A DNA stretch of 36,284 nucleotides from Patescibacteria group bacterium. GTDB lineage: Bacteria; Patescibacteriota; UBA1384; CAJBMM01. How positions within the stretch are numbered: the stretch's first letter is position 1; each line of letters starts with the position of its first letter. A program made the translations under genes and the position numbers. Of the stretch, positions 1 through 36,284 are shown one piece after another. The notes beneath the pieces were generated by a model. That model saw nothing but the letters and a program-made list of their open reading frames with translations. It searched no databases and was not told the DNA's origin. The stretch is from assembly GCA_041660565.1 (NCBI GenBank), contig JBAZWC010000001.1, forward strand, positions 136,197 to 172,480, written 5' to 3'.

Positions 1-184
1 TACAATAAATGTGTTGTGGAATAGCAGCGACGAAATCATACAAAGTATGATGTCTGACCATCAGTATTTGGATATGGTGCAAAAGAGTACCAGATCTACT
101 GTGAAGCATCAACCAAATTTGGGTGATCAATTTATCCAAGTAGATTTGAACGGTCGTAAGATAGACTTACAGTTTAAAAAGTAG
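1..184 (+). CDS. 3' end of an unidentified upstream CDS (last ~60 codons)
   Basis: Frame 2 is open from the window edge to TAG at 182-184 (...GDQFIQVDLNGRKIDLQFKK*), 11 nt before the next gene. It is truncated, so it is absent from the ORF track. The product is not recognisable from this fragment. Confidence 0.35.
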   Translation, partial: TINVLWNSSDEIIQSMMSDHQYLDMVQKSTRSTVKHQPNLGDQFIQVDLNGRKIDLQFKK

Positions 185-195
185 ACACAAAAATA

Positions 196-1329
196 ATGTT
201 TTCAAAACTGAAATCGGTAGATTTACTATTATTTTTATTTCCGATAATGCTTTGGATTATCGGGTGTGTGGTGCTGTGGTCGCTTACTTTTGCTAGCACC
301 GATATTGGTACTCACAATTTAGCCATTAAACAAGTTGAATTTGGAGTTATTGGCATAATATCGATGATAATTTTGTCATTGGTAGATTACCGGTCGCTTC
401 GGTCTAATGTGATAATAATTTGTGTAGTCACAGTTGCTTTGCTGATTGCGGTGGAATTAGTTGGGAAGACTAGTCTGGGTGCTACCAGATGGCTAGATCT
501 TAAATTTTTTCAACTGCAACCGTCTGAATTAGCCAAAATGGCTTTAATTATCACATTATCCGCCTTTTTATCTCCAAGATTAGACAATCCAAATTTTAAA
601 ACTTTATTTGCTGCATTGTTTATTTTGATCGTGCCACTTGGCCTTGTGATCACTCAGCCAGATTTGGGCACGGCGATGATATTGGTAGCAATCTTTTTAG
701 GCCTAATATTTATGCTTAAATTGCGCCGTGCCCACTACGCGGTGATATTGATATCAATTTTATTGGTCCTGACCGCTTCGGTGCTAGCGTTTTATCGCGT
801 TGCTCCATTTTCAAATTTACTTCATGATTATCAACGTAATCGAGTAGAAACGTTTCTTAACCCCGAAAGTGATCCGCTAGGGAAGGGATACAACGTGCGA
901 CAGGCGGTTATTGCAATCGGAAATGGCGGATTGTGGGGCAAAGGCCTTGGCCAAGAGGTTGGCCACCTTTCCCAATTAAACTTTTTGCCAAAGGCCTACA
1001 CAGATTTTATTTTTGCTGCTACTGCAGAATCGGTTGGTTTTGTTGGTGCGGCGTTGGTGCTGTTTGTTTACGCCGGGATCTTTTGGCGAATAATTATTGC
1101 TGCGGTTACCGCAAAAGACAACTTTGCCAACTTAATTTGCTTTGGTTTCTCACTAATGTTGTTATTTTCGGTGTTGGTTAACGTGGGGATGAATTTAGGG
1201 ATAATGCCAGTAACCGGAATTCCACTGCCGTTTATTAGCGCCGGCGGCACGGCGTTAATAGTAAACTTTATGCTGCTGGGAATAATCCAGAGTATTATTA
1301 TCCGCCGAAAAGCCATTAAATTTGACTAA
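196..1329 (+). CDS. SEDS-family peptidoglycan polymerase (FtsW/RodA/SpoVE family)
   Basis: 377 aa polytopic membrane protein with family-typical motifs: QPSELAKM, ITQPDLGTA, NFLPKAYTDFIFAATAESVGFVGA, GIPLPFISAGGTA. I cannot separate RodA from FtsW by eye. Confidence 0.9.
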   Translation: MFSKLKSVDLLLFLFPIMLWIIGCVVLWSLTFASTDIGTHNLAIKQVEFGVIGIISMIILSLVDYRSLRSNVIIICVVTVALLIAVELVGKTSLGATRWLDLKFFQLQPSELAKMALIITLSAFLSPRLDNPNFKTLFAALFILIVPLGLVITQPDLGTAMILVAIFLGLIFMLKLRRAHYAVILISILLVLTASVLAFYRVAPFSNLLHDYQRNRVETFLNPESDPLGKGYNVRQAVIAIGNGGLWGKGLGQEVGHLSQLNFLPKAYTDFIFAATAESVGFVGAALVLFVYAGIFWRIIIAAVTAKDNFANLICFGFSLMLLFSVLVNVGMNLGIMPVTGIPLPFISAGGTALIVNFMLLGIIQSIIIRRKAIKFD

Positions 1330-1364
1330 TCCGGCGGTCTCGGAGAGGAGATAGACGTAGCTAA

Positions 1365-1555
1365 CTGTCATTTCGACCCAATGAGAATGTCAATTCGAAT
1401 ATGTTGGAGAAATCTTCAGAAAGAACCCCTTCCAGTTTTTCTTTGAGATCTCTCCACCCCGCTAAGCGGGGTATCGGAACGCTCAGCGTCCCACCCTCGA
1501 GACAATGCTCGAGGCTCTGCCCGTAGGCTACGCCCGGAGGGAGTCGAGATGACAG
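1365..1555 (+). mobile_element. MITE-like non-coding palindromic element (TGTCAT-headed family)
   Basis: Terminal inverted repeats ctgtcatttcgac (1365-1377) and gtcgagatgacag (1543-1555) match 12/13. The interior carries small palindromes ccccgctaagcgggg and ggaacgctcagcgtccc. The left part recurs inside tgt (24771-24839) and the interior recurs inverted at 22874-22912. Confidence 0.7.
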
Positions 1556-1718
1556 CGGTGGTGTATTGTCTTACTTCATAAGGTTCTTAATTCATATTCC
1601 AAAATGTTGCATTATGTCATTCATTATGTTATTGTAGATTTAACAGAATAAATTAATAATATACTCTGACAAAAGAGTATAGTATTGTTTTGCAAAAATT
1701 TAGATTTAAGGAGACGAT

Positions 1719-2021
1719 GTGCCAGTATTAGTTAAGGTCAAAGGAAAACAATTTTGGGTTGATAAAGGCGATACAATTACCGTGGATCGCTTTTTAGACG
1801 AAATAAATGCTAAAATTGAATTGCCGGCCGTGCTGTCTGTCGTTGAAAAATCAAAGACCACATTAACCCCAAAGGTTACAGTATCAGCGGTGGTAATGGC
1901 GCACACACAGGGAACTAAAATTCGCGTATTTAAACATCACGCCAAAAAAAGATATCGAAAAACCCAAGGGCATCGTCAGCAACAAACTATCCTAAAAATT
2001 GAGCAAATTGAGACAAAATAA
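1719..2021 (+). CDS. rplU: 50S ribosomal protein L21
   Basis: 100 aa, GTG start with AAGGAGA 5 nt upstream. L21-like N-terminus (KGKQFWVDKGDTITVDR) and basic tail (VFKHHAKKRYRKTQGHRQQQT). Confidence 0.85.
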   Translation: MPVLVKVKGKQFWVDKGDTITVDRFLDEINAKIELPAVLSVVEKSKTTLTPKVTVSAVVMAHTQGTKIRVFKHHAKKRYRKTQGHRQQQTILKIEQIETK

Positions 2022-2215
2022 TGGTTTCGCCGATTCAATATTTAAAAGATGTTTATCAAGAGGTTCAACGAGTTGTTTGGCCTGCACCAAAAACGGTTTT
2101 GGCGCACACCGGCATCGTCGCTCTCTCGATGATTGGATTAATTGCCTTGGTTTCGGCAATCGATTATCTGTTTATTTCAATAATTAAAGCAATTTTGTTT
2201 AAGGGGCAACTATGA
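2021..2215 (+). CDS. secE: preprotein translocase subunit SecE (single-TM form)
   Basis: 64 aa. YLKDVYQEVQRVVWP followed by one TM helix is the typical short SecE layout. It sits immediately upstream of nusG, its start overlaps the rplU stop (TAATG), and its stop TGA overlaps the nusG ATG. Confidence 0.8.
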   Translation: MVSPIQYLKDVYQEVQRVVWPAPKTVLAHTGIVALSMIGLIALVSAIDYLFISIIKAILFKGQL

Positions 2216-2838
2216 ACGCCAAAAAAACACCCGCTACAAAAAATGTCGAAGTTCAGGCCGAAGTGGTAGAAGAATCAAACGCAGAGGTTACTTTCTCTTC
2301 AACTAGCCCGGTAGAAAACTGCCATTGGTATGTTATTCACACCTATTCCGGTTATGAAGAGCAAGTGGCACAGAACTTGCGACAACGTATTCAAACCATG
2401 AATATGGAAGAAAAAATTTTTAACGTGCTAGTGCCAAAAGAAAAACAGATTGAAATCAAAAATGGTAAGCGCAAAACCGTTGAAAACCGCATTTTCCCCG
2501 GTTATGTGATGGTGCAAATGGTGGTGACGGAAGATAGTTGGTACGTTGTACGTAACACACCTAACGTAACCGGATTTATTGGATTTGGCATTCATCCAAC
2601 CCCAATTTCAGAAGAAGAAGTAGAACGCATTAAAAAACGAATGGGTATTGAAGAGCCAAAATATCAAATTGACTTTGATGTTGATGATTTGGTCCGTATT
2701 ACAGATGGCGCGTTGAAGAACTTTGAAGCCAAAGTAATAGATGTTGATCGAACCAAAGGTAAAATTAAAGTTTCAGTAAATATGTTTGGCCGTGAAACCC
2801 CGGTAACTCTTGATTCACTTCAAGTTAAGAAGATGTAA
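2212..2838 (+). CDS. nusG: transcription termination/antitermination factor NusG
   Basis: 208 aa. NGN motif WYVIHTYSGYE, FPGYVMVQM, and a C-terminal KOW-like segment (DLVRITDGALKNFEAKVIDVD). secE-nusG-rplK synteny. Confidence 0.92.
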   Translation: MNAKKTPATKNVEVQAEVVEESNAEVTFSSTSPVENCHWYVIHTYSGYEEQVAQNLRQRIQTMNMEEKIFNVLVPKEKQIEIKNGKRKTVENRIFPGYVMVQMVVTEDSWYVVRNTPNVTGFIGFGIHPTPISEEEVERIKKRMGIEEPKYQIDFDVDDLVRITDGALKNFEAKVIDVDRTKGKIKVSVNMFGRETPVTLDSLQVKKM

Positions 2839-2847
2839 AGGATAATA

Positions 2848-3273
2848 ATGGCAAAAAAGATTAAACAACAAATTAAGATCCAGCTTCCGGCTGGTAAAGC
2901 GACTCCAGCCCCACCGGTTGGCCCAGTTTTGGGTGGTACCGGTATTAATATGATGGAATTTTTGACCAAGTTTAACGAACAAACTCGGGAAAAAGGTAAC
3001 GCTGTTATTCCGGTAGAGTTGACTATTTACGAGGATCGGTCATTTTCATTCATCACCAAAGAGCCGCCAGTTGCGTACTTAATCAAACAGGCATTAAAAG
3101 TGGACAAAGGTTCGGCCAGTCAGCGTAAAGAAAAAATTGGCAAACTAACCAAAGATCAAGTTCGTCAAATTGCCGAGCAAAAACTTTCCGATTTATCCGC
3201 AGCCACTGTTGAAGCAGGTATGAACACCGTGGCCGGCACCGCCCGTTCGATGGGTGTTGACGTCGAAAAATAA
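2848..3273 (+). CDS. rplK: 50S ribosomal protein L11
   Basis: 141 aa. [21 protein letters not shown] is the canonical L11 N-terminus. Confidence 0.95.
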
Positions 3274-3286
3274 ATCAAATATTACA

Positions 3287-3346
3287 AAAGCCCGTAGTAG
3301 ATCAGCCACCAAGGGGGAATGGGGCTGATCATCCACGGGCTTTTTG
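3287..3346 (+). terminator. rho-independent terminator after rplK
   Basis: Long imperfect stem aaagcccgtagtagatcagcc / ggctgatcatccacgggcttt followed by a T-run (ctttttgttg). Confidence 0.7.
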
Positions 3347-3352
3347 TTGTAG

Positions 3353-3425
3353 TTAGAATACTACCTACGTGGGGAAAAGCCAAAGGAGGGGCATAGCTTA
3401 TCGACCATCGTAGATAGTATCCTAA
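3353..3425. repeat. 17-nt inverted repeat (long hairpin) upstream of mfd
   Basis: ttagaatactacctacg (3353-3369) versus cgtagatagtatcctaa (3409-3425) gives 15/17 complementary, with a 39-nt loop. Confidence 0.5.
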
Positions 3426-3491
3426 CCGCAAAGGATTGAATTATTTAGGTTAACGTGTCATTATAGCATATGGTCTTGCAGAAGTCAATAG

Positions 3492-5360
3492 TTGGAGTCG
3501 ATTTTGAATCAAAACAACCTTTCGTTATCAATCAATCAACACGTAACACAGTCAGACATCATTCGCTGGCTAAACGATAACTGTTATTCGAGATCAGAAA
3601 CCATTTCATCCTATGGACAATACTCCGTTATTGGTGATGTTATTAAGATATTTCCGGTTAATTATCCTAATCCTTTCCAAATATCTTTTTACGGTGATCT
3701 TATAGAAAGTATGCAAAAGTATGCAGATGATCAGAAAACACTAGTTGACCACATGAACATATCACCTAACATTGTAGACTCGGACGAGTTGCGCTTTGAG
3801 CCTGGGCAGTACGTCGTGCACGTAGATCATGGTATCGGATTGTTCAAAACGCTCGGACTTCGTCGCACAGATCAATTTGTAGAAAATAATCTGAGCCATC
3901 GCTTAGAATACCAACCATTTCTGATTATTGAGTATGCCGATGGGGGAGAGTTATTTGTCCCGCCAGAACAATCCGGCAAATTAACGCACTATGTTGGCGC
4001 GCGTCATCCGGTTTTAAGCAAACTGGGATCTCAACGTTGGCAAACCACCAAAAAGAAAATTGAAGAAAGCTTATTTAAAATGTCGCGTGAGCTGCTATTA
4101 ATTGCGGCAAAACGTCAGATAAAACAAAGATCGCCACTTAAAATTCAAGGCGATTGGATAAAGTTGATGTCGGATCAATTCCCGTACGATGAAACCGACG
4201 ATCAGTACAAAGCAATTGAAGCGGTGCTGTCTGATTTATCATCAACCAGAATAATGGATCGTCTTATTTGCGGCGACGCTGGTTTTGGCAAGACCGAGGT
4301 GGCGGTGCGGGCGGCGGGGGCTTGTGCAAGCGCCGGATATCAAGTGGCAATTCTAACTCCAACTACCATCTTGGCGCGTCAGCACACTGCCACTTTTACA
4401 AATCGTTTAGCCAGTTTGCCGATCAATATTGTAGAACTAAGCCGGTTTGTATCCGAAAAAGATCAGCAAAGCGCGATAGAACGAATCTCATCCGGTAAAG
4501 CCGACATTATTATTGGTACTCACAGATTGTTATCAAAAGATGTTAAATTTCATAACCTGGGAATGTTGATTGTGGACGAGGAGCAGAAATTTGGAGTAAA
4601 ACACAAAGAAGCCATCAAACATCAACGCGCCGAAGTGGATGTGCTAACGTTGTCCGCAACCCCAATTCCGCGGACGTTATTCCTGGGCCTGTCTGGGTTA
4701 CGTGATATTAGTTTGATCGTCTCACCGCCCAAAAAGCGTCTGCCAACTATTTCCAAAGTTGGAAAAACCGACGAAGGAATAATCATTCAAGCACTAAAAG
4801 AGGAAAAAGCGCGAGGAGGACAATCGTTTATTTTGCATAATGAAGTTGAAACAATTTCTAACCGAGTTGATCAGCTTAGAAAACAATTGCCAGATCATGT
4901 AATTAAATTTGCTCACGGGCAGATGCCAGAGAACCAGCTTGCCAACACTATGTCCGAGATGATTAACGGCAAAATTGATGTATTGGTTACCTCGACTATT
5001 ATTGAAAACGGTTTGGATATTCCAAATGCCAATACCTTGATTGTGGAAAAAGCCGATCATTTTGGTTTGTCTGATCTGTATCAAATTAGAGGACGAATTG
5101 GCCGGAGTGATAAGCAATCATACGCCTACTTCTTTTATGCTGTCCCAGAGCTATCGCAACTTGCTCGACAGCGATTTACCGCGTTGCTCGAATCGGATCA
5201 ACTTGGTAGCGGCTACACCATCGCCACACGCGACCTAGAGATTCGCGGTGGGGGAAACGTGCTTGGCAAAGAACAGCACGGCAATATGGAGGCCGTTGGT
5301 CTATCTTTATATACAAAAATGTTGCAACTGGTTATCAAAAAAATGCAAGAAAGAGCTTAG
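3492..5360 (+). CDS. mfd: transcription-repair coupling factor, short form (RID + superfamily-2 translocase only)
   Basis: 622 aa. CarD/TRCF RNAP-interaction motif GQYVVHVDHGIGLF, Walker A GDAGFGKTEVA, DEEQKFG, and a TRG-like segment ATRDLEIRGGGNVLGKEQHG. The TTG start is uncertain. Confidence 0.75.
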   Translation: MESILNQNNLSLSINQHVTQSDIIRWLNDNCYSRSETISSYGQYSVIGDVIKIFPVNYPNPFQISFYGDLIESMQKYADDQKTLVDHMNISPNIVDSDELRFEPGQYVVHVDHGIGLFKTLGLRRTDQFVENNLSHRLEYQPFLIIEYADGGELFVPPEQSGKLTHYVGARHPVLSKLGSQRWQTTKKKIEESLFKMSRELLLIAAKRQIKQRSPLKIQGDWIKLMSDQFPYDETDDQYKAIEAVLSDLSSTRIMDRLICGDAGFGKTEVAVRAAGACASAGYQVAILTPTTILARQHTATFTNRLASLPINIVELSRFVSEKDQQSAIERISSGKADIIIGTHRLLSKDVKFHNLGMLIVDEEQKFGVKHKEAIKHQRAEVDVLTLSATPIPRTLFLGLSGLRDISLIVSPPKKRLPTISKVGKTDEGIIIQALKEEKARGGQSFILHNEVETISNRVDQLRKQLPDHVIKFAHGQMPENQLANTMSEMINGKIDVLVTSTIIENGLDIPNANTLIVEKADHFGLSDLYQIRGRIGRSDKQSYAYFFYAVPELSQLARQRFTALLESDQLGSGYTIATRDLEIRGGGNVLGKEQHGNMEAVGLSLYTKMLQLVIKKMQERA

Positions 5361-5716
5361 GCGGCTTCCTCGGCACCAAAACCGTTTGCCTCGTAAACTT
5401 GTGGTAGCAAGTCGGTTAGAGTTTCTAAATTTTGGTTTATAACGGCCTCGTAGTGAAGATCGTCAGTCAAAAATCCTAATGTAAGCTCGGACGCATGATG
5501 GTCGCAATCAACGCATTTATAATCGGCGGGTACGTCTTGCAATGTGTAGCAATTAGAACAAATGCCCGTTTTACCATCAAAATGCTCATCTAATAATCTA
5601 AGCAATTCTTCTCGGTCTTTATGATCTAGCTTTAGTAACTCGGCTTTCTGATTGGTTGTGTGATCTTTTTCCACTCTATCAAAATCAATGCTCGTTTGTC
5701 CTTCTGGTGATTTCAT
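5357..5716 (-). CDS. hypothetical protein with CxxC-x13-CxxC zinc-ribbon-like motif
   Basis: 119 aa and the only convincing minus-strand ORF. GGAG lies ~10 nt upstream of the ATG. Motif CSNCYTLQDVPADYKCVDC. Convergent with mfd, overlapping it by 4 nt. Confidence 0.5.
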   Translation of the reverse strand: MKSPEGQTSIDFDRVEKDHTTNQKAELLKLDHKDREELLRLLDEHFDGKTGICSNCYTLQDVPADYKCVDCDHHASELTLGFLTDDLHYEAVINQNLETLTDLLPQVYEANGFGAEEAA

Positions 5717-5775
5717 ATTATCTCAACTCCGATTATTTAATTTACTCATCTATAATATACATATAGTATTATATT

Positions 5776-6858
5776 ATGTCTAAATCAAATTATACCCATA
5801 ACGAATTATTATTACTATCCGGTTTTTATAAAATTGGGCCGGTGGGATATCAAAAACTAGTAGCATCGGAGACAGATTTAATCAGATGTTCCGCGTCAAA
5901 TCTTACTCAAGTGGGGATTAAGCCTCAGACCGCAGCTGAATTTATCCAATTTCGCGATCAGTTTGATGTAGATTACGCTCGCGAAAAATTAGATGAGTGT
6001 AACGTCAAAACGGTGGCGATTACCGATGATGAGTATCCGACAATGCTTAAAGAAATTACCGATCCGCCTTACCTACTTTACGTGTTAGGTGATACCGCGG
6101 TGTTAAATTCGGTTTGTTTGGCGGTGGTAGGCAGTCGCAATCATTCGCATTATGGCGTGGCGGCGGTAGAGAAATTAATACCCGATGTGGTGGCGCACGG
6201 CATCACCATTGTTTCCGGTCTGGCTTACGGCATAGATGCCAAGGCGCACCGAATGTGTGTTGAATCCGAGGGCAAAACAGTTGCAGTGGTGGGGTCCGGA
6301 CTAGACAAACTGTACCCCACCGACAATCAGTTACTGGCGCGTGACATTATTAAAACAGGCGGCGCCATTATCTCCGAATATCCGCTGGGCACCGCTCCCT
6401 TGCGCCAACATTTTCCGGCACGAAATCGAATAATCTCAGGAATTTCTCAAGCCACGTTGGTAATTGAATGTGATATCAAAAGCGGCGCCATGATTACTGC
6501 TCACCACGCTATCGACCAAAATAGGGATGTTTTGGCGTTGCCGGGCACTATTACCAGCGGGTTTTCAGCCGGACCGAATAGGTTAATTAAAATGGGTGCA
6601 AAGTTAATAGAGAGTTCGCAGGATATTATCGAGAATTATAATTTATCATGGTCGGGCAATAAAAATCAGTTGATCGCAGAGCCGATGAAGGGGCACGAAC
6701 AGGCGGTTTTTGAATTACTATCAACCGACCCGGTTCATATTGACCAATTGATAGAATTATCTACACTAAAAAGTGATGAGGTAGGTTCTGCCTTGCTTTT
6801 TTTGGAGATGAAAGGCCTGGTGCGCAACATCGGCGCAGCAAATTATGTTCGGCGATAA
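5776..6858 (+). CDS. dprA: DNA-processing protein DprA (Smf)
   Basis: 360 aa. VVGSRNHSHYG, SGLAYGIDAKAHR, FPARNRIISG. Upstream of topA, as in many bacteria. Confidence 0.9.
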   Translation: MSKSNYTHNELLLLSGFYKIGPVGYQKLVASETDLIRCSASNLTQVGIKPQTAAEFIQFRDQFDVDYAREKLDECNVKTVAITDDEYPTMLKEITDPPYLLYVLGDTAVLNSVCLAVVGSRNHSHYGVAAVEKLIPDVVAHGITIVSGLAYGIDAKAHRMCVESEGKTVAVVGSGLDKLYPTDNQLLARDIIKTGGAIISEYPLGTAPLRQHFPARNRIISGISQATLVIECDIKSGAMITAHHAIDQNRDVLALPGTITSGFSAGPNRLIKMGAKLIESSQDIIENYNLSWSGNKNQLIAEPMKGHEQAVFELLSTDPVHIDQLIELSTLKSDEVGSALLFLEMKGLVRNIGAANYVRR

Positions 6859-6913
6859 TTTTGTATTAACTAATATATATGATATAAACAATAAGTCTAT
6901 TTAGGAGAATGCT

Positions 6914-9064
6914 TTGTCAAAACAATTAATGATCGTGGAATCGCCGGCTAAGGCCAAAACAATTACTAAATTTTTAGGTAGTGGGTTTAAAGTGATGGCA
7001 TCGTACGGCCACGTACGTGATTTGCCAACCAAAGGTCTGGGTATAGACGTTGACCATAACTTTGAGCCAACCTATGTTGTCCCTCCCAAAGCCAAATCAG
7101 TGATTATCGCGTTACAAAAAGAGCTCAAAGACAGTGAGGGATTGTATTTGGCCACTGACTTGGATAGAGAAGGAGAAGCGATTTCTTGGCATTTGGAACA
7201 GGTATTAAAGACCAAATTGCCCGCTAAGCGTATTACATTTCATGAAATTAGCAAAAGTGCCATTGACGATGCGATTAAGCATTCCCGTCAAATTGACGCC
7301 AACTTGGTAGAGGCGCAAACCGCTCGCAGAGTGTTAGACCGATTGGTCGGTTACACTCTGTCTCCATTTTTATGGCAAAAAGTGGCCGCGCGCCTGTCTG
7401 CCGGGCGGGTACAATCGGTAACGGTGCGGTTAGTGGTGGAAAAAGAGCGCGAAATTCAAGCGTTTAAGGCAGTAGAATATTGGTCTGTGATTGCCGTTTT
7501 GAATAAAAAGGGTGATTCAATCCAATTTAATGCCGATTTAGTAGCGATTGATGACAAAACGATCGGACGCACAGCGCTATCCGAAAAACAGGCAAAGTCG
7601 GTAGAGTCAACGCTTAAATCTGCTAGTTATAAAATTACTCAAATTGATAAAAAAGAGGTATTCAAATCACCGCCACCGCCATACACCACTAGTACGTTGC
7701 AACAAGAGGCAAACCGTAAATTGGGCTGGTCGGCCAAGCGAACCATGACCGTGGCGCAGCATTTATACGAAGATGGTTTTATCACCTATATGCGTACCGA
7801 TTCGGTGCAAATGGCAAAGTCGGCCATTAATGAGGCTCGCGATGTGGCAAAAAATAGCTTTGGAGCAGAATTTGTGCCCACAAATCCGCGGTTCTTTGCC
7901 AATCGTACCAAAGGCGCGCAAGAAGCTCACGAGGCAATTCGGCCGGTACATTTTTCTTCCGATCCTGATCAGCTTAAAAAAGAATTGGATGCCGGGGCAA
8001 TTCGTTTGTATGAACTAATTTGGAAGCGTGCTTTAGCCAGTCAGATGGCAGACGCCAAGTTTGAGCGCACCGCGGTAAATATTGCAGCGGCAAATTGTAT
8101 GTTTAGGGCAAACGGGCAAATTCCACTATTCCTCGGTTATCTTAAGGTCTATATCGAAACCAAGGCCGAAGCCGAAGAAGAGATTGAAGGGGTTTTGCCA
8201 AAACTACTGGAAGGCGATTTATTGCATTTGAATGATCTGTTAGTTGAACAGCACTTTACCGAGCCTCCGGCGCGGTACACCGAAGCCAGCTTGGTCAAAA
8301 TGCTGGAAGAGTTAGAGATCGGGCGGCCATCAACCTATGCGCCTACGCTGGAGACTATCCAGAATAGGGGATACGTGGTGCTGGAGGAGAAAAAATTTAT
8401 CCCCACCGACATTGGTATGTTGGTCACAGATTTATTGGTGGAGCATTTTGCCTCAATCGTCGATTATCAATTTACCGCCGAGCTTGAGGAAAAGTTAGAT
8501 GATATCGCCGAAGGCAAGCGTCAACGAGTTCAAGTTTTGTCCGAATTCTATACTCCGTACTCAAAATTGCTTAAGCAAAAGAGCAAAGAGCTGAAAAAAG
8601 ACGAAATCATGCAAGAGGAAACTGACCAAAAATGCCCTAAGTGCGGCAAGAATTTGGTAATTAAAACCGGACGCTTTGGCCGTTTTTACTCTTGCTCCGG
8701 ATATCCTGATTGCGACTATACTGATAAAATCGCCAAGTCTGGCAAACCGGCGGTTGAGCCTAAAACCATTGGCCGTAAATGTCCGGATTGCGGGGAGGAT
8801 TTAGTTGAGCGTGTTGGTCGGTTTGGCGTTTTTGTCGGATGTAGCAGTTTTCCAAAATGCAAATTTATTGAAAGTAAACCATCGGCTAAAATTAAAGCCA
8901 AATGTCCACTTTGCGATAGTCCGTTAGTCGAAAAGCGCACCAAAAAAGCCAAATTGTTTTGGGGCTGCTCAACCTATCCAAAGTGTGATTACGCCACATG
9001 GAACAACCCTGATACGACTCCACCGACACTGGAGAATGGCGGGAATAGCAAAAAAAGTGAATAA
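6914..9064 (+). CDS. topA: DNA topoisomerase I with C-terminal C4 zinc ribbons
   Basis: 716 aa. Toprim start LMIVESPAKAKTI, DLDREGEAISWH, and the active-site region GFITYMRTDS. Four CxxC...CxxC ribbons in the C-terminal 150 aa. Confidence 0.95.
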   Translation: MSKQLMIVESPAKAKTITKFLGSGFKVMASYGHVRDLPTKGLGIDVDHNFEPTYVVPPKAKSVIIALQKELKDSEGLYLATDLDREGEAISWHLEQVLKTKLPAKRITFHEISKSAIDDAIKHSRQIDANLVEAQTARRVLDRLVGYTLSPFLWQKVAARLSAGRVQSVTVRLVVEKEREIQAFKAVEYWSVIAVLNKKGDSIQFNADLVAIDDKTIGRTALSEKQAKSVESTLKSASYKITQIDKKEVFKSPPPPYTTSTLQQEANRKLGWSAKRTMTVAQHLYEDGFITYMRTDSVQMAKSAINEARDVAKNSFGAEFVPTNPRFFANRTKGAQEAHEAIRPVHFSSDPDQLKKELDAGAIRLYELIWKRALASQMADAKFERTAVNIAAANCMFRANGQIPLFLGYLKVYIETKAEAEEEIEGVLPKLLEGDLLHLNDLLVEQHFTEPPARYTEASLVKMLEELEIGRPSTYAPTLETIQNRGYVVLEEKKFIPTDIGMLVTDLLVEHFASIVDYQFTAELEEKLDDIAEGKRQRVQVLSEFYTPYSKLLKQKSKELKKDEIMQEETDQKCPKCGKNLVIKTGRFGRFYSCSGYPDCDYTDKIAKSGKPAVEPKTIGRKCPDCGEDLVERVGRFGVFVGCSSFPKCKFIESKPSAKIKAKCPLCDSPLVEKRTKKAKLFWGCSTYPKCDYATWNNPDTTPPTLENGGNSKKSE

Positions 9065-9672
9065 TGAAAAATCTTTTACCCAAATCAATTGACGAGCTAG
9101 TTGACCAGCTATCGCGGCTGCCCGGCATCGGCCCGAAATCGGCCAGCCGGCTAGCGTTTGCGTTGATGCAACGGTCAAATGAATCTGTGGAGCATCTGGC
9201 TCAAGCAATTTTAATGATCAAAAAAGATTTGCGCTACTGTTCAAAATGCTATCTAATTACAGACAAGCCGGATTTATGTGTGGTTTGTCAAAACGATAAT
9301 CGGGATCAATCGATTATCTGTGTGGTTGAAGAATCGCTAGACGTGGTGGCAATCGAATCTAGCCACGGATTTAACGGAACGTATCATGTTTTAGGCGGGG
9401 TGATATCACCAATAGACGGTGTGGGGCCGGAGCAGCTGACTATCGCAGCGCTAGCAGCACGAATTGGCAGTTCTCCACAGGTTAAAGAAATCATCATCGC
9501 CACCAATCCCACGCTTGAAGGAGAGGCGACATCAATGTATTTGTGTGAACAATTAAAACCATTTAAGATAAAAATAAGCCGAATTGCGCGCGGCTTGCCA
9601 AGTGGCGGAGATTTGGAATATGCTGATGAAGTAACACTTTTAAGAGCGTTAGAAGGTAGACAGGTAGTATAA
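9064..9672 (+). CDS. recR: recombination protein RecR
   Basis: 202 aa. HhH motif LSRLPGIGPKSASRLAF, C4 zinc finger CSKC...CVVC, and a Toprim segment. Confidence 0.95.
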   Translation: MKNLLPKSIDELVDQLSRLPGIGPKSASRLAFALMQRSNESVEHLAQAILMIKKDLRYCSKCYLITDKPDLCVVCQNDNRDQSIICVVEESLDVVAIESSHGFNGTYHVLGGVISPIDGVGPEQLTIAALAARIGSSPQVKEIIIATNPTLEGEATSMYLCEQLKPFKIKISRIARGLPSGGDLEYADEVTLLRALEGRQVV

Positions 9673-9687
9673 AATGGAGGAAATATT

Positions 9688-10050
9688 ATGAAAGAATTAG
9701 ATGGTATCTGTGAAGAATGTGGCAACACCGGAATCGTTGGGGATAGTTGCTCGTTTTGTGGTAACAAGATTATGTCGCTTGACGACAATTTAGATACTTT
9801 TGATGATGACGAGGATGATATTCCGGTGCAACGAAAATCAAAAAAATCTTTACCCGAAGATGATATTGATGAGCTAAGTGATTTTGATGATATTGATGAT
9901 ATTGATGAGCCCATCGATATTGATGAGGATATTGATGTCCCGGCTGAGCATGAAAGTTTAGACGAAATGGCGTTCAAAGAAGAAAAAGAGCAAAATTCCG
10001 AATCAGACTTGGCCAAAATGAACAAAGAAAACGAAGACGACGAAACTTAA
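9688..10050 (+). CDS. hypothetical protein: N-terminal zinc ribbon plus extremely acidic tail
   Basis: 120 aa. CEECGNTGIVGDSCSFCGNK, then a D/E-rich tail (DDIDELSDFDDIDDIDEPIDIDEDIDV). Confidence 0.5.
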   Translation: MKELDGICEECGNTGIVGDSCSFCGNKIMSLDDNLDTFDDDEDDIPVQRKSKKSLPEDDIDELSDFDDIDDIDEPIDIDEDIDVPAEHESLDEMAFKEEKEQNSESDLAKMNKENEDDET

Positions 10051-10061
10051 AACTCGAAATT

Positions 10062-10216
10062 ATAAGCACGAAGCACGAAATAAATCAAAAATATCAAATC
10101 AGAAATTCAAAACATTTGGTATTTGAGGATTTGGAGTTTTGTTTCGGATTAGATGCTTCGCATCGAAATCACTCGCAGAATACTCATGATTATCGAATTT
10201 AGTGCTTAGTGCTTGC
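10062..10216. repeat. 20-nt imperfect inverted repeat bracketing ~115 nt of AT-rich DNA
   Basis: ataagcacgaagcacgaaat (10062-10081) versus the reverse complement of atttagtgcttagtgcttgc (10197-10216) gives 16/20. Confidence 0.5.
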
Positions 10217-10275
10217 ATTTGTGAATGGTTTGTATCATTGTAAAGTTAATATCAAATAAAAAGGAGAACAGTTCT

Positions 10276-11028
10276 ATGTTAGAAAAAGACTTGTGGAAAA
10301 AGCTGGTCGCAGAGTTTGTCGGTGGGTTCATTTTAACCTCGGCAATCGTTTTTCCGAGCATCGCTTTGCATGACGCGGGCATTGGGGCGTTTTTGTTCAT
10401 TATGTTTACAGCTGGCCTAGGTATGGCAATGGTTGTATGGTTGTTTCGTGACATCAGTGGTGGCCACGCCAACCCCGTTATCACCTTTGCAATGATGTTA
10501 ATGCGCAAGGTAAGTGTAGTTACCGGAGTATTTTATTGGATTGCACAACTTGCTGGCGCGGTTGTAGCAACCTATTACGCGGCTGGAATGTTTAAGATTG
10601 GCAGTTTGACTACCGCAGATTTGAGCGGTTATGGTGTGGCTATGCCGGTAACCGGATATAAAGACATTCAAGCATCGTTAGCCGAAGCATTTGGCGTTTT
10701 CATTTTGGTTTCGGCAGTGCTAGCGGTAATACACATCAAAGACAAAGTTCAAGCTGGTTTAGTAATTGGCTCCGCTTTGTTAATTGCCGTGGTAATGACT
10801 GTGGCTGTTTCCGGTGGTGCACTTAACCCAGCCAGAGAATTTGGTCCAATGCTACTAACCAAATCTATCTACAAAGATACTTTCTTGTGGATCTACCTGG
10901 TAGCCCCAATGGTAGGAGCGCTGGTTGCGGTCTTGGTACATATGATTATCAACGAAAAAATTTCCTTGTTAATCACTTTGCCAAAAGCCAGAACATTAGA
11001 GCATCAATCATCTGACGACGCTAAATAA
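10276..11028 (+). CDS. MIP-family channel (aquaporin/glycerol-facilitator type)
   Basis: ATG at 10276 with AAGGAG at 10261-10266; the ORF-track start at 10225 looks like an upstream extension. Two half-repeat motifs: GGHANPVITFA (NPV) and GGALNPAREFGP (NPA). Confidence 0.85.
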   Translation: MLEKDLWKKLVAEFVGGFILTSAIVFPSIALHDAGIGAFLFIMFTAGLGMAMVVWLFRDISGGHANPVITFAMMLMRKVSVVTGVFYWIAQLAGAVVATYYAAGMFKIGSLTTADLSGYGVAMPVTGYKDIQASLAEAFGVFILVSAVLAVIHIKDKVQAGLVIGSALLIAVVMTVAVSGGALNPAREFGPMLLTKSIYKDTFLWIYLVAPMVGALVAVLVHMIINEKISLLITLPKARTLEHQSSDDAK

Positions 11029-11043
11029 TCTAGCAAGTTAAAA

Positions 11044-11086
11044 AAAAGACGTCGATTTATGGAAACATATCCGGCGTCTTTTTTGG
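11044..11086 (+). terminator. rho-independent terminator after the MIP gene
   Basis: aagacgtcg / cggcgtctt 9-bp stem (one G-U) followed by tttttt. Confidence 0.7.
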
Positions 11087-11114
11087 TAGCCAAAAATGTG
11101 GTATAATAAATTTT

Positions 11115-12092
11115 GTGATTAAAAAACCATTCGCCAAATCAAATTTGCCGTTAATCGGTTTGTCGCCGATGGCGGGTTACACCGATTCTGCGTATCGTAC
11201 TATCTGCCGCGAACTAGGGGCAGATTTTGTGGTAACGGAACTTATTTCGGCTGATGGGGTAATTCAAAACTACGCTAGCCTTGGTCGTGTGTCAAAAACG
11301 CTCCGACTGATGCGGTTTTCCGCCAAAGAGCGCCCAATATTTATTCAACTTTTTGGTGCAGATCCGGAAAAGATGAAATTAGCGGCTCAGATCATCGCTA
11401 AAGAGCTAAAACCAGACGGAATCGACATCAATATGGGGTGTCCGGCGCACAAAGTAGTGTGCAGTGGTCATGGTTCGGCGTTAATGAAAAATCCTGCTTT
11501 AGCCGCAGAAATCGTCAAAAGTGTCAAAGAGGGGAGCGGACTGCCGGTTAGTGTCAAAACGCGGCTTGGGTGGTCTGATTCATCTAACTTAAATCAGTTT
11601 GTGGTTAGCTTAGCCAACGCGGGGGCCGATATGATTGCCATTCATGGGCGTACCTATGAGCAAGGTTTTAGTGGCAAAGCAGATTATGAGCCAATTTATG
11701 AGGCCAAGAAATTGGTCAGTATTCCCGTTTTGGGCAATGGTGATATCTGGTCAGCCGGGGACGCACTAGACAAAATCGGTAATTTAGATGGGCTGCTAAT
11801 TGGTAGGGGAGCGGTGGGGAATCCATGGATTTTTGCAGAGGTAAAAGAGGCGTTAACCACGAAACAGGTGGTTAATCACCCAATAAACTGGCAAAAAAGA
11901 TTCGAACTACTAAAAACGCATGTAGAGCTAAAGTATCAGCAAGATGGAAAAATTGGCATTGTTGAAATGCGAAAAATTCTACCAGCTTACCTCAAAGGAT
12001 TACCTAATGCGGCAAAATATCGTCAAAACATCAATTCGATCAATACCGTAGAAGATGTTAAAAAACTAATATCAGAGATACTGGGCTCTTGA
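11115..12092 (+). CDS. tRNA-dihydrouridine synthase (Dus family)
   Basis: 325 aa, GTG start. LSPMAGYTDSAYR, IDINMGCP, KTRLGW, IHGRT. Confidence 0.9.
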   Translation: MIKKPFAKSNLPLIGLSPMAGYTDSAYRTICRELGADFVVTELISADGVIQNYASLGRVSKTLRLMRFSAKERPIFIQLFGADPEKMKLAAQIIAKELKPDGIDINMGCPAHKVVCSGHGSALMKNPALAAEIVKSVKEGSGLPVSVKTRLGWSDSSNLNQFVVSLANAGADMIAIHGRTYEQGFSGKADYEPIYEAKKLVSIPVLGNGDIWSAGDALDKIGNLDGLLIGRGAVGNPWIFAEVKEALTTKQVVNHPINWQKRFELLKTHVELKYQQDGKIGIVEMRKILPAYLKGLPNAAKYRQNINSINTVEDVKKLISEILGS

Positions 12093-12355
12093 CAAGTTGT
12101 TTCCGATGTGCTAAATTGGCGATTGTAACTTTACAACTTGACACCGAACCCCAAGTAATGTTAATTACGAGGTAGAAATCTGGCTGGAATTGAGGAGCCA
12201 ATGATATCGTCGTCAAAAGATGTTTAAGCAATATTGTACGCCCTTTAAACAAATGAGCGTCTGCTGTATCCATCTGACGGTATTATTCCTTTTTTCTGGC
12301 TGGATTTGTGCCTCGTTTTTGGTATGTTGTTAACGCAACGCGACGAGTGTTGTAG

Positions 12356-12377
12356 GGGCGGACTCATATGTCCGCCC
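12356..12377. repeat. GC-rich palindromic unit
   Basis: gggcggac-tcatat-gtccgccc is a perfect 8-bp stem in an otherwise AT-rich spacer, 10 nt upstream of the promoter-like site for the first GC-rich cassette. Confidence 0.6.
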
Positions 12378-12386
12378 GTCCAGCGA

Positions 12387-12415
12387 TTGACAAACAAAGA
12401 AATATATGATACAGT
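12387..12415 (+). promoter_or_regulatory. sigma-70-like promoter candidate for GC-rich cassette 1
   Basis: TTGACA (12387-12392), 17-nt spacer, TACAGT (12410-12415) preceded by TGa (extended -10). This implies a ~160-nt leader. Confidence 0.4.
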
Positions 12416-12576
12416 AAATGGTTGTTAATGGTTAATTGTTAAAAGTTGACTGTTATCCAGTACCTTAATTAACTTACTTGGGATTCTGGCAGGAGAATAA
12501 GGCCGCACTTTGTGGTCTTTAATCCTGTCAGAAAAACTCGCCCCAACGCGGGGCAAATACCTTGGAGGATACTTCG

Positions 12577-13671
12577 ATGAAGGGTAAGTGGCTGGTGTTC
12601 GCCGTGGTGGCGTTGTTTGCCACCACTTCGTCGTTCGCTCAACTGTCGGTTGGGGGCGTCATAACCTCCACCGACAAGTCGCACAACATGAGTGTCATGT
12701 CCTCGCTGGTGGTTTCGGCCACCAACCCGGGGACAGATGAGGTGCTTGGGACCGTGAATAACGGTACCCCGATCGCCACGTCTTTCGTCGATTTACGCTT
12801 CACCCTGGTGCTCGACAACGTTGAGCTGCGGGGTAGCGTCGACCAGCTTGTCGACGCGATGATCTTCCCTGACGTGATGTCAAAGGATCACTCGCCGATG
12901 GTCCGGACCACAACCCCGTCGTATTCCCAGTTTCAATGGGAGCGGGACAAGACCCAACCGCGAATCTTCCGGTTGACCGTACCGGCTGGCTCATTGCCAG
13001 ACCGAAACGGCTACACCATGAAGTTCAGGGTGTGGGCGGCACAGTCGTCTGTCACGAAGGCCATGGGCGCACGGCTCTGGGGAAATCGCTCGGGTGAGTT
13101 TCTTGAGGCGTCGTTCCACTTCATGATCAAGCGCACGTGTGCGCCGAAGTCTGAATGGGAGATGGCTACTCAGCTGCAGGGGTTCAACCTGCTAATCGAG
13201 CAGCCGTCAGAGGCTTCGGCACCGGCTCGTGATCGGAAGTACGACGAGAAGCATCAGGAGAGGGCAGACCGATCGGACGTCCGTGAGGATGACCGAGAAG
13301 TCGCGCCGGCTCCGGCGACGAAGCCTGTGGTCAAGCAACAGACGGTTAGGGCGTCGATCAGGGTGGTTGACCCCAAGACTGGACAGACGATCGATTACCG
13401 CGGTCGGTTCGCGGTCACCACGACCAGTATCGAGCCGATCGATTGCAAGGAAGGGCCGGGATTTCAGGTTGACGAGACTGCCCCCAAGGGGGTGTGGACC
13501 GGCCACCTGTCACACGGCGTCGCGACGGCCGAGTTTCCCTCAGACCCAGCCAAGGTATGGTTGGTGGCGTGGGTGGAGTCGGCATCTGGTTGGTCGTTGT
13601 CTCGGGCAATTCGTTTGTCGCCCGAGAATGAGAATCCGGAGCTTCGGTTCCGCCTCGGAGGGTCGAAATGA
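12577..13671 (+). CDS. secreted hypothetical protein (GC-rich cassette 1, gene A)
   Basis: ATG at 12577 with GGAGGA 7 nt upstream; the ORF-track TTG at 12562 is probably an extension. Signal peptide MKGKWLVFAVVALFATTSSFA-Q. G/C-dominated third codon positions. No family recognised. Confidence 0.65.
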   Translation: MKGKWLVFAVVALFATTSSFAQLSVGGVITSTDKSHNMSVMSSLVVSATNPGTDEVLGTVNNGTPIATSFVDLRFTLVLDNVELRGSVDQLVDAMIFPDVMSKDHSPMVRTTTPSYSQFQWERDKTQPRIFRLTVPAGSLPDRNGYTMKFRVWAAQSSVTKAMGARLWGNRSGEFLEASFHFMIKRTCAPKSEWEMATQLQGFNLLIEQPSEASAPARDRKYDEKHQERADRSDVREDDREVAPAPATKPVVKQQTVRASIRVVDPKTGQTIDYRGRFAVTTTSIEPIDCKEGPGFQVDETAPKGVWTGHLSHGVATAEFPSDPAKVWLVAWVESASGWSLSRAIRLSPENENPELRFRLGGSK

Positions 13672-14513
13672 AGTTCCTGTGGATTGCCGCTATCCTGCTC
13701 TGCGCCGACATGGCGACAGCGCAGGCGACGTATGATCGCGGTGTGGTCCGGTCGCACCCGGCCCGATCGGCTGGGCTGTCGCCGGACGGGCAGTCGATGA
13801 CGAATTTCGCCAAGGAAGGCATATTCGGCATCATGCTGCGCGACTTCTTCGGTTTCAATGACAAGGATGTCAGCGAAGCCAAGGTCAAAGCCGCAGCGGG
13901 CAATTTCACGCTGTGGCAGCTAGCTCCTGGTAGTCGGTTCGACGACATGTGTGGGGGAACCCCCATCAAGTCGGTCGGACCGGGACGCACGGCGTTCTGG
14001 TTAGAGTACTATCGTCTCGAGGTTAGTTCGGGCAAGGTTGCCCGATTCGTGACGATCTGCGCTAACGGGATCAAGCTGTCCAAGGAAGGCACTCAGATCA
14101 AGCCGCACGCCGTAGTGGTTACTCGGGACGTCCCGCGCGACGTCATTCGAGACGTTCCCGGTGAGAACGTTTACGTGTTCCAGTACGAGGAACGAGTCGT
14201 CGAGGTGCCCGGCCCAGAACGGGTTGAGTACATCGACAGGCCGATTCTCGTTCCGGTGGCACCTCTGTACGGCGAGGGGCCGCGGACGGTAGGGTCGCAC
14301 GTGGTGCAGACCTATCCCGTGGCGTTTGTCGGCTACACGTTCCGATCATCTGATCGGGCGAAATGCCGGCCACAGCCGAGGCCACGGCCAAGGCCAACCC
14401 CGCCGGGCTGTACGCCCGGAGTAATTCCACCCGGGCCACCAATACGGATTGGCCCACCCAACCCCCAAGACCCGAACCAGGGCTTGGGACCGGCTCCTCC
14501 GATACGGAGGTAG
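13668..14513 (+). CDS. secreted hypothetical protein with Pro-rich C-terminus (GC-rich cassette 1, gene B)
   Basis: The ATGA start/stop overlap with gene A indicates translational coupling. Signal peptide MKFLWIAAILLCADMATAQA. C-terminal RPQPRPRPRPTPPGCTPGVIPPGPPIRIGPPNPQDP. Confidence 0.6.
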   Translation: MKFLWIAAILLCADMATAQATYDRGVVRSHPARSAGLSPDGQSMTNFAKEGIFGIMLRDFFGFNDKDVSEAKVKAAAGNFTLWQLAPGSRFDDMCGGTPIKSVGPGRTAFWLEYYRLEVSSGKVARFVTICANGIKLSKEGTQIKPHAVVVTRDVPRDVIRDVPGENVYVFQYEERVVEVPGPERVEYIDRPILVPVAPLYGEGPRTVGSHVVQTYPVAFVGYTFRSSDRAKCRPQPRPRPRPTPPGCTPGVIPPGPPIRIGPPNPQDPNQGLGPAPPIRR

Positions 14514-14522
14514 CGCACACCT

Positions 14523-14550
14523 GTGGGGCGACGGTTCGCCGCCGCCCCAC
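14523..14550 (+). terminator. GC-rich hairpin directly after cassette 1 (no T-run)
   Basis: gtggggcg..gg-ttcg-cc..cgccccac gives 8+2 bp, 10 nt after the stop. The lack of a U-tract makes intrinsic termination uncertain. Confidence 0.4.
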
Positions 14551-14560
14551 ACCAACTAAC

Positions 14561-14590
14561 TTGACAACTTATGATATGTTGTGATATAAT
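14561..14590 (+). promoter_or_regulatory. sigma-70-like promoter candidate for the DUF11 surface-protein operon
   Basis: TTGACA (14561-14566), 18-nt spacer, TGaTATAAT (14582-14590). Confidence 0.5.
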
Positions 14591-14618
14591 TACACAATTC
14601 ACACAAGTTGTGAAGAAA

Positions 14619-14635
14619 GTATGATATAATCATAC
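14619..14635. promoter_or_regulatory. perfect palindrome overlapping a second extended -10 (operator candidate)
   Basis: gtatgat-ata-atcatac has perfect 7-bp arms and contains TGaTATAAT (14622-14630), 60 nt upstream of the surface-protein ATG. Confidence 0.35.
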
Positions 14636-14694
14636 TATCTCGCATTCAACTATCACAGTTGAAGCGAGGACAACTAGAAAAGAAAAGGAAAGAT

Positions 14695-16635
14695 ATGATG
14701 AATATCATTCAAAAATCCAAAAAATATATCGGATTAGCCGCTATTGCTTTGACAGTAGTTGGTTCATCTTTGGTGTCTCCATTAACTCACGCCGGAAATC
14801 CGGTGTTTAACCAAATGCAAGGGGACAAAGAACAGCTAGTTGGTCGTACTCAGGACCAATCAGCTTACTCTAACCCGGTCACCGCTACTACTCAAGATAG
14901 AGTAACAGTAGCTATTTATATTCATAATAGTGGTGGCTCAACCGCCGCTAACACTGTGGTTAAGTTATCCGAAATTAATGCCGGAAACACTCAATCACAT
15001 CAATTAGTATCGTCTATTAGTGCCGATGGGGTTGATCCTGTAACTGCGACGATCGTAAATGGACAGGTGGTTGGTCATTCAAATTTGACTATCAACTTAG
15101 ATAAATCCGCTACCATGACCTATGTTAACGGTTCTACCGCTTGGTATCCAAACTTTGGTTCGAATCCTAACGAGCCCGGTATCGTAATGCCAGATGGTAT
15201 TATGAGCGCAAATGGCATTAACCTGGGTTCAGTTGAATCTTGTTGGGATCATGTTGGGTACGTGTTGGCTGATTTTGTCTTCACCTCTACTCCAACTGTG
15301 GCCAATTTACAGACCGAAAAATGGGTTGCGGTTTATGGTGGTAATAATCAGTGGGTGAAGGAAAATACCGCTTTAGTTGGCGATCAATTACGTTATCAGA
15401 TTTATTACAATAACAACGGTGGCGTGGTTGCTACTAATGCTACCATTACCGATCGTTTGCCAGATGGTGTTTCTTATCAAGCTAACTCTGTTACAAAACG
15501 AGTTAAAGATGTAAATAACAACGATGTTGATATTGACATCCCCGATAGTCAGCTAACCATTTCTGGCCAAAATATTACCATTCCGGTAGGCAACGTGTTG
15601 CCTGGCCAAGGTAATTCCGGTTATGTTTATTTGCGAGTCAAAGTGAATAACTTGTCTGTTGGTACGCATACCTTAACTAATAACGCCGACTTGGTGGCTA
15701 CTAACGCTGCGATGGTTTCGGCCAGTGCCTTAACCAAGGTAACGGTGTCCGAAACTCCGGTTTCAGACGTGCGTATTCTAAAAGAAGTGGTAAACACCTC
15801 TGTTTCCGGTTCACGATGGGTAAAAGAAAACACCGCCAAACCCGGTGATCATTTGCAGTATCGTTTGACCGTGTACAATCAAGGTAACGCTGGTGCAGAC
15901 AACGTGGTGGTTAAAGATGTTTTGCCACAGCATATTTCTTATGTTGCGGGTTCAACAAAAATTTATAATGTAACTGATCCTAATAACGGTACCACGTTAG
16001 CCGATGGTATTGTGGGCAACGGTATCAACATTGGTACGGTTAACAGTGGCGTGCCTAACGGCAACAAATATATTGTTTTTGACGCTATTGTGTCAACCAA
16101 TATCACAGCCGGTAATCACGATTTAATCAACACTGCTTCAGTATGGTTAAATAGTATGAAAAAGTATGAAGATACTGCCAAAACAACCGTTACTGCCGAA
16201 ACCGGATTACTGTTGACTAAAGAAGTTTGGAGCGCTAACACCGGTCAGTGGGTTGGTCGTCTTGAAAACGTCCGCCCGGGAGACTATGTGTTGTATCGTA
16301 TTCAAGTACGCAATACCGGTTCAACCACGGTAAACAACCCGGTAATTAAAGATATTTTACCGGCCAATGTTGACTATATTTCCGGATCAACGTTAATGGA
16401 CGGCTCTGCCGTTGTGGACGATGCTTGGATTACCGCGGGTACCGGCATTCATATTGCCAACGTGACCGCTGGTAACTTTAAAACCATCACTCTAAAAGTG
16501 AAGGTGCAAAGTTGTCCTCCTGGTGGAACTTACACTCTAACTAACACTGCCACGGTCATTGCCGATGGGTTAGACTTAAAAACCGCTACCGCTGACATAG
16601 TTGTAACTGCTGGTCCTCCAGCACTACCACGGTAA
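14695..16635 (+). CDS. secreted surface protein with DUF11-type (conserved repeat domain) repeats, no sorting signal
   Basis: ATG at 14695 gives signal peptide MMNIIQKSKKYIGLAAIALTVVGSSLVSPLTHA. There are three repeats of the pattern W.KENTA.(P/V)GD.L.Y.I...N.G...A.N..(I/V).D.LP..(V/I)SY..GS. The N-terminal ~190 aa is paralogous to the next gene. Confidence 0.8.
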   Translation: MMNIIQKSKKYIGLAAIALTVVGSSLVSPLTHAGNPVFNQMQGDKEQLVGRTQDQSAYSNPVTATTQDRVTVAIYIHNSGGSTAANTVVKLSEINAGNTQSHQLVSSISADGVDPVTATIVNGQVVGHSNLTINLDKSATMTYVNGSTAWYPNFGSNPNEPGIVMPDGIMSANGINLGSVESCWDHVGYVLADFVFTSTPTVANLQTEKWVAVYGGNNQWVKENTALVGDQLRYQIYYNNNGGVVATNATITDRLPDGVSYQANSVTKRVKDVNNNDVDIDIPDSQLTISGQNITIPVGNVLPGQGNSGYVYLRVKVNNLSVGTHTLTNNADLVATNAAMVSASALTKVTVSETPVSDVRILKEVVNTSVSGSRWVKENTAKPGDHLQYRLTVYNQGNAGADNVVVKDVLPQHISYVAGSTKIYNVTDPNNGTTLADGIVGNGINIGTVNSGVPNGNKYIVFDAIVSTNITAGNHDLINTASVWLNSMKKYEDTAKTTVTAETGLLLTKEVWSANTGQWVGRLENVRPGDYVLYRIQVRNTGSTTVNNPVIKDILPANVDYISGSTLMDGSAVVDDAWITAGTGIHIANVTAGNFKTITLKVKVQSCPPGGTYTLTNTATVIADGLDLKTATADIVVTAGPPALPR

Positions 16636-16643
16636 GGAATTAT

Positions 16644-18188
16644 ATGAAAATGAATAAAATGTTAACTAAAATTTTTTCTGCTTTAGTGTTATCGGTGATT
16701 AGTGTAAGCTTAGTAGCCCAAGCCGGTACCCCGGATCCGCTGTTTAATATGAAACAGGGTGATGTTGAGCTGTTAAGCGCCCGAAATATTACTCAAGGTC
16801 AGACTGCGACATCAGATCCAATTAGTGCCGCTTCTACTGATGTGGTTGAAGGTGTGGTTTACTATCACAACGGCGTTCAGGATTCCATGGCCAAAAACGT
16901 GGTGATTAAAGTGGGTGTTGATACTACTTCTGCTAGTCAGAAACATTATCTAACTGCGTCAATTTCGGCGGATAATGCTCCAACCGTTACCGATACGGTA
17001 GTTGGTGGCGTGATTGTGGGTAAAACCGGATTGACTATCAATCTTGATAGCGCGTCTCAAATCTCAATTATTCCTGGTTCAGTACGTTGGTTCAGCGAAG
17101 GTGGACAAACTCCAACTACGCTAATTAACGGTCAAAATGGTTCCGAGCTTTTCTCTGCTACCGGTTTGAAACTGGGTGATATCCAAGGTTGCTGGGCTCA
17201 TGCCGGATACATAATGTTCCAAATGAAATTTGTTAAGTCAAATATTGTGTTGTCAAAGTCCGCTTTCAACAACACTCAAAACGTTGATGCTACCAAAGTA
17301 ACCGCCAAAGCAGGTGATAGCATTACTTATTCTTTGACTACCAAAAATATTGGTACCGCAGATAAGACAAATTACATCGTAAAAGATGGTATCAAAGACG
17401 TGCTAGATTATGCGACAGTGACTTCGGTTTCTGACAACGGCGTAATTAAAGATCAGTCAGCAGAAATTGATCGCAATAATCAAACCATTGTGGAATATCC
17501 GACAGTCAACATTGCTGCGGGTCAAACAATTGTCCGCACATTCACTGTCAGCGTCAAAAATCCGCTACCTACAAATCCAGCAGTCGGCTACGCTTACGAT
17601 AACGTAATGTTTAACCATTATGGTAACGACGTGGTTATCGTGGTCGGACAACCGGTGTTGAATATGTCTATTACCAAAGGTGTACGCAACATCGCTAAAA
17701 ACGAATCCAGCTTTACACCGCTTAACGCCGCCACCCCCGGAGATGGCTTGGAATATTTGATTACGGTGAAGAACACTGGTAACACTCCAACCGCCTCGGT
17801 CCTAAAAGATGTTTTGCCTAACGGTGTTGATTTTGTGGCCGGATCTGTGGTGGTGATGACCAACAATGCTGTCATTACACCAACCGGTGATTTGCTTGGG
17901 TCAGGATTAAACTTGCCTGCGCTTAAGCCAAATCAAGAGTTAACGGTTACGTTCCGCGTTGTTACATCAGCTAATTTAGCCGATGCCACCAACTTGCATA
18001 ACGTCGCAACGGTGATTTTTAACAACAGTCAGTTGCAAGCGCACGCAGATACAGTAATTGTACGCATTCCGGTAGTGCCGACCACTCCGGCAACTACTTT
18101 GCCAACCACCGGCGCTGGCGTAGTTTTGCCGATCGCCACGTTTGTTGGGATGATTGGACTAATTGCGAGATTCAAAATCCGCATCTGA
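16644..18188 (+). CDS. LPXTG-anchored cell-wall surface protein with DUF11-type repeats
   Basis: 514 aa. Signal peptide; the shared N-terminal domain (GTPDPLFNMKQGD..., ISADNAP, GCWAHAGY). C-terminal LPTTG plus a hydrophobic stretch and RFKIRI tail is a sortase sorting signal. Confidence 0.85.
   Translation: MKMNKMLTKIFSALVLSVISVSLVAQAGTPDPLFNMKQGDVELLSARNITQGQTATSDPISAASTDVVEGVVYYHNGVQDSMAKNVVIKVGVDTTSASQKHYLTASISADNAPTVTDTVVGGVIVGKTGLTINLDSASQISIIPGSVRWFSEGGQTPTTLINGQNGSELFSATGLKLGDIQGCWAHAGYIMFQMKFVKSNIVLSKSAFNNTQNVDATKVTAKAGDSITYSLTTKNIGTADKTNYIVKDGIKDVLDYATVTSVSDNGVIKDQSAEIDRNNQTIVEYPTVNIAAGQTIVRTFTVSVKNPLPTNPAVGYAYDNVMFNHYGNDVVIVVGQPVLNMSITKGVRNIAKNESSFTPLNAATPGDGLEYLITVKNTGNTPTASVLKDVLPNGVDFVAGSVVVMTNNAVITPTGDLLGSGLNLPALKPNQELTVTFRVVTSANLADATNLHNVATVIFNNSQLQAHADTVIVRIPVVPTTPATTLPTTGAGVVLPIATFVGMIGLIARFKIRI
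18099..18113 (+). other. LPXTG sortase recognition motif (LPTTG)
   Basis: ttg cca acc acc ggc, followed by AGVVLPIATFVGMIGLIA and then RFKIRI-stop. Confidence 0.85.
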
Positions 18189-18207
18189 ATCAATAATTTG
18201 ATACAAT

Positions 18208-18240
18208 AAAAGCGCCTAGATTTATCGAAGCGCTTTTGTT
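18208..18240 (+). terminator. rho-independent terminator after the surface-protein operon
   Basis: aaagcgc / gcgcttt stem followed by a T-rich tail (gcgcttttgttg). Confidence 0.6.
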
Positions 18241-18253
18241 GTATGGGAGAATA

Positions 18254-19261
18254 ATGGACGATTTAGTCAAACGTATTGAACAACTCAAACAAACCTTAAG
18301 CATTGACCAAAAACAAATTCGGGTTGATCAGCTTAACGTAGAGCTACAAAATGGCGATGTTTGGCAGAATCCAGATGAAGCAAGCCAGATGTCTCAAGAA
18401 TTAGCGGATCTTAAAAATCAAATTGACCAATGGCAGACTGTTTATGAAATGGTGATGGCGGGGGATTCGTCTGACCGAGAGTATTTGGAAAACCAGCTAC
18501 ACGAGCTTGAGCTGGTTACATATCTTAACCAGCCCCATGACAGCGCCGATGCCATTTTATCCGTCCACGCGGGCACAGGTGGGGTAGAGGCGATGGACTG
18601 GGCGTTGATGTTGCTTCGAATGTATCTGCGCTACGCGGAAAAAAAGGGATGGCGAGTAGAAACACTGGAAAAAACCGACGCCGAAGAAGCAGGTATTAAA
18701 AGTGCAACTATCAGAATTAAAACAGCCAACGCTTATGGATTTATGCGCGGCGAGGCCGGAGTACATCGTCTGGTGCGTCTTTCGCCATTTAATGCACAGC
18801 ATTTACGTCAAACCTCATTTGCCTTAGTTGAAGTTGTACCCGAAATAATCAAAACTAAATTAGACATTCCAGATAAAGATTTACGCATCGATGTCTATCG
18901 CGCTTCCGGGCATGGTGGTCAAGGTGTGAACACCACCGATTCCGCGGTCCGCATTACTCACATCCCCACAAATATTGTGGTGACGTGCCAAAATGAACGC
19001 AGCCAAATGCAAAATAAAGAAAGTGCGATGCGCATTTTGCAATCGCGGTTGCTGCTGATGATGGAGAAAGAAGACGCCACCGAACTAAACAAGCTGAAAC
19101 CGCAGGTGCAAGGATCGTGGGGGAATCAAATTCGCAGCTATGTAATGCAGCCATATACTATGGTTAAAGATCATCGTACCGAGGTAGAAACAAGCGATGT
19201 GGGTGCGGTGTTAGATGGCGATCTGGATCGTTTCATTCAAGCAGAATTGGTTCTACAATAA
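18254..19261 (+). CDS. prfB: peptide chain release factor 2 (no programmed frameshift)
   Basis: ATG at 18254 with GGGAGA upstream. The SPF tripeptide (RLSPFNAQ) marks RF2, and the GGQ motif is present (SGHGGQGVNTTDSA). The reading frame is continuous from the start. Confidence 0.9.
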   Translation: MDDLVKRIEQLKQTLSIDQKQIRVDQLNVELQNGDVWQNPDEASQMSQELADLKNQIDQWQTVYEMVMAGDSSDREYLENQLHELELVTYLNQPHDSADAILSVHAGTGGVEAMDWALMLLRMYLRYAEKKGWRVETLEKTDAEEAGIKSATIRIKTANAYGFMRGEAGVHRLVRLSPFNAQHLRQTSFALVEVVPEIIKTKLDIPDKDLRIDVYRASGHGGQGVNTTDSAVRITHIPTNIVVTCQNERSQMQNKESAMRILQSRLLLMMEKEDATELNKLKPQVQGSWGNQIRSYVMQPYTMVKDHRTEVETSDVGAVLDGDLDRFIQAELVLQ

Positions 19262-19267
19262 TATTAG

Positions 19268-19942
19268 ATGTTAAACGTATTATTACTCATTTTTGCCATA
19301 TTTTTGATCGGAATGATGATTCCGTACCTTTTGGCTCAAAGCATTTTGGGGCCGGTTTTTAGATTGTTTGTAGTGCCGGGAGTAATTTTGCACGAACTGG
19401 CACACGCTGGCGTTTGTTTGATTACCGGTACCAAGATTCACCGGATTCGTGTTTTTAAACGTACCGGTGGCGAAGTGGCGCACGAACAATCTAAAATTCC
19501 GATTATCGGTCCGCTTCTTATCACCATGGCCCCAATTATGGCTGGGCTATTGGCGTTGGTTTGGCTTGGGTCGCGCATAATAGACACTAGTGCGGTCAAA
19601 CTTGGCACGTCAATTAATGATTTCGGTCCGTTTCTAATGTCTGTAATCAGATCAGCCCATTGGCAAAGTGCTACCGCAGTGCTGTGGATCTATTTGATAT
19701 TGGCTATTGGTGCCACTATGACCCCAAGCTTTCAGGATCTCAAAAATTCCGCTTTGTCTTTTGTGATTATCGCGGCGGCAATTATCGCCATCTTTAAAAC
19801 CGGATTTTTAGAAACGCAATTAACCCAATTGGCTGTTAGCATCACCCCCGCCCTGACTTTGGTGCTGTTTATTATGTTGTTAGTGTGGTGTTTGGCGATG
19901 TTAATCTATCTTTTGAGCGGAATTTTTGGTATAAATAGGTAA
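19268..19942 (+). CDS. polytopic membrane protein with HExxH motif (putative membrane metalloprotease-like)
   Basis: 224 aa, ~6 hydrophobic segments. GVILHELAHAGVC lies at the end of TM2. Family not assigned. Confidence 0.5.
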   Translation: MLNVLLLIFAIFLIGMMIPYLLAQSILGPVFRLFVVPGVILHELAHAGVCLITGTKIHRIRVFKRTGGEVAHEQSKIPIIGPLLITMAPIMAGLLALVWLGSRIIDTSAVKLGTSINDFGPFLMSVIRSAHWQSATAVLWIYLILAIGATMTPSFQDLKNSALSFVIIAAAIIAIFKTGFLETQLTQLAVSITPALTLVLFIMLLVWCLAMLIYLLSGIFGINR

Positions 19943-20004
19943 GCGCTACGCGCAAATTTTAAATTTTAAATTTTTAATTTTAAAACAAATGGAATGGAGT
20001 CAAT

Positions 20005-20307
20005 ATGTTTGATAAAGCAAAACAGTTGTATGATCTGCAAAAACAGGCCCGGGCAATTCAAAAAGAGCTAAAAGATACCGAAATTGAGGCGGTTTCGGCA
20101 ACCGGTAAAGTAAAAGTGCGTTTTAACGGCGAACAGCACATTTTGGGTGTGGAAATCGACGAGTCTTTAGTTGCCGAGGGTCAAAAACGGGAAGTGGAAA
20201 AAGCGATTCAACAGGTTGTGGCAGAAGCCATCGCCAAATCGCAAACAGTGGCTGCCGAGAAGATGAAAGCAATCGCGGGTAACCTCAATATTCCCGGATT
20301 ATCATAA
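20005..20307 (+). CDS. ybaB: YbaB/EbfC-family nucleoid-associated protein
   Basis: 100 aa. Helical N-terminus (LQKQARAIQKELKDTEIEA), GKVKVRFNGEQHILGVEIDESL, C-terminal NIPGL. Confidence 0.85.
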   Translation: MFDKAKQLYDLQKQARAIQKELKDTEIEAVSATGKVKVRFNGEQHILGVEIDESLVAEGQKREVEKAIQQVVAEAIAKSQTVAAEKMKAIAGNLNIPGLS

Positions 20308-20312
20308 AAAGT

Positions 20313-20888
20313 ATGAAAAACATCCACCTTTACGTCGGATTAGGCAATCCGGATAAAAAATATCAATTAACGCGTCATAATATTGGATTTAGGGTGATAG
20401 ATGCGTTGGTTGATCGTTTGCATTATGAAAAACCCGATCATGCGCACGGGGCGGAAATTTGGTTACATCAAAACTTGGCTGGCGATAAAATTATTTTGGC
20501 CAAACCAATGACTTATATGAACAATTCCGGCGAAGCGGTGCTAGAGTTAATGCGATTTTTCAAAATCGGTGAAGATGATCTAACGGTAATTCAAGATGAT
20601 ATCGATCTGGATTTGGGATTAATTCGCACCCGAGTTGGTGGGGGAACCGGTGGGCATAACGGCATCGCGTCAATTCAAAATCTATTGGGTCACGAGCATT
20701 TTAAGCGCATTAAGCTTGGGATTGGCCGGCCGGAACATCAAGGCGAGGTAGAGAAATACGTATTGTCGGATTTCGAAGCAGATGAAACAGCAGTCGCTCA
20801 GAAAATGATTGACAGCTCGGCTGATTATGTGCTAAAATTAGTCAATCAAGAAGTAGAATTCAGCGAAGAAACAATCAAGCCGAATTAA
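20313..20888 (+). CDS. pth: peptidyl-tRNA hydrolase
   Basis: 191 aa. LYVGLGNPDKKYQLTRHNIGF, TYMNNSGEAV, and GGHNG. Confidence 0.95.
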   Translation: MKNIHLYVGLGNPDKKYQLTRHNIGFRVIDALVDRLHYEKPDHAHGAEIWLHQNLAGDKIILAKPMTYMNNSGEAVLELMRFFKIGEDDLTVIQDDIDLDLGLIRTRVGGGTGGHNGIASIQNLLGHEHFKRIKLGIGRPEHQGEVEKYVLSDFEADETAVAQKMIDSSADYVLKLVNQEVEFSEETIKPN

Positions 20889-20956
20889 AAATTTGAAATT
20901 TGAAATTAACGATGAGTGGGAGCTTCGAAAAAGCGTTATCACCACGAAAGGAAAAC

Positions 20957-21838
20957 ATGGCCAAAACCACTAAGAAAACGGCTGCAATTATTGCAGAGCA
21001 AATCTCGGACGAACGACCAGTTGTAGTTGAAGAAACTACTGACGAATCTCTAAATGACGTTTTACAAGAATCCGGTGCCGGTGCAACGGACGCTGAAGTT
21101 GACGTAGAATCTCCAATTGGCGAAGACAAAGCGGTAGAGCAAAGTGCCAAAGATTTGGCCGAAAACGAAGTTGAAGAAGTTGAAGCGGTAGAAGAACCGG
21201 TTAAAAAACAACATTCAGCTAAGGTTGCGACACCACGAAAAGCGCCACTGCATTTCAAAAAATATCGTGAAGCTGTCAAAGACCTAGATCTAACCCAAAG
21301 TTATTCGGTTGAAGGCGCACTAGAGGTTGTCAAAAAAACCTCGATTACCAAGTTTGACGCCACCGTAGAAGCACACATTAAACTATCGGTGACTAACCAG
21401 CGTGGTGTTATTCATTTACCCTCCGGCAGCGGTAAAGAGAAAAAAGTAATGGTAGTTACGGCAGATAATATCGATGCCTTTATTACTCAAGTTGAAGCAG
21501 GGAAAATCGATTTTGATATTGTAGTAGCTATTCCTTCAGTAATGCCAAAATTAGCCAAAACTGCCAAAATATTGGGACCTAAAGGGTTAATGCCTAATCC
21601 GAAATCCGGCACGGTTACCGAAGATGTTGAAAAAGCCAAAGCCGAGTTTGCTTCTGGCCGCGTTGAGTACAAACAAGACAAAGGTGGTGTGGTGCATTTG
21701 GGCATTGGTAAAGTTTCAATGACGCCCGAACAGCTAAAAGGCAACTACTTGGCGCTTGTTTCGGCATTGCCTCAGCCAAAAATTCAATCGATTTATCTAT
21801 CTTCAACCATGGGCCCCGCGGTAAAAGTGTCGCTGTAA
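20957..21838 (+). CDS. rplA: 50S ribosomal protein L1 with a ~95-aa acidic N-terminal extension
   Basis: ATG at 20957 (MAKTTKK); the ORF-track TTG at 20900 is probably an extension. The L1 core starts around HFKKYREAV and includes ILGPKGLMPNPKSGTVT. Confidence 0.9.
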   Translation: MAKTTKKTAAIIAEQISDERPVVVEETTDESLNDVLQESGAGATDAEVDVESPIGEDKAVEQSAKDLAENEVEEVEAVEEPVKKQHSAKVATPRKAPLHFKKYREAVKDLDLTQSYSVEGALEVVKKTSITKFDATVEAHIKLSVTNQRGVIHLPSGSGKEKKVMVVTADNIDAFITQVEAGKIDFDIVVAIPSVMPKLAKTAKILGPKGLMPNPKSGTVTEDVEKAKAEFASGRVEYKQDKGGVVHLGIGKVSMTPEQLKGNYLALVSALPQPKIQSIYLSSTMGPAVKVSL

Positions 21839-21842
21839 TCAT

Positions 21843-21871
21843 CTGTCATTCCCGCGAAGGCGGGAATCCAG
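21843..21871 (+). repeat. TGTCAT-headed palindromic unit
   Basis: ctgtcattcccgcgaaggcgggaatccag, with stem attcccgc / gcgggaat, 5 nt after the rplA stop. Confidence 0.7.
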
Positions 21872-21896
21872 TCTATGAAAAACTAACTCCTATTTC

Positions 21897-22009
21897 GTAG
21901 CCCAGACTTCTTGACCTGCCGTAGCTCGAAGAGCGAAGGAGGTTAGTCTGCTCATTGGTACGCTACCTCCTACGCTAAAGCTTCGGAAGGTCAGGGAAGC
22001 GTGGGCTAC
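21897..22009. repeat. long imperfect hairpin (~45-nt arms)
   Basis: gtagcccagacttcttgacctgccgtagctcgaagagcgaaggaggt is roughly complementary to acctcctacgctaaagcttcggaaggtcagggaagcgtgggctac. Confidence 0.6.
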
Positions 22010-22073
22010 GGACGTTCTTTAATACGAGAATCACAACCGATGTTAGGTGTGTCCACAAAGGAGGGACACAGAA

Positions 22074-22703
22074 ATGGCCTCGCAAACAGCAAGCCCATCA
22101 TGCTACGTGAATCCGCATGAATGGGAAGAGCGCGAAGTGACGGAATGTACCCGCCTATTCAGGTTAACCAACATTCCGGAGTGGGATGGGCTACGAGACC
22201 GCATAAGCAGGTGTCCGGTTTGGGGGACTACTTGCATTGCAGTCCCGCTGTGCATGACACGTCCACAGCTGCTTGAAATGCTGATGATGCTGGGTGTCAA
22301 GATCGCGGGAAATGACCCAGTGGCGGCAGATTGCGAGGGGGAGGATTACCCCCTTCGAGTCGGCACATTCGGGGTCGATCTGCCATGGTTTTTTGCCCGC
22401 CGCGAGTTGGGCGAGCACCCATTTGGTTTTCCACTTGACAGTATGGGTGCCCTTTACCGGTCTATGGGTGCTTACGGTATCGCGCCGGTCGAGTTGGCGC
22501 TCTGGGCAATCGCGCGACACGTCGCTTCTGGCGGTGCATTGCCAACACTACCAACATGGATCGCCGGCCTCAATGTTGTGGGAGGCGGATCGATATTGGC
22601 GCTTGACATGGCCAACGGTCCGTTGAGGATTACCGCCGTTGCACACAACATCCAAGCGTCGAACATTGCCGGCCTGCCATGGTATTTCGCGCCGGCACGG
22701 TGA
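22074..22703 (+). CDS. hypothetical protein, no signal peptide (GC-rich cassette 2)
   Basis: ATG at 22074 with AAGGAGGG at 22058-22065. 209 aa and GC-rich (37/60 G+C hand-counted at 22441-22500). No motif recognised. Several overlapping ORFs in other frames are expected for GC-rich DNA. Confidence 0.55.
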   Translation: MASQTASPSCYVNPHEWEEREVTECTRLFRLTNIPEWDGLRDRISRCPVWGTTCIAVPLCMTRPQLLEMLMMLGVKIAGNDPVAADCEGEDYPLRVGTFGVDLPWFFARRELGEHPFGFPLDSMGALYRSMGAYGIAPVELALWAIARHVASGGALPTLPTWIAGLNVVGGGSILALDMANGPLRITAVAHNIQASNIAGLPWYFAPAR

Positions 22704-22780
22704 GCCAACATCGCGATTCGCACTGGGCGCTTGGGTCAACACGACCCCGGCGCCCGTTTATTTCTCCTCACCTCTCCGAG

Positions 22781-22912
22781 CCGTAGGTCTACGAGCCGGT
22801 GGCCGGCCTACGGCCACCCTCTCCTCTTGGAGGAGAGGGGACAATAGGAATTCCTTCTCCTCTGGAGGAGAAGGTGGAACGCTAAGCGTCCCGTAACCCC
22901 GCTTAGCGGGGT
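22781..22912. repeat. cluster of five short GC-rich palindromic units
   Basis: The units are: ccgtagg...cctacgg (22781-22813); ccctctcctc-ttg-gaggagaggg (22817-22839); ccttctcctc-tg-gaggagaagg (22853-22874); ggaacgctaagcgtccc (22876-22892); ccccgcttagcgggg (22896-22910). The last two are an inverted copy of 1455-1492. Confidence 0.75.
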
Positions 22913-22947
22913 GCCTGTAAGGCGGATGAGGAGGGAATCAAAAATCA

Positions 22948-22976
22948 TTGACAATTACAATCAAATAAGATAAGAT
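22948..22976 (+). promoter_or_regulatory. sigma-70-like promoter candidate for rplJL
   Basis: TTGACA (22948-22953), 17-nt spacer, TAAGAT (22971-22976). Confidence 0.4.
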
Positions 22977-23115
22977 ATAAATAAGTTTCCAAAGACCATC
23001 AGGCCGCTAACGCGGGTAATCTTGTAAAAGTACTGATGCAGGAGCAAAGTCAATCAAAAGACAGCTGCTTTTACTTTGGACACAGAGCAGTTTTTTATTT
23101 GCGAACGGAGTAAAA
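22977..23115 (+). promoter_or_regulatory. possible rplJ (L10) leader with attenuator-like hairpin
   Basis: A ~140-nt untranslated leader ends in ctgct...agcag followed by ttttttattt (23065-23100), just before the rplJ Shine-Dalgarno. L10 leaders are known in other bacteria, but I cannot confirm the fold by eye. Confidence 0.3.
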
Positions 23116-23637
23116 ATGGCCAAAACCAAAGAAGCCAAAAATCAACTTAAAGACAGTTTGTCCGATAAACTTAAGCGCGCCAAAATTGCGGTGCTATTAA
23201 AATATCAGGGCTTAAAGGTCAAAGATTTAGAAGAGCTACGCAAAAGCTTGCGAAATATGGGTATCGACATGGTTGTGCCCAAAAACTCTATCGCTAAAAT
23301 TAGCTTGAAAGAGCAGGGGATAGAAGTTACTGGTGATGCCTTTAGTCAACCATTGGCGATGATCTTTTCTTATGATGACGAAGTCAAACCGGCTAAAGAA
23401 ATCACATTGTTTGCTAAATCCCACGAAATTGTGGAAATTTTAGGTGGAATTTTGGAAAACAAGATGATTGACGCCAGCGTTATCAAACAGCTATCCACTT
23501 TGCCATCACGTGAAGAGTTGCTTGCCAAAATGGTTGGCTCCATCGCTTCGCCGCTTAACGGATTGGTCAATGTTTTGTCCGGAGTGCCGCGTAGCCTGGT
23601 TAACGCCTTAAAACAAATCGAATTACAAAAAAAGTAA
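23116..23637 (+). CDS. rplJ: 50S ribosomal protein L10
   Basis: 173 aa. The position immediately upstream of rplL and the L10-like N-terminus (KEAKNQLKDSLSDKLKRAKIAVLLKYQGLKVKDLEELRKSLR). Confidence 0.93.
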   Translation: MAKTKEAKNQLKDSLSDKLKRAKIAVLLKYQGLKVKDLEELRKSLRNMGIDMVVPKNSIAKISLKEQGIEVTGDAFSQPLAMIFSYDDEVKPAKEITLFAKSHEIVEILGGILENKMIDASVIKQLSTLPSREELLAKMVGSIASPLNGLVNVLSGVPRSLVNALKQIELQKK

Positions 23638-23662
23638 AAAATAAATCCAAGAAAGGAATACA

Positions 23663-24058
23663 ATGTCAGACGAAAAATCATTTCAAGATTTAATGGACAA
23701 AATTGAAAAAATGTCCGTGCTTGAATTATCCGAGTTCGTAAAAGCGCTCGAAGAGAAATTTGGAGTTACTGCCGCCGCTCCTATGATGATGGCTGGTGGT
23801 GCTGCTCCTGCTGCCGGTGCAGCTGCTGAGCCAGAAGAAGAGAAAACCAGCTTTACGGTTGTGTTGGCTGCTTCCGGTGATCAGAAGATCAACGTGATCA
23901 AAGCGGTACGCGAAGTGCGATCAGACTTGGGCTTAAAAGAAGCCAAAGATTTGGTAGATGCTGCGCCTAAAACCGTTTTAGAGAACGCTAGCAAAGCCGA
24001 TGCCGAAGCCGCCAAAGAAAAATTGACTGCTGCCGGTGCCACTGTTGAATTAAAGTAA
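23663..24058 (+). CDS. rplL: 50S ribosomal protein L7/L12
   Basis: 131 aa. An Ala-rich hinge ([24 protein letters not shown]) and the C-terminal domain [25 protein letters not shown]...GATVELK. Confidence 0.95.
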
Positions 24059-24083
24059 TCATTTAATTTGCAAATCGAAAAGC

Positions 24084-24114
24084 AGAGAGGCAGCTGTTAA
24101 AGGCTGTCTTTTTG
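24084..24114 (+). terminator. rho-independent terminator after rplL
   Basis: agagaggcagc / gctgtcttttt stem (with G-U pairs) running into a T-run. Confidence 0.6.
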
Positions 24115-24124
24115 TGAAAAACAT

Positions 24125-25447
24125 ATGAAAAACGGACAATTCAAATTAATCGCCACATCAGGCAAAGCTCGTGCTGGGGAATTGCAGACAGCGCATGGTT
24201 TGGTGCAAACACCGTGCTTTATGCCGGTTGGTACCAAGGCTAGCGTCAAATCGCTTGACCCTACAATTCTTGAACAACTAAACGCTCAAGTAGTTTTGGC
24301 AAACACTTATCACCTGGCAATGTCTCCCGGATCAGCACTAATTTCGAAACAGGGTGGATTGCATAACTTTATGCAATGGAATCACCCAATTTTAACCGAT
24401 TCGGGCGGGTTTCAAGTGTTTTCGCTAGGTAAAGGTAAAAAGAACCGCACCGAAGAATCGCCTGATCAGGTGATTCCCGAAGCGACGATTACTGAGGATG
24501 GGGTTACTTTTAAATCGCATCGCGATGGAAGTGAACATTTATTTACCCCGGAAATTGCGATGAAAATTCAGGCAGAGCTTGGCGCTGATATTATTATGGC
24601 GTTTGATGAATGCCCGCCATATCCATCAACCCGAGCTGAATATCTTGCCGGAATGGAGCGAACCCATCGTTGGCTAACCCGCTGTATCAATGAAAAGAAA
24701 TCGCTAGAATCCTCGTCGTCATTTCGACCAAATCAGAAGACGGAGGACGGAGGACAGAATACGGATAATTTGTCATTTCGACCCGGGGAGCGCGTCAGCG
24801 CGACCGCGTTGGAGAAATCTCAAGAAAAAATCCCCTTCCGCTTTCATCAAAATAGTCCGTCCGATCAATTACTATTTGGCATTGTTCAGGGTGGGGTAGA
24901 CGAAGATCTGCGCAAGACCTCAGCCAAATTTGTGGCATCGCAAAATCTGCCCGGCGTTGCCATTGGGGGAGTGGCTAATGGGGGAGAGAGCCGAGCCGAA
25001 ATGGTGCAGCAAGTGGAATGGGCGCTGGCTGAGCTACCACAGGATAAACCAAGGTATCTAATGGGAATTGGCACGCCGCTAGATTTGCTTGATTTTATAA
25101 CACGGGGGATTGATATGTTTGACTGCGTGTTGCCAACTCGTTTAGGCCGCAATGGCGCATTCTGGATGGTTGAAAATGGCAAGGGAACCAGAGTGCAAAT
25201 TAAAAACTCCAGATTCACTAACGACTCACGCCCGCTAACCGAGGGTTGTAAGTGTGCAACTTGCACCAGATTCAGCCGCGCATACGTTCACCATTTGTTT
25301 GTAGAGAACGAGCCGCTTTCGATGCAATTGTTATCAATTCATAATATATTCATACTTATTGATCTTACGCATCAAATACGCCAAGCAATCATCCAAAACG
25401 AACTCAAAGCATTATCTACCAGTCTGAGGCGAGTCTGGAAAGACTAA
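24125..25447 (+). CDS. tgt: tRNA-guanine (queuine) transglycosylase carrying a ~60-aa in-frame insertion
   Basis: 440 aa. TDSGGFQVFS, LLFGIVQGG, DMFDCVLPTR, and the zinc site CKCATCTRFSRAYVHHL. An extra segment lies between HRWLTRCINEKK and QLLFGIVQGG. Confidence 0.9.
   Translation: MKNGQFKLIATSGKARAGELQTAHGLVQTPCFMPVGTKASVKSLDPTILEQLNAQVVLANTYHLAMSPGSALISKQGGLHNFMQWNHPILTDSGGFQVFSLGKGKKNRTEESPDQVIPEATITEDGVTFKSHRDGSEHLFTPEIAMKIQAELGADIIMAFDECPPYPSTRAEYLAGMERTHRWLTRCINEKKSLESSSSFRPNQKTEDGGQNTDNLSFRPGERVSATALEKSQEKIPFRFHQNSPSDQLLFGIVQGGVDEDLRKTSAKFVASQNLPGVAIGGVANGGESRAEMVQQVEWALAELPQDKPRYLMGIGTPLDLLDFITRGIDMFDCVLPTRLGRNGAFWMVENGKGTRVQIKNSRFTNDSRPLTEGCKCATCTRFSRAYVHHLFVENEPLSMQLLSIHNIFILIDLTHQIRQAIIQNELKALSTSLRRVWKD
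24715..24845 (+). repeat. composite TGTCAT-family repeat inserted in frame within tgt
   Basis: Two left-end copies: cgtcatttcgacc at 24717 and tgtcatttcgaccc at 24771. Then ttggagaaatct (24809-24820) and ccccttcc (24832-24839), in the same order and spacing as in the intergenic element at 1366-1436. Confidence 0.7.
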
Positions 25448-25466
25448 TCCTTAAGTTTTAAAATTT

Positions 25467-25489
25467 AAAATTGAAAATTTTTCAATTTT
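25467..25489 (+). terminator. A/T-only hairpin after tgt (weak terminator candidate)
   Basis: aaaattgaa-aattt-ttcaatttt, within an (aaatttt)n-like tract. Confidence 0.3.
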
Positions 25490-25543
25490 GTGTGTAGATT
25501 TGATCTATTTGAGTAAAAACCGTGCAAATTAACCGTAAAGTAC

Positions 25544-25572
25544 TTGACAAAACGTCTCAGGTATGCTATTAT
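25544..25572 (+). promoter_or_regulatory. sigma-70-like promoter candidate for GC-rich cassette 3
   Basis: TTGACA (25544-25549), 17-nt spacer, TATTAT (25567-25572). Confidence 0.5.
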
Positions 25573-25619
25573 TGTATGTTAAGCTCAATTATTAGTGAGT
25601 TAGCAGTACATTAAAAATT

Positions 25620-25680
25620 GTTAGTGCAACTAAAGCGATTAACAACCTTGGTTGGTTGTTAGTCTCTTAGTCGCACTAAC
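25620..25680 (+). promoter_or_regulatory. long hairpin in the 5' leader of the collagen-like gene
   Basis: Outer stem gttagtgc (25620-25627) / gcactaac (25673-25680) is perfect. Inner arm attaacaacc / ggttgttagt matches 9/10. Confidence 0.5.
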
Positions 25681-25719
25681 GCACATACTCTGAAATTCTC
25701 TGGGAGGAGAAATACGGCC

Positions 25720-26298
25720 ATGAAGTGGCTCACAATGTTGTTCGTCATGGCGGCCGTTGTAATGGCCGCAACAATTCCTGCGTTCGCGCAGGATGATGAT
25801 CGGATCGACGGGCAGCCAAAGGCAGATCAGGTGGGGCAGACGTCCCAGCTGGTCGCGCCACCGGACCAGTCCACCCAGTCGACCGAAACCCTGAAAGGGG
25901 ACAAGGGCGACACCGGCGAGAAGGGCGATCCTGGCGCAACCGGCCCGGCCGGTCAGCCAGGTCATGAGGGCAAGATGGGACCAGCTGGTCCCACTGGTCA
26001 CCCTGGACGTCAGGGTCGTACCGGCCCTCGTGGTCGTGATGGTAAGAACGGCCACGACGGTCGCAATGGCCGGGATGCGGTCGTCAACTACGACGCAATC
26101 GTGGGTCATGTGATGGAGCTTTTGGAGAAGAAGTGGGAAAATCCCAACAACCTCCCCAAGCCGTTGAAGGATGACCACACACTGCTCCAAGTCGTCGGCA
26201 CCACCGCGATTGCGGCCCTGTACTGGAACTGGATCATCGGGATCGCGATGATCATATTCGTTGTAGTCTTTGTTGTTCATATTAAGCGCGGCTGGTAG
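25720..26298 (+). CDS. collagen-like triple-helix-repeat protein with signal peptide and C-terminal TM anchor (GC-rich cassette 3)
   Basis: GGGAGGAG Shine-Dalgarno. Signal peptide MKWLTMLFVMAAVVMAATIPAFA-Q. 20 uninterrupted G-X-Y triplets. C-terminal hydrophobic WNWIIGIAMIIFVVVFVV followed by HIKRGW. Confidence 0.75.
   Translation: MKWLTMLFVMAAVVMAATIPAFAQDDDRIDGQPKADQVGQTSQLVAPPDQSTQSTETLKGDKGDTGEKGDPGATGPAGQPGHEGKMGPAGPTGHPGRQGRTGPRGRDGKNGHDGRNGRDAVVNYDAIVGHVMELLEKKWENPNNLPKPLKDDHTLLQVVGTTAIAALYWNWIIGIAMIIFVVVFVVHIKRGW
25897..26076 (+). repeat. (G-X-Y)20 collagen-like coding repeat
   Basis: GDK GDT GEK GDP GAT GPA GQP GHE GKM GPA GPT GHP GRQ GRT GPR GRD GKN GHD GRN GRD, aa 60-119. Confidence 0.9.
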
Positions 26299-26310
26299 TG
26301 GCGCTTGAGG

Positions 26311-26340
26311 CCCCCGCGGGCAGCTGCTCGCGGGGGTTTC
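26311..26340 (+). terminator. rho-independent terminator after the collagen-like gene
   Basis: cccccgcggg-cagctg-ctcgcggggg gives a 10-bp stem followed by ttt. Confidence 0.7.
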
Positions 26341-26408
26341 GCATGTCCGAAAAAAACATTGCTATCAACAATAAAGTTGTGCCATACTTATACTATAAAG
26401 GAGTAGTT

Positions 26409-26735
26409 ATGGCCAATGTCCAAGATCTAATGGAAAAAGATATCTTTGAACTATTACATATTCCAGATTTGCCGGATGATAAAAAAACTGAAATGCTAAA
26501 CATTATTAACGAAACTATTCAAGCCAGAGTAGTTGCGCGGATTGCTGAAGCAGTATCGGAAGAAGAAGCACAACAATTTTCTGCACTCGCCGAAAAAGAT
26601 GACCAAGAAGCGATGAAAAAATTCTTAACCGATCGTCAAATCAGCTTAGAGCAACTTGCACTAGAAGAAGCGTTAAATTATCGTATTGAATTAGTCGAGA
26701 CATTAGATTTAGCTACAAATTCTAAGGAAAGTTAG
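26409..26735 (+). CDS. small helical acidic hypothetical protein
   Basis: ATG at 26409 with AAAGGAG upstream. The ORF-track start at 26298 would run through the preceding terminator. 108 aa, and the stop lies 1 nt before the ATG of the giant gene. Confidence 0.6.
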   Translation: MANVQDLMEKDIFELLHIPDLPDDKKTEMLNIINETIQARVVARIAEAVSEEEAQQFSALAEKDDQEAMKKFLTDRQISLEQLALEEALNYRIELVETLDLATNSKES

Positions 26736-26736
26736 A

Positions 26737-29700
26737 ATGCCCGAAGGTTTATCTGCCGGAGAACCGGAACCACAGCCAAAAGTTGGCTTTAGAGAAAGAC
26801 TAAAGCAGAGATTTGGCCGTACAGAATCTGTAGACAAGAATTTGTCTGTAGAAGAAATACGAGAACAGCTAAACGCTCTACGCTCAGATGTAATGATATT
26901 TGATGATGACGGCAATGAAATTACTCAAGAGCATAATCCAGCCAAAGAAGCGGAACTCAAACAAGCTTTGATTCAAGCGATACTCAAAAAGTCAAAGGAA
27001 GGCGAACTTTCACCGGAAGATAATGATGATTTGGTTAAAGACCTAGTTGAAAATGGACATCAATCTGCGATGGCCGATATTAGTGTATCCACTCATGGAT
27101 TCAGAAATTTTCAAAAAATGTTAGACGTTACCGGTCAAAAATCGATTGAAGTTGATGGTGAAGAAGTAAATCGAGAAACAAAATCGTTTATATTAAGCAA
27201 GATTGATAAATTGCCAGAATATTGGCGCCGCCAGGTTAAAAATGGAATTGTTGCTGGCACAATTTCGGCGGCAGTTATTGGATTGCTCGCGGTAACTGTT
27301 GGTGCACCTGTAGGGATAGCAGCCATATCTTTTGGTGGCGCTACACTGGCCAAGGGGGCAGCAGACAAACTATTTCGTGATCGGCTAATTCATAAAGACA
27401 AAGATGGCGATGGTAGTTTGGCGTATAAAATCGCTCAAGATCGAGCAGGCAACATCACCGAAATGATGGAGCTGGGCAAAAATTATCAAGCCGAGCTAGA
27501 CCCAAATCGCAAAGCACAGATTTTACAAGAAATTCTTGAGCGGACCAAGAAGCGTGAGAGTGAAAATCTGAAACAGTACGAATCACTTTCAAGAAAGGCG
27601 GCATGGATTGAAGGTATTTCCGGAGCCGCCGGGGCAATGGTGACTGGCGCCTTAACTCATTCGATTGTAATGGGACAAGAGGTAAAGCAGCAAATTGCGC
27701 ATTGGGCTAAAGATGGAGTGCAGATTCACGATAACCAGTTGGTAACAGATCCAAATGTTGGTCACAACGTTAAAGAAACAGCAGATGGCACGTGGCGGTT
27801 TATTCTTAAGCAAGCGGATATTGATAAAGCCAAACATTTGTTTGGGGCTCACTGGCAGCAATATCTACACGGTGCAGGACAAAACGGACCTTTTGGACAG
27901 GGAATGTCTCCGGTTGCACCGTCACATTTATTGCCCGGCCAAGAAATCTTTCATAATTCAAAATTTGCTGAAGTTGTAATTAATAGGTTAGCGGCGCACG
28001 AAGTAGTTAGCCATATTTCGACTCTTGGAACAGTCGGTGCAATCGCGGTACCAGGAGCAGCCTCTGGATTGGCTAGCGAAATGTATAATAACCCAACATC
28101 ACAAAAATCACCTCTTTCGTCACAGCATGCAGAAGCATCTTCAGATACGCCAACCGAAACAGATTCTGATATCACAGAAGATATCCCTATTGACACAGAT
28201 ACTGATGGAACTTCCGGAACCGAGCCGGTTGATACTGAACCGGAGCCTGATAAAGCCGAGCTAGATCAATCGGGGCGTAAGAATGATACAATCAAAGATT
28301 CTTTAGACCCGTCAGAGACAATAGAAGATAAAAAGGTGGATCGCTCTGACCGTCAGCAGCGCATCTCCGATAAGGCTGAAAAGATATCGCGCATTTCTAT
28401 ATCAGAAGCTGGGAGTTACTGTCAAACGGTTTATCGAGAAGCATATAAATTTGCCCGGGAGTTACAAAGGGGTGAGGGTGTTTACGACGCAGATGCACTC
28501 ACCGCTATTGGTGTAATAATGGATTTGGTTAAAAATGGCGAATCGTCAACAAAAAATAGTTTTAGATTCGCTGAAAAAGTTTTTTCTCAAAATGATGATG
28601 AGTTACGTGCTATCGCGAGTCGAATTAACGACCCGACATTATCGAATGAGAGTAGACGCAATTCTTTAAGTGATTTGGTTGAACATATCATACCTCTCAT
28701 TCAAATTTCAGATAATCAGGCAGATAGTGGCACTGTTGAAGAAAAAGAATCTATTCTTAAAGAAATTAAGAATGGTAACGAAATTGAATTGCCGGTTAAG
28801 GATAAAGATGGAAAGAACCTAATACTAAATGAACAAATTGTCGATGGGCTAAAATTTAAATTATATAATCCAAGTGCAACTCTTCTAGAAAAAACAAAAG
28901 TGATTTGGGAAAAATACAAAGATAAAGACAGAGCCAAGGTCAAAATTCATTCCAGCGTACCAAGAGAAAAGGTTTATTATTATGAACTAGTAGATCCGGA
29001 CGCGGAGCCGGCGACTGTTTCATCAGAACCTGTTGGTGGGGCGGAAAAGACTGAAAAGTCGGCTGAACCAACTAAATTGCCGGAATTTAAAATTGAAAAT
29101 CTGGAAGCTTTACACGTCAATCAAGAAATTCCGTTGACCGACACCGAGCGCCTATTTATTGAAAAAGATCCAGTAGGGAATTTTATCGTTCCTGAAATTA
29201 TGATTAATGGTAGTAGGATTGCGCTAGATGATCGCAGAAAAAACCATGTTCATCACGATAATAAAATTGTTGTAATCACAAAAATACCGGGTACAAGTGC
29301 TGGTGATTTACTTTACCACGGAGAATTAGCAGATGCTCCTCAAAAAACTTCTGAACCAATCTTATCATCTAAAGGCGAACCCGTCGTTGAGCCGGAAGAA
29401 ACGCCAAAACCAGTAGAACCAACTGAACTGCCAAAATTTGAGGCAGACAAATTTGAAGGATTGCATGTTGGTCAGCAAATTACTCTTCGTGGGAAAACTG
29501 AAAATCTGGTTGCTAAAGGCGGAGAACCGCCACTTGTGCAAGTTAATGGAACTAATATCAAAATTGACAATCCGGATAAAGTGGCAGTGCAACACGGTCA
29601 TCAGATTGTGGAAGTTACCACGGTACCCGGCAACAGTCCCGAGGATATGTATTTTCACGCCAAATTAGTTGACACGCCAAGCGTTTTATCAAAACTAGAA

Positions 29701-31491
29701 CAATCTACACCTCAGCCAGAAGTTGAACGTAAAAGAATGGAAATACATCTAAGTTTGCCAGACGTGGGTGAGATTAAAAAAGGTGATGAACTTACGATAG
29801 ACAATCCAGTTGTTAGCGATAGTTTTATTCATAATGTATTGGCGCTGCCAACTCTAGTAATCAATGGCAAGAATTGTATTTTATACGATCCTAAACACCC
29901 AGAGGACATTAAACTCGCGAGAGAATATCTGGGGAAGGAAAAAATTAAGATCAAGCTTATATCACAGGATGAAAGAACGGGTACGTTCAAATATATTTTT
30001 CTTGAGCCCGATTCGTCAACTAAAGAAAAAGTAGCGAAAAATGTCGATGATACAGCCGGAACAAACCCTGCTAATGCTGTAGAGGCGCCAGCTGGACAAA
30101 ATTTAACTCGTCATGCAGAAGGTCCAATAAAAATCGAAAGAGAGTCCAACTATACCGGACGGCAAAAAGTGGCGTTTGATCGGGTTATGGCGGTCGAAAA
30201 TATGAGCCCAGAACAAGCCAAGGATTATTATCTTAAAGTGTATCGTCAGGCGGTTAATTTTGAATCCAGTTCAGGAGTCTCAATTCCGAACGAGGATTTG
30301 TTTGCCTTCGGATTAATTTCAGACTTGATTCGTAGCACAGATGAGCCAACCACCGTAGATTTCAATGACGCGATATCTATTCGCGAAAAAGATGCGGCCA
30401 CTATCACGGATATGTCAAAGGAGATTTTAGCCACTAATGATGATCATTACCGACAAATTGGATTGTCTGAACTTGGTCGTCACATTGTCACGTTGATTCC
30501 CAATAACGAAGAACCCCCAGCCGTACCCACGCCAGCTACAGAATCAATTACCACACCAACAGAGCCTGAAGTGGGGGCGCAAGCAGCCGCACCAATTAGC
30601 TCGGCGGCAAAAAAGAGCGCAGAATCTGCCACAGTTGAATCCGAAAGCCAGCGGCTGGAAAATGAAATTGCCAAATTACCTGATGAATTTAAGAGATTTA
30701 TCGAAGGTTTACAAAGTGTTGAGGAACATATTTATAGCAAGGACACAGAATGGCTATGTTCTTCCGATGGCCTAGCACATTTAGACAGATTTGTGTACGC
30801 GCCAGCTCCGTCGCTTGGTAGAGCTATTGGTCATGATGCGTCGGAAATATCACGCTATCTAAGTGGTATTGTACAGTCTCAAGCAGAATTACATAATCAG
30901 TTAGATGCTATCGGGATGCACCCGTTTGATGCTAAGGTGGGTGATGCGTTTAATTCAGACAATTACGATTCACCAGACGAGGAATTTGTATGGATAAGTG
31001 ATGGTCAAGAACGCCATAATCACATTGCTGGCGTATCTAGAATCGGTTACAAGCTAGGTGACAAAGTTGTACGCAAGGCAAGAGTGAAACGATGGATGTA
31101 TCATGAGCCTTCACCAGGTCAATCAGCCGAGCCAACATCTACTGCCACCGAGATTACGGCAGCAAAGACTCCTGGTAGACCAGAGGATGATATAATAATT
31201 GAAGATATTGGTGATGTGACTGAGCGCTTGCAACAATATGATGCGCGTCTAAATCAAGACGATCGATATCAAAGAATGACTGAACCAGAAAAATTGTTTT
31301 GCCGAATCTATCTTGATGCTCGCGGTTTCACCGACGACAATGTGCAATACTCTCTAGACTTAAGAAATACAGACGCAGAATCATTCGATATCGCATTAGA
31401 ATATACGACTAGTATTCTTAATCGAGAGTTTAGCGACAACTTGCGTTATGAATATTATGTAACATTACGCAATTGGCTCACTAAATTATAA
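26737..31491 (+). CDS. giant (1584 aa) membrane-anchored multi-repeat hypothetical protein
   Basis: Uninterrupted ORF with AAGGAAAG upstream. Two adjacent hydrophobic helices (27243-27350). An acidic T/D/E linker, four tandem ~80-92-aa modules, three copies of a ~100-aa helical module and a GrpE-like segment. Confidence 0.85.
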   Translation: MPEGLSAGEPEPQPKVGFRERLKQRFGRTESVDKNLSVEEIREQLNALRSDVMIFDDDGNEITQEHNPAKEAELKQALIQAILKKSKEGELSPEDNDDLVKDLVENGHQSAMADISVSTHGFRNFQKMLDVTGQKSIEVDGEEVNRETKSFILSKIDKLPEYWRRQVKNGIVAGTISAAVIGLLAVTVGAPVGIAAISFGGATLAKGAADKLFRDRLIHKDKDGDGSLAYKIAQDRAGNITEMMELGKNYQAELDPNRKAQILQEILERTKKRESENLKQYESLSRKAAWIEGISGAAGAMVTGALTHSIVMGQEVKQQIAHWAKDGVQIHDNQLVTDPNVGHNVKETADGTWRFILKQADIDKAKHLFGAHWQQYLHGAGQNGPFGQGMSPVAPSHLLPGQEIFHNSKFAEVVINRLAAHEVVSHISTLGTVGAIAVPGAASGLASEMYNNPTSQKSPLSSQHAEASSDTPTETDSDITEDIPIDTDTDGTSGTEPVDTEPEPDKAELDQSGRKNDTIKDSLDPSETIEDKKVDRSDRQQRISDKAEKISRISISEAGSYCQTVYREAYKFARELQRGEGVYDADALTAIGVIMDLVKNGESSTKNSFRFAEKVFSQNDDELRAIASRINDPTLSNESRRNSLSDLVEHIIPLIQISDNQADSGTVEEKESILKEIKNGNEIELPVKDKDGKNLILNEQIVDGLKFKLYNPSATLLEKTKVIWEKYKDKDRAKVKIHSSVPREKVYYYELVDPDAEPATVSSEPVGGAEKTEKSAEPTKLPEFKIENLEALHVNQEIPLTDTERLFIEKDPVGNFIVPEIMINGSRIALDDRRKNHVHHDNKIVVITKIPGTSAGDLLYHGELADAPQKTSEPILSSKGEPVVEPEETPKPVEPTELPKFEADKFEGLHVGQQITLRGKTENLVAKGGEPPLVQVNGTNIKIDNPDKVAVQHGHQIVEVTTVPGNSPEDMYFHAKLVDTPSVLSKLEQSTPQPEVERKRMEIHLSLPDVGEIKKGDELTIDNPVVSDSFIHNVLALPTLVINGKNCILYDPKHPEDIKLAREYLGKEKIKIKLISQDERTGTFKYIFLEPDSSTKEKVAKNVDDTAGTNPANAVEAPAGQNLTRHAEGPIKIERESNYTGRQKVAFDRVMAVENMSPEQAKDYYLKVYRQAVNFESSSGVSIPNEDLFAFGLISDLIRSTDEPTTVDFNDAISIREKDAATITDMSKEILATNDDHYRQIGLSELGRHIVTLIPNNEEPPAVPTPATESITTPTEPEVGAQAAAPISSAAKKSAESATVESESQRLENEIAKLPDEFKRFIEGLQSVEEHIYSKDTEWLCSSDGLAHLDRFVYAPAPSLGRAIGHDASEISRYLSGIVQSQAELHNQLDAIGMHPFDAKVGDAFNSDNYDSPDEEFVWISDGQERHNHIAGVSRIGYKLGDKVVRKARVKRWMYHEPSPGQSAEPTSTATEITAAKTPGRPEDDIIIEDIGDVTERLQQYDARLNQDDRYQRMTEPEKLFCRIYLDARGFTDDNVQYSLDLRNTDAESFDIALEYTTSILNREFSDNLRYEYYVTLRNWLTKL
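28762..30012 (+). repeat. four tandem protein-level repeat modules inside the giant ORF
   Basis: R1 28762-29001, R2 29065-29340, R3 29416-29679, R4 29737-30012. R2 and R3 align clearly: EPTKLPEFKIENLEALHVNQEIPL versus EPTELPKFEADKFEGLHVGQQITL, and INGSRIALDD versus VNGTNIKIDN. All end in an aromatic-rich strand plus (L/E)(V/A/P)D.P or LEPD. Confidence 0.7.
30772..31095 (+). other. GrpE-like segment within the giant ORF
   Basis: LAHLDRFVYAP...LHNQLDAIGMHPFDAKVGDAFNSDNYDS...IAGVSRIGYKLGDKVVRKARVKRW resembles the GrpE C-terminal pattern (G(V/M)..I...G..F(D/N)P..H.A...........(V/I).....GY.L.(D/G)(R/K)V(L/I/V)R.A.V.V). Eye-level similarity only. Confidence 0.4.
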
Positions 31492-31535
31492 GTAATTTAT
31501 TCAGTTTATTCTGTCCAATTTAATTGCACATAATG

Positions 31536-31673
31536 TGAATCCGGAAATTATTTTCCCTGTCATCCTGAACTTGATTCAGGATCTACATAATAAGAACCAA
31601 GGACTGGATTCTTAGATCTTGTCCGGAATGACACAACCCTGAGTAAATCATCAAACTGGAATTTCCGGATTCA
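31536..31673. repeat. nested palindromic element: 14-nt perfect inverted repeat enclosing two TGTCAT-family units
   Basis: tgaatccggaaatt (31536-31549) / aatttccggattca (31660-31673). Inside are ctgtcatcctgaacttgattcaggatc (plus orientation) and gatcttgtccggaatgacaca (minus orientation). Confidence 0.75.
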
Positions 31674-31736
31674 TAGTACATATTTTTGCATTAGCCAGAT
31701 AATCTGGTTATCATTATAAGTGTATATCTATTATAT

Positions 31737-31767
31737 GGATTCCGGGTCGAGCCCGGAATGACAGGGG
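31737..31767 (-). repeat. TGTCAT-headed palindromic unit (reverse orientation)
   Basis: ggattccgggtcgagcccggaatgacagggg, with stem ttccggg / cccggaa, ending 5 nt before the ATG at 31772. Confidence 0.7.
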
Positions 31768-31771
31768 AATT

Positions 31772-31948
31772 ATGGAAATTGCTCAATTGCGCCAAGGTTT
31801 TGAAAAGGTCAATGCCCGAATTGATCGCTTACAGAAAATGTACAGTGAAGATATAAATGTAACGCTTGAGGATGTAAATAAAGTCCGCCGGTATGCCGAA
31901 AAATTAGAGAAACGGTTGGCAAAACTGGAGCTAATGCAAAATGGATAA
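31772..31948 (+). CDS. small coiled-coil hypothetical protein (58 aa, below ORF-track cutoff)
   Basis: ATG 31772 to TAA 31946-31948: MEIAQLRQGFEKVNARIDRLQKMYSEDINVTLEDVNKVRRYAEKLEKRLAKLELMQNG. It overlaps the next ATG (31941) by 8 nt. Confidence 0.45.
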   Translation: MEIAQLRQGFEKVNARIDRLQKMYSEDINVTLEDVNKVRRYAEKLEKRLAKLELMQNG

Positions 31949-32342
31949 GCCAAGAACTCTAGAAGAACCGTCACAGCCGGATGAAATAGTATCATCCGAA
32001 GTGGTTAGTAATCACGTTGCCGAAAAACCGGCTGTCGAGAAAATTACTGACGGTATTTTAGCCGAACCCGGGCAAAAACCGCCAAAAGATGAAATGGCAT
32101 CAGACGGTCCTTCTGAAATTGTGTCTGCAGAAGTGCAACCACCAACACCCAAGGCCCCCCTCGAGACTGTAACTCCCAATACATCCAATCTTCCCAATGA
32201 CCCCTATATGCTAGCAGAAGAAAAAGCAGTTCAACATGAAACATTTAAGCAAATGGAGCACGCTATTCGGGATCGTAAGACCGGGGAAGCATACGAGCTT
32301 GACCAAGCAGTAATCGCAATGCGTCAAGAAGCGGAAAAATAA
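31941..32342 (+). CDS. Pro/Glu-rich, probably disordered hypothetical protein
   Basis: 133 aa. The stop overlaps the ATG of the ATPase gene (TAATG). Confidence 0.5.
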   Translation: MDKPRTLEEPSQPDEIVSSEVVSNHVAEKPAVEKITDGILAEPGQKPPKDEMASDGPSEIVSAEVQPPTPKAPLETVTPNTSNLPNDPYMLAEEKAVQHETFKQMEHAIRDRKTGEAYELDQAVIAMRQEAEK

Positions 32343-34855
32343 TGGACACACGCTATTTTCCAAACGAACCTGTAACAACAACTCAAAGCGCGTGGCCGCT
32401 ATTTTTAGGGTTGTTGCTGCTTGCTTTGGTAATTGCACTGGTCACAATATTGGTGTGGTGGCTAAAACATAAATCAGAGCAGTCTCGTCTGAAACGATCG
32501 CTTGAACTAACGATGTTGCAGGTCAGTTTACCTAGAGACACTAATCCATCCGAAGAAGATGTGCGTCAAGATTTTCGCGAGCTAATTGCTATTGGTGAGC
32601 CGTTGATCGCCAGCTTTCAACACTTATATGATCATTCTCGCAAGTTTGGTAGCGTGCCCCAAGAGCACATTACCTTTGAAATTGCCGCCCACGATCGCGA
32701 AATATTCTTTTATGTTGGCGTTTCTAAACATCTGGTTAGCTTGATTGAAAAACAAATTCACGCTCAATATCCGGATGCGATGATAGAAGAAATTCAAGAT
32801 TACACCATTTTACGCGATAAAAACGCCAAAATTGCCGCCGATCAGCTAAAATTGGCAAAAAGCTTTATCTTGCCCATTCGCACCTATCGAGACCTCGAAT
32901 CCAGCTCACTTAACGTCATCACCAATACCTTGTCAAAACTGGGTGATGATTCCACAGCGGCAATTCAATTTTTAATTCGCCCGAATGATGGCTATTGGCG
33001 CACGCAGGTGATGTTTTGGGCCAAGCAGCTGCAACTTGGTAAAGGATTTAACCCGTATGCCGATACATCGATGCGCCAGTTTTGGAATATTCTAAGCCCG
33101 AATTTGAAAAAATCGGTTATGACCGAAGACGCCAAAGCAGAAGCGGAGCGCCGTCAGTTAACTCCAATGCAAGAAGAGCAACTGAAATTACTAAACAATA
33201 AATCCGGTAAGGTGGGATTTGACGTTCAAATTCGAATTATTGCTACCGCGCCAACTGCACCGGAAGCCAAAACGGTGCTTGAAAACATCTCTTCGTCATT
33301 TGCCCAGTTTACCGATCCTACCGGTAACTCAATTCAGCCAGCGCATTATCCTAATGTAGCTCGGTTGGTGTTGGATTATATTTTGCGCACCTTTACGCCG
33401 GGACGAGTGATGATTTTGAACACCGAAGAAATTACCTCGTTGTTTCATTTTCCAAATCGTCATATTGAAACTCCAAACATCCGCTGGCTTAAAGCCAAAA
33501 AAACCACCCCGCCGCCAAACCTTCCAACCTCGGGTAGGTTGCTGGGCGTATCGCATTTTCGCGGTGAAGATAAACAAGTGTTCATTAAACCAGCGGACCG
33601 CATGCGCCATTTGTACGCGGTGGGTAAGACTGGTGTGGGAAAATCAACCTTGCTGCAAAATATGATTGTAGATGATATCAAAGAAGGTTTGGGAGTGGCG
33701 TATTTGGATCCGCATGGTGACTCAATCGAATACATTATGCGACACATTCCCGAGAATCGAATTAAAGATGTGATTATCTTTGATCCATCCGACACTGCCC
33801 GTCCACTCGGATTAAACTTGTTAGAGTGGAGTACTCCGCAGCAACGAGATTTTTTGGTCCAAGAAGCGGTGCAGATATTTTATAAATTATTTGATCCAAA
33901 CCAAACCGGTATTGTGGGGCCGCAGTTTGAGCATTGGTTGCGTAATGCGGCGTTAACGTTGATGTCCGACCCGAATGGGGGAACGCTGATCGAAATTCCA
34001 CGTTTGTTTGTGGACAAACAGTTTGAAACCCAAGCGTTGCAACACGTTACCGACCCGGTGGTACGCGCGTTTTGGGAACAGCAGATGTCCAAAACCTCCG
34101 ATTTTCATAAATCCGAAATGCTTAACTACTTTACCTCTAAATTTGGTCGTTTTATGACCAACACCATGATTCGCAACATCATCGGTCAGCCCAAAAGCGC
34201 GTTTGATTTTAGGAAGGTGATGGATGAAGGCAAAATTTTGCTGGTTAATTTGTCTAAAGGTAAAGTGGGCGAGGTTAACAGTAATTTGCTCGGTATGATC
34301 TTAGTGTCTAAATTGCAGGTAGCGGCGATGAGTCGGGCTGACGTACCGGAAGATCAGCGCCCGCCGTTTTATCTTTATGTTGATGAATTTCAAAACTTTA
34401 CTACCGACGCCTTTGCGTCCATATTATCCGAGGCACGCAAGTACGGCTTGGCTCTAAGTTTGGCCAACCAATACATCGAGCAGCTAACCGAGCAAATTCG
34501 CAATGCGGTAGTGGGCAATGCCGGTACAATTGTGGCGTTTCGAGTGGGTGCCGCTGATGCCGAGTTTCTGGTCCACGAGTTTCAGCCGCTGGTTGAGGAC
34601 GATCTAATCAATATCGACAAATATAACTTTTACTTAAAACTGTTAATTGATAATCGCGCCGAGCGACCGTTTAATTGCGAAGTTTTGCCACCAGATACCA
34701 CCGGCACGGCTGCGATGGCAGATGCGGTTCGCCACGCATCACGCACCACTTACGGTCAAGACGAAAAAGTAGTTGAAGCTCAAATAATTGAACGATCTAA
34801 AGTAGATCAGATCTCACTAGGTGGCATGGAACAGCCGGTTCCATCTGCCAGGTAA
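32342..34855 (+). CDS. membrane-anchored VirD4/TraD-like (type IV coupling protein-like) P-loop ATPase
   Basis: 837 aa. N-terminal TM helix (WPLFLGLLLLALVIALVTILVWWL), a ~380-aa unknown domain, Walker A GKTGVGKST followed by AYLDPHGD, and Walker B FYLYVDEFQNF. SEARKYGLALSLANQY...GNAGTIVAFRVG is typical of TraD/TraG C-terminal modules. Confidence 0.8.
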   Translation: MDTRYFPNEPVTTTQSAWPLFLGLLLLALVIALVTILVWWLKHKSEQSRLKRSLELTMLQVSLPRDTNPSEEDVRQDFRELIAIGEPLIASFQHLYDHSRKFGSVPQEHITFEIAAHDREIFFYVGVSKHLVSLIEKQIHAQYPDAMIEEIQDYTILRDKNAKIAADQLKLAKSFILPIRTYRDLESSSLNVITNTLSKLGDDSTAAIQFLIRPNDGYWRTQVMFWAKQLQLGKGFNPYADTSMRQFWNILSPNLKKSVMTEDAKAEAERRQLTPMQEEQLKLLNNKSGKVGFDVQIRIIATAPTAPEAKTVLENISSSFAQFTDPTGNSIQPAHYPNVARLVLDYILRTFTPGRVMILNTEEITSLFHFPNRHIETPNIRWLKAKKTTPPPNLPTSGRLLGVSHFRGEDKQVFIKPADRMRHLYAVGKTGVGKSTLLQNMIVDDIKEGLGVAYLDPHGDSIEYIMRHIPENRIKDVIIFDPSDTARPLGLNLLEWSTPQQRDFLVQEAVQIFYKLFDPNQTGIVGPQFEHWLRNAALTLMSDPNGGTLIEIPRLFVDKQFETQALQHVTDPVVRAFWEQQMSKTSDFHKSEMLNYFTSKFGRFMTNTMIRNIIGQPKSAFDFRKVMDEGKILLVNLSKGKVGEVNSNLLGMILVSKLQVAAMSRADVPEDQRPPFYLYVDEFQNFTTDAFASILSEARKYGLALSLANQYIEQLTEQIRNAVVGNAGTIVAFRVGAADAEFLVHEFQPLVEDDLINIDKYNFYLKLLIDNRAERPFNCEVLPPDTTGTAAMADAVRHASRTTYGQDEKVVEAQIIERSKVDQISLGGMEQPVPSAR

Positions 34856-34878
34856 ATTACATATTGTTCACAGGGTGA

Positions 34879-34907
34879 TTGACTCCGGTGCTGTTTTTGA
34901 GTATAAT
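34879..34907 (+). promoter_or_regulatory. sigma-70-like promoter candidate for GC-rich cassette 4
   Basis: TTGACT (34879-34884), 17-nt spacer, TATAAT (34902-34907). Confidence 0.5.
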
Positions 34908-34943
34908 TATGTCAACAACTTATCCATTCACGGGGGTGCTGTG

Positions 34944-35348
34944 ATGCACGATAAGGTTGGCAGAAACCTTGACACTTTCGGGCAGTTCATTGCCCGCGAC
35001 CTGTTTATCCTTGCGGTAGGACTATTTGCTGGGTATGGTTGCACGTTACAACGATTCGACTGGCAGGTTTACGGCATAGCTTTGCTCTTCGAGACGGTCT
35101 GCAGTGTGCTCTACGTTGTCGCAATGGACAGTCACATGGTGATCGTTGGCGCAGAGGATATGGCCAAGGGTTTGGTTCCATGGGGTGGGCCATATGAGCG
35201 TATGTCGCACGAAGTTCCACCGAAACTGTGCAAGCCTCTGTCGTTTGTGCATTGGGTGGGCATTGTTACGTTTGGATGTTGGTTAGTCCAAATGCTGTAC
35301 TGGCTTATCCCGGCGTTCCTACACTGGGCTGTGACTGTACAAGCGTAG
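34944..35348 (+). CDS. small 3-TM membrane hypothetical protein (GC-elevated cassette 4)
   Basis: ATG at 34944 is downstream of the promoter. The ORF-track start at 34821 overlaps the ATPase gene and runs through the promoter. 134 aa with three hydrophobic segments. 31/60 G+C hand-counted at 35041-35100. Confidence 0.55.
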   Translation: MHDKVGRNLDTFGQFIARDLFILAVGLFAGYGCTLQRFDWQVYGIALLFETVCSVLYVVAMDSHMVIVGAEDMAKGLVPWGGPYERMSHEVPPKLCKPLSFVHWVGIVTFGCWLVQMLYWLIPAFLHWAVTVQA

Positions 35349-35365
35349 TTGCGCTAATTCGCTAG

Positions 35366-35400
35366 GCCGGCCGAGAGAATATCCTCGACCGGCTTCAAAT
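35366..35400 (+). terminator. terminator-like hairpin after cassette 4
   Basis: gccgg(c)cgag...ctcg(a)ccggc followed by ttcaaattt. Confidence 0.45.
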
Positions 35401-35445
35401 TTAAATAAATGTTACTGACAACTAATAACAAATCTGGCAAAATAC

Positions 35446-35474
35446 TTGATTTACTTACTTGACAGTGTTATAAT
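35446..35474 (+). promoter_or_regulatory. sigma-70-like promoter candidate for the last gene
   Basis: TTGATT (35446-35451), 17-nt spacer, TGtTATAAT (35466-35474). Confidence 0.5.
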
Positions 35475-35530
35475 GAAACTAATATAAACTAACAATTTGC
35501 AAACGAGGGCGATGCAGATAGGAGATTCAC

Positions 35531-36284
35531 ATGTCGAATTCACTACTACAAAGTGTAGTTGCAGATAAGGCAGTCGAGTTCAAACAAAATTTTAACCCGC
35601 AGGCAATCATTGCCGGGTTAGTTTCTGGTCTAGAAGAAAAGGCGCGAAACGTCATTTCCTCGCGTACCGGTCTGTCTGGTGATAAAAAGGTAACTTTATC
35701 GTACATTGGTGATCATTACCACCTTTCTCGTGAGCGTATTCGCCAAATTGAGCGTGATGTAATGGCCAAATTAAGCGATAAATTACATGAAAAACACTAT
35801 CACGAAATACAATTTGTAGTGGCAACTATCGACCGCGAAGGCGGAGTAGTTAACGAAGAGACATTGGTCAAATTGCTGCTAATCGACTCTCGCCGTACTA
35901 GCGCAGACATTAATTCATTAAGACTATTTTTACGTTTAACCAAAGACGTGGTAGAAGTTAAAGATTCTAAAACAATGCGTCCGGGTTGGGTGTTGCGTAT
36001 GGTAACAGTGGCTAAAATTGATTCTATCGTTCAAGACCTAATCTTGCTAATTCAGCAATCCGGTTCGGTGATGACTTTTGAAAGCGTTTGGGAGCAAATG
36101 CCAGCATTACACGACCGCCCACAATCATTTCTTAAACAGATTATTTCGTTGTCACGCGATATCGTTAAAACCACCGAAGGCACTTTTGGTTTGTCTAGTT
36201 GGCCAACCGTTAACCCAAGAAACGTCCGTGATAAAATTTACTTCGTACTTAATCAATCCGGTACACCGCTGCACTTTACCGAAA
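35531..36284 (+). CDS. 5'-partial view of a DNA-binding protein: sigma-70 region-4-like HTH followed by a HARE-HTH-like domain (continues beyond window)
   Basis: ATG at 35531 with AGGAGA upstream, open to the window end, so absent from the ORF track. LSYIGDHYHLSRERIRQIERDVMAKL resembles sigma-70 region 4.2. GTFGLSSWP resembles the HARE-HTH signature. Confidence 0.55.
   Translation, partial: MSNSLLQSVVADKAVEFKQNFNPQAIIAGLVSGLEEKARNVISSRTGLSGDKKVTLSYIGDHYHLSRERIRQIERDVMAKLSDKLHEKHYHEIQFVVATIDREGGVVNEETLVKLLLIDSRRTSADINSLRLFLRLTKDVVEVKDSKTMRPGWVLRMVTVAKIDSIVQDLILLIQQSGSVMTFESVWEQMPALHDRPQSFLKQIISLSRDIVKTTEGTFGLSSWPTVNPRNVRDKIYFVLNQSGTPLHFTE

Follow-up and report, generated by a model that had tools for sequence, protein, structure and literature searches.

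GC-rich cassettes at two conserved chromosomal slots of a Patescibacteria clade probably encode hypervariable envelope proteins

In a 36,284-nt stretch of DNA from a Patescibacteria group bacterium (hereafter the window, with a mean GC of 0.445), five GC-rich open reading frames (ORFs) lie at four sites within an AT-rich backbone. Comparison with syntenic relatives makes it probable, on balance, that two of these sites, slot 1 (dus|CLIPPER) and slot 3 (tgt|DUF5663), are conserved chromosomal slots, in this CPR-type lineage of small genomes, with hypervariable, swappable envelope-protein cassettes that are GC-rich clade-wide and are not recent host imports. Slot 1, from dus to a sortase-anchored CLIPPER pair, would encode two translationally coupled secreted proteins, and slot 3, from tgt to the DUF5663 gene, a membrane-anchored, usually collagen-like protein with a signal peptide. 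The mature interior of these proteins would be swapped, most likely through homologous recombination via the conserved ends. Phage or attachment to host cells may drive this by putting diversifying pressure on exposed structures, a logic resembling that of replacement-type flexible genomic islands.

Sliding-window GC reaches 0.57-0.64 at 12.6-14.6 kb, 0.52-0.60 at 22.0-23.0 kb, 0.55-0.63 at 25.6-26.4 kb and 0.50-0.52 at 34.8-35.4 kb. The edges of these blocks are those of the coding sequences and their terminal hairpins, with flanks falling to GC 0.26-0.36. Measured against 25 backbone genes (GC 0.431, sd 0.030, max 0.469; GC3 0.405, sd 0.051, max 0.476), the five ORFs (GC 0.52-0.62, GC3 0.59-0.74) deviate by z = 2.9-6.3 for GC and 3.7-6.6 for GC3, GC4 being the weakest outlier. 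Amino-acid composition accounts for one third to three fifths of the GC excess, and synonymous codon choice for the remainder. At two-fold codons, G/(A+G) is 0.76-0.87 in GC1a, GC1b and the collagen-like gene vs 0.33 in the backbone, and at four-fold sites of the cassettes A and T are both depleted, not A alone. Ribosomal-protein genes and the secreted CLIPPER genes retain backbone GC3, indicating that neither secretion nor high expression alone causes the excess. Rfam and tRNA scans found no RNA genes.

These values bear out a first-pass annotation that had described GC-rich blocks with G/C-dominated third positions among AT-rich genes, and whose argument depended on a real departure from the backbone (z = 2.9-6.6 over both measures). 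It had also placed each block between conserved genes on a shared strand, as we found: all five ORFs are on the plus strand, in dus|CLIPPER(DUF11), rplA|rplJ, tgt|DUF5663 and ATPase|HTH. Its three promoters were recovered as promoter-like sites (Table 1), together with a hairpin after all four cassettes (-18 to -32 kcal/mol, z = -2.9 to -5.2). Three products (GC1a, GC1b and the collagen-like protein) have the signal-peptide-like N-termini it had reported, and two (GC4 and the collagen-like C-terminus) have TM segments. Collagen was indeed the sole nameable family, matched by Pfam, with nothing further from PHROGs, NCBIfam or PADLOC. Its description of the set as envelope-directed holds for four of the five genes but fails for GC2, predicted to be cytoplasmic; the surface-remodelling role that it suggested is compatible with the data.

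Table 1. Predicted features at the GC-rich sites and next to them, in window coordinates
Feature	Position	Strand	Details
Promoter-like TTGACA-17-TACAGT	12387..12415	+	10/12 matches; in AT-rich flank, upstream of GC1a/GC1b
GC1a	12577..13671	+	First gene of slot-1 cassette; 364-aa predicted secreted protein; GC 0.60, GC3 0.74; Shine-Dalgarno GGAGGA; predicted signal peptide MKGKWLVFAVVALFATTSSFA
GC1b	13668..14513	+	281-aa predicted secreted protein, Pro-rich tail; GC 0.62, GC3 0.71
Terminator-like hairpin	14522..14551	+	Ends cassette 1; -23 kcal/mol, z = -3.3
Perfect promoter	14561-14590	+	Upstream of CLIPPER pair
Two CLIPPER/DUF11 surface proteins (predicted)	14659-16635, 16644-18188	+	Backbone composition
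GC-rich palindromic repeats	21846..22010	.	Upstream of GC2; GTCATTCCCGCGAAGGCGGGAATCC; 15-nt inverted repeat at 21896/21996
GC2	22074..22703	+	209-aa predicted cytoplasmic protein; GC 0.58, GC3 0.60; Shine-Dalgarno AAGGAGGG
Hairpin after GC2	22724-22756	.	-25.4 kcal/mol, z = -5.2
Hairpin and GC-rich palindrome cluster after GC2	22724..22925	.	Palindromes 3' of hairpin
Promoter-like TTGACA-17-TATTAT	25544..25572	+	11/12 matches; upstream of collagen-like gene
Collagen-like gene	25720..26298	+	Slot-3 cassette; 192 aa; GC 0.59, GC3 0.68
Terminator-like hairpin	26307..26340	+	Ends cassette 3; -32 kcal/mol, z = -3.5
Promoter-like TTGACT-17-TATAAT	34879..34907	+	By eye in sequence; upstream of GC4
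GC4	34944..35348	+	134-aa small membrane protein (predicted); ATG 34944 start assumed; GC 0.52 (z = 2.9), GC3 0.59 (z = 3.7)
Terminator-like hairpin	35364..35395	+	After GC4; -18.3 kcal/mol, z = -2.9

Within slot 1, the GC1b start overlaps the GC1a stop (ATGA). No family or homologue of GC1a was found with Pfam, PHROGs, NCBIfam, PADLOC, a word-index search or phage tblastn. GC1b shares 44% identity over 122 aa with the gene directly upstream of the CLIPPER pair in the relative L053, whose prfB and rplL are 67% and 73% identical to those of the window, and is linked to other relatives through chains of weak similarity. CLIPPER is the PF01345 isopeptide-bond domain (PMC12617251), and the second protein of the neighbouring pair ends in LPTTG and a TM segment. 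The slot-3 protein has a predicted signal peptide, about 19 G-X-Y triplets at residues 60-117 (Pfam Collagen, PF01391, 38.4 bits vs a cut-off of 27.2 over the same residues) and a predicted C-terminal TM anchor. From the predicted signal peptides and TM segments, the cassette products may be exposed on the cell surface, which would fit the collagen repeat and the neighbouring LPXTG CLIPPER proteins.

The gene order dus-[pair]-CLIPPERx2-prfB-M50B-ybaB-pth-rplA-rplJ-rplL-tgt is conserved in about 12 distinct metagenomic and genomic relatives, whose tgt is 38-60% identical to that of the window (60% in the nearest). Genes occupy the dus|CLIPPER and tgt|DUF5663 sites at the same chromosomal position in these relatives, and no comparable gene occupies the rplA|rplJ site. 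In the 10 relatives with DNA across slot 1, two signal-peptide ORFs of 337-444 aa and 222-340 aa are present there, often overlapping or abutting, and at least 9 relatives have a positional counterpart of GC1a. Seven relatives (L051, L053, L055, L062, L064, L069 and L139) have a signal-peptide counterpart between tgt and the DUF5663 gene, which carries G-X-Y repeats, along with signal peptide and TM segment, in all but L062 and L064. The comparison shows slots 1 and 3 to be ancestral as judged by gene order and predicted features, with slot, architecture, signal peptide and transcription-unit layout inherited.

Composition was also shared across the clade. In none of the 11 loci does the GC of the cassette pair fall below that of the backbone, and its GC3 exceeds the backbone value by 0.15-0.35 in eight of them; three relatives (L056, L065 and L070) show little GC3 excess. 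Hydrophobic N-termini were found in 21 of 34 GC3-high ORFs vs 44 of 198 others (14 loci, Fisher p = 1.3e-5, crude gene caller). GC-richness is a property of the cassettes across the clade and would be no mark of recent host import. It may stem from GC-biased gene conversion (gBGC) at a hot spot of recombination, or from a pool of cassettes that has a composition of its own.

Cassette proteins were consistently less alike than backbone proteins, and no recent cross-lineage copy was seen in the pairs compared. Between L069 and L083, for example, the A proteins of the pair are 40% identical and backbone genes 50-74%. Iterated profiles failed to join the A proteins, or the B proteins, in one family; a fast-evolving single family and non-homologous occupants of the slot are indistinguishable. 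Loci L139/L140 and L080-L084, which are 99.5-99.97% identical, show no allele differences. The relatives L065 and L067 align collinearly with 81-88% nucleotide identity (flanks 84%), bar one block of 1652 vs 1670 nt, the sole unaligned stretch longer than 401 nt. It starts near codon 25 of gene A and stops at roughly the end of gene B. The two A proteins have residues 1-38 alone in common, their mature parts being unrelated, and the two B proteins share the final 26 residues alone. This pattern, a conserved signal peptide and tail around an unrelated interior, suggests a replacement-type hypervariable island. Wholesale interior replacement is seen in this one related pair, and we extrapolate it to the window.

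Could the cassettes instead be purely vertical, never exchanged and evolving very fast in place under a local force that raises GC? This force could be gBGC, which raises the GC3 of bacterial genes that recombine (PMC4450053), or it could be selection, acting either on mRNA or on a protein composition rich in Gly/Pro/Ala/Arg. Such a history is in line with cassette GC never falling below the backbone, with the lower similarity of cassette proteins and lack of recent cross-lineage copies, and with the part of the excess that stems from amino-acid composition. We nevertheless consider it unlikely. The L065/L067 flanks differ by about 16% while the mature A and B parts are unalignable, with sharp boundaries, which would require an implausible rate of in-place substitution. 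The A/B alleles of this pair also have GC3 of 0.45/0.34 vs 0.55/0.51, and this gap of 0.10-0.17 in one genomic background indicates that composition tracks the allele, not the locus. The backbone GC3 of the ribosomal-protein and secreted CLIPPER genes argues in the same direction.

We regard as quite improbable a locus-restricted, GC-biased process that continually rewrites the mature interior between the conserved signal-peptide end and tail in dedicated envelope slots, whether by intense biased gene conversion or by a targeted error-prone or retro-homing mechanism. If true, one mechanism would account for both the extreme divergence and the lasting GC excess.

The first-pass annotation had raised serial acquisition from a GC-rich donor, possibly the host; on this model each block is a recent, independent import left unameliorated in an intergenic gap. 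Composition and codon usage do deviate strongly, and word-index searches with GC1a and GC1b returned the query itself as sole match. This explanation now appears very unlikely for the set. Sites 1 and 3 hold architecturally equivalent, mostly GC-rich genes across distant relatives, GC1b has a positional homologue in L053, and no homologue was found outside CPR-type genomes in the word-index, phage tblastn and HMMER searches. There is no tRNA, no integrase among the window ORFs and no direct repeat bracketing any cassette. In proteins this diverged, synonymous sites would long be saturated, so a leftover donor signature would not explain GC3. The annotation had also raised the comparison of the same sites in relatives: an empty counterpart was found at rplA|rplJ, not at slots 1 and 3, and the genes occupying these two slots are mostly GC-rich, whereas it had named the same genes at native composition in close relatives as refuting its idea.

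Of the GC-rich genes, GC2 alone behaves as a lineage-specific insertion. Its homologues and surroundings point to a single gene for a cytoplasmic protein, from a small family restricted to CPR genomes, that would have entered an insertion-prone spacer along with GC-rich palindromic repeats. The rplA|rplJ spacer measures 1277 bp in the window vs 280-790 bp in 10 relatives, where it contains no comparable plus-strand gene (one has a called 68-aa minus-strand ORF). This absence favours import, as does the composition of the protein, which resembles GC-rich proteomes in its few Lys (0.5%) and many Ala and Arg residues. A full HMMER search, however, found seven distant homologues only, of which two have a named source, 'Candidatus Berkelbacteria' and an unclassified 'MAG: bacterium'. 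One homologue (L136) lies between an M48 peptidase gene and ligA, with a GC of 0.54 vs 0.35-0.43 in flanking genes and similar GC-rich palindromes downstream. The alignment backs the GC2 start at 22074. No matches were found in viral contigs or by phage tblastn, nor in a structure search with the AF2 model (pLDDT 78.6, pTM 0.81). Copies of the palindromic repeats occur in the same spacer of L139 and also in frame inside tgt. The GC4 frame is open from 34821 and its product has at least two hydrophobic segments, with no family found in Pfam, PHROGs, NCBIfam or PADLOC.

We also considered chimeric assembly, since spanning of the junctions had been proposed as a check. Contigs of a second assembly (Logan, SRR18595301) cross the junctions on either side of site 1 and of site 3 with 100% identity but break on both sides of GC2 (one ends at 21868, the next begins near 22863); Logan is an independent k-mer assembly rather than independent data and may share the window's sample. 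The breaks fall in short palindromic repeats, as would be expected of short-k assembly. GC-rich DNA also yields long ORFs in several frames, many of which overlap here, and GC2 has a flat GC profile across codon positions 1/2/3. An origin of the blocks in chimeric joins or in chance open frames in GC-rich non-coding DNA is nonetheless scarcely credible, given that other organisms show the same architecture in assemblies from JGI, ENA, NCBI and Logan, that GC1a and GC1b combine GC3 > GC1 > GC2 with signal peptides, Shine-Dalgarno sites and the ATGA overlap, that the collagen-like gene matches a Pfam domain, and that GC2 has homologues and a fold model with pTM 0.81.

Aquatic prokaryotes have been described as carrying replacement flexible genomic islands, which are exchanged through homologous recombination and encode O-chain, flagellar and cell-wall structures (PMC4033161). 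Like slots 1 and 3, they keep a fixed position across relatives, and like the cassettes they combine exposed-structure products (predicted in our case) with atypical composition. Their unrelated content between conserved flanks is seen here in one pair, L065/L067, and the cassettes differ in that the break points lie inside genes, the signal peptide and C-terminal tail being kept. Classical replacement islands are typically GC-poor and much larger, comprising 10-100 kb glycosylation clusters, whereas the cassettes are GC-rich, span 0.6-2 kb and contain one or two protein genes.

Compositionally atypical, horizontally acquired genomic islands have also been predicted in Patescibacteria (PMC12455944). 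The cassettes share with these their deviant GC and codon usage, functions without assignment and location between housekeeping genes, but have no integrase, tRNA, direct repeats or outside donor, and their slots are filled in distant relatives. The collagen-like protein shares a signal peptide and G-X-Y region with Streptococcus Scl1/Scl2, Legionella Lcl and Bacillus BclA. Matches to the Lcl, SclA and SclB models are at repeat level only (37-43 bits vs full-length NCBIfam cut-offs of 325-500), and the window protein, with its 192 aa and about 19 triplets, has a C-terminal TM helix in place of the LPXTG of Scl adhesins. At site 2 only, the GC-rich palindromes flanking GC2 and the L136 homologue recall Rickettsia-type palindromic elements or MITE-like repeats, though these repeats carry no gene. 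A diversity-generating retroelement target was rejected: there is no RT among the window ORFs and no repeat pair involving the cassettes, and A and T are both depleted.

Composition outliers in reduced episymbiont genomes are routinely taken as recent horizontal transfer, possibly host-derived. Here the GC signature endures at the same slots in a deep clade, where it would mark swappable envelope-protein cassettes, and composition-based island callers would therefore mislabel them. Fast-evolving cassettes that are steadily GC-richer than their AT-leaning genomes offer a natural setting in which bacterial GC-biased gene conversion can be tested against a separate gene pool. They are also candidates for determining cell-cell attachment, or susceptibility to phage, in these hard-to-culture organisms.

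The GC-rich blocks reported by the first-pass annotation are borne out by a 400-nt sliding-window profile and by per-gene statistics. The whole 36.3-kb window averages 44.5% GC, and its backbone of 25 conserved genes has a GC of 0.431±0.030 and a GC3 of 0.405±0.051 (maxima 0.469 and 0.476), from which the five ORFs of the blocks depart with z = 2.9-6.6 for GC and GC3. At two-fold codons, G/(A+G) is 0.76-0.87 in GC1a, GC1b and the collagen-like gene as compared to 0.33 in the backbone, and C/(C+T) is 0.59-0.74 in all five ORFs as compared to 0.35. Amino-acid composition gives one-third to three-fifths of the GC excess, and synonymous choice the remainder. Each block extends over the coding sequence and its terminal hairpin, within surrounding DNA of 26-36% GC. 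The structural details of that annotation were recovered as well: all five ORFs lie on the + strand with a Shine-Dalgarno sequence, promoter-like sites precede GC1a, the collagen-like gene and GC4, and a stable hairpin follows each of the four cassettes. Three products carry signal peptides and two carry TM segments, and in domain and family searches the collagen repeat was the sole match to a named family.

Window positions and composition of the GC-rich blocks, their ORFs and other features discussed in the text
Feature	Position	Strand	GC	GC3
GC block, site 1	12.6-14.6 kb		0.57-0.64	
GC block, site 2	22.0-23.0 kb		0.52-0.60	
GC block, site 3	25.6-26.4 kb		0.55-0.63	
GC block, site 4	34.8-35.4 kb		0.50-0.52	
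GC1a	12577-13671	+	0.60	0.74
GC1b	13668-14513	+	0.62	0.71
GC2	22074-22703	+	0.58	0.60
Collagen-like gene	25720-26298	+	0.59	0.68
GC4	34944-35348	+	0.52	0.59
Intergenic palindrome downstream of ftsW/rodA	1366-1439			
Predicted promoter 3' of GC1a/GC1b	14561-14590			
Two CLIPPER/DUF11 genes with that promoter	14561-18188			
Ribosomal protein L1 gene	20900-21838			
MITE-like repeat copies	21846-22010, 22760-22925			
rplJ upstream region	22930-23115			
tgt	24125-25447			
Repeat-like copies within tgt	24718-24844			
DUF5663 and giant acidic protein genes	26298-31491	+		
VirD4/TraG-like ATPase gene	32342-34855			

Neither Rfam (at gathering thresholds) nor ARAGORN returned a match at the GC islands of the window, and an origin as non-coding RNA or tRNA was rejected on that account; an E-value scan of 21800-23150 gave only chance miRNA-like matches on palindromes. 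An RNA scan of seven relatives' loci found an L10 leader in L067 only, where it is clear (55 bits). The window's rplJ upstream region is without an Rfam L10 leader even at E<=1. Assembly artefacts are likewise an unlikely source of the blocks. Run SRR18595301 supplied Logan contigs that match the window at 100% identity and cover MIP-dus-GC1a-GC1b-CLIPPER-CLIPPER-prfB at site 1 and rplJ-rplL-tgt-collagen-DUF5663-... at site 3, the two sites to which second-assembly support for the junctions applies. Site 2 falls between Logan contigs, which end at 21868 and resume at ~22863, both in short GC-rich palindromes; these breaks would reflect a short-k assembler at repeats, and thus give no evidence of a chimera. 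More telling is the recurrence of the slot architecture in other organisms, whose assemblies are unrelated.

Close relatives of the organism are missing from the collections, where its best tgt homologues are 51-60% identical. Relatives' loci (L051 and similar labels) were gathered from contigs of tgt homologues and by alignment of the neighbouring M50B-like membrane protein. They keep the order dus-[gap]-CLIPPERx2-prfB-M50B-ybaB-pth-rplA-rplJ-rplL-tgt, then ...-DUF5663-...-VirD4-like ATPase, at which the relatives' DNA ends, so that the comparison covers slots 1 (dus to CLIPPER), 2 (rplA to rplJ) and 3 (tgt to DUF5663). The blocks had been proposed to be insertions, a claim that fails at slots 1 and 3, both of which are occupied in relatives. 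All ten relatives with DNA spanning slot 1 hold two successive signal-peptide ORFs there (337-444 aa, then 222-340 aa), frequently overlapping or abutting like the pair in the window. GC of the pair equals or exceeds that of the backbone in 11/11 loci and is never below it, with a GC3 excess of 0.15-0.35 in eight and a small one only in L056, L065 and L070. Slot 3 holds a signal-peptide, G-X-Y-containing, C-terminally anchored protein in L051, L053, L055, L069 and L139 and other signal-peptide proteins in L062 and L064, encoded by genes with a GC of 0.57-0.73 as compared to 0.38-0.49 in their backbones. In L053, L055 and L139, a further GC-rich gene follows, whose product has an N-terminal TM segment.

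Over 122 residues, GC1b shares 44% identity with the product of the equivalently placed gene in L053, and the second slot-1 genes of L053, L056, L069, L083 and L061 are chained by weak pairwise similarity; profile iteration on the products of the first (A) and second (B) genes gave no expansion and no single family. In word-index searches GC1a and GC1b each matched themselves only, a result that overlooked the L053 homologue, so that "ORFan" means "no close relative" and nothing more. Both proteins are predicted to be secreted, have no detectable domains and gave no match in PDB sequence searches, and an AF2 single-sequence model of GC1b was unusable (pLDDT 37.8).

Other parts of the locus also vary. 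Between prfB and M50B, L051 (3260-5124) and L139 (4240-4830) carry genes for two to four small multi-TM proteins with mild GC enrichment (0.49-0.58), which the window lacks; this gap may be a further variable slot. A gene for a giant acidic protein neighbours the DUF5663 gene, and its product differs greatly in length (1584 aa in the window, 1923 aa in L139, 880-930 aa in L051 and L055). L051 (14169-17189) and L055 (4767-7957) have both genes inverted relative to the + strand orientation of the window, L064, L069 and L139. The VirD4/TraG-like coupling ATPase, with DUF8128/TrwB matches, is better conserved: it is 73-74% identical to its counterparts in relatives in which tgt is 55-60% and ribosomal protein L1 53-66% identical. 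Ribosomal protein L1 has an acidic N-terminal extension of ~100 aa, common to relatives (309-336 aa). A peptide-pattern scan of genome contigs with L1 gave uninformative matches to L1 genes of Prevotella and Treponema (33-43% identity).

The sole fairly close pair covering slot 1, L065 and L067, aligns collinearly (81-88% nucleotide identity, ~12 kb) apart from a single block (5635-7286 in L065, 5228-6897 in L067), with no other unaligned stretch >401 nt. This block extends from ~25 codons inside gene A to approximately where gene B stops. The A proteins have only the signal peptide in common (61% identity over residues 1-38) and the B proteins only their last 26 residues (65% identity); the interior is unalignable, yet of near-equal length. 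GC3 of the alleles is 0.45/0.34 versus 0.55/0.51 on a backbone of 0.31 in both. Slot 1 of this pair thus shows the pattern of a replacement-type hypervariable island, with a fixed slot, fixed ends and an exchangeable interior. For such islands, homologous recombination between clonal frames has been proposed as the mechanism and an altered phage-sensitivity spectrum as the reward (PMC4033161).

Slot 2 differs. Its spacer measures 280-790 bp in ten relatives, where it holds no comparable + strand gene (a 68-aa minus-strand ORF was called in L051), and 1277 bp in the window, which identifies GC2 as a lineage-specific insertion. Seven distant homologues (28-33% identity), sharing an ADC(D/E)GE...HHPF motif region, came out of a full HMMER scan covering 1.84 billion representatives; source names are given for two of them, 'Candidatus Berkelbacteria' and an unclassified MAG. 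Flanked by an M48 peptidase gene and ligA on another small-genome contig, the homologue P0126 has a GC of 0.54, compared with 0.35-0.43 in the flanking genes, and palindromes of the GTCATnCC...GGnATCC type follow it, as at GC2. The alignment favours a 209-aa frame from 22074 over the recorded 149-aa call. A confident AF2 model (pLDDT 78.6, pTM 0.81) had no neighbour among PDB or BFVD structures (best E = 0.03, TM 0.31). Exact sequence look-ups found GC2 (209 and 149 aa), GC4 and the ATPase not on record. GC2 therefore looks like a lone wandering gene from a small CPR-restricted family, and it appears to have settled in a spacer where MITE-like repeats accumulate in relatives too.

GC-rich palindromic or MITE-like repeat families occur in intergenic spacers of the lineage, with copies in L139 at 3970-4045, 5777-5850, 8133-8199 and 8443-8518; the rplA-rplJ spacer bears copies in both the window and L139, and a similar palindrome lies 3' of the GC2 homologue in L136 (~2760-2830). 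Within tgt, two in-frame copies of a palindromic-repeat-like element (GTCATTTCGACC...) translate as ...SFRPNQ...SFRPGE... and are 72-90% like the intergenic copy downstream of ftsW/rodA. They look like a Rickettsia-palindromic-element-style insertion into a housekeeping gene; tgt ranges from 390 to 494 aa in relatives.

The predicted products point to the cell envelope. GC1a and GC1b are probably a transcription unit of their own, bounded by a promoter-like site (12387) and a hairpin (14522), and the slot-3 product is probably a short collagen-like stalk with a C-terminal helix anchor. Hydrophobic N-termini are over-represented among the GC3-high ORFs of 14 loci, as called with a crude gene caller (odds ratio 5.7, p = 1.3e-5). 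Secretion alone does not account for the GC, since the secreted CLIPPER proteins have backbone composition. CLIPPER (DUF11, PF01345) is an isopeptide-bond domain (PMC12617251). Directly 3' of the GC1a/GC1b unit, a perfect promoter of the sigma-70 type (TTGACA-18-TATAAT plus an upstream TG) would serve the two CLIPPER surface proteins, the second of which ends in a putative sortase-type signal (LPTTG and a TM/hydrophobic segment); no sortase gene lies within the window.

What raises the GC of the cassettes has two live explanations. An intrinsic upward force, such as GC-biased gene conversion, which raises GC3 of recombining bacterial genes (PMC4450053), agrees with a cassette GC never under that of the backbone in 11/11 loci and with slots that are plausible recombination hot spots. 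A compositionally distinct cassette pool agrees with a GC3 that tracks the allele rather than the background in L065/L067, and with the near absence of an excess in three lineages. In no sampled syntenic relative does the backbone reach the GC of the cassettes, and searches by word index (GC1a, GC1b), HMMER (GC2) and phage tblastn (GC1a, GC2) gave no outside donor. Slot 1 and 3 proteins have diverged far past the backbone, so that synonymous sites should be saturated and their composition should reflect a current equilibrium or recent replacement; unameliorated foreign DNA does not appear tenable for these slots. Translational selection or high expression is unlikely, as ribosomal-protein genes have a GC3 of 0.34-0.45.

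Among known systems, the cassettes appear to work like replacement flexible genomic islands, given their position and one related pair: they follow the same position rule, show interior replacement in L065/L067 and share a presumed surface role. They differ from the classical islands in their tiny size, their break points within genes and their high instead of low GC. Recently acquired foreign islands do not fit (slots 1 and 3 are not empty, and no donor homologue or mobility signature was found), nor does a phage origin (no tblastn matches for GC1a or GC2, no relatives of GC2 or the ATPase among viral contigs); the collagen-like protein matched PHROG tail-fibre families through its G-X-Y repeat alone. 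DGR targets and integron cassettes were rejected for want of an RT, a template repeat and common flanking sites, and Scl/Lcl adhesin equivalogs at 37-43 bits against cut-offs of 325-500. PADLOC returned no defence-system match.

The first-pass annotation's compositional observation thus stands, and its headline interpretation is largely replaced. The cassettes are best read as a set of exposed, diversifying envelope components, a reading that agrees with that annotation's surface-remodelling alternative and not with serial import from the host. Their compositional puzzle is real, and composition-based island prediction in Patescibacteria (PMC12455944) would likely call these blocks horizontally transferred.

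Follow-up and report, generated by a model that had tools for sequence, protein, structure and literature searches.

Genes A and B, two translationally coupled reading frames in a 36,284-nucleotide stretch of DNA from a Patescibacteria group bacterium (the window), appear on balance to form a vertically inherited, lineage-specific envelope-protein operon with a hairpin-armoured and probably long-lived mRNA. The source clade is environmental Saccharibacteria, and homologues were found in nine other Saccharibacteria-type loci. The reading is built on gene structure, conservation, secretion signals, a maintained GC anomaly and excess folding, all of which were observed. Promoter function, the role of the leader and mRNA stability were deduced from the sequence, and we propose a surface role, an A-B complex, a function for the pair, mRNA stability as a selected trait and a cause for the GC-richness.

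The unit would run from its own promoter through a hairpin-bearing leader and the two coupled genes to a GC hairpin at the 3' end (Table 1). Codon periodicity is clear in both reading frames, with GC1/2/3 of 0.57/0.48/0.74 in gene A and 0.64/0.50/0.71 in gene B, the same GC3>GC1>GC2 pattern in each. In the closest pair of genomes, L004 and L022, dN/dS is about 0.27 for A and about 0.24 for B, and dS is 1.6–1.8. The genes also overlap or abut in L002, L017, L022, L018 and L003. The periodicity and the dN/dS of about 0.25 mark A and B as real protein-coding genes, and the coupling claimed in the original prediction is supported; the two genes overlap by ATGA, and B has its own Shine-Dalgarno (SD) site. 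The coordinates and protein lengths given there match the sequence, and its promoter-like site, nested leader hairpins, closing GC hairpin and proline-rich tail of B were all recovered; a lack of codon periodicity, which it had named as evidence against the genes, was not found in either frame. Long shadow ORFs occur in other frames of the region.

Table 1. Features of the A-B unit and its neighbours; positions are counted from the first nucleotide of the window.
Feature	Position	Strand	Description	Basis
Rod-shaped ncRNA	12152-12335	+	~155 nt; between dus and the A-B promoter	
Sigma-70-like promoter of A-B	12387-12415	+	TTGACA-17-TACAGT	motif scan
5' leader	12416-12576	+	~160 nt, three hairpins	fold z; transcript start from promoter motif only
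Gene A SD	12564-12569	+	GGAGGA, 5' of the ATG at 12577	
Gene A	12577-13671	+	364 aa	ORF and codon periodicity
Gene B SD	13657-13662	+	GGAGGG, within the 3' end of gene A	read from sequence
A/B start/stop overlap	13668-13671	+	ATGA	read from sequence
Gene B	13668-14513	+	281 aa	ORF and codon periodicity
Closing GC hairpin	14522-14551	+	13-bp arms, loop TTCG	arm complementarity
CLIPPER/DUF11 operon	14561-18188	+	adjoins A-B	domain searches, promoter scan
CLIPPER operon promoter	14561-14590	+	perfect consensus	promoter scan
CLIPPER/DUF11 protein 1	14695-16635	+		
CLIPPER/DUF11 protein 2	16644-18188	+	LPTTG, TM segment and basic tail	

A phmmer search of 1.84 billion representatives returned eight proteins, five like A and three like B, and all A and B homologues sit at the same locus wherever the context is visible. 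The pair occupies the same slot, between dus and the ncRNA on one side and the CLIPPER/DUF11 operon on the other, in nine other loci; the slot was assigned from the dus side, the CLIPPER side or both, depending on contig coverage. The order dus, ncRNA, A, B holds wherever coverage allows (L002/L016, L003, L004, L018/19, L022 and L024). Four loci (L002/L016, L004, L020 and L023) continue from A and B into CLIPPER-1, CLIPPER-2 and prfB, in that order, and L003 runs through A, B and CLIPPER-1 to the contig end. Every one of the five loci that reach the CLIPPER/DUF11 operon (L002/L016, L003, L004, L020 and L023) has A-B directly 5' of it; the remaining contigs stop short of the operon. (L018 and L019 are identical in sequence, as are the window and L001.) Dus, TopA and PrfB of the related loci are 58–69% identical to those of the window, and the A and B proteins share 27–45% identity between loci and no similarity at the nucleotide level. 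The type of A at a locus co-varies with the type of B. At non-synonymous sites both genes evolve about three times as fast as Dus, and cross-locus identities show that they diverge much faster than the adjoining CLIPPER proteins.

A word-indexed protein search with A, B and an A+B profile found only the queries themselves. This null result misled, since the family did emerge from the full phmmer scan and from synteny, and the label "orphan" given to the two proteins in the original prediction no longer holds. The co-occurrence of A and B homologues, which had been proposed as a check, was confirmed by the recurrence of the pair in the nine other loci, and the suggested link to the surface-protein operon is strengthened by the adjacency in 5/5 loci.

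Signal peptides were called by a heuristic scan of 19 A and B N-termini that considered the n-region, the hydrophobic core and the residue at −1. One or two K/R residues are present in the n-region in 18/19, the exception being the B protein of L020, which has none and whose called start looks truncated. All 19 have a hydrophobic core (mean KD 2.0–3.6), and nearly all have a cleavage site of the form x-A/G before Q, the +1 residue being mostly Q. In the window, cleavage is placed at about SFA before Q (21/22) in protein A and at ATA before Q in protein B. Judged by these features, Sec-type signal peptides appear to be conserved across A and B homologues, in line with the signal peptides claimed in the original prediction.

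Neither protein had a significant match in Pfam, NCBIfam, PHROGs or PDB-sequence searches. The AlphaFold2 model of A has a mean pLDDT of 62.6, with blocks up to 89, and suggests a β-sandwich at residues ~40–210, a disordered charged linker at 214–254 and a second β-sandwich at ~255–350. When the model was submitted to Foldseek, the fold check originally called for, the matches were weak and generic, the top ones being tandem FN3/Ig-like domains (E 2e-4; TM 0.18–0.31). Viral structural matches to the model were equally generic. As modelled, A may consist of two Ig/FN3-like β-sandwiches with a flexible linker, charged or coiled, between them.

For protein B, AlphaFold2 gave only a poor model (pLDDT 40). 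The sequence can be divided into a small N-terminal head (~35–135) with invariant residues C131 and N133, a V/P/E/R-rich stalk (~140–230) and a proline-rich tail that contains a GPPNPQ motif, the C-terminus being basic and ending in GPAPPIRR. In five of the nine B-family members the stalk is replaced by Pfam Collagen repeats (best E 2e-9); the B protein of the window itself has no Collagen (PF01391) match and no G-X-Y run. The head has no known relatives in Pfam, NCBIfam, PHROGs or PDB sequences. B is best read as a fibre-type protein in which an extended stalk joins a small globular head to the proline-rich tail. Counting against a surface role, no LPXTG motif, TM segment or SLH domain is recognisable in B as a wall anchor. 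S-layer and SLH domains gave no Pfam, NCBIfam or PDB-sequence match in A or B, and the sole trace of an S-layer protein was a non-significant match to B. anthracis Sap (E 0.63).

The putative A-B promoter has 10/12 matches to the consensus and an extended −10 TG in the promoter scan, and direct reading shows TTGACA-type sites at a similar distance 5' of A in L002, L004 and L024. The leader hairpins lie at about 12426–12455, 12486–12531 and 12540–12554. In the second, ctggcagga (12486–12494) pairs with tcctgtcag (12523–12531) and encloses ggccgcac/gtggtc; the third is a gcccc-aacgc-ggggc stem, which scores as an intrinsic terminator on the minus strand only and on the plus strand is a stem 5' of the SD. 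The segment 12420–12600 folds to −65.3 kcal/mol, compared to −45.6 ± 4.1 for dinucleotide shuffles (z = −4.84), and none of 200 shuffles folded as well; a second run gave z = −5.19. Leaders with z ≤ −3.9 are present in 8/10 homologous loci, and these eight have one long, near-perfect hairpin 40–70 nt 5' of the SD. There was no sequence conservation of the leader across the 10 aligned loci. The proposed comparison with Rfam produced no family at the gathering threshold for the leader, the window or its relatives, the best sub-threshold match to the leader being the serC leader (20 bits, with 35 required). In ~7/10 leaders a YGGCAR motif recurs where the stem of the large hairpin begins, which is suggestive but weak.

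At the other end of the unit, the arms of the closing hairpin (14522–14534 and 14539–14551) are 92% complementary, and no U-tract follows it in the window. A strong GC hairpin is found 10–40 nt past the B stop in all eight loci with sequence there, followed by a U-tract in four of them.

The rod-shaped ncRNA lies 5' of A in 10/10 loci, at a spacing from A that varies from 240 to 660 nt and is filled with hairpin-rich sequence. Its structure comprises 51 pairs (92.8% paired), and 24 of them have compensatory changes, compared to 12.5 ± 2.1 in shuffles and 3–5 in slid controls. No Rfam match was found, even at E ≤ 10, so that the locus supplies a covariation-supported ncRNA absent from Rfam. We considered the ncRNA as a regulator of the leader, and in the window there is a 16-nt complementarity between ncRNA positions 12291–12306 and leader positions 12521–12536. 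This is unsupported as a conserved interaction, because cognate duplex energies were no better than those of shuffled or non-cognate pairs, and the candidate was rejected.

The A-B island has 60–62% GC in the window, compared to 43–45% in neighbouring genes. Its edges, near 12540 and 14550, are sharp, with a step of +16 points, and codon usage is atypical. GC3 is 0.71–0.74 in the pair vs. about 0.42, and exceeds 0.6 in only four of the 30 window genes. Across loci, A-B has a GC content of 0.53–0.65 vs. 0.40–0.49 for the rest of the locus and a GC3 of 0.53–0.81 vs. 0.27–0.51 in neighbours, which places the pair 9–23 GC points above its surroundings in loci with complete or almost complete copies of A and B. 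GC1 and GC2 are raised as well, although the GC3 shift is the largest (about +0.3). The leaders, at 0.35–0.51, are not GC-rich. The ribosomal-protein and RNA polymerase genes of the window are not GC-rich either, and GC-richness is therefore not how this genome generally achieves high expression. Because GC remains high despite the saturation of synonymous sites, A-B has a composition that is maintained rather than left over from a transfer.

The coding sequences of A and B (18 genes from nine genomes) fold 9–26% (median 18%) more stably than synonymous-codon shuffles, with z from −2.4 to −8.9. The excess is 2% in housekeeping genes (n = 24, p = 1e-7 vs. A/B) and 2%, with a maximum of 5.8%, in GC-matched ORFs from unrelated genomes (n = 27, p = 1e-8, complete separation). 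It resides in short-loop hairpins, of which 122 were observed vs. 53 expected; these are perfect inverted repeats and show no conservation of position. A conserved RNA structure in the coding region was looked for and rejected, since L004 and L022 keep 28–32% of their pairs, and slid controls 34–39%. CLIPPER genes have an intermediate excess of folding without GC enrichment, and short hairpins are also enriched in one housekeeping gene, dus.

Taken together, these data suggest how the operon might work. A and B would be exported via Sec to the envelope. Their translational coupling would lead to roughly 1:1 synthesis, and the two proteins probably form a complex. That the pair consistently adjoins the CLIPPER(DUF11)/LPXTG-type operon suggests that A, B and the two CLIPPER proteins build one four-protein surface structure, serving in adhesion or host contact, or as a coat. 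A heavily structured, long-lived transcript would allow a cell with little transcription capacity to make much envelope protein; the GC3 shift of +0.2–0.4 confined to the coding region, the 9–26% of extra folding and the capping hairpins point to such a transcript. The unconserved pairs, the intermediate folding of the CLIPPER genes, the hairpins in dus and the ordinary GC content of the ribosomal-protein and RNA polymerase genes count against this operon model.

Since specific base pairs are not conserved, selection would have to act on generic foldedness. We tentatively consider that a small set of envelope genes (A, B and probably the GC-rich collagen-repeat gene at 25720–26298) has been kept GC-high and hairpin-packed by selection on mRNA foldedness itself, an idea we regard as possible but rather doubtful. 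Generic foldedness would confer longevity or nuclease resistance on mRNAs in ultra-small cells, where transcription and translation capacity would be scarce. Selection of this kind has so far been argued mostly from engineered mRNAs, and the combination of coding-region folding with pair turnover in A-B makes it testable in nature.

A DNA-level process that makes short inverted repeats could yield the same folding pattern. The composition of A-B might then be a neutral by-product at a fast-evolving surface-antigen locus, either of GC-biased gene conversion through frequent allelic recombination or of template-switch (quasi-palindrome) mutagenesis, which would create short inverted repeats and speed divergence. 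The rapid non-synonymous evolution of A and B relative to Dus and the CLIPPER proteins fits such a process, as do the raised GC1 and GC2, and unconserved, perfect inverted repeats with short loops are what templated mutation is expected to leave. However, the GC enrichment stops at the start codon, and with leaders of 0.35–0.51 GC, conversion tracts anchored in conserved flanks are hard to reconcile with the data. The GC3 shift of 0.2–0.4 also much exceeds the effects generally ascribed to gene conversion in bacteria. We consider a neutral origin unlikely.

Less likely still is selection for slow or paused translation instead of mRNA longevity, in which GC-ending codons, rare in this genome, and stable hairpins would aid co-translational Sec targeting and the folding or assembly of fibrous secreted proteins. 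A-B and the genes for ribosomal proteins and RNA polymerase have opposite codon usage, the anomaly is limited to translated sequence, and three of the four GC-rich window genes have predicted Sec signal peptides. The secreted CLIPPER neighbours, however, have an ordinary composition, and the GC-richness is gene-wide, with no focus at the signal peptide.

Small RNA genes are a frequent target of integrative elements, and the conserved ncRNA immediately 5' of the pair in all loci could mark an integration hot spot at which A-B is recurrently replaced from an unsampled, GC-rich mobile or viral pool. The variable, hairpin-rich spacer between the ncRNA and A is compatible with this idea, as is a second GC-rich insertion (22074–22703) specific to the window genome. 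Against it, there is no integrase or repeat boundary at the A-B unit, no A or B homologue outside this locus where context is available, and no phage or plasmid match. The promoter and leader, which would lie inside the insert, are AT-rich and host-like, and the co-variation of A and B types between loci is what vertical descent predicts. Recurrent replacement is thus a poor explanation, to which we assign little weight.

A recently acquired foreign cassette from a GC-rich donor, inserted 5' of the native surface operon, was implicit in the original prediction, and the sharp +16-point GC step, the atypical codon usage and the empty word-indexed search are what it would lead one to expect. It is contradicted by the synteny, saturation and mobility data and is highly improbable. 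The slot is shared with nine other loci whose housekeeping proteins are only 58–69% identical to those of the window, A and B have themselves diverged to 27–45% identity with no nucleotide similarity left, and even in the closest pair dS is at least 1.6 with GC3 still high in both. The unit consists of A and B only, with no mobility gene, no tRNA in the window and no convincing flanking direct repeat; phage and plasmid collections hold no homologue, and no other context was seen among the 1.84 billion representatives wherever context is visible. The pair is no less native than the genes around it, contrary to the distinction drawn earlier between a "cassette" and a "native" operon.

A large structured non-coding RNA with incidental ORFs, which the very strong predicted folding and the shadow ORFs might suggest, is the least probable reading of all and is contradicted as a sole explanation by reading frames, SD sites and signal peptides conserved in 10 loci, clear codon periodicity, a dN/dS of about 0.25, the confident β-sandwich parts of the A model, the unconserved base pairs between L004 and L022 and the lack of an Rfam match.

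The proposed operon resembles several known systems in part. Like S-layer genes (Lactobacillus slpA), A-B would be an autonomous unit encoding secreted envelope proteins, with a strong promoter, a long leader that forms a stable hairpin and a terminator-type hairpin. In Lactobacillus, long structured 5' UTRs explain the 14–15 min half-lives of S-layer mRNAs (PMC3666127). However, neither A nor B resembles any S-layer protein in sequence or domains, and neither has an SLH or other anchoring domain; they are two coupled proteins rather than one, and their coding region is itself GC-shifted and hairpin-enriched. We know of no S-layer gene described as having a coding region of this kind.

The B family shares a signal peptide, head, stalk and tail with the collagen-like surface proteins Scl1/Scl2 and Lcl (PF01391), and true G-X-Y repeats are present in 5/9 members. 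The window gene at 25720–26298, which has collagen repeats and a C-terminal TM anchor, is a further likeness. Unlike Scl1/Scl2 and Lcl, the B protein of the window lacks a G-X-Y run, an LPXTG motif and a TM anchor, and its head has no known relatives.

The predicted Ig-like β-sandwiches of A recall the adhesin stalks of CLIPPER/DUF11 adhesin/pilin operons, and A-B is the constant neighbour of such an operon, which bears an LPTTG sorting signal. Unlike the operon, A-B has no CLIPPER/DUF11 or other isopeptide-domain match, forms a separate transcription unit and differs in composition. Together, A, B and the CLIPPER operon make up a surface cluster of four genes, conserved in a lineage of uncultivated episymbionts, and provide concrete candidates for host attachment, a largely unsettled matter in such lineages.

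With genomic islands and cassettes A-B shares a sharp compositional break, atypical codons, proteins of unknown function and a promoter-to-terminator organisation. Unlike islands, it sits at one locus in deeply diverged relatives, has no tRNA or flanking repeat, and retains its GC content although synonymous sites are saturated. The pair is a clean counter-example to the equation of atypical GC with recent horizontal transfer, which bears on island and HGT callers and on the interpretation of CPR genomes. If selection on mRNA foldedness is indeed at work, compositional islands flagged as HGT may represent endogenous adaptations of expression level, kept through complete synonymous turnover.

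A further parallel is found in RcGTA-like clusters of Alphaproteobacteria, which are likewise conserved and vertically inherited, with GC persistently above that of the genome for causes unrelated to transfer. The excess in gene transfer agents is one of GC1 and GC2, reflecting cheap amino acids, and GC3 does not differ (PMC7360931). In A-B, by contrast, GC3 shows the largest shift and is accompanied by excess RNA folding. An amino-acid-cost explanation of the GTA type was therefore ruled out, since the main shift is in GC3. A restriction-site and k-mer check of the region revealed a mild excess of CGATCG and nothing more.

On the sequence evidence, A–B, the unit formed by genes A and B, is a conserved, lineage-specific and autonomously organised operon for two predicted secreted proteins, beside a sortase-type surface operon. 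The promoter-like site, leader hairpins, ATGA overlap and closing hairpin were all found where the original prediction had placed them (see the table). Translational coupling and a structured leader, which it had also proposed, agree with the overlap between the A stop and B start codons, where B has its own SD (GGAGGG) five bases upstream, and with the folding energy of the leader (12420–12600), which was −65.3 kcal/mol compared to −45.6 ± 4.1 in dinucleotide shuffles (z = −4.84, with none of 200 as good). No U-tract follows the closing hairpin, and the promoter of the next operon starts eleven bases past it. The gcccc/ggggc leader hairpin scored as an intrinsic terminator on the minus strand only, where a T-run follows; no minus-strand gene reads into it.

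Coordinates of features in the window and of related elements in Saccharibacteria-type loci (L numbers; L002 and L016 are the same locus)
Feature	Position	Strand	Basis or context
Promoter-like site	12089–12117		by ncRNA
Rod-shaped ncRNA, ~155 nt, U-tract at end	12152–12335	+	between dus and A–B promoter
GC hairpin ggggcggac/gtccgccc	12351–12382		between ncRNA and A–B promoter
Promoter-like site, TTGACA-17-TACAGT, extended −10	12387–12415	+	promoter scan
Nested leader hairpin	12486–12531	+	sequence reading
Terminator-like leader hairpin	12536–12558	−	terminator score
Small leader hairpin	12540–12554	+	sequence reading
SD GGAGGA; start codon of A	12564–12569; ATG 12577	+	sequence reading
Gene A, 364 aa	12577–13671	+	ORF
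Gene B, 281 aa	13668–14513	+	ORF
Closing GC hairpin, 13 bp	14522–14551	+	repeat search
CLIPPER operon promoter, perfect consensus TTGACA-18-TATAAT with TG	within 14561–14640	+	promoter scan
Second promoter-like site	within 14561–14640		downstream of the preceding promoter
Direct repeat of TGATATAAT	14582–14598; 14622–14638		near CLIPPER operon promoter
GC-rich (58%) ORF, 209 aa, no signal peptide	22074–22703 (region 21840–22950)	+	between ribosomal L1 and L10 genes
Collagen/TM gene, GC3 0.68	25720–26298 (25544–26298 with promoter and leader)	+	same layout as A–B
ncRNA copies	L002 11572–11754; L003 10640–10834; L004 1418–1613; L022 9282–9450; L018 753–914; L020 163–319; L017 351–509		related loci
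ncRNA copies	L023 ~9125–9285; L024 ~738–897	−	related loci
GerE/LuxR-type HTH gene, GC-rich, 63 aa	L002 11175–11366 (= L016 9134–9325)		between dus and ncRNA, this relative only

A and B are real genes. The coding periodicity that had been put forward as a check is present in both ORFs, with GC1/GC2/GC3 of 0.57/0.48/0.74 in A and 0.64/0.50/0.71 in B, a classic signature of coding sequence under GC pressure; GC3 in neighbouring genes is 0.32–0.48. Between L004 and L022, the closest related genome pair, dN/dS was ~0.27 for A and ~0.24 for B. By a heuristic check rather than SignalP, the predicted signal peptides were borne out: in A, B and every homologue, K/R residues in the n-region precede a hydrophobic core of 10 residues and a cleavage-type site of the form x-A/G|Q.

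A word-indexed protein search with A and B returned only the queries themselves, which alone would have pointed to orphans, as originally predicted. However, when 1.84 billion representatives were scanned exhaustively by phmmer with A and B concatenated, just eight further proteins were recovered (five A-like and three B-like), all eight of which the word-indexed search missed even with a profile query including their sequences; such a self-only result is not to be taken to indicate an orphan. The family is small and rare. When species-representative genomes were scanned with the Dus protein encoded upstream, three Saccharibacteria-type MAGs came up (one labelled Berkelbacteria; Dus 58–60% identical to that of the window), each with one A-like and one B-like gene in the corresponding slot, 3′ of dus and 5′ of CLIPPER/DUF11 surface-protein genes. 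The same layout was seen on every contig long enough to reveal the context, and a DNA pattern from the conserved ncRNA at the locus found two additional loci, one on a 1.04-Mb contig. The overall gene order, of which single contigs cover parts, is MIP, dus, ncRNA, A, B, CLIPPER-1, CLIPPER-2, prfB, M50B. Co-occurrence of A with B and the link to the adjacent surface operon thus extend to the relatives, while "orphan" has to be dropped.

The description as a cassette fared no better, since relatives with Dus only 58–61% identical carry the pair at the same slot, and in the window neither a tRNA nor repeats flanking the unit were found, nor a mobility gene within it. The genome of the window is roughly equidistant from all these relatives by amino-acid identity (Dus, 58–61%; TopA, 64–68%; PrfB, 67–69%; CLIPPER-1, 55–57%; A, 27–37%; B, 32–45% or undetectable). 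Apart from the two closest locus pairs, A–B showed no nucleotide-level similarity between loci, and no homologues were found in phage and plasmid collections. Across both junctions, the Logan contig from SRR18595301 matches the window exactly.

The GC content steps sharply from 30–45% up to ~12540 to 55–72% across A and B, and to 30% past 14550. In all eight loci with A and B complete or nearly so, the GC of the pair is 0.53–0.65 compared to 0.40–0.49 for the remainder of the locus; GC3 is 0.53–0.81 compared to 0.27–0.51 in flanking genes (0.59–0.65 and 0.27–0.29, respectively, in L004). In the closest genome pair, dS was 1.6–1.8 for A and B and uncomputable (saturated) for Dus. Such saturation implies complete synonymous turnover, so that each lineage maintains high GC3 at this locus as an equilibrium, rather than carrying foreign DNA yet to be ameliorated. 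This shift is limited to the translated sequence and the 3′ hairpin (leaders, 0.35–0.51 GC). It includes GC3, unlike that of GC-elevated GTA clusters, in which only GC1 and GC2 are raised (PMC7360931).

Folding of the message was assessed as the mean energy of 120-nt windows relative to synonymous-codon shuffles preserving protein, codon counts and GC3. Excess folding was 9–26% (median 18%; z −2.4 to −8.9) in 18 A/B genes from nine genomes, compared to medians of 2% in 24 housekeeping neighbours (Mann–Whitney p = 1e-7) and 2% (maximum 5.8%) in 27 GC-matched ORFs from unrelated GC-rich MAG loci (p = 1e-8, complete separation). The CLIPPER genes had a median of 10%, the collagen/TM gene 16% and ORF 22074–22703 5%. 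The excess resides in short-loop hairpins: in 12 genes, perfect 6-nt inverted repeats with 3–12-nt loops numbered 122 against 53 expected, with no excess at longer spacings. Between L004 and L022, 28–32% of A/B base pairs were retained, compared to 34–39% in slid controls; the conserved trait is general foldedness and not one specific fold. A–B is an ancient, maintained compositional island whose transcript is unusually rich in non-conserved hairpins.

The leaders of eight of ten loci had z ≤ −3.9, the main element being one long near-perfect hairpin 40–70 nt 5′ of the SD, although their sequences did not align. TTGACA-type promoters lie at comparable distances 5′ of A in L002, L004 and L024, and a strong GC hairpin 10–40 nt beyond the B stop codon in all eight loci with sequence there. 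A YGGCAR motif (e.g., CUGGCAGG, CUGGCAAU, UUGGCAGA) opens the 5′ arm of the large hairpin in ~7 of 10 loci (the window, L004, L022, L017, L023, L024 and L020) and resembles CUGGCUGG, present twice in the ncRNA; it may mark a common site of protein binding or processing, or be a coincidence.

The model of A, from a six-sequence alignment (mean pLDDT 62.6, blocks up to 89), has two β-sandwich domains (~40–210 and 255–350) separated by a disordered, charged linker. Its best PDB matches were tandem FN3/Ig-like pairs, but weak (E 2e-4, TM 0.2–0.3), and viral matches were equally generic. The B model was unreliable (pLDDT 40). In the alignment, a conserved head (~35–135), in which one Cys and one Asn are invariant, is followed by a variable stalk: five of nine relatives have a true collagen G-X-Y tract here, where B of the window has a V/P/E/R-rich segment. 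The tail is rich in proline, carries a GPPNPQ motif and has a basic C-terminus. No recognised anchor was found in A or B. The downstream operon encodes two CLIPPER/DUF11 isopeptide-domain proteins (CLIPPER name from PMC12617251), the second with LPTTG, a TM segment and a basic tail. A, B and these two proteins may together form a single surface structure.

The nucleic-acid features of A–B would result from selection favouring a long-lived message with heavy structure, a parallel to S-layer mRNAs, whose stability comes from structured 5′ UTRs (PMC3666127). As the strongest rival, gene conversion or templated mutagenesis is made less likely by a GC enrichment that does not extend upstream of the start codon. 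Two further possibilities are recurring replacement from a pool not yet sampled and selection for slow translation. Recent transfer is effectively excluded, and a purely non-coding role of the region is excluded.

The ncRNA has a mean column identity of 70%, far higher than A and B. Its 51 base pairs are 92.8% paired, with compensatory changes in 24 pairs compared to 12.5 ± 2.1 in shuffles and 3–5 in slid controls. Rfam searches up to E ≤ 10 gave no match for it, and it has no obvious resemblance to SRP or 6S RNA. The collagen/TM gene is the third GC-rich gene, with a promoter-like TTGACA (~25544–25573), a ~150-nt hairpin leader and GGAGGAG; in its product, a signal peptide with AFA|Q at its end is followed by ~20 G-X-Y repeats of collagen type and, at the C-terminus, by a TM anchor. 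ORF 22074–22703, which had no match in a family search, is flanked by several GC-rich palindromic hairpins (e.g., tcattcccgcgaaggcgggaatc and ggccaccctctcctcttggaggagaggggac); the L1–L10 gap is only ~400 nt in L016. Unlike A–B, this ORF does look like a genome-specific insertion. The L002/L016 HTH gene is followed by repeats of the hairpin gggtcgcaccct / agggtgcgaccct.

Follow-up and report, generated by a model that had tools for sequence, protein, structure and literature searches.

The window, the stretch of 36,284 nt analysed here, contains two ribosomal protein genes separated by a spacer of 1277 bp. On its left the spacer is bordered by rplA (20957–21838, plus strand; Pfam Ribosomal_L1, E = 2e-36), which encodes ribosomal protein L1, here bearing an acidic extension at its N-terminus, and whose product is 49–53% identical to L1 of relatives (tblastn). 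The right border is formed by rplJ (23116–23637, plus strand; Pfam Ribosomal_L10, E = 8e-21), the gene for ribosomal protein L10. An earlier note on this DNA had described a TGTCAT unit, a hairpin, a GC-rich open reading frame (ORF) and palindromic units in the spacer, and all of these are present at about the coordinates it gave. Three further elements had been overlooked, namely a terminator of hairpin and T-tract immediately 3′ of the ORF (22724–22765), a strong promoter (22948–22976) and a conserved rplJ leader.

The promoter, TTGACA-17-TAAGAT (22948–22976, plus strand), matches 10 of the 12 consensus positions, and promoters of the TTGAC(A/T) type have the identical placement relative to the rplJ leader in relatives. 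The 5′ leader itself, GTTTCCAAAGACCATCAGG...CTGATGCAGGAG... (about 22985–23115, plus strand), is conserved with L001, L004 and L006. Its fold taken by itself is non-significant (z = −1.1), and Rfam L10_leader gave no match upstream of rplJ, even with the limit relaxed from the gathering score to E = 10. The spacer of relatives consists of an rplA terminator, the rplJ promoter and the conserved leader; in the window, this terminator is replaced by a short hairpin and a long palindrome. The spacer is thus a boundary between two transcription units and not the interior of a highly conserved operon, which the extra DNA had been thought to split, and the promoter and leader of rplJ are intact downstream of that DNA. 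A boundary between rplKA and rplJL with an L10 leader is the paradigm in E. coli and Bacillus. The window resembles this arrangement in that rplJ, lying 3′ of rplA, has a promoter of its own and a leader that is structured and conserved, preceded in relatives by the rplA terminator. It departs from it in the absent L10_leader match, in the position of rplK, 17.7 kb from rplA in this genome, and in the gene following rplL, which is tgt and not rpoB (rpoBC).

The nearest relatives compared are 51–57% identical in L10. At this distance, the rplA–rplJ spacers of L001 and L006 are only ~270 bp long, that of L002 carries one 134-aa ORF and that of L005 three ORFs. None of these relatives has the 209-aa ORF of the window at rplA–rplJ. 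In the window, ~1.1 kb of extra DNA precedes the retained rplJ promoter and leader. The earlier suggestion of an insertion therefore stands insofar as this DNA is lineage-specific, but the repeat-mediated route proposed for it is unsupported, as neither terminal inverted repeats nor a target-site duplication bracket the cassette.

The short hairpin next to rplA, the TGTCAT unit TGTCATTCCCGCGAAGGCGGGAATCCAG (21844–21871, plus strand), has a perfect 8-bp stem and a 4-nt loop. It agrees with the Neisseria NTS consensus CGTCATTCCCGCGMAVGCGGGAATCYRG at 27 of 28 positions, the mismatch being at position 1. NTS contains dRS3, and its definition allows one mismatch to the consensus, next to a degenerate pattern for the Ssn-related motif (SRM) (Nat Commun 2025, PMC11893778). 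Judged from its sequence, the unit fits an NTS/SRM-type motif. The SRM regular expression matched once in the window vs 0.11 matches expected from shuffles, and the TGTCAT unit pattern was found in none of the shuffled windows. The 28-mer is identical in L001 and near-identical in L003 and L025; strict SRM copies occur in L001, L003, L024 and L025, and in L003 an NTS/SRM unit lies between rplJ and rplL. Looser units consisting of TGTCAT and an 8-bp stem start at 31559 and 31762, leaving one strict SRM in 36 kb. Rfam searches of the whole window (gathering score) and of 21700–23250 (E ≤ 10) returned chance-level miRNA and FtrB matches only, among them a weak FtrB match over this hairpin.

With the Neisseria elements the unit shares the oriented GTCAT head, the ATTCCCGCG...GCGGGAAT stem, the CYRG tail, the intergenic position, the fit to the SRM pattern and the recurrence in related genomes. 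It differs in its host, an ultra-small (CPR) bacterium of a group unmentioned in that study, in its single strict copy per 36 kb and in the lack of ssnA in the window; no Pfam match to an SsnA-type GIY-YIG nuclease was obtained among the window ORFs, small unannotated ones included. In the Ssn/NTS system, a single-domain GIY-YIG SsnA is often flanked by the motif and many dispersed motif copies occur per genome (PMC11893778).

The TGTCAT unit is followed by a long imperfect palindrome (21895–22010, no strand assigned) with ~47-nt arms that are roughly 80% complementary and a ~21-nt loop, and then by TTCTTTAAT. The segment 21839–22076 folds with −101.5 kcal/mol (z = −6.9). The window and the fetched loci contained no second copy of the palindrome, and no Rfam family matched it.

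At the other end of the extra DNA, a BIME-like cluster of short GC-rich hairpins (22781–22912, no strand assigned) comprises perfect stems at 22798–22818, 22817–22839, 22853–22874 and 22896–22912 as well as imperfect ones; the segment 22704–22950 folds with z = −6.4. One two-hairpin module of this cluster (22873–22913) recurs in inverted orientation at 1455–1495, with 88% identity over 41 nt (E = 1.8e-6). Three sequence patterns for the GC hairpin units found no match in other loci, nor did blastn searches there with the spacer segments 21872–22073 and 22704–22950. Within the window, the repeat families of the spacer are found without cargo at 1366–1557 and 31558–31763 and also inside tgt, where a TGTCAT-headed repeat is inserted in frame. 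Elements of comparable appearance are the REP/BIME clusters of enterobacteria and the Rickettsia palindromic elements (RPEs), of which the latter are inserted in frame in genes. Like REP/BIME, the short GC-rich hairpins of the window form strings in the spacer that follows a gene and one module is dispersed, and the in-frame repeat in tgt resembles an RPE; unlike in these cases, no RAYT/IS200-type transposase was seen, and the unit sequences are unrelated.

Between these repeats lies the 209-aa gene (22074–22703, plus strand). Its GC content of 57.6% exceeds that of the window (44.5%), of rplA (43.8%) and of rplJ (41.0%). A Shine-Dalgarno sequence, AAGGAGG (22058–22064), is located 9 nt 5′ of the start. 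The 7-bp hairpin enclosing it (22048–22070, plus strand), already pointed out in the earlier note, is present (−12.1 kcal/mol, z = −2.0) and barely beats chance, with 6 of 200 shuffles folding equally well. That it gates translation, as had been proposed, finds no support in this z value or in the leaders of the homologues, where the hairpin is not conserved. A search for a sigma-70-like promoter in front of the ORF found none, in agreement with the earlier reading. The gene appears to have its own intrinsic terminator, predicted as a GC-rich nested hairpin followed by GTTTATTTCT (22724–22765, plus strand). This terminator is homologous to the one behind P0002, the closest homologue, and the pattern common to the ORF and P0002 in L025 reads GGCGCT..GG.GTC..CCGGCGCCCGTTT.TTT.

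The ORF had been taken for an orphan. This impression did not survive an exhaustive search, which revealed full-length distant homologues, several of them proven variable proteins of diversity-generating retroelements (DGRs). A word-indexed protein search with the ORF returned nothing except the window's own public gene call, which covers only its C-terminal 149 aa; phmmer against 1.84 billion representatives was needed to detect P0002 (E = 1.5e-10) and other homologues, and hmmsearch likewise gave family matches. The DGR-linked subfamily aligned with the ORF over residues 12–205 and 193 columns (hhalign, 98%, E = 1.5e-13), and the L013 target matched it with E = 8e-11 (tblastn). Identities to family members are 23–30%; compared with P0002 and P0005, the ORF is intact and complete in length. 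The reading as a 209-aa protein is supported because the homology begins at residue 12, upstream of the 149-aa call. Sequence searches of the ORF and its homologues against Pfam, PHROGs, PADLOC and PDB gave no match. A C-type-lectin-like fold is typical of the variable region (VR) of DGR targets, and the PDB sequence profile search was negative. The AF2 models were poor for the ORF (pLDDT 51) and moderate for P0012 (pLDDT 69); with models of this quality, Foldseek found no match at E ≤ 0.001 in PDB and BFVD.

The family is small, lacks Pfam domains and stems from Berkelbacteria and other Patescibacteria (P0002–P0018), forming fewer than 20 clusters among billions of proteins; a scan of viral contigs for it gave no match. 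Each homologue lies between different housekeeping genes, and homologues too are richer in GC than their flanks, e.g., 67% vs 44% in L010. Members of 260 aa carry an N-terminal extension of ~50 aa. These findings bear on whether the ORF could be an artefact, either an assembly chimera or a chance ORF within a GC-rich non-coding insert. Such an origin might explain the abrupt GC shift and the public call of merely 149 aa, and assemblies elsewhere in the family do show VR/TR collapse or frameshifts (L012, L010). However, homology extends over the full length and reaches upstream of that call, the gene has a strong Shine-Dalgarno sequence and a homologous terminator, and the homologues in other CPR genomes exhibit the same GC contrast. 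Moreover, native genes flank the insert on both sides on one contig, and native repeat families are found both inside it and elsewhere in the window. We therefore regard an artefact as extremely improbable.

A DGR copies its template repeat (TR) by reverse transcription, introducing errors specifically at adenines, and this copy replaces the 3′ end of the target gene. In five independent loci, family members are such variable proteins: three of these loci have a TR, bAvd and a reverse transcriptase (RT), one has bAvd and RT and one a TR with a bAvd fragment. All 21 VR/TR mismatches in L013 correspond to A in the template repeat, and bAvd and RVT_1 adjoin. The mismatches in L017, which also has bAvd and RVT_1, are adenine-only; TR, Avd and RT were identified in L022, TR and an Avd fragment in L029, and Avd and RT in L012. 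In L015, L016 and L019 the sole DGR remnant is a C-terminal RT fragment 90 nt 3′ of the gene, and L009 apparently retains only the conserved sequence that precedes the TR in L013 and L017 (compared by eye, unaligned). No DGR parts were found in L007, L010, L024, L025 and L027. A 23S_rRNA_IVP/Avd-like gene lying 3.4 kb away from the homologue in L010 was considered and rejected as a DGR part, since there is no TR or RT at this locus and the gene is unrelated to the Avd of the family (tblastn). DGR clade 2 occurs exclusively in Patescibacteria, and recognisable domains are typically absent from its targets (Roux et al. 2021, PMC8144416). The window ORF resembles these targets in its homology, over the full length, to proteins whose C-terminal VR is proven and which have an adenine-biased TR, bAvd and RT, in lacking a signal peptide, transmembrane segment and Pfam domain, in its CPR genome and in the GC-rich hairpin 3′ of the gene. 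It differs from them in lacking the ~50-aa N-terminal extension and, as detailed below, in its surroundings and in its diverged VR scaffold.

The search for DGR parts covered the 36-kb window of the 516-kb contig, i.e., −22 kb and +13.5 kb around the ORF. No template repeat for the 3′ end of the ORF was found in this range by blastn and an adenine-tolerant sliding scan, two procedures that did recover the TRs of L013, L017, L022 and L029. RVT_1 was detected in none of the window ORFs, and four fragments of DGR RTs (from L012, L013 and L017) and three Avd proteins, used as tblastn queries, likewise had no match in the window. A direct repeat, 22713–22733 / 22585–22605, was rejected as a degenerate TR because its copies are 71% identical and their mismatches are not adenine-specific. 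A TR-compatible degenerate pattern had 0 matches in metagenome contigs, a result that is uninformative as the collection does not include the source contig.

The segment homologous to the VR (22575–22690, plus strand) was identified by alignment with the VRs of L013, L017, L022 and L029. It has lost most of the invariant family scaffold (RC.N, GS..SL.V.F.A..GL.V), and by hand count about 21 of its 38 codons end in a pyrimidine, compared with about 30 of 39 for the L013 VR, which is active. The GC-rich nested hairpin 22724–22756 follows ~40 nt past its end. A GC-rich inverted repeat (hairpin/cruciform) shortly 3′ of the VR/IMH is a feature of DGRs, and for cellular DGRs targets that are not adjacent, even >100 kb away, have been documented (PMC5758913). 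The gene might accordingly still be an active target, its 3′ end being rewritten by a TR, Avd and RT elsewhere on the 516-kb chromosome. The bona fide DGR targets within the family, the intactness of the gene relative to P0002 and P0005 and the position of the inverted repeat, as in L013 and L017, would fit this possibility. But the parts are missing from −22 kb to +13.5 kb, and both the eroded scaffold and the codon endings argue against ongoing diversification. The inverted repeat, too, can be read as a simple, ordinary terminator because of its 5-nt loop and T-tract, whereas the downstream hairpins of DGR-linked homologues have 4-nt G..A/T loops; moreover, this terminator is common to the ORF and the solitary P0002. 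We thus consider a remote DGR rather unlikely; if true, it would put a hypermutating locus beside ribosomal protein genes.

The best explanation, and a probable one, is that the gene is the stranded, no longer diversified descendant of a DGR target, sitting amid dispersed repeats at a transcription-unit boundary. It is favored because no TR, Avd or RT exists within 36 kb and the VR-equivalent segment has diverged from the scaffold of the family. In the order of events that we infer, the spacer of a Berkelbacteria-like CPR genome would have accumulated ~1.1 kb of non-native DNA upstream of an intact rplJ promoter and leader. The cargo is a complete gene with a strong Shine-Dalgarno sequence and its own terminator, and it belongs to a small GC-rich, CPR-restricted family whose other members are DGR targets. 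A non-native, mobile origin is indicated by the GC contrast of the gene and its homologues, by the differing neighbours of the homologues and by the short or otherwise filled spacers of relatives. The window copy would be a former target whose diversification was lost, resembling other decayed or solitary members. As P0002 and P0005, the two nearest relatives of the ORF, are both solitary, its sub-branch may also never have been linked to a DGR. Since no promoter is visible for the ORF, expression, if any, would proceed by read-through from rplA and stop at the terminator of the gene, and rplJ would restart from its own promoter. Other homologues come with a promoter of their own and with a 5′ leader that is structured and conserved. 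Lacking both, the window copy could be silent. The palindrome 21895–22010 was considered as a counterpart of the leader hairpin in the homologues (CCTTTGGGCCTA...TAGGCCCAAAGG), but the alignment was unconvincing.

For a stranded DGR target, the hairpins would not have been the vehicle; they are copies of dispersed families, an NTS/SRM unit and REP/BIME-like GC-rich hairpins, colonising spacers and even genes. Alternatively, repeats, ORF and repeats may have entered the ribosomal operon together as one composite mobile cassette, through a repeat-mediated process, either recombination or a MITE- or transposon-like transposition. In its favor, the ORF has repeats to its left and right, hairpins of these families are scattered through the genome, the spacer content varies among relatives, and two TGTCAT hairpin units are also found just downstream of P0002. 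Yet the repeats on the left (SRM and long palindrome) and on the right (GC hairpin cluster) are unrelated, being neither inverted nor direct copies of each other. The sole direct repeat that brackets the cassette, AGGCGGGAATC / AGGAGGGAATC, measures 11 nt and includes one mismatch; we estimate it to be at chance level for 1.5 kb. A transposase, an integrase or a tRNA was not found in the window (tRNA scan included), the repeat types of the window do not consistently accompany the homologues at about 12 other loci, and the same families occur without cargo elsewhere in it. A composite cassette hence appears quite unlikely.

A further possibility is a hot spot for exchange of the kind described in Neisseria ('minimal mobile element' or NTS-gene-NTS type), at which the conserved rplA and rplJ flanks would permit cargo to be swapped by transformation and homologous recombination, with SRM hairpins and an Ssn-type single-strand nuclease modulating uptake. 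Four states of the spacer are consistent with such exchange (empty in L001 and L006, the 134-aa ORF in L002, three ORFs in L005 and the window gene), as are the NTS/SRM unit in the window and the one between rplJ and rplL of L003, the presence of dprA within the window and the documented Ssn/NTS biology (PMC11893778). Against it stand the lack of an ssnA-like GIY-YIG gene in the window, the single strict SRM per 36 kb and the distance of the relatives, which at ~55% L10 identity are too far to separate allelic exchange from independent insertions. We judge this mechanism very unlikely. Somewhat less so, though still improbable, is the broader idea that in Berkelbacteria-like CPR cargo is exchanged repeatedly at the rplA–rplJ boundary, small genes being shuffled there by natural transformation together with NTS/Ssn-type hairpins. 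These genes would include DGR targets that have lost the connection to their retroelement or that a distant DGR still rewrites in trans. If true, an exchange site would extend the logic of Neisseria NTS/Ssn and of 'minimal mobile elements' to CPR, and the gene immediately preceding the rplJL operon would be hypermutable.

The gene and the repeats are explainable, belong to known kinds and do not represent a new kind of system. What looked like an orphan splitting a ribosomal operon is probably a stranded member of a DGR-target family in the gap between a terminator and a promoter. The series within this family, from complete DGRs over RT remnants to solitary genes, could help to study how targets survive the loss of the retroelement in reduced CPR genomes. 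Finally, the near-exact Neisseria NTS motif in CPR and the in-frame repeats in tgt suggest activity of Ssn-type hairpin repeats in this phylum.

The locus between rplA and rplJ combines known kinds of element: a solitary member of a CPR family of targets of diversity-generating retroelements (DGRs), a hairpin of the Neisseria Transformation Sequence/Ssn-related-motif (NTS/SRM) type, REP/BIME-like repeats and a terminator-promoter boundary. The observation made in the earlier note is confirmed, and its interpretation is partly supported.

The 209-aa reading frame (ORF, 22074-22703) had been called an orphan. Searches with it against Pfam, PHROGs, PADLOC and PDB sequences were empty, and the sole match in a word-indexed protein search was the truncated gene call of 149 aa from the window itself. 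Exhaustive phmmer searching nevertheless gave real distant homologues, namely P0002 (E 1.5e-10), P0003-P0006 and P0008, so that the orphan status falls; profile searches added P0010-P0018. All of these proteins are Pfam-less, and the named ones come from Berkelbacteria or Patescibacteria MAGs. Common to the family are the motifs W..RE, R.QLL, ADC.GE..P, H.PF and GG.G.S.E..LY. The ORF aligns with the core subfamily over residues 12-205 (hhalign, 98% probability, E 1.5e-13); homology begins at residue 12, which supports the 209-aa reading. Each homologue stands by itself between housekeeping genes that differ from locus to locus (ruvC and ROK-ruvA, SLT and purD, polA 5'-3' exonuclease and ferredoxin, htpX and ligA, fic and a tRNA synthetase), and every one is richer in GC than its surroundings. 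The ORF itself has 57.6% GC, above both the whole window (44.5%) and its neighbours rplA and rplJ (41-44%).

Comparison of the loci identifies the family as DGR targets. At L013/L014/L018 (P0012), the variable region (VR, 1558-1675) is repeated at 2031-2145, with 21 of the 21 mismatches being A in the downstream copy, followed by bAvd on the minus strand and a reverse transcriptase (RT, RVT_1). L017 (P0018) carries a template repeat (TR)/VR pair with adenine-only mismatches together with bAvd and RT, and at L022 a TR, Avd and RT adjoin the target gene. L029 (P0008) has, besides a TR, an Avd fragment where the contig stops; at L012 (P0003) Avd and RT adjoin the gene and VR and TR appear to have been collapsed by the assembler. 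These five loci either display adenine-directed mutagenesis in textbook form or have DGR parts directly beside the gene; those beyond them form a decay series. At L015/L016/L019 (P0015), a C-terminal RT fragment 90 nt past the gene is all that remains; at L009 (P0006), judged by eye and not by alignment, what is left is apparently just the conserved stretch found ahead of the TR in L013 and L017. The flanks of L007, L010, L024, L025 (P0002) and L027 (P0005) contained no DGR part. The pattern agrees with published work: DGR clade 2 is confined to Patescibacteria, and its targets are mostly without recognisable domain (PMC8144416).

Several further features were seen at these loci. The RT remnant of the P0015 loci, a decayed DGR, comprises the C-terminal ~94 aa about 90-370 nt downstream, and P0015 occurs on 9 contigs. 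A shared 5' leader of ~150 nt follows a TATAAT promoter in L007 (4850-5000), L009 (2545-2693), L013 (760-903), L025 (1840-1996) and L010 (4850-5000); within it lie a hairpin, CCTTTGGGCCTA...CAGCTAGGCCCAAAGG, and a ribosome-binding region, GAAAGAGGTGTTCAGCTATG, and it may act in cis as a regulatory RNA for DGR target genes. P0004 is frameshifted just before the VR (L010 5420-5470), the +1 frame restoring the family C-terminus (...YMGGSIRCRNACGS...); the cause may be a consensus error of the MAG where sequence is hypervariable, or the gene may be a pseudogene. Upstream of P0006 (L009 2160-2450), a tRNA-like segment precedes about 200 bp of small hairpins, behind which its 3' end is repeated (GACTCCCACCCTGGGCAC twice), an arrangement that would fit integration at a tRNA gene.

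The window copy most probably descends from a DGR target and is now stranded and static. Neither blastn nor an adenine-tolerant scan, which does pick up the TRs at four other loci, found a TR for it in the window, where Pfam on all sizeable ORFs and tblastn likewise found no RT or Avd. The segment equivalent to the VR (about 22575-22690) can be aligned with that of the family but has lost most of the invariant scaffold; by a hand count, which is weak evidence, its codons do not end preferentially in pyrimidines as those of an AAC-templated VR do. The promoter and conserved structured 5' leader of other family members are missing. P0002, the nearest relative, is also solitary and has a terminator homologous to that of the ORF, followed by two TGTCAT hairpin units (L025). 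Mutagenesis of the ORF by an unseen, remote DGR elsewhere on the contig seems improbable; it stays under consideration because the searches covered the window, beyond which 480 kb of the 516-kb source contig lie, and because remote DGR targets are documented (PMC5758913).

All features listed in the earlier note are present in the 1277-bp spacer between rplA (20957-21838) and rplJ (23116-23637): the TGTCAT unit (21844-21871), a long imperfect palindrome (21895-22010; fold of 21839-22076, z = -6.9), the ORF with AAGGAGG 9 nt upstream of its start, and a GC-rich hairpin cluster (22781-22912, z = -6.4). Overlooked were a terminator directly behind the ORF (22724-22756, with a T-tract to 22765), a near-consensus rplJ promoter (TTGACA-17-TAAGAT, 22948-22976) and an rplJ leader (about 22985-23115) conserved with relatives. 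The corresponding spacer of L001 and L006 measures about 270 bp, made up of the hairpin terminator of rplA, a promoter of the TTGAC(A/T) type and the conserved leader. The window has an additional ~1.1 kb (21839 to about 22945) upstream of the intact rplJ promoter and leader, and different extra DNA occupies the same site in L002 (~1.2 kb, a 134-aa Pfam-less ORF) and L005 (~1.9 kb, three ORFs). Since relatives have either the short spacer or other cargo, the ORF is no native gene conserved among them, a point that bears on one of the refuting conditions in the earlier note. Two transcription units meet at this cargo-tolerant site, so that the ORF does not split an operon's interior as had been proposed.

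The host, a member of the Patescibacteria (CPR), is near Candidatus Berkelbacteria, its L10 being 51-57% identical to that of Berkelbacteria/Patescibacteria MAGs. The classical cluster is already dispersed: nusG-rplK (2212-3273) lies 17.7 kb upstream of rplA, the local order is ybaB-like, pth, rplA, spacer, rplJ, rplL and tgt, and rplL is followed by tgt, not by rpoB or rpoBC. A terminator hairpin (3286-3344) stands behind nusG-rplK, and the 17.7 kb hold mfd, dprA, topA, recR, aquaporin, dus, prfB and pth as well as GC-rich islands and DUF11 surface proteins. Two other GC-rich islands of the window, 12562-14513 (59-63% GC; two Pfam-less ORFs, one with a signal-peptide-like start) and 25639-26298 (about 55% GC; a collagen-repeat ORF at 25720-26298 overlapped by a long antisense ORF), have no similarity to the DGR target family, its RT or Avd.

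The ORF is equipped with a strong ribosome-binding site and a terminator of its own, and rplJ retains its own promoter and leader. A sigma-70-like search found no promoter before the ORF, in agreement with the earlier reading; any transcription would enter from rplA, reading through the SRM hairpin and palindrome and ending at 22724-22765, and the hairpin cluster and terminator would shield the rplJ promoter. The Shine-Dalgarno hairpin thought to gate translation is present but scarcely beats shuffled sequence (z = -2.0). By analogy with DGR targets, binding would be the role of the product; it carries no export signal, as is also the case for other CPR targets.

Insertion of the cassette by its repeats is unsupported, because nothing ties the left and right repeats together as ends of one element, and neither sequence patterns nor blastn located the GC hairpin units or long palindrome of the window beside homologues elsewhere. 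TGTCAT-type units do occur near two homologues (L025, L024). The simpler reading is that selfish hairpin repeats gathered independently in a permissive spacer.

The TGTCAT unit agrees with the Neisseria Transformation Sequence consensus in all but one position (27 of 28) and also fits the Ssn-related-motif pattern described for SsnA, a GIY-YIG single-strand nuclease (PMC11893778). The identical 28-mer occurs in L001 (6311-6338) inside the tgt ORF (5351-6586), read in frame as CHSREGGNP, and near-identical ones in L003 (993-1020, rplJ-rplL spacer) and L025 (3315-3342, inside the ligA range). That a 28-mer is retained among genomes whose L10 proteins are about 55% identical points to a repeat/nuclease system active in CPR; no ssnA-like gene was found in the window. 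Looser TGTCAT units with 8-bp stems lie at 31559 and 31762, inverted at the ends of a ~205-bp intergenic element (31558-31763; TGTCATCCTGAACTTGATTCAGGAT ... ATTCCGGGTCGAGCCCGGAATGACA), and a third end, GGAATGACA, lies at about 31625-31635.

The long palindrome, with TTCTTTAAT behind it, might be a weak rplA terminator; searches of the window, the other loci and Rfam found no copy or family of it. The downstream hairpin cluster is BIME-like, and its final two hairpins (22873-22913) have an inverted copy at 1455-1495 (E 1.8e-6). This copy lies within a ~190-bp MITE-like element (1366-1557) bounded by TGTCATTTCGAC / GTCGAGATGACA, with inverted termini CTGTCATTTCGAC / GTCGAGATGACAG and the hairpin modules in opposite orientation. 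The TGTCATTTCGACCC-headed repeat of this ftsW-rplU spacer (1366-1450) recurs in frame within tgt (24125-25447) at 24717-24850, with a second GTCATTTCGAC head at 24717; the window Tgt has 440 aa, including an insert of about 50 aa, and resembles in this respect the in-gene insertion of Rickettsia palindromic elements.

Follow-up and report, generated by a model that had tools for sequence, protein, structure and literature searches.

The tgt gene considered here lies in a 36,284-nt stretch of DNA (the window) from an uncultured, ultra-small bacterium, and it encodes a tRNA-modifying enzyme that appears to be essential. Small repeat elements are found both inside this gene and elsewhere in the window, where the following features were recorded:

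1366–1554, + strand: intergenic head-to-head dimer of two repeat units (fold, unit catalogue)
21844–21870, + strand: short REP of a sister type, canonical, TGTC-ATTCCCGC-GAAG-GCGGGAAT-CCA (unit catalogue)
24125–25447, + strand: tgt coding sequence, bacterial tRNA-guanine transglycosylase, 440 aa (open reading frame, Pfam, PDB matches, invariant residues)
24434–24472, + strand: site A loop of tgt, empty in the window, 13 aa (orthologue alignment)
24701–24865, + strand: site B, variable loop SLESSSS...HQNSPSD, 55 aa (alignments, AF2)
24717–24738, + strand: repeat-unit fragment with CGTC tag, ATTTC arm and GACCAAATCAGAA (90% identity to 1367–1387)
24739–24770, + strand: spacer from the fragment to the complete unit, holding GACGGAG GACGGAG GAC (direct reading)
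24771–24820, + strand: complete REP-type unit, TGTC-ATTTC-GACCC(variable, 24 nt)GTTGGA-GAAAT-CT (exact pattern match)
24821–24844, + strand: extension with a colinear counterpart in the spacer/loop of the intergenic copy, CAAGAAAAAATCCCCTTCCGCTTT versus TCAGAAAGAACCCCTTCCAGTTTT (alignment)
25169–25183, + strand: site C loop of tgt, empty in the window, 5 aa (orthologue alignment)
31558–31632, + strand: intergenic element of the same superfamily as the tgt unit, TGTCATCCTGAAC...CCGGAATGACA (unit catalogue)
31739–31763, − strand: single REP unit, TGTC-ATTCCGGG-CTCGA-CCCGGAAT (unit catalogue)

As the original prediction had stated, the reading frame of tgt stays open: positions 24125–25447 form one uninterrupted ORF, whose product matches the Pfam family PF01702 (E = 1e-135), with no second Pfam domain, as well as Tgt structures in the PDB (E = 1e-98). 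The catalytic and zinc motifs, likewise said to be intact, are so in the orthologue alignment, where D92, D161, Q255, G281/G282, D333, C375, C377, C380 and H406 show no variation. These catalytic and zinc positions (CxCxxC...H) line up with Zymomonas mobilis TGT, in which D102 and D280 are the catalytic aspartates and D156/Q203/G229-G230 bind the substrate. The AlphaFold2 (AF2) model of the window protein has a mean pLDDT of 84 and, without the insert, compares to Z. mobilis TGT with a TM score of 0.94–0.95 (Foldseek). Residues 200–236, located between helix 170–197 and strand 249–254, have pLDDT values below 50 in this model, which agrees with the surface loop anticipated after the helix and predicts the insert to be disordered and placed at a fold-compatible position. 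SRR18595301, assembled independently in Logan, agrees with the window at 100% identity across 22863–34396, and its contig terminates within a repeat patch.

The site B loop comprises 55 aa in the window Tgt versus 6 in the insert-free orthologue P0007 and 8 in Z. mobilis, with Z. mobilis residues 183–190 corresponding to Tgt residues 188–242. Measured against these two proteins, the net gain from the insert is about 47–49 aa, smaller than the roughly 60 aa first estimated. The complete unit (24771–24820) is translated as (L)SFRPGERVSATALEKS, and the peptides encoded by the insert region include VSATALEK and TEDGGQNTDNLSFRPGER; the conserved blocks of the repeat unit code for only 3–4 residues. 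The fragment at 24717–24738 lacks a 3' arm to match its own, no right-hand partner unit is present in the tgt copy, and folding gave no significant secondary structure for it (z = −0.97). With one unit and a fragment, the tgt copy has thus lost the palindrome, and its earlier description as a palindromic repeat within tgt does not apply; it may have inserted as a singleton or be what is left of a decayed dimer. Inteins have a minimum size of about 130 aa; their N-terminal junction carries Cys/Ser/Thr, and their C-terminal junction is His-Asn plus Cys/Ser/Thr. An intein was rejected for the present insert (~49 aa, junction residues missing, only TGT found in Pfam), and an intron was rejected along with it in view of size, junctions and frame preservation.

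Several lines of evidence show that the tgt segment derives from the repeat family. The motif GTCATTTCGAC occurs exactly on the + strand at 1367, 24718 and 24772; with up to one mismatch there are five matches versus 0.82 expected, a number reached in 0 of 100 shuffles. TTGGAGAAATCT is present at 1404 and 24809 only. Positions 24771–24844 align without gaps to 1366–1439 over 74 nt with 72% identity, the blocks TGTCATTTCGACCC, GTTGGAGAAATCT and CCCCTTCC being identical between the two copies, and the modules in 24716–24844 follow the same order as in the intergenic element 1366–1554. The Smith-Waterman score of the insert versus 1365–1555 was 51, compared to 18.0 ± 2.3 (maximum 29) for 1000 dinucleotide shuffles; elsewhere in the window, a high score was obtained only at the repeat patch 22800–22960. 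In a census of 193 GGAGAAATCT sites in ~1.1 Mb of DNA, an A-rich run together with exact CCCCTTCC 3' of GGAGAAATCT was found only in the two window copies, and at one further site (L117), CCCTTCC is present with a single mismatch and the A-rich run is missing. The extension 24821–24844 is therefore specific to the source genome within the ~1.1 Mb compared. Modules (exact GTCATTTCGAC and TTGGAGAAATCT, 72% over 74 nt), their order and the alignment score (51 versus 18 ± 2.3) thus bear out both the proposed presence of repeat-built DNA in frame within tgt and the proposed sharing of modules between 24715–24845 and 1365–1555.

The repeat unit consists of a (T/C)GTC tag, a 5-nt arm ATTTC, GAC, a variable hairpin, GGA, the arm GAAAT and a CT tail, and (T/C)GTC opens every unit in the catalogue. 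Among 66 right-hand halves on which the search pattern placed no constraint, 64 have exactly complementary arms after the tag and before CT (20 expected if independent); arm types were ATTTC, ATCCC, ATTCC, ATCTC and some rarer ones. Because the arms covary, the halves rather than the whole are the structural units. A single long hairpin for the whole element was rejected, as the outer arms ATTTC and ATCTC differ and each pairs with its own inner arm. The “palindromic elements” between genes are two units head to head, spanning 60–260 nt, and the 84 complete dimers in the collected loci have a median length of 107 nt with the tags pointing outward. Of the MITE-like palindrome originally proposed, the repeat nature stood; the palindrome is a dimer, and each of its two basic units is a REP-like stem-loop.

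In the intergenic dimer of the window, the left unit (1366–1415) has the arms ATTTC/GAAAT, and the right unit (1446–1554, − strand) has ATCTC/GAGAT and three additional hairpins. Folding of 1365–1510 gave z = −3.2, and the terminal inverted repeats TGTCATTTCGAC / GTCGAGATGACA are present in 1366–1554 and in other copies. The short REP at 21844–21870 is located directly 3' of the stop of the L1 gene and is built from an 8-bp stem with the loop GAAG (21844–21867) and a CCA tail (21868–21870). Altogether, the 36-kb window holds two copies of the tgt-type family and at least three of sister types.

A metagenome scan yielded 133 left-unit matches, and a 27-base gapped pattern that 24771–24820 fits exactly picked up intergenic copies in five GTDB MAGs, which bear the labels Patescibacteria, Berkelbacteria or Saccharibacteria. 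A looser pattern retrieved at least 120 metagenome loci and 10 IMG/VR contigs. The family is also present in frame within SecA, DHFR and DsbD-like genes on metagenome contigs, where Pfam domains span or flank the unit. The element is read in several frames and in both orientations (e.g., SFRP, VIST, EISP...GRND). Since intragenic copies were detected via intact ORFs, frame-breaking insertions are under-sampled. The 84 complete copies revealed no target motif and no target-site duplication, with 3- or 4-nt direct repeats in none and a 5-nt repeat in one, which is not above chance. Judging ORFs by eye across ~1.1 Mb of loci, no transposase partner was seen between distant element ends; end pairs 0.5–4 kb apart enclose ordinary-looking genes (malate/lactate dehydrogenase-like, PepD-like, PhoH-like and others). 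An unsystematic look at the collected DNA likewise showed no RAYT (IS200/IS605-type Y1 transposase). Rfam gave no family at gathering score across the window and none for 1300–1620 at E ≤ 1, so the element corresponds to no RNA described so far, and our literature search returned no paper tying REP, MITE or palindromic repeats to Patescibacteria/CPR.

The gene order L1-L10-L7/L12-tgt is kept among the orthologue loci. Against the possibility, raised with the original prediction, that close orthologues might carry the same extra segment, the site-B insert is missing from P0007, P0008 and P0010, and the in-frame inserts that further orthologues have at the same three loops are different units or dimers belonging to the superfamily of the tgt unit. 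Site A holds repeat dimers in P0002, P0005 and P0013, and site C is colonized in P0002, P0009 and P0013; in P0013, each of the three sites holds a dimer, and dimers also occur in P0002, P0005 and P0009. At site B of P0006, a complete dimer of the tgt-copy family (105–107 nt, fold z = −6.3) lies in frame and is read as VIST..., versus SFRP... in the window, so that another frame of the element is used. The site-C insert of P0013 and the site-B insert of P0002 are 87.5% identical over 56 nt, and the in-frame site-C insert of P0009 matches window positions 21843–21872 with 97% over 30 nt. Related units have thus been inserted independently at the same three loops of other orthologues. The 13 closest Tgt homologues, with 0–3 inserts each, are full length (99–100% coverage), every insert in their tgt genes keeps the frame, and ~130 alignment columns are invariant in 17 Tgt sequences. 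In ten tgt-centred loci, a structural unit finder placed 15 of ~17 credible intragenic units in tgt, with far fewer in neighbouring genes. A random element would be open in a given frame in ~17–38% of cases and of the right length in 1 of 3; the consistent preservation of the frame therefore points to selection for a translatable product.

We consider it highly probable that a REP-type repeat of a Patescibacteria (CPR) genome, mobile but non-autonomous, inserted into a loop of tgt and is translated and tolerated there. It would have entered the TIM-barrel loop leading from a long α-helix to the following β-strand, and what is now seen would be a 5' unit fragment, a spacer, a complete unit and the extension in common with the intergenic copy. 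As the net length is frame-neutral and no stop is present, ~43 codons would be read as a hydrophilic, probably disordered loop, presumably on the barrel face opposite the active site, where the enzyme could tolerate it. The insert is probably translated and enzyme activity retained, and the insertion likely took place in the lineage of the window rather than in a deep ancestor. The lack of target-site duplications would be compatible with single-strand HUH-type or recombination-based spread, and the repeated use of the same loops may reflect tolerance, possibly together with repeats landing in older repeats.

An alternative option would be an ancestral, lineage-specific Tgt loop which resembles the repeat by chance or of which a piece was copied into the intergenic element. 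An old event would be possible in view of the right-hand junction QN.P.DQLLFG, common to P0001–P0006 (five orthologues and the window Tgt), all of which carry a site-B insert. These inserts are, however, unrelated in sequence or read in different frames, insert-free orthologues exist, the similarity is far above chance (51 versus 18 ± 2.3), the unit also lies between genes in many unrelated genomes and metagenomes, and a genome-specific extension is common to the tgt copy and 1366–1439; the idea of an ancestral loop is thereby largely refuted and highly improbable. We give equally little credence to removal of the repeat by RNA excision-ligation or ribosomal bypass, leaving a mature Tgt without insert. 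The complete dimers in orthologous tgt genes fold very stably and cloverleaf-like (z = −6.3) and would in principle be processable, but the window copy has no significant structure as a processing mark, no Rfam intron or ribozyme was matched, and a segment that is removed would need neither an open frame nor a length in multiples of three, both of which the inserts in the 13 closest tgt genes nevertheless keep.

The concentration of credible intragenic units in tgt (15 of ~17, ten loci) could also mean relaxed selection on a gene that is decaying or impaired by the insertion, its open frame being residual. This appears quite improbable, given that catalytic and zinc ligands and ~130 columns are invariant in 17 sequences, that the 13 closest homologues are full length despite 0–3 inserts, and that the frame is consistently kept despite chance values of 17–38% for openness and 1 in 3 for length. 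Adaptive retention of the insert, exapted for a new interaction of Tgt or for a role in the mRNA such as stability or translation pausing, we regard as unlikely. Reuse of the same three loops across orthologues would suit it, as would TGTCATTTCGACCC and GTTGGAGAAATCT, which are still perfect in the coding sequence while the variable part differs; a recent insertion would, however, leave such perfect blocks just as well, disorder is predicted for the loop, insert sequence, frame and length vary freely, and some orthologues do without an insert.

Insertion of a tolerated mobile repeat would extend “selfish DNA inside protein-coding genes”, classically known from Rickettsia, to the Candidate Phyla Radiation. 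Intragenic REPs have already been described in other phyla, and the phenomenon as such is therefore not new. It is conceivable, if rather doubtful, that REP-type units are a systematic source of lineage-specific protein insertions in CPR, with a first insert serving as landing pad for later units (repeat-into-repeat targeting) and the loops becoming heritable “nurseries”. If true, such loops (three in Tgt) would be places where new peptide is repeatedly made, replaced and occasionally exapted; the concentration in tgt (15 of ~17) and the fragment-plus-unit architecture are compatible with this suggestion. Apart from that, the three loops of a single orthologous enzyme, either empty or filled by single units or complete dimers of several repeat subfamilies, offer a natural series for dating insertions, for measuring how fast repeats decay into ordinary loop sequence, for asking whether repeats target older repeats and for testing the tolerance of a TIM barrel to inserts of 20–60 residues. 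In CPR MAGs, such repeats lead to inflated and fragmented gene calls and to broken assemblies, and repeat-derived peptides like SFRP..., VIST... and ...GRND should not be taken for conserved protein motifs.

Among known systems, MITEs such as Correia/NEMIS, ERIC, BOX and Nezha share with the present family terminal inverted repeats of 12–13 nt, small size, multiple copies, a non-coding nature and occasional in-frame fusion to ORFs. They differ from it in that no target-site duplication was found here (84 copies), that inspection by eye of ~1.1 Mb showed no parent IS, and that the halves are the structural units; the lack of target-site duplication leads us to reject the classical MITE model. 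REPIN/RAYT systems resemble it by a mobile-looking dimer of two inverted REPs, the occurrence of singletons and the absence of target-site duplications, whereas their tag is GTAG instead of (T/C)GTC and a RAYT gene is associated with them.

The nearest known relatives of the tgt unit, likened by description, are the CGTC/TGTC-tagged REPs, a superfamily including dRS3 of Neisseria and RPE-4 and RPE-6 of Rickettsia, with an 8–9 bp stem, a 4–5 nt loop and an unpaired tail with the consensus CCA (Di Nocera et al., 2013; PMC3733652). Common to both are the terminal tag (in tgt, TGTC at 24771–24774 and CGTC at 24717–24720), the AT that opens the stem straight after it (here ATTTC/GAAAT), the predominance of head-to-head dimers, the tgt copy itself being a singleton, the lack of target duplications and, here as judged by eye, of a dedicated transposase, and the presence of intergenic units alongside in-frame units within known genes. 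In fact, the REP at 21844–21870 exactly fits the description of CGTC-1 (PMC3733652), with its 8-bp stem, 4-nt loop and CCA tail. In contrast, the tgt unit has 5-bp arms and a 31-nt interior, its family has a variable hairpin of 25–45 nt between conserved GAC and GGA and a CT tail instead of CCA, and its hosts are Patescibacteria and diverse uncultured bacteria outside the phyla surveyed in 2013.

The parallel to Rickettsia palindromic elements drawn in the original prediction was apt, given these hallmarks and a superfamily that includes RPE-4 and RPE-6 (PMC3733652), and it may be more than an analogy. Elements of the RPE-1 type are repeats of 100–150 bp in frame in housekeeping genes (Ogata et al., 2000, via PMC10969869). 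They resemble the tgt insert as small repeats at fold-compatible, in-frame sites that add a peptide segment and spare the conserved motifs. They encode one conserved peptide, whereas several frames and both orientations are used here; they also belong to a different bacterial lineage. In addition, instead of a full palindrome, the window has a single unit in tgt, and, unlike in RPE-1, one gene is colonized repeatedly, at three loops, across its orthologues.

That the extra segment of tgt is repeat-derived DNA inserted in frame, as proposed in the original prediction, was confirmed by the modules it has in common with the intergenic element at 1366-1554. The gene and the parts of the segment are:

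24125-25447, forward strand: tgt coding sequence, 440-aa ORF
24717-24738: 5' fragment of a unit (CGTC-ATTTC-GACC...), 90% identical to 1367-1387
24739-24770: spacer that includes a short GACGGAG repeat
24771-24820: one complete unit
24821-24844: continuation, colinear with the intergenic element's spacer

Within the segment, GTCATTTCGAC occurs twice (24718 and 24772) and TTGGAGAAATCT once (24809), and elsewhere in the window both are found only in the intergenic element. Between 24771-24844 and 1366-1439, the alignment is gap-free (74 nt, 72%), with TGTCATTTCGACCC, GTTGGAGAAATCT and CCCCTTCC as identical blocks, and the local alignment of the tgt segment with the intergenic element scored 51 vs. 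18.0 ± 2.3 (maximum 29) for 1000 dinucleotide shuffles; among real 165-nt windows, a comparable score was reached only by the repeat patch near 22800-22960. The locus DNA (about 1.1 Mb) contains 193 GGAGAAATCT sites, of which only those of the tgt segment and the intergenic element combine an A-rich run with an exact CCCCTTCC; at one further site, on contig L117, CCCTTCC is present with a single mismatch but the A-rich run is missing. The tgt copy and 1366-1439 consequently represent a single lineage within the genome. The insert has no right-hand partner unit; since singleton units also occur between genes (e.g., at loci L005 and L006), the tgt copy may have been inserted as a singleton or may derive from a dimer by loss of one half. 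It is repeat-derived, but not itself the palindrome that had been described (fold z-score –0.97 vs. –3.2 for the intergenic copy). The independent Logan assembly of SRR18595301 showed 100% identity over 22863-34396, its contig breaking at 22863 within the repeat patch.

By sequence similarity, the product is unambiguously assigned to the bacterial tRNA-guanine transglycosylases (Pfam PF01702, E = 1e-135; Z. mobilis TGT structures, E = 1e-98). As the PDB alignment falls into two stretches (query 5-187 with Zm 15-182, query 243-430 with Zm 191-373), 55 residues stand against 8 in Z. mobilis, i.e., about 47-49 residues are added instead of the proposed ~60. The catalytic and zinc motifs, already noted as intact, were invariant in 17/17 aligned sequences, comprising D92 (in TDSGGFQ), D161 (in AFDEC), Q255, G281/G282 and D333 (in DMFDCV) as well as the zinc-site residues C375, C377, C380 and H406, which correspond to Z. 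mobilis D102, D156, Q203, G229/G230, D280 and the zinc ligands. An AlphaFold2 model with a 17-sequence alignment as input (mean pLDDT 84.3) superposed on Z. mobilis TGT with a TM-score of 0.94–0.95, normalised by target length, and the only two segments with pLDDT below 50 were the insert (200-236) and site A (104-115). In this model, the insert is placed between helix 170-197 and strand 249-254, in line with the anticipated loop after a helix. In (beta/alpha)8 barrels in general, a loop leading from a helix into the next strand is located on the opposite side from the catalytic face.

Complete copies of the family extend from TGTCATTTCGAC to GTCGA(A/G)ATGACA (58-260 nt, median 107) and fold as an outer stem with two or three hairpins (z-scores –6 to –9); neither a target-site duplication nor a flank motif was found across 84 complete copies. 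Their left and right ends differ systematically (e.g., ATTTC left, ATCTC right), and therefore self-pairing of each half was tested. In 64 of 66 right halves unconstrained by the search pattern, the 5-mer following the tag was the exact complement of the one preceding the inner 'CT' (20 expected if the arms were independent), with the arm types ATTTC, ATCCC, ATTCC, ATCTC and rarer ones. Owing to this complementarity, the structural unit is a REP-like stem-loop consisting of tag (T/C)GTC, arm ATNNC, GA(C), a variable hairpin, GGA, arm GNNAT and tail CT, and the 'palindromic element' consists of two units placed head to head, in many cases as a heterodimer. No family matching the repeat was found in Rfam. 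Five GTDB genomes, each of them a MAG, contain the gapped pattern TGTCATTTCGACCC-N18-30-GTTGGAGAAATCT, with the labels Patescibacteria group, Berkelbacteria (two), Saccharibacteria and 'bacterium', and a looser unit pattern gave at least 133 matches at at least 120 loci in JGI metagenomes, as well as 10 IMG/VR contigs. These ten predicted viral contigs (L136-L145), one of which has three copies, could represent prophage/host-flank DNA or a vehicle by which the repeat spreads between lineages.

The synteny L1-L10-L7/L12-tgt is common to the fetched orthologue loci. Among the 12 closest Tgt proteins (51-60% BLAST identity, 390 to 494 aa), the length difference is confined entirely to three places of the alignment:

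Site A: after GGFQVFSLGxGKK
Site B, the window's insert: after RWLxRCIxxKKxLE
Site C: after RNGAxWxVE

The observation named beforehand as speaking against the original prediction, the same segment in repeat-free orthologues, was not made. P0007 has no insert at any of the three sites, and P0008 and P0010 have none at site B. Site B of P0006 is occupied by a full dimer of 105-107 nt (locus L007, 10588-10694) that belongs to the window insert's own family; it is in frame and read as VIST... vs. SFRP..., i.e., in another frame of the element, and this argues for an independent event. Dimers are present at sites A, B and C of P0013, whereas the inserts of P0002, P0005 and P0009 are dimers or singletons from sister subfamilies, whose arms are ATTCTGGC, ATTCCTGC and ATCCCTGC/ATTCCCGC. 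Over 56 nt, the insert at site C of P0013 is 87.5% identical to that at site B of P0002, and over 30 nt, the insert at site C of P0009 is 97% identical to the intergenic REP 21843-21872 of the window. Ten tgt-centred loci contain 15 units inside tgt and, outside tgt genes, one in an L1 gene and one in another ORF; two more unit-finder matches with 6-8 bp stems are probably due to chance. Across this CPR clade, different repeat subfamilies have settled repeatedly in the three Tgt loops, and such repeated colonisation within one enzyme deserves follow-up. The preference for tgt may reflect tolerance, relaxed selection or the insertion of repeats into existing ones. In the P0005 genome (contig L008), a 64-nt composite unit (TGTCATTCCTGCG(C/T)AGGTCATTCGATT...GGGCAGGAAT) is found in at least four nearly identical copies within 5 kb (3980-4043, 5777-5840, 8134-8197 and 8445-8508), which indicates recent amplification of a sister subfamily.

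A tgt gene with repeat DNA in its frame could be a pseudogene, or the repeat could be excised from the message at the RNA level. In the repeat family, any given frame is open in only 17-38% of the elements and element lengths are spread evenly modulo 3, yet tgt is full length in 13/13 closest genes, a count to be read in light of protein searches finding broken genes less readily. This frame preservation argues against both pseudogenisation and RNA excision, and its best explanation is selection on a translated product.

Further units were found in frame among the metagenome matches listed, in three genes with Pfam domains spanning or flanking the unit:

L022 1251-1293: in SecA, within the wing/scaffold domain
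L088 3139-3174, reverse orientation: in dihydrofolate reductase, read EISP...GRNDS
L122 599-634: in a DsbD-like gene, between DsbD_N and DsbD_TM

The dihydrofolate reductase has 183 aa vs. a 159-position profile. Some contigs with intragenic units are GC-rich, carry genes untypical of CPR and probably do not originate from CPR, so that the family is not confined to Patescibacteria. In the P0011 genome, a REP-type unit (TGTCATTCCA...TGGAAT; L015 7568-7613, reverse orientation) lies inside the L1 gene (7256-8266), and the variation in L1 length across orthologous loci (309 to 358 aa) suggests further repeat-derived inserts in L1.

The L1-L10 spacer of the window (21872-23115) measures 1.28 kb, whereas most orthologous loci have one of about 0.4-0.9 kb, and in this region we observed:

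21844-21870: canonical REP, TGTC-ATTCCCGC-GAAG-GCGGGAAT-CCA
about 21890-22012: large palindrome
22047-22703: GC-rich (56%) 218-aa ORF with no Pfam match
22770-22920: short GC-rich hairpin patch, in part the inverse of 1455-1498 (86%)

A GC-rich island (12500-14500, 57-62% GC vs. about 43% elsewhere) contains many overlapping antisense ORFs, and its ORFs 12562-13671, with a signal-peptide-like N-terminus, and 13668-14513 have no Pfam match. The 3' end of the former is hairpin-rich and includes a partial repeat end, GGGTCGAAATGA (13660-13671), which provides its stop and the ATG of the latter. The gene directly downstream of tgt (25720-26298) encodes a protein of collagen-like Gly-X-Y repeats whose N-terminus resembles a signal peptide, and its position is kept in several orthologous loci; its long antisense ORFs are caused by GC-rich repeats. 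AT-rich AAATTTTAAATTTT-type motifs, which may be terminator or promoter-like signals of the lineage, occur in both orientations just 3' of genes (19954-19993, 20883-20907 and 25448-25489), the last directly after the tgt stop codon.

With regard to known systems, a classical MITE was rejected on the missing target duplication and REPIN/RAYT membership on the tag; a search covering part of the journals found no report linking such repeats with CPR/Patescibacteria. The CGTC/TGTC-tagged REP superfamily described by Di Nocera et al. (PMC3733652), in which Neisseria dRS3 and Rickettsia RPE-4 and RPE-6 are placed, features 8-9 bp stems starting with A-T pairs, 4-5 nt loops and a CCA tail, forms mostly head-to-head dimers without a dedicated transposase and has members inside known genes of several species. 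Window positions 21844-21870 match this description in every point. Tag, AT-initial arm, arrangement in head-to-head dimers and absence of target duplication are common to the tgt unit and the superfamily, whereas the unit's CT tail and its 5-bp arms, which enclose a long variable interior, differ; it is therefore regarded as a variant relative, with membership not proven. Translation of REP/RPE-type repeats inside housekeeping genes is already known, and tgt adds a new member. The original interpretation, with its parallel to Rickettsia palindromic elements, is supported; the repeat behaves as described by the RPE-1 paradigm of in-frame, fold-compatible insertion (reviewed in PMC10969869).

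Follow-up and report, generated by a model that had tools for sequence, protein, structure and literature searches.

In BclA and BclB of Bacillus and in BclA1-3 of Clostridioides, the number of G-X-Y triplets varies by strain and sets the length of the surface filament. Scl proteins other than Scl1 have more than about 50 triplets. The class A scavenger receptors SR-A and MARCO combine a membrane helix, a nucleator and a collagen ectodomain, on the same principle as the vertebrate membrane collagens. The known bacterial collagen-like proteins are surface rods that are bound to the envelope at one end and are rich in charged residues (PMC8968730). One Scl1 carries about 50 triplets, against 20 in the protein described here (PMC8968730). 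The same source covers in part the short collagen-like regions of the Bcl proteins, whose variable triplet number sets filament length, and lists collagens XIII, XVII, XXIII and XXV as membrane collagens.

Little is known about host recognition and attachment in ultra-small epibiotic bacteria. In the CPR host-contact literature covered here, type IV pili are implicated along with type IV secretion. Within the portions covered by our literature search, no paper tied collagen-like proteins to this bacterial group, and the CPR host-contact papers contained none. A paper on type IV secretion in Patescibacteria mentions neither collagen nor DUF5663. The stretch of DNA analysed here (36,284 nucleotides; referred to as the window) holds a gene for a 192-aa protein with a collagen-like domain. 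On balance, we favor the view that it is a genuine monocistronic gene encoding a small type I membrane protein, which belongs to a family of this lineage and would form a surface rod.

Results

Expression signals and coding strand

The locus is not an assembly chimera, since an independent Logan assembly of SRR18595301 (L001) was identical across 11,534 bases, including the collagen-like gene. In agreement with the original prediction of a self-contained expression unit on the plus strand, the promoter, the leader, GGGAGGAG, the ORF and a 3' hairpin were all present (Table 1). The promoter was found exactly where it had been placed. It matches the consensus at 11 of 12 positions, carries a TG at 25564-25565, and was the top site within 21800-27000, a region in which the total number of sites did not exceed that of shuffled sequences. 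The assignment is a prediction from the consensus match and from conservation.

Table 1. Positions of the collagen-like gene, its domains and its putative expression signals in the window
Feature	Positions	Strand	Remarks
Sigma-70-type promoter	25544-25572	+	-35 TTGACA 25544-25549, 17-nt spacer, -10 TATTAT 25567-25572
Small 5'-proximal leader hairpin	25577-25605	+	Predicted; MFE fold of 25575-25725
Long leader hairpin	25619-25681	+	Basal stem GTTAGTGCAAC... / ...GTCGCACTAAC
Shine-Dalgarno GGGAGGAG	25702-25709	+	10 nt before ATG at 25720
CDS, 192-aa collagen-like protein	25720-26298	+	Stop TAG 26296-26298
Signal peptide, aa 1-24	25720-25791	+	MKW, hydrophobic core, AFA/QD; hydropathy; model helix 2-21
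N-terminal tip of mature protein, 35 residues	25792-25896	+	Acidic/polar, predicted disordered
(G-X-Y)20 collagen-like domain, aa 60-119	25897-26076	+	20 triplets, uninterrupted
Juxtamembrane amphipathic helix, aa 124-140	26089-26139	+	AlphaFold2 monomer, pLDDT ~64
C-terminal transmembrane helix (~aa 162-186) and basic tail HIKRGW	26203-26295	+	Hydropathy; model helix
GC-rich terminator-like hairpin	26306-26341	+	-34.6 kcal/mol, z = -3.9

The leader hairpin, originally delimited as 25620-25680, was confirmed with the limits given in Table 1. The leader fold reached -47.9 kcal/mol (z = -5.1), and none of 200 shuffles was as stable; no Rfam 15 family reached its gathering score anywhere in the window. 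In the predicted fold, a 6-bp mini-hairpin pairs part of GGGAGGAG with UUCUCU, and this pairing may have a regulatory role. Of the strong terminator claimed at 26311-26340, the strong stem was confirmed, but only TTT follows it, whereas an intrinsic terminator has a U-run of at least five. Because the T-run is short, the hairpin was missed by our terminator scan. Termination may be possible at this hairpin despite the short T-run.

Two objections raised with the original prediction would make the plus strand non-coding: the minus-strand ORF at 25639-26280 could be the real gene, or the region could be GC-rich DNA with an accidental G-X-Y periodicity. An antisense ORF of 213 aa does exist, and long chance ORFs occur in GC-rich DNA. 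Against both, the sense frame scores above the Pfam cut-off and encodes 20 perfect triplets between a signal peptide and a transmembrane helix, and its GC content at the three codon positions (0.65/0.45/0.68) follows a coding-type profile. The longest antisense stretch is shorter than the sense gene in every relative, whereas the sense architecture is kept in seven genomes; judged from sequence, the minus-strand frame is a shadow ORF. The DNA is not a simple repeat either, as only weak 9-bp repeats in 2 to 4 copies were detected and the triplets are kept with varied codons. The run at aa 60-119 is the sole one of at least five triplets among all six frames of the window. We consider a non-coding plus strand extremely improbable.

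Domain order of the protein

The 192-aa ORF was confirmed, and hydropathy, model helices and Pfam together recovered the signal peptide, the 20 triplets and the C-terminal membrane helix that had been proposed. Hydropathy peaked at the N terminus (2.68) and at the C terminus (3.16). Cleavage sites of the A-x-A type occur at the same place in most homologues, with PAHG in L083. Within the collagen-like domain, 18 of the 40 X and Y residues are charged and 7 are proline; the domain starts with acidic residues and lysine, and its end is rich in arginine and histidine. Pfam Collagen (PF01391) matched aa 60-117 with 38.4 bits, above the curated gathering cut-off of 27.2, and no other Pfam domain was found in the protein.

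The AlphaFold2 monomer (mean pLDDT, 58.6) contained helices at residues 2-21, 124-140 and 153-189, the last with a pLDDT of 77 to 86, and disorder elsewhere, including the G-X-Y region. A single 17-residue helix, predicted with low confidence, thus takes the place of the short globular part that had been expected after the triplets. We regard this helix as a candidate trimerization or nucleation element. The term tail-anchored does not apply in its strict sense, as an N-terminal signal peptide is present. By the heuristic evidence of hydropathy, model helices, the AFA/QD site and the KR-containing tail, the product is predicted to be a type I single-pass membrane protein, and this domain order supports the proposal that a short collagen rod would be placed outside the membrane.

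Positional homologues in relatives

The synteny of relatives was taken from homologues of tgt and their contigs. A gene of the same design lies between tgt and DUF5663 or a giant gene in six of these genomes: L082 (148 aa, 7 triplets), L083 (228 aa, 6 triplets), L085 (a 438-aa fusion, 7 triplets), L086 (161 aa, 11 triplets), L090 (201 aa, 10 triplets) and L091 (240 aa, 20 triplets, with Pfam Collagen on record). A metagenome scan with the DUF5663 profile yielded 17 loci, mostly too short, and its sole addition was L102, a 279-aa copy with 7 triplets that adjoins DUF5663 on a short contig. Triplet number among the seven positional homologues thus ranges from 6 to 20. These relatives are distant, with tgt proteins merely 51 to 60% identical. 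A comparison of L086 with L087 for strain-level variability of the island told us nothing, since the two are 99.95% identical.

Five of the seven homologues keep the full order of signal peptide, G-X-Y domain, helical spacer and C-terminal anchor; in L085 and L102, the membrane helix is internal or was not seen at the end. The anchors of relatives end in RR, SRDR or RRPQ tails. All six genomes with enough upstream sequence have their own consensus promoter, of the form TTGACA-17-TGnTAnnAT 5' of the homologous gene in L082, L083, L085, L086 and L091. The basal part of the leader stem is kept in L082 (GTTCGTAGAAC/GTTCTACGAAC) and L086 (GTTCGTGAGAC/GTCTCACGAAC) through compensatory paired changes, while its apical part is variable, and MITE-like repeats are inserted in the stem loops of both genomes. 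L082 also has a direct repeat of 20 nt, which is the leader stem's 3' arm, duplicated locally.

The protein sequences diverge quickly. Outside the triplets, homology is clear between some relatives: identity is 33% between L082 and L086 (129 aa; E = 1e-10) and 44% between L083 and L085 (48 aa), the latter alignment containing a non-collagen P.FTAW motif. The window protein aligned with L091 at E = 2e-12 and with L083 and L090 at about 1e-5, mostly over the signal peptide and the triplets. Outside the G-X-Y domain, identity to the window protein is weak (21 to 27% across homologues), so that synteny and architecture are the main grounds for assigning members to the family. Read in this way, the genes appear to form a fast-evolving, lineage-restricted family in the slot between tgt and a cluster of DUF5663, giant-protein and VirD4-like genes, in small-genome bacteria that are CPR/Patescibacteria-like in gene content.

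The same homologues bear on the nature of the C terminus. If the hydrophobic segment and basic tail were a cleaved sorting signal, the rod would be linked covalently to the wall or to lipid by a sortase- or exosortase-like route, as in Scl1 and Scl2. The extreme C terminus, where a short basic tail follows a hydrophobic stretch, does resemble such signals; a glycine lies within about 5 residues upstream of the stretch in each member read (GLGN, NGN, NHG, NWG, SPG and VVG), and the sortase-dependent tail model EF0750_LPXTG gave a weak NCBIfam match (E = 0.11, aa 168-190). Nevertheless, neither the window protein nor its relatives contain LPXTG, PEP or another recognized motif, none of the NCBIfam sorting-signal models was significant, and no sortase gene lies within the window. 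Moreover, the L085 fusion has the same helix in its interior, between the collagen part and a large coiled-coil part in the cytoplasm, as would be expected of a true membrane span. We consider a cleaved signal clearly unlikely.

A second membrane protein gene, TM2, lies 3' of the collagen-like gene in L082, L083, L086 and L091; in L085, the two are fused into a single protein. TM2 consists of an N-terminal membrane helix and a cytoplasmic coiled coil. Since the two are fused in one genome, the collagen-like protein of the relatives probably works with the adjacent TM2. The TM2 gene is absent from the window, where just 110 nt separate the stop codon of the collagen-like gene from the DUF5663 gene, and the window copy could therefore be functionally reduced. 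Taken further, the functional unit would be the collagen-like/TM2 module, TM2 would have been lost from the organism of the window, and the remaining gene would be a decaying, nonfunctional remnant. This reading is improbable in our judgment. The ORF is intact and has, together with L091, the longest uninterrupted G-X-Y run of the family. Its promoter and the conserved leader stem are also in place, as is a strong ribosome-binding site. L090 may also be without TM2 directly 3', although its contig ends 190 nt past the gene, and the 516-kb contig from which the window is taken could carry a TM2 gene at another place.

Database matches, composition and origin

When the full protein was compared with 5.8 billion proteins, all matches were to the G-X-Y part. 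The C-terminal 73 to 74 aa had a sole match among 1.84 billion representative proteins, namely, the protein itself, and the non-G-X-Y part as a whole had no homologue in that set. PDB (aa 52-130), PHROG and NCBIfam matches were likewise essentially limited to the G-X-Y segment. A search of plasmid DNA gave no match, and none was found when viral contigs were scanned with the proteins of the window's two other GC-rich islands. No other phage genes lie near the collagen-like gene. The ORF at 22047-22703 had no homologue. An integron or mobile cassette was rejected, as the window contains no integrase, tRNA gene or repeated junction motif.

Both compositional observations of the original prediction were reproduced: 41 of 60 nt are G or C at 25921-25980, and 10 of 36 in the AT-rich last part of the transmembrane-coding segment. 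From these it had been proposed that the gene is of mosaic or fusion origin. The corresponding scenario is a recent foreign cassette, in which a G-X-Y fragment, for example from a GC-rich phage tail fibre or from a GC-rich host, was fused to a native AT-rich anchor. Several features agree with it. The GC content is 0.605 over 25700-26340, compared to 0.36 to 0.38 in the flanks; GC3 of the gene is 0.68, compared to 0.43 expected from native codon usage; codon usage is common to this gene and the two other GC-rich islands; and the G-X-Y part is matched by PHROG tail-fibre families and by short stretches of Gordonia and Xanthomonas phage tail-fibre DNA. Those phage matches, however, all span 45 to 68 nt or are limited to G-X-Y. 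In blocks of 12 codons, GC3 stayed at 0.83 to 0.92 through the first two thirds of the transmembrane helix. The last block had 0.42, which is above the values reached within the collagen part (0.25 to 0.33 at aa 85-108). The GC3 profile and the presence of the anchor in most positional homologues speak against a fusion, as does the lack of homologues of the C-terminal segment. The notion of a cassette as an inserted unit fared no better, since relatives as distant as those above share the slot, the architecture and the type of promoter, and two of them also share the base of the leader stem. A recent foreign origin is very doubtful.

Neither recent transfer nor long residence explains the GC-rich composition. 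The GC3 excess (+0.1 to +0.4) is common to all positional homologues despite their deep divergence, which is deep enough to saturate synonymous sites, and lysine is encoded by AAG in 90% of cases, compared to 22% in native genes. In another GC-rich island of the window, the second gene of the pair at 12562-14513 has a positional homologue in one relative that is GC-rich as well (39% identity). Tentatively, and with the odds rather against it, we propose a class of lineage-specific secreted-protein genes that have long retained GC-rich codons in AT-rich reduced genomes, comprising the collagen-like gene and at least one other island of the window. If such a class exists, the persistence of these codons requires a gene-specific force. 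Such a force might be a control of translation or of mRNA stability that acts through codons and is coupled to the conserved, structured leader. It might also be biased gene conversion, local and very strong, or repeated reseeding from a GC-rich reservoir such as a host. Compositional islands are usually taken for recent horizontal transfers; GC-rich codons that persist in syntenic genes of AT-rich genomes contradict this, and they could bias island-based transfer calls in this bacterial group.

Discussion

According to our model, the precursor would be exported through the Sec route and cleaved behind AFA (aa 24), while the C-terminal helix would stay embedded in the membrane, its basic tail HIKRGW facing the cytoplasm. 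The membrane helices, together with the juxtamembrane helix, would keep three chains in register, and the 20 triplets would then zip into a triple helix of about 17 nm (60 residues at 0.29 nm each). Because hydroxyproline is absent, stability would have to come from pairs among Lys, Asp, Glu and Arg and from proline. Against a stable helix, 20 triplets without hydroxyproline are short, and some relatives have just 6 or 7. The rod would present the flexible, acidic 35-residue tip away from the membrane.

Considering the architecture and the life-style, the protein is most likely a trimeric, type-I-anchored surface stalk of about 17 nm for cell contact or envelope spacing. As a surface fibril, it could contact another cell, which would fit the epibiotic life-style of cultivated relatives; alternatively, the rod could set the spacing between the membrane and outer envelope layers. 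A membrane-anchored rod of variable length that lies beside a VirD4-like cluster, is conserved in position and diverges fast is a testable candidate for a contact or spacing fibre.

Among the systems with similar rods, phage tail fibres such as those of PHROG 10972, 5073, 366 and 1806 gave the best PHROG and phage DNA matches and also contain short G-X-Y rods within trimeric fibres. In contrast to the window protein, they lack both a signal peptide and a membrane anchor, and their C termini bear receptor-binding domains. The Legionella adhesin Lcl (NF046116) is, like the window protein, a secreted collagen-like protein, in this case an adhesin of a Gram-negative bacterium, and it was the best NCBIfam match; all six aligned family members match it. 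The score of 43.4 bits, against a cut-off of 500 and over aa 34-118 only, does not make the window protein a member, and the protein differs from Lcl in its anchoring and in lacking the Lcl C-terminal domain. The Bcl proteins attach by an N-terminal targeting sequence and trimerize via a C-terminal globular C1q-like domain. The window protein has no C1q/TNF-like C-terminal domain of the BclA type, its C-terminal ~73 aa being two predicted helices.

The vertebrate membrane collagens work on the principle proposed here for the window protein, with one membrane helix, a collagen ectodomain and, next to the membrane, a helical or coiled-coil nucleator of trimerization. Together with SR-A and MARCO, they differ from it in being type II proteins with an N-terminal anchor, eukaryotic, hydroxylated and much longer. 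As the similarity is limited to G-X-Y, this likeness is an analogy and not homology.

A further comparison is with Scl1/SclA and Scl2/SclB (NF038330 and NF038329). With NCBIfam scores of 43.2 bits (cut-off, 325) and 37.0 bits (cut-off, 400), and matches to G-X-Y only, the window protein belongs to neither family. Unlike Scl1 and Scl2, it has a 35-residue disordered tip instead of the N-terminal globular V (trimerization) domain, and it has no LPXTG, the nearest sequence being NLPKPL at aa 144-149. Like them, it combines a signal peptide, a hydroxyproline-free charged rod and a C-terminal hydrophobic stretch with a basic tail. In both cases, triplet number varies between relatives, and the Scl rod projects from the cell surface (PMC8968730).

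Architecture of the collagen-like gene

The protein described in the original prediction was recovered in full. The plus-strand ORF at 25720-26298, between tgt and the DUF5663 gene, encodes 192 aa, beginning with a signal-peptide-like segment (MKWLTMLFVMAAVVMAATIPAFA, followed by QD), continuing through exactly 20 uninterrupted G-X-Y triplets (aa 60 to 119), and ending in a long hydrophobic helix with an HIKRGW tail. The proposed Pfam Collagen scan gave 38.4 bits against a cut-off of 27.2. Across all six frames of the window, this was the only run of at least five G-X-Y triplets. Eighteen of its 40 X and Y residues are charged and 7 are Pro; the run opens with the pair-forming GDKGDTGEKGDP and closes with an Arg/His-rich stretch. 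Past it, the structure model contains helices at residues 124 to 140 and 153 to 189 only. An independent Logan assembly contig (L001) is identical over 11.5 kb, including this gene. The architectural interpretation is supported.

A noncoding repeat could in principle generate G-X-Y periodicity as a by-product. This was not the case here: repeats in the DNA are limited to weak 9-bp units in 2 to 4 copies. Codons vary, and the periodicity is therefore maintained in the protein rather than in the DNA. The competing minus-strand ORF (25639-26280) was rejected as a shadow ORF of GC-rich coding DNA, since it is not conserved and no antisense open stretch in any relative is as long as the sense gene. 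A phage or plasmid fragment was also rejected, as the PHROG, PDB, and phage DNA matches all lay within the G-X-Y part and searches of plasmid DNA gave no match. The C-terminal 74 aa had no homologue among 1.84 billion representative proteins.

Positional homologues in related genomes

The window (GC content, about 43 to 45%) carries ftsW, nusG, L11, mfd, dprA, topA, recR, dus, and genes for DUF11/CLIPPER surface proteins, as well as those for a release factor, pth, L1, L10, L7/L12, and tgt; the downstream part holds DUF5663, a protein of 1584 aa that is partly GrpE-like, and a VirD4-like ATPase. With this gene content, the organism is probably a CPR/Patescibacteria-like bacterium. The nearest tgt proteins are metagenomic (51 to 60% identity), and more distant matches include Peregrinibacteria, Gracilibacteria, and "Patescibacteria group." We took as relatives the contigs bearing the closest tgt proteins. 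One of these, L083, shares 63% (L10), 75% (L12), and 53% (L1) identity with the window. L1 is long in the window, at 312 aa, owing to an acidic N-terminal extension of ~100 residues, and is long in relatives too (309 to 340 aa).

The gene order DUF11-RF-M50B-ybaB-pth-L1-L10-L12-tgt is conserved in the relatives' contigs. Wherever a relative's contig extends far enough downstream, the interval from tgt to the DUF5663/giant gene holds a GC-rich gene encoding a signal peptide, a G-X-Y run, and a membrane helix. Triplet number ranges from 6 to 20, and in five of these homologues the helix is C-terminal, as in the window.

Features of the window and positional homologues in contigs of related genomes (L numbers)
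Feature	Location	Length	G-X-Y triplets	Remarks
Homologue, L082		148 aa	7	
Homologue, L083		228 aa	6	
Homologue, L086/L087/L088		161 aa	11	
Homologue, L090		201 aa	10	
Homologue, L091		240 aa	20	Pfam Collagen on record
Homologue, L102		279 aa	7	
Version in L085 (= L092)	10659-11975	438 aa		Membrane helix internal, then large coiled-coil part
GC-rich gene pair	window 12562-14513			GC 0.60-0.62, GC3 0.71-0.74; signal peptides on both; second with Pro-rich tail
GC-rich stretch between L1 and L10 genes	window 22047-22703			Palindromic repeats on either side
L1 gene	window 20900-21838			
MITE-like palindromic repeats	window 24710-24868 (in tgt, aa 196-248), 1366-1498, 21846-21870, 22780-22915			TGTCATTTCGACC...GGTCGAAATGACA
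DUF5663 cluster	window 26409-35348			DUF5663, 108 aa; 1584-aa protein; small ORFs; VirD4/TrwB-like ATPase, 837 aa

Homology beyond the G-X-Y run is clear between the L082 and L086 proteins (33% over 129 aa; E = 1e-10) and between those of L083 and L085 (44% over 48 aa, with a shared P.FTAW motif). The closest member to the window protein is that of L091 (44% over 84 aa; E = 2e-12), mostly in the collagen part. A multiple alignment revealed a common layout, with 21 to 27% identity to the window protein. We define the family, which is lineage restricted, by synteny and architecture.

In L082, L083, L086, and L091, a second GC-rich gene directly follows the collagen-like gene. Its product, TM2, has a membrane helix at its N terminus, followed by a coiled coil rich in Ala, Arg, and Glu. 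TM2 is absent from the window, since the stop codon of the collagen-like gene and the DUF5663 gene are only 110 nt apart. In L085, the collagen-like and TM2 coiled-coil proteins are naturally fused through a single membrane helix. The fusion speaks for the C-terminal helix being a true membrane span and, as Rosetta-stone-type evidence, for the two proteins probably acting together in the other genomes.

The DUF5663/giant-protein/VirD4-like set also occurs in L082, L085, L086, and L091, in varying order and orientation; the only recognizable part of the giant protein is the GrpE-like segment (aa 1290 to 1451). The collagen-like gene always adjoins this cluster, an adjacency that is compatible with a link to that apparatus but does not demonstrate one.

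Promoter, leader, and 3' hairpin

The predicted promoter, TTGACA-17-TATTAT, has an extended -10 TG, agrees with the consensus at 11 of 12 positions, and ranks first among the sites in 21800-27000. The leader hairpin was likewise found, spanning about 61 to 63 nt (25619-25681; leader folding z = -5.1 versus shuffles), and GGGAGGAG lies 10 nt upstream of the ATG. At the site of the proposed terminator, a 16-bp GC-rich hairpin is present downstream (z = -3.9); only TTT follows the stem, a U-run too short for the terminator scan.

For every homologous gene whose upstream region is sufficiently covered, a separate TTGACA-17-(TG)TAnnAT promoter precedes a leader of 100 to 400 nt. At the base of the window hairpin, GTTAGTGCAAC... 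pairs with ...GTCGCACTAAC; the counterparts are GTTCGTAGAAC/GTTCTACGAAC in L082 and GTTCGTGAGAC/GTCTCACGAAC in L086. Pairing is kept by changes on both sides, across three sequences, too few for a statistical test of covariation. In all three, the 3' arm ends 39 to 48 nt upstream of the start codon. The loops differ between genomes; those of L082 and L086 contain inserted MITE-like repeats. No Rfam family matched the leader. In the predicted fold, the Shine-Dalgarno sequence is partly paired with UUCUCU; as a guess, this pairing might act in translation control or mRNA stability.

In L082, the 3' arm of the stem recurs as a perfect 20-nt direct repeat, TTTCTAGCGTTCTACGAACA (2047-2066 and 3428-3447), flanking a 1.4-kb segment that contains MITE-like repeats, the collagen-like gene's promoter, and a GC-rich gene for a vWA-like lipoprotein. 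The arrangement points to a local duplication or an insertion within the leader. In L091, tgt is followed by a related lipoprotein gene.

The MITE-like repeats translate as SFRP or VISTE and are numerous in L082 (1850-3400). A surface loop of the window tgt has received two in-frame copies, which resembles the Rickettsia palindromic elements; in relatives the same loop carries insertions of other lengths (e.g., VISTESALWRSSGEI in L083). One copy (window 22863) marks the exact point at which contig L001 breaks.

Composition and codon usage

The GC content of 25700-26340 is 60.5%, versus 36 to 38% in the 500-nt flanks, and the GC3 of the gene is 0.68, versus 0.27 to 0.48 in native window genes. 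Recoding the same protein with native codon frequencies gave a GC3 of 0.434 ± 0.033 (maximum, 0.557; 5,000 trials). Lys is encoded by AAG in 92% of cases, versus 22% in native genes. This codon usage is common to both other GC-rich islands (12562-14513 and 22047-22703).

An AT-rich drop at the anchor had been taken to hint at a mosaic or fusion origin. In blocks of 12 codons, GC3 stayed at 0.83 to 0.92 through aa 145 to 180; the minimum (0.25 to 0.33) fell inside the collagen part, at aa 85 to 108, and the last block had 0.42. The tail looks AT rich mainly because of its Ile, Phe, Val, and Lys codons.

Long residence is at odds with the GC-rich usage: at 51 to 60% tgt identity, synonymous sites should have equilibrated, yet every copy is GC rich, with island genes in relatives about 0.1 to 0.4 above the native GC3 of their own genome in each case. 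Recent transfer does not fit either, because slot, promoter type, and leader stem are conserved and no donor was found. The same conservation, with the break at the anchor not real, leaves a mosaic or cassette origin unsupported.

The anomaly extends beyond this gene. The second gene of the 12562-14513 island has a homologue in L109 (GC, 0.60; 39% identity) that occupies the equivalent position, ahead of the DUF11 genes, and carries a short G-X-Y/PPG run (GRDGRDGKDGKPGPPGPPG...); this island too is therefore conserved in position. DUF11 proteins have signal-peptide-like N termini and native composition; GC-rich usage is therefore no general property of secreted proteins. At the equivalent of 22047-22703, no gene was called in relatives except a 68- to 71-aa ORF in two. 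The 218-aa ORF of this stretch had no homologue among 5.8 billion proteins and no Pfam or PHROG match, its GC1/2/3 is flat (0.61/0.52/0.59), and the stretch may not be protein coding.

Proposed mechanism and relation to known collagen-like proteins

We infer the following as the most likely mechanism and function. Sec would export the precursor, with cleavage after AFA, and the C-terminal helix would stay in the membrane with its KR tail on the inside of the cell. Three chains would trimerize, with the membrane helices and the amphipathic juxtamembrane helix as the nucleus, and form a triple helix about 17 nm long. Bacterial collagens rely on polar and charged residues instead of hydroxyproline (review, PMC8968730). 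The rod would display an acidic, disordered 35-residue tip and could act as a fibril making contact with a host cell or as a spacer between the membrane and outer envelope layers. The protein gains interest from its persistent compositional anomaly and from the conserved leader.

Triplet numbers differ among relatives in a way reminiscent of other bacterial collagen-like surface proteins, which are polymorphic in length. Membership in Scl1/Scl2 or Lcl was ruled out, as the window protein scored 37 to 43 bits against family cut-offs of 325 to 500 and lacks the LPXTG and V domain of the former and the C-terminal domain of the latter. A BclA-like identity was excluded by the absence of a C-terminal globular domain, the model containing only the two helices. 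The window gene adds a new, minimal, membrane-anchored form to the bacterial collagen-like surface proteins, a class already known.

Follow-up and report, generated by a model that had tools for sequence, protein, structure and literature searches.

Five open reading frames (ORFs) on the same strand of a 36,284-nt stretch of DNA from a Patescibacteria group bacterium (hereafter the window) raise the question of whether a giant protein, three small proteins and a coupling-type ATPase constitute one apparatus. A preliminary description had put them forward as a candidate envelope module, possibly specific to this lineage, in which the ATPase appeared to be paired with the giant and could serve translocation or host contact. 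The ORF coordinates agree with that description, as does much of what it had said about the individual proteins (Table 1); the five genes are not a single new envelope machine. We consider it probable that the region is composed of two independent genetic units, which lie side by side in the chromosomal core of a Patescibacteria (CPR) genome, and, as part of the same explanation, that the ATPase (ATPase1) is encoded on the chromosome and homologous to the coupling ATPase of conjugation systems of the Gram-positive type (Tcp/pLS20-like, MPF-FATA).

Organization of the region

The gene junctions are as first described: the stop codon of the DUF5663 gene is 1 nt ahead of the giant's start codon (26735/26737), the two small genes that follow the giant overlap by 8 nt (31941-31948) and the last two genes meet at TAATG (32342). 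Tight coupling does not extend through all five genes, because the 280-nt spacer stands between the DUF5663-giant cassette and the last three genes. We propose that Unit 1 (26409-31491) would be a self-contained two-gene cassette for the DUF5663 protein and the giant, and that Unit 2 would start at 31772 or 31941, run past the window end and make up the first half of a locus conserved in Patescibacteria, whose order would be an acidic Pro/Glu-rich protein, ATPase1, a small gene, a Sigma70_r4/HARE-HTH protein and ATPase2. The closeness of the two units would be synteny inherited within one clade and not a defining pairing. The gene 5' of the cassette encodes a collagen-like protein that has GXY repeats, a signal peptide and, at the C-terminus, a TM segment; a collagen-type gene is also found 5' of the cassette in related locus L018 and, weakly, in L011.

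Table 1. Features of the region, with positions in the window
Feature	Position	Strand	Basis and remarks
Collagen-like surface protein	25720..26298	+	Pfam Collagen E=1e-9; NCBIfam collagen-like adhesins; sequence; context only
DUF5663 protein, 108 aa	26409..26735	+	Acidic (pI 4.28), helical; small partner of giant
Giant modular protein, 1584 aa	26737..31491	+	Conserved N-terminal domain and unique C-terminal 1100 aa
Conserved N-terminal domain of giant, about aa 40-450	26854..28086	+	Homologue search, profile iteration
Gly/Ala-rich hydrophobic hairpin, aa 169-207	27241..27357	+	Kyte-Doolittle peak 2.28; sequence
Internal duplication B1/B2, aa 775-872 and 893-985	29059..29691	+	Beta-rich modules
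GrpE-like domain, aa 1290-1451	30604..31089	+	Pfam GrpE
Spacer, 280 nt	31492..31771	.	Nested inverted repeats; RNA fold z=-3.7
58-aa protein	31772..31948	+	Basic, charged- and Leu-rich, coiled-coil-like
133-aa protein	31941..32342	+	Acidic Pro/Glu-rich; start-coupled to ATPase
ATPase1, 837 aa	32342..34855	+	TM helix aa 20-40; DUF8128 aa ~55-400; TrwB/VirD4-like P-loop domain aa ~400-800
Walker A motif GKTGVGKS, aa 428-435	33623..33646	+	G428, G431, G433 and K434 invariant in 40 homologues
Walker B region YLYVDEFQNF, aa 677-686	34370..34399	+	D681, E682, F683, Q684 and N685 invariant (homologue alignment)
Hydrophobic ORF, 134 aa	34944..35348	+	No family match
Sigma70_r4 HTH protein	35531..36283	+	Gene cut by window end

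The DUF5663-giant cassette

The small acidic helical protein that precedes the giant proved to be a member of DUF5663. Directly 3' of its homologues is a large ORF in each of 8 related loci, and in the related loci examined this ORF is always start-coupled and 600-2000 aa long. Such cassettes are also found without an ATPase of this kind within 10 kb (L020-L023 and L029), and L029 matches the giant's N-terminal domain at E=5e-23. DUF5663 and the giant are an autonomous cassette. No mention of DUF5663, or of the DUF8128 of ATPase1, was found in the literature searched.

Among 1.84 billion proteins searched, homologues of the giant were found only for aa ~40-450, in 40 representative clusters. 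The proteins carrying this domain are 292-2469 aa long, and profile iteration joins the large proteins of L002, L003, L006, L011 and L018 through it. The large proteins of the cassettes keep this roughly 400-aa N-terminal hairpin domain, and their remainders are unrelated and hypervariable. Between the window and L003, for instance, identity is 76% for the ATPase, 58% for the DUF5663 protein, about 40% for the giant's N-domain and undetectable for the rest of the giant. The two-helix membrane hairpin proposed near aa 170-205 coincides with the strongest hydrophobic segment of the giant, which is K/R-rich on both flanks; of the 12 partner proteins scored, 11 have such a segment as well, and that of L010 has none above threshold. 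The hairpin is predicted to anchor the giant in the membrane, both of its ends being cytoplasmic, and no signal peptide was found in the 1584 aa. Although the giant's size is as first reported, calling it a repeat protein overstates a few internal duplications, namely B1/B2 (z=26 in local alignment versus shuffles), A1/A2 (aa 550-665 and 1148-1260; z=11) and B0/B3 (z=7.9).

The GrpE-like domain of the giant resembles the nucleotide-exchange factor GrpE in that it scores 41.9-45.4 bits with Pfam (cut-off 25.8) and covers nearly the whole model (6-162 of 165). It differs from GrpE in its position near the C-terminus of a 1584-aa, putatively membrane-anchored protein and in a score below the NCBIfam equivalog cut-off (16.5 versus 194 bits), and phmmer gave no match to GrpE of the PDB. 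In the L002 cluster, too, one protein (774 aa) has a GrpE domain. Judged from its sequence, the giant probably faces the cytoplasm: the N-domain of about 400 aa would insert the hairpin into the cytoplasmic membrane, the DUF5663 protein would bind or escort this N-domain, and the remainder, here including the GrpE-like domain, would be a fast-evolving, domain-shuffling region whose bulk would be on the cytoplasmic side.

ATPase1 and its conserved neighbours

ATPase1 is a TM-anchored VirD4/TraD-like ATPase, as had been recognised, and passes the Pfam cut-offs for TrwB_AAD_bind, TraG-D_C and T4SS-DNA_transf. In Foldseek searches with its AF2 model (pLDDT 84.5), the C-terminal half finds TrwB (TM 0.61-0.66) as well as Cag-beta, DotL and HerA, while the N-domain alone has the VirB4/TrwK N-terminal domain as its sole structural match (E=1e-7 to 2e-5). 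DUF8128 of ATPase1 is thus modelled as a VirB4-N-terminal-like fold. The ATPase is not specific to this lineage, as its family has thousands of Patescibacteria members: the search returned 3,732 matches, the best 120 of which are 45-76% identical, and matches are labelled Berkelbacteria, Parcubacteria, Kerfeldbacteria and Saccharibacteria MAGs.

The two small proteins encoded before ATPase1 also have the characters first assigned to them. The 133-aa protein (14% Glu, 11% Pro, pI 4.57) is probably disordered, and nearly every relative has a positional equivalent of it immediately 5' of ATPase1, even where a giant is absent; the coiled-coil-like 58-aa protein has no convincing homologue in related loci. 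On the 3' side, the 134-aa ORF takes the slot that a 23S_rRNA_IVP-type or other small gene has in relatives. The impression of an orphan ATPase is an effect of the window edge, which cuts a Sigma70_r4 gene; in relatives this gene also encodes a HARE-HTH and stands between ATPase1 and the paralogous ATPase2. ATPase1, the HTH gene and ATPase2 are present in L002-L011 and L018, and other contexts are found around more distant ATPase homologues. The broadly conserved neighbours of ATPase1 are the small acidic Pro/Glu-rich protein, the HTH protein and the second paralogous ATPase, and from relatives and the literature we infer an ATPase2 in the source organism. By homology with TrwB/VirD4, ATPase1 would assemble into a ring anchored in the membrane, possibly with ATPase2 mixed in; at the expense of ATP, this ring would pass macromolecules (DNA or protein) on to a channel. 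The topology and ring formation of ATPase1 are predictions.

Association of the cassette with ATPase1

The DUF5663-giant cassette is found 5' of the ATPase throughout one clade, and all cassette-adjacent loci fall in one ATPase1 clade of the NJ tree. In the sister clades (L012, L013, L016 and L027), TGT, ATPase1 and ATPase2 occur without a giant, and ATPase1 directly abuts ATPase2. A lack of conserved ATPase-giant gene order, which the preliminary description had named as evidence against its own proposal, is therefore seen in part, in the sister clades but not in the clade of the window. Its argument that the ATPase appears paired with the giant where T4SS genes are absent fails, because ATPase1 and the cassette each occur without the other. 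As the whole RF-L1-L10-L7/L12-TGT...SecDF region is syntenic in related genomes, adjacency of the cassette and ATPase1 is weak evidence of pairing. Against the two-unit reading, this adjacency is kept across a deep clade in which ATPase identity falls to about 51% and the giant has diverged beyond recognition, and such long-kept adjacency could be due to selection that keeps the two linked, and not to inertia.

The giant may be linked to the ATPase as cargo or effector. In its full form, a sharpened version of the preliminary idea, this would be an integrated secretion module, in which the giants are cargo or effectors, DUF5663 is a dedicated chaperone or adaptor, and ATPase1/ATPase2 energise export via a T4SS or another route into or onto a host bacterium, where the variable C-terminal domains (GrpE-like, metallophosphatase) would act on host targets and the hairpin would enter the host membrane. 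We regard this as unlikely. The conserved N-terminal and hypervariable, domain-shuffling C-terminal parts are typical of effectors and polymorphic toxins, a small acidic helical gene is start-coupled 5' of each large protein as in secretion chaperone and Lap/LXG pairs, co-linearity with the ATPase is kept in the whole clade, all genes are on the same strand with no strong promoter or terminator between them, and a giant without a Sec signal would need a dedicated export route. However, the units are independent (L012, L013, L016 and L026-L028 versus L020-L023 and L029), coupling is broken by the repeat-filled spacer, the regional synteny weakens the argument from adjacency, and neither a toxin/immunity pair nor a secretion signal could be recognised.

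A possible channel for ATPase1

The family search of all ORFs agreed with the initial observation that the window has no VirB4, VirB6, relaxase, pilin or T4SS channel gene, and in the five related neighbourhoods with annotation (L018, L019, L024/L025, L026 and L027) the genes with a Pfam annotation up to 10 kb to either side likewise include no T4SS channel gene, relaxase or pilin. In Patescibacteria, coupling-protein genes are as a rule unlinked: 5,713 were found in 2,918 genomes, just 148 of them near virB4, at ~2 VirD4-like T4CP homologues per genome (Quinonero-Coronel et al., 2025; PMC12102498). Because coupling genes are usually unlinked and VirB4 is carried by 2,417 of the 3,035 genomes surveyed (PMC12102498), a T4SS is likely to be encoded elsewhere in the source genome, as relatives also suggest. 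The Se T4SS cluster is without recognisable coupling and relaxase proteins (PMC10633639). The likeliest channel for ATPase1 would be the chromosomal T4SS without a relaxase that is encoded elsewhere in the genome by most Patescibacteria, and ATPase1 working alone would be less likely.

Independence from a T4SS is central to a second alternative, which we consider quite unlikely: ATPase1, ATPase2 and the Sigma70_r4/HARE-HTH protein would be an autonomous membrane-anchored DNA translocase for export, uptake or segregation, with the giant cassette as an unrelated neighbour. An HTH gene of the DNA-binding type is always between or beside the ATPase paralogues, the plasmid and phage homologues adjoin Replic_Relax nickases in 'DNA translocation operons', and the phage operon was proposed to work without a complete T4SS (PMC3357382). 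In S. epibionticum, the T4CP homologue is dispensable and the T4SS essential (PMC12102498), which argues against an obligatory T4CP-T4SS partnership. Yet the HTH protein has no similarity to Replic_Relax, no relaxase or nickase turned up in the window or in those related loci that were checked, the genes identified include no channel component, and the proposal is purely inferential.

The envelope or host-contact reading of the giant is doubtful because its sole recognisable domain has a cytoplasmic co-chaperone fold; that the giant is an extracellular, hairpin-anchored adhesin or host-contact fibre assembled with the neighbouring collagen-like protein is highly improbable even for a large, modular, fast-evolving protein with beta-rich repeats, since it has no signal peptide, its positive hairpin flanks predict an in-in topology and searches of it gave no adhesin, Ig, DUF11 or cell-wall-anchor domain.

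Comparison with known systems

In the chaperone-effector and Lap-LXG pairs of T3SS, T4SS and T7SS, a small acidic helical partner is encoded 5' of a large polymorphic substrate. By analogy, the cassette resembles them in the start-coupling of a small acidic helical gene to a large protein and in the conserved N-terminal and variable C-terminal regions of the giant; it differs in having no toxin or immunity genes and in being often away from any secretion ATPase.

ATPase1 shares with VirB4/TrwK the layout of an N-domain and a P-loop C-domain. VirB4/TrwK is its best whole-chain Foldseek match (E=1e-17) and the only significant match of DUF8128 alone (E=1e-7, TMq 0.40-0.45). In contrast to VirB4, ATPase1 has no AAA_10 or CagE_TrbE_VirB Pfam match, belongs to TraD/VirD4-type sequence families and is not beside VirB3/6/8 genes; a separate bona fide VirB4 is present in Patescibacteria (PMC12102498). 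With TrwB (R388), VirD4, DotL and Cag-beta, ATPase1 has in common an N-terminal membrane anchor and a RecA-like NBD with a helical insertion, in line with the structural and Pfam matches above. It differs from them in having DUF8128 as an additional domain of about 350 aa that separates the TM segment from the NBD, in one TM segment rather than two, and in marginal sequence similarity (phmmer E~1e-3, profile E~1e-5).

Homologues of ATPase1 are also found in large Bacillus phages (phage G, the SPO1 group and 0305phi8-36), where 0305phi8-36 orf201, SPO1 gp27.4 and phage G gp156 are the ATPases of a 'DNA translocation operon' (Pathria et al., 2012; PMC3357382). Their homology to ATPase1 is full-length (for phage G gp156, E=5e-50 over aa 111-771; for phrog_5156, E=6e-93). 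They function without a complete T4SS nearby, a setting similar to that of ATPase1, and the 0305phi8-36 operon is dispensable in the laboratory (PMC3357382). Unlike ATPase1, they are reported to have no TM segment and adjoin a MobC/Replic_Relax-type nickase. The Tcp/pLS20-like (MPF-FATA) operons of Bacillus plasmids are headed by a 'DUF87 domain-containing protein' with the same two-domain layout and full-length homology to ATPase1, N-domain included (E=1e-45, 23% identity, aa 98-816). On the plasmids, the DUF87 gene precedes those of a Replic_Relax relaxase, TcpC, TcpE and an AAA_10 VirB4, whereas ATPase1 is without those genes and lies on the core chromosome between TGT and the HTH gene.

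The VirD4-like T4CPs of Patescibacteria that are unlinked to virB4 (Quinonero-Coronel et al., 2025; PMC12102498) and the Pfam DUF8128 plus TrwB_AAD_bind/T4SS-DNA_transf proteins are of the same protein family as ATPase1, which is 45-76% identical to hundreds of CPR proteins carrying PF26449. Like them, ATPase1 is chromosomal with no virB4 or relaxase nearby, and their about two copies per genome fit the ATPase1/ATPase2 pair. The tandem-paralogue locus, the intervening HTH gene, the coupled acidic Pro/Glu-rich protein, the VirB4-NTD-like fold predicted for DUF8128 and the adjoining DUF5663-giant cassette are absent from that survey and are described here.

Gene content and setting of the region

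According to Pfam scans, the major ORFs of the window form a housekeeping gene run on one strand (in order, ftsW, nusG, rplK, an mfd-like helicase gene, dprA, topA, recR, aquaporin, dus, two DUF11 surface proteins, release factor, ybaB, pth, rplA, rplJ, rplL and tgt), and the five-gene region under study lies after tgt. The nearest relatives of the region's proteins come from MAGs labelled Saccharibacteria, Berkelbacteria or "Patescibacteria group". The housekeeping run and the CPR-labelled relatives together indicate that the window is core chromosome of a CPR/Patescibacteria bacterium and not a mobile element. tRNA and Rfam scans of the window gave no match, and a promoter/terminator scan of the region performed no better than on shuffles. 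The preliminary description had read the region as a candidate envelope module in which an orphan coupling-type ATPase appears paired with a giant repeat protein. Its five ORFs, their lengths and three junctions were found exactly as given and its physicochemical descriptions of the five proteins were borne out, as was, in Pfam scans of the ORFs, the absence of T4SS channel, relaxase and pilin families from the window. The giant protein does contain internal duplications, but they are few.

Positions of the features in the window and in the compared loci
Sequence	Position (nt)	Length (aa)	Feature
Window	12560-14550		GC-rich island, about 56-66% GC within the ~43% GC window
Window	12562-13671, 13668-14513		Adjacent ORFs of the island; signal-peptide-like N-termini; no Pfam/NCBIfam match
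Window	20900-21838	312	Ribosomal protein L1; acidic N-terminal extension of about 100 aa
Window	21900-22900		Second GC-rich patch, between rplA and rplJ; mostly about 54-62% GC
Window	22047-22703	218	Orphan ORF in second patch; no family match
Window	24125-25447	440	TGT (queuine tRNA-ribosyltransferase)
Window	25544-25572		Best promoter-like site of the region (11/12 matches plus TG), before collagen-like gene
Window	25720-26298		Collagen-like protein; signal peptide, GXY repeats, C-terminal TM segment
Window	26409-26735	108	DUF5663 protein
Window	26737-31491	1584	Giant protein
Window	31492-31771		Spacer; CCGGAATGACA present twice, near-copies at 3003 and 21844
Window	31510-31549/31660-31699		Inverted repeat of spacer
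Window	31549-31592/31729-31772		Inverted repeat of spacer
Window	31772-31948	58	Small ORF
Window	31941-32342	133	Acidic Pro/Glu-rich protein
Window	32342-34855	837	ATPase1
Window	35531 to window end		Sigma70_r4 gene (E=8e-10)
L020/L021	10001-16659	121 + 701, 107 + 1232	Two tandem DUF5663 cassettes
L026	1-2663		DnaB helicase gene with intein + LAGLIDADG insertion
L017	9935-11535		ATPase C-domain homologue over four short ORFs
L031 (phage G)	85012-99072		gp146, gp155 and gp156

Several other features of the window were noted. The first GC-rich island looks compositionally foreign; where the window has the second GC-rich patch, a different gene (about 170-210 aa) stands in relatives. In ribosomal protein L1, the Pfam match covers the C-terminal part only, in two stretches. 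The TGT match is also split in two, and TGT may therefore contain an insertion that the family model lacks. The collagen-like gene stands directly upstream of the DUF5663 gene, and a collagen-type gene likewise precedes the cassette in the related locus L018; PHROG tail-fibre matches of the collagen-like protein were rejected as GXY low complexity. The spacer, with a predicted RNA fold of z=-3.7 and no Rfam match, may represent either a structured leader or an element of MITE/REP type.

A DUF5663 and giant protein cassette

The 108-aa protein belongs to DUF5663. It scores 19.6 bits against the local Pfam model (PF18908; cut-off 23.7), the identical protein P0125 bears the precomputed annotation PF18908.7, and a profile built from its relatives retrieves PF18908 proteins. 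Eight related loci encode DUF5663 homologues, all of them acidic (pI 4.3-4.8); a large ORF (596-2043 aa) starts 0-10 nt after each of these genes or overlaps its end. In L020/L021, two cassettes stand in tandem with large proteins that are paralogues of each other (E~1e-16 to 1e-19), from which it follows that the cassette duplicates as a unit.

Conservation of the giant protein is confined to its N-terminal domain. When aa 1-1200 were searched exhaustively with HMMER, no more than 40 representative clusters came up, and all 39 non-self matches, in proteins of 292-2469 aa, fell within aa ~34-551, mostly ~40-450, with almost no match beyond aa ~450. The proteins diverge steeply: between the window and the related locus L003, identity is 76% for the ATPase, 58% for the DUF5663 protein and about 40% for the giant N-domain, while the remainder of the giant is undetectable. 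A word-indexed search with the full giant returned only itself, phmmer against the PDB gave nothing significant, and Pfam scans of nine overlapping segments at E<=1 gave GrpE only. A profile from the HMMER matches connects the large proteins of L002, L003, L006, L011 and L018; with a local profile of the window and L003 proteins, other partner proteins were reached only after adding representatives, and those in L005, L008, L009, L010, L020 and L022 were still unconnected thereafter. Comparison of the two partner sub-families by hhalign was negative, and a metagenome scan with the N-domain profile returned a single locus.

The variable parts carry different domains. The window giant contains a GrpE-like domain (Pfam 41.9-45.4 bits, cut-off 25.8; model positions 6-162 of 165), which scores 16.5 versus 194 bits against the NCBIfam GrpE equivalog; that equivalog describes a free-standing nucleotide-exchange factor for DnaK some 200 aa long, whereas the domain found here is embedded in a 1584-aa protein. 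In L002, GrpE is found in a separate 774-aa protein. Metallophos is found in the giants of L002 and L011 and FAD_oxidored in L019, and other relatives carry no known domain. A conserved N-terminal region joined to a variable C-terminal region resembles the layout of polymorphic effectors or toxins; no toxin, immunity or defence families were found among the window proteins searched. The N-domain also contains a Gly/Ala-rich hairpin (aa 169-207) with K/R-rich sequence on both flanks, and no signal peptide was found in the giant. The simplest prediction from these features is an in-in topology with the bulk of the protein in the cytoplasm, a placement that would agree with a GrpE-type domain and speak against an extracellular adhesin.

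ATPase1 and its locus

A database search with ATPase1 gave 3,732 matches, of which the best 120 share 45-76% identity, are nearly all about 800-850 aa long and carry Pfam DUF8128 (PF26449) together with TrwB/T4SS-DNA_transf/TraG-D_C. ATPase1 possesses a T4CP-type membrane anchor, that is, a hydrophobic helix (aa 20-40; helix 18-54 in the AF2 model) followed by K/R-rich sequence, and its Walker A (GKTGVGKS, aa 428-435) and Walker B (DEFQN) motifs are invariant in 40 diverse homologues. The AF2 model (pLDDT 84.5) has a long helix at its N-terminus, then an alpha/beta N-domain and a RecA-like domain (NBD) into which a helical block (aa ~499-628) is inserted; this block may correspond to the all-alpha domain within the NBD of T4CPs. 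ATPase1 exceeds the Pfam cut-offs of TrwB_AAD_bind (27.2/20.5 bits), TraG-D_C (25.9/22) and T4SS-DNA_transf (22.9/20.1) and falls far below those of NCBIfam TraD equivalog/subfamily models (47.6 vs 366), so that its T4CP membership holds at the domain/superfamily level only.

Foldseek against the PDB ranked full-length TrwK/VirB4 first (E=1e-17), with a low TM attributable to domain orientation, and then TrwB (E=7e-13, TMt 0.61-0.66), followed by HerA, Cag-beta and DotL. When the DUF8128 N-domain was modelled alone (pLDDT 87.9), its sole matches were to the N-terminal domain of VirB4/TrwK (E=1e-7 to 2e-5, TMq 0.40-0.45; all others E>1e-3), a predicted likeness that is at the level of fold and of moderate strength. 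The C-domain sequence is VirD4/TraD-like and not VirB4-like: Pfam found neither AAA_10 nor CagE_TrbE_VirB in ATPase1, whereas a true plasmid VirB4 scores E=3e-116 against AAA_10. PADLOC matches (mad8, HerA) are at P-loop level only, with no other system genes, and membership in a defence system was rejected.

The layout downstream of ATPase1 recurs in 19 related loci: after the orthologue come a small gene, a gene for a Sigma70_r4 + HARE-HTH protein and a gene for a paralogous ATPase, ATPase2 (about 1000-1190 aa, 32-39% identity, same domains); SecDF comes after ATPase2 on the opposite strand. ATPase1 of the window is 70-76% identical to its counterparts in relatives versus 32-39% to ATPase2, and the two form reciprocal clades in an NJ tree. 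The window end falls inside the gene after the ATPase block, and the presence of the Sigma70_r4 gene places the expected ATPase2 ~0.5 kb beyond it; we infer that the source genome has ATPase2, which is present in every clade member with enough sequence. Directly upstream of ATPase1, and usually start-coupled to it, is a gene for an acidic Pro/Glu-rich, probably disordered small protein; it is kept even in loci without a giant, so the 133-aa gene belongs with the ATPase.

No relaxase or mating-pair-formation genes (VirB4, VirB6, VirB8 and others) were found in the 36-kb window, nor among Pfam-annotated genes within ±10 kb in L018, L019, L024/L025, L026 and L027, and no VirB3/VirB6/VirB8-like genes stand beside the ATPase in the window or the related neighbourhoods checked. 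The HTH gene was considered as a degenerate relaxase and rejected for now; its protein is without similarity to the Replic_Relax nickase of phage G. Distant ATPase homologues (P0112, P0118) stand alone, in other contexts. The DnaB helicase gene listed for L026 lies near a distant ATPase homologue and is unrelated to the five-gene region. The four short ORFs of L017, a Planctomycetaceae MAG contig from a non-CPR genome, together hold a split homologue of the ATPase C-domain (32-40% identity) and look like a pseudogene or a region of assembly error.

These observations match a published survey of unlinked T4CP homologues, in which 5,713 VirD4-type homologues were found in 2,918 Patescibacteria genomes and only 148 were near virB4, while VirB4 was present in 2,417 of 3,035 genomes (PMC12102498; see also PMC10633639 and PMC12857230). 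In S. epibionticum, the T4SS is essential and the T4CP homologue non-essential, and the survey authors allow for exaptation (PMC12102498). Hence the window ATPase is a member of an already-reported class and no new machine; as both this class and its separation from virB4 have been published, the proposed pairing of an orphan ATPase with the giant is largely explained.

Relationship between the cassette and the ATPase block

From gene neighbourhoods, we conclude that the cassette and the ATPase block are two units joined by clade-specific synteny. Every locus of one ATPase1 clade for which enough upstream sequence is available has the cassette between TGT and ATPase1 (the window, L003, L005, L006/L024, L008-L011 and L018), giant-family or other giant proteins are also found in L002 and L001/L019, and the cassette and ATPase genes are all co-directional. 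The sister clades (L012, L013, L016, L027, L026 and L028), however, are without the cassette, and in L012, L013, L016 and L027 TGT is followed by ATPase1 and then ATPase2, their junctions overlapping. Conversely, cassettes occur without a DUF8128 ATPase within 10 kb in L020/L021, in L022/L023 beside rpsB-tsf and in L029 after dnaG-rpoD, and the window giant N-domain has a direct homologue in the L029 giant (E=5e-23). The gene junctions in the window are coupled as described, but a 280-nt spacer of nested inverted repeats interrupts the coupling and splits the giant gene from the last three genes. By the distribution of the two units, the cassette is shown to be independent of the ATPase; since the whole region is syntenic in related genomes, their adjacency may be inherited without function.

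Chaperone-effector and Lap-LXG gene pairs offer an analogy that makes a functional link plausible, one in which the giants would be cargo and the DUF5663 proteins their escort. The constant adjacency within the one clade favors such a link; set against the sister clades, the ATPase-free cassettes and the spacer, we regard it as unlikely.

Discussion

A large fraction of bacterial diversity belongs to the Patescibacteria, which live on other microbes. In the one species amenable to genetics the T4SS is essential, and a patescibacterial genome carries approximately two unlinked coupling-type ATPases. ATPase1, perhaps with ATPase2, may assemble into a ring anchored in the membrane and use ATP hydrolysis to pass DNA or protein to a channel, most likely an unlinked chromosomal T4SS of MPF-FATA type, with the acidic disordered protein and the HTH protein in accessory or regulatory roles. 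The giant may be a hairpin-anchored scaffold facing the cytoplasm or a secreted effector, and its GrpE-like domain may engage an Hsp70.

It is a rather improbable extension that DUF5663 is the chaperone/adaptor of giant polymorphic proteins that the ATPase pair exports via the T4SS into or onto the host bacterium. The pair would then be a Patescibacteria-specific one of pLS20 type serving a chromosomal, relaxase-less T4SS, and the GrpE-like domain would act on host DnaK and the metallophosphatase on host nucleotides. If true, the cassette would provide the first candidate substrates and recognition factors of this essential, substrate-less T4SS, and proof that its proteins are cargo would make the substrate question testable.

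At present the value of the results lies mainly in improved annotation. DUF8128 and DUF5663 are not mentioned in the literature searched. New are the anatomy of the tandem-paralogue locus with its HTH gene and coupled, probably disordered acidic protein, the predicted VirB4-like fold of DUF8128, the definition of a previously undescribed cassette of DUF5663 and a giant, putatively hairpin-anchored polymorphic protein, and the kinship of ATPase1 with coupling ATPases of Bacillus plasmids and phages.

The ATPase1-type layout is not unique to CPR. Full-length homologues are found on hundreds of plasmids of Bacillus, Streptomyces, Staphylococcus and archaea, and in large Bacillus phages, including phage G (gp156, E=5e-50), SPO1-like phages, 0305phi8-36 (orf201) and SP8 (L030). 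The phage homologues are proposed to be part of a dispensable "DNA translocation operon" beside a nickase (PMC3357382). The gene before gp156 in phage G encodes gp155, another P-loop protein of TraG/AAA_10 type, and the Replic_Relax nickase gp146 lies ~5 kb upstream of gp156; this tandem-ATPase order recalls the double-ATPase locus of CPR. The homologue on a B. subtilis plasmid (E=1e-45, aa 98-816) heads a Tcp/pLS20-like conjugation operon whose subsequent genes encode a Replic_Relax relaxase, TcpC, TcpE and an AAA_10 VirB4. The window ATPase is thus, by its plasmid and phage homologies, a chromosomally encoded homologue of the coupling ATPase of Gram-positive conjugation.
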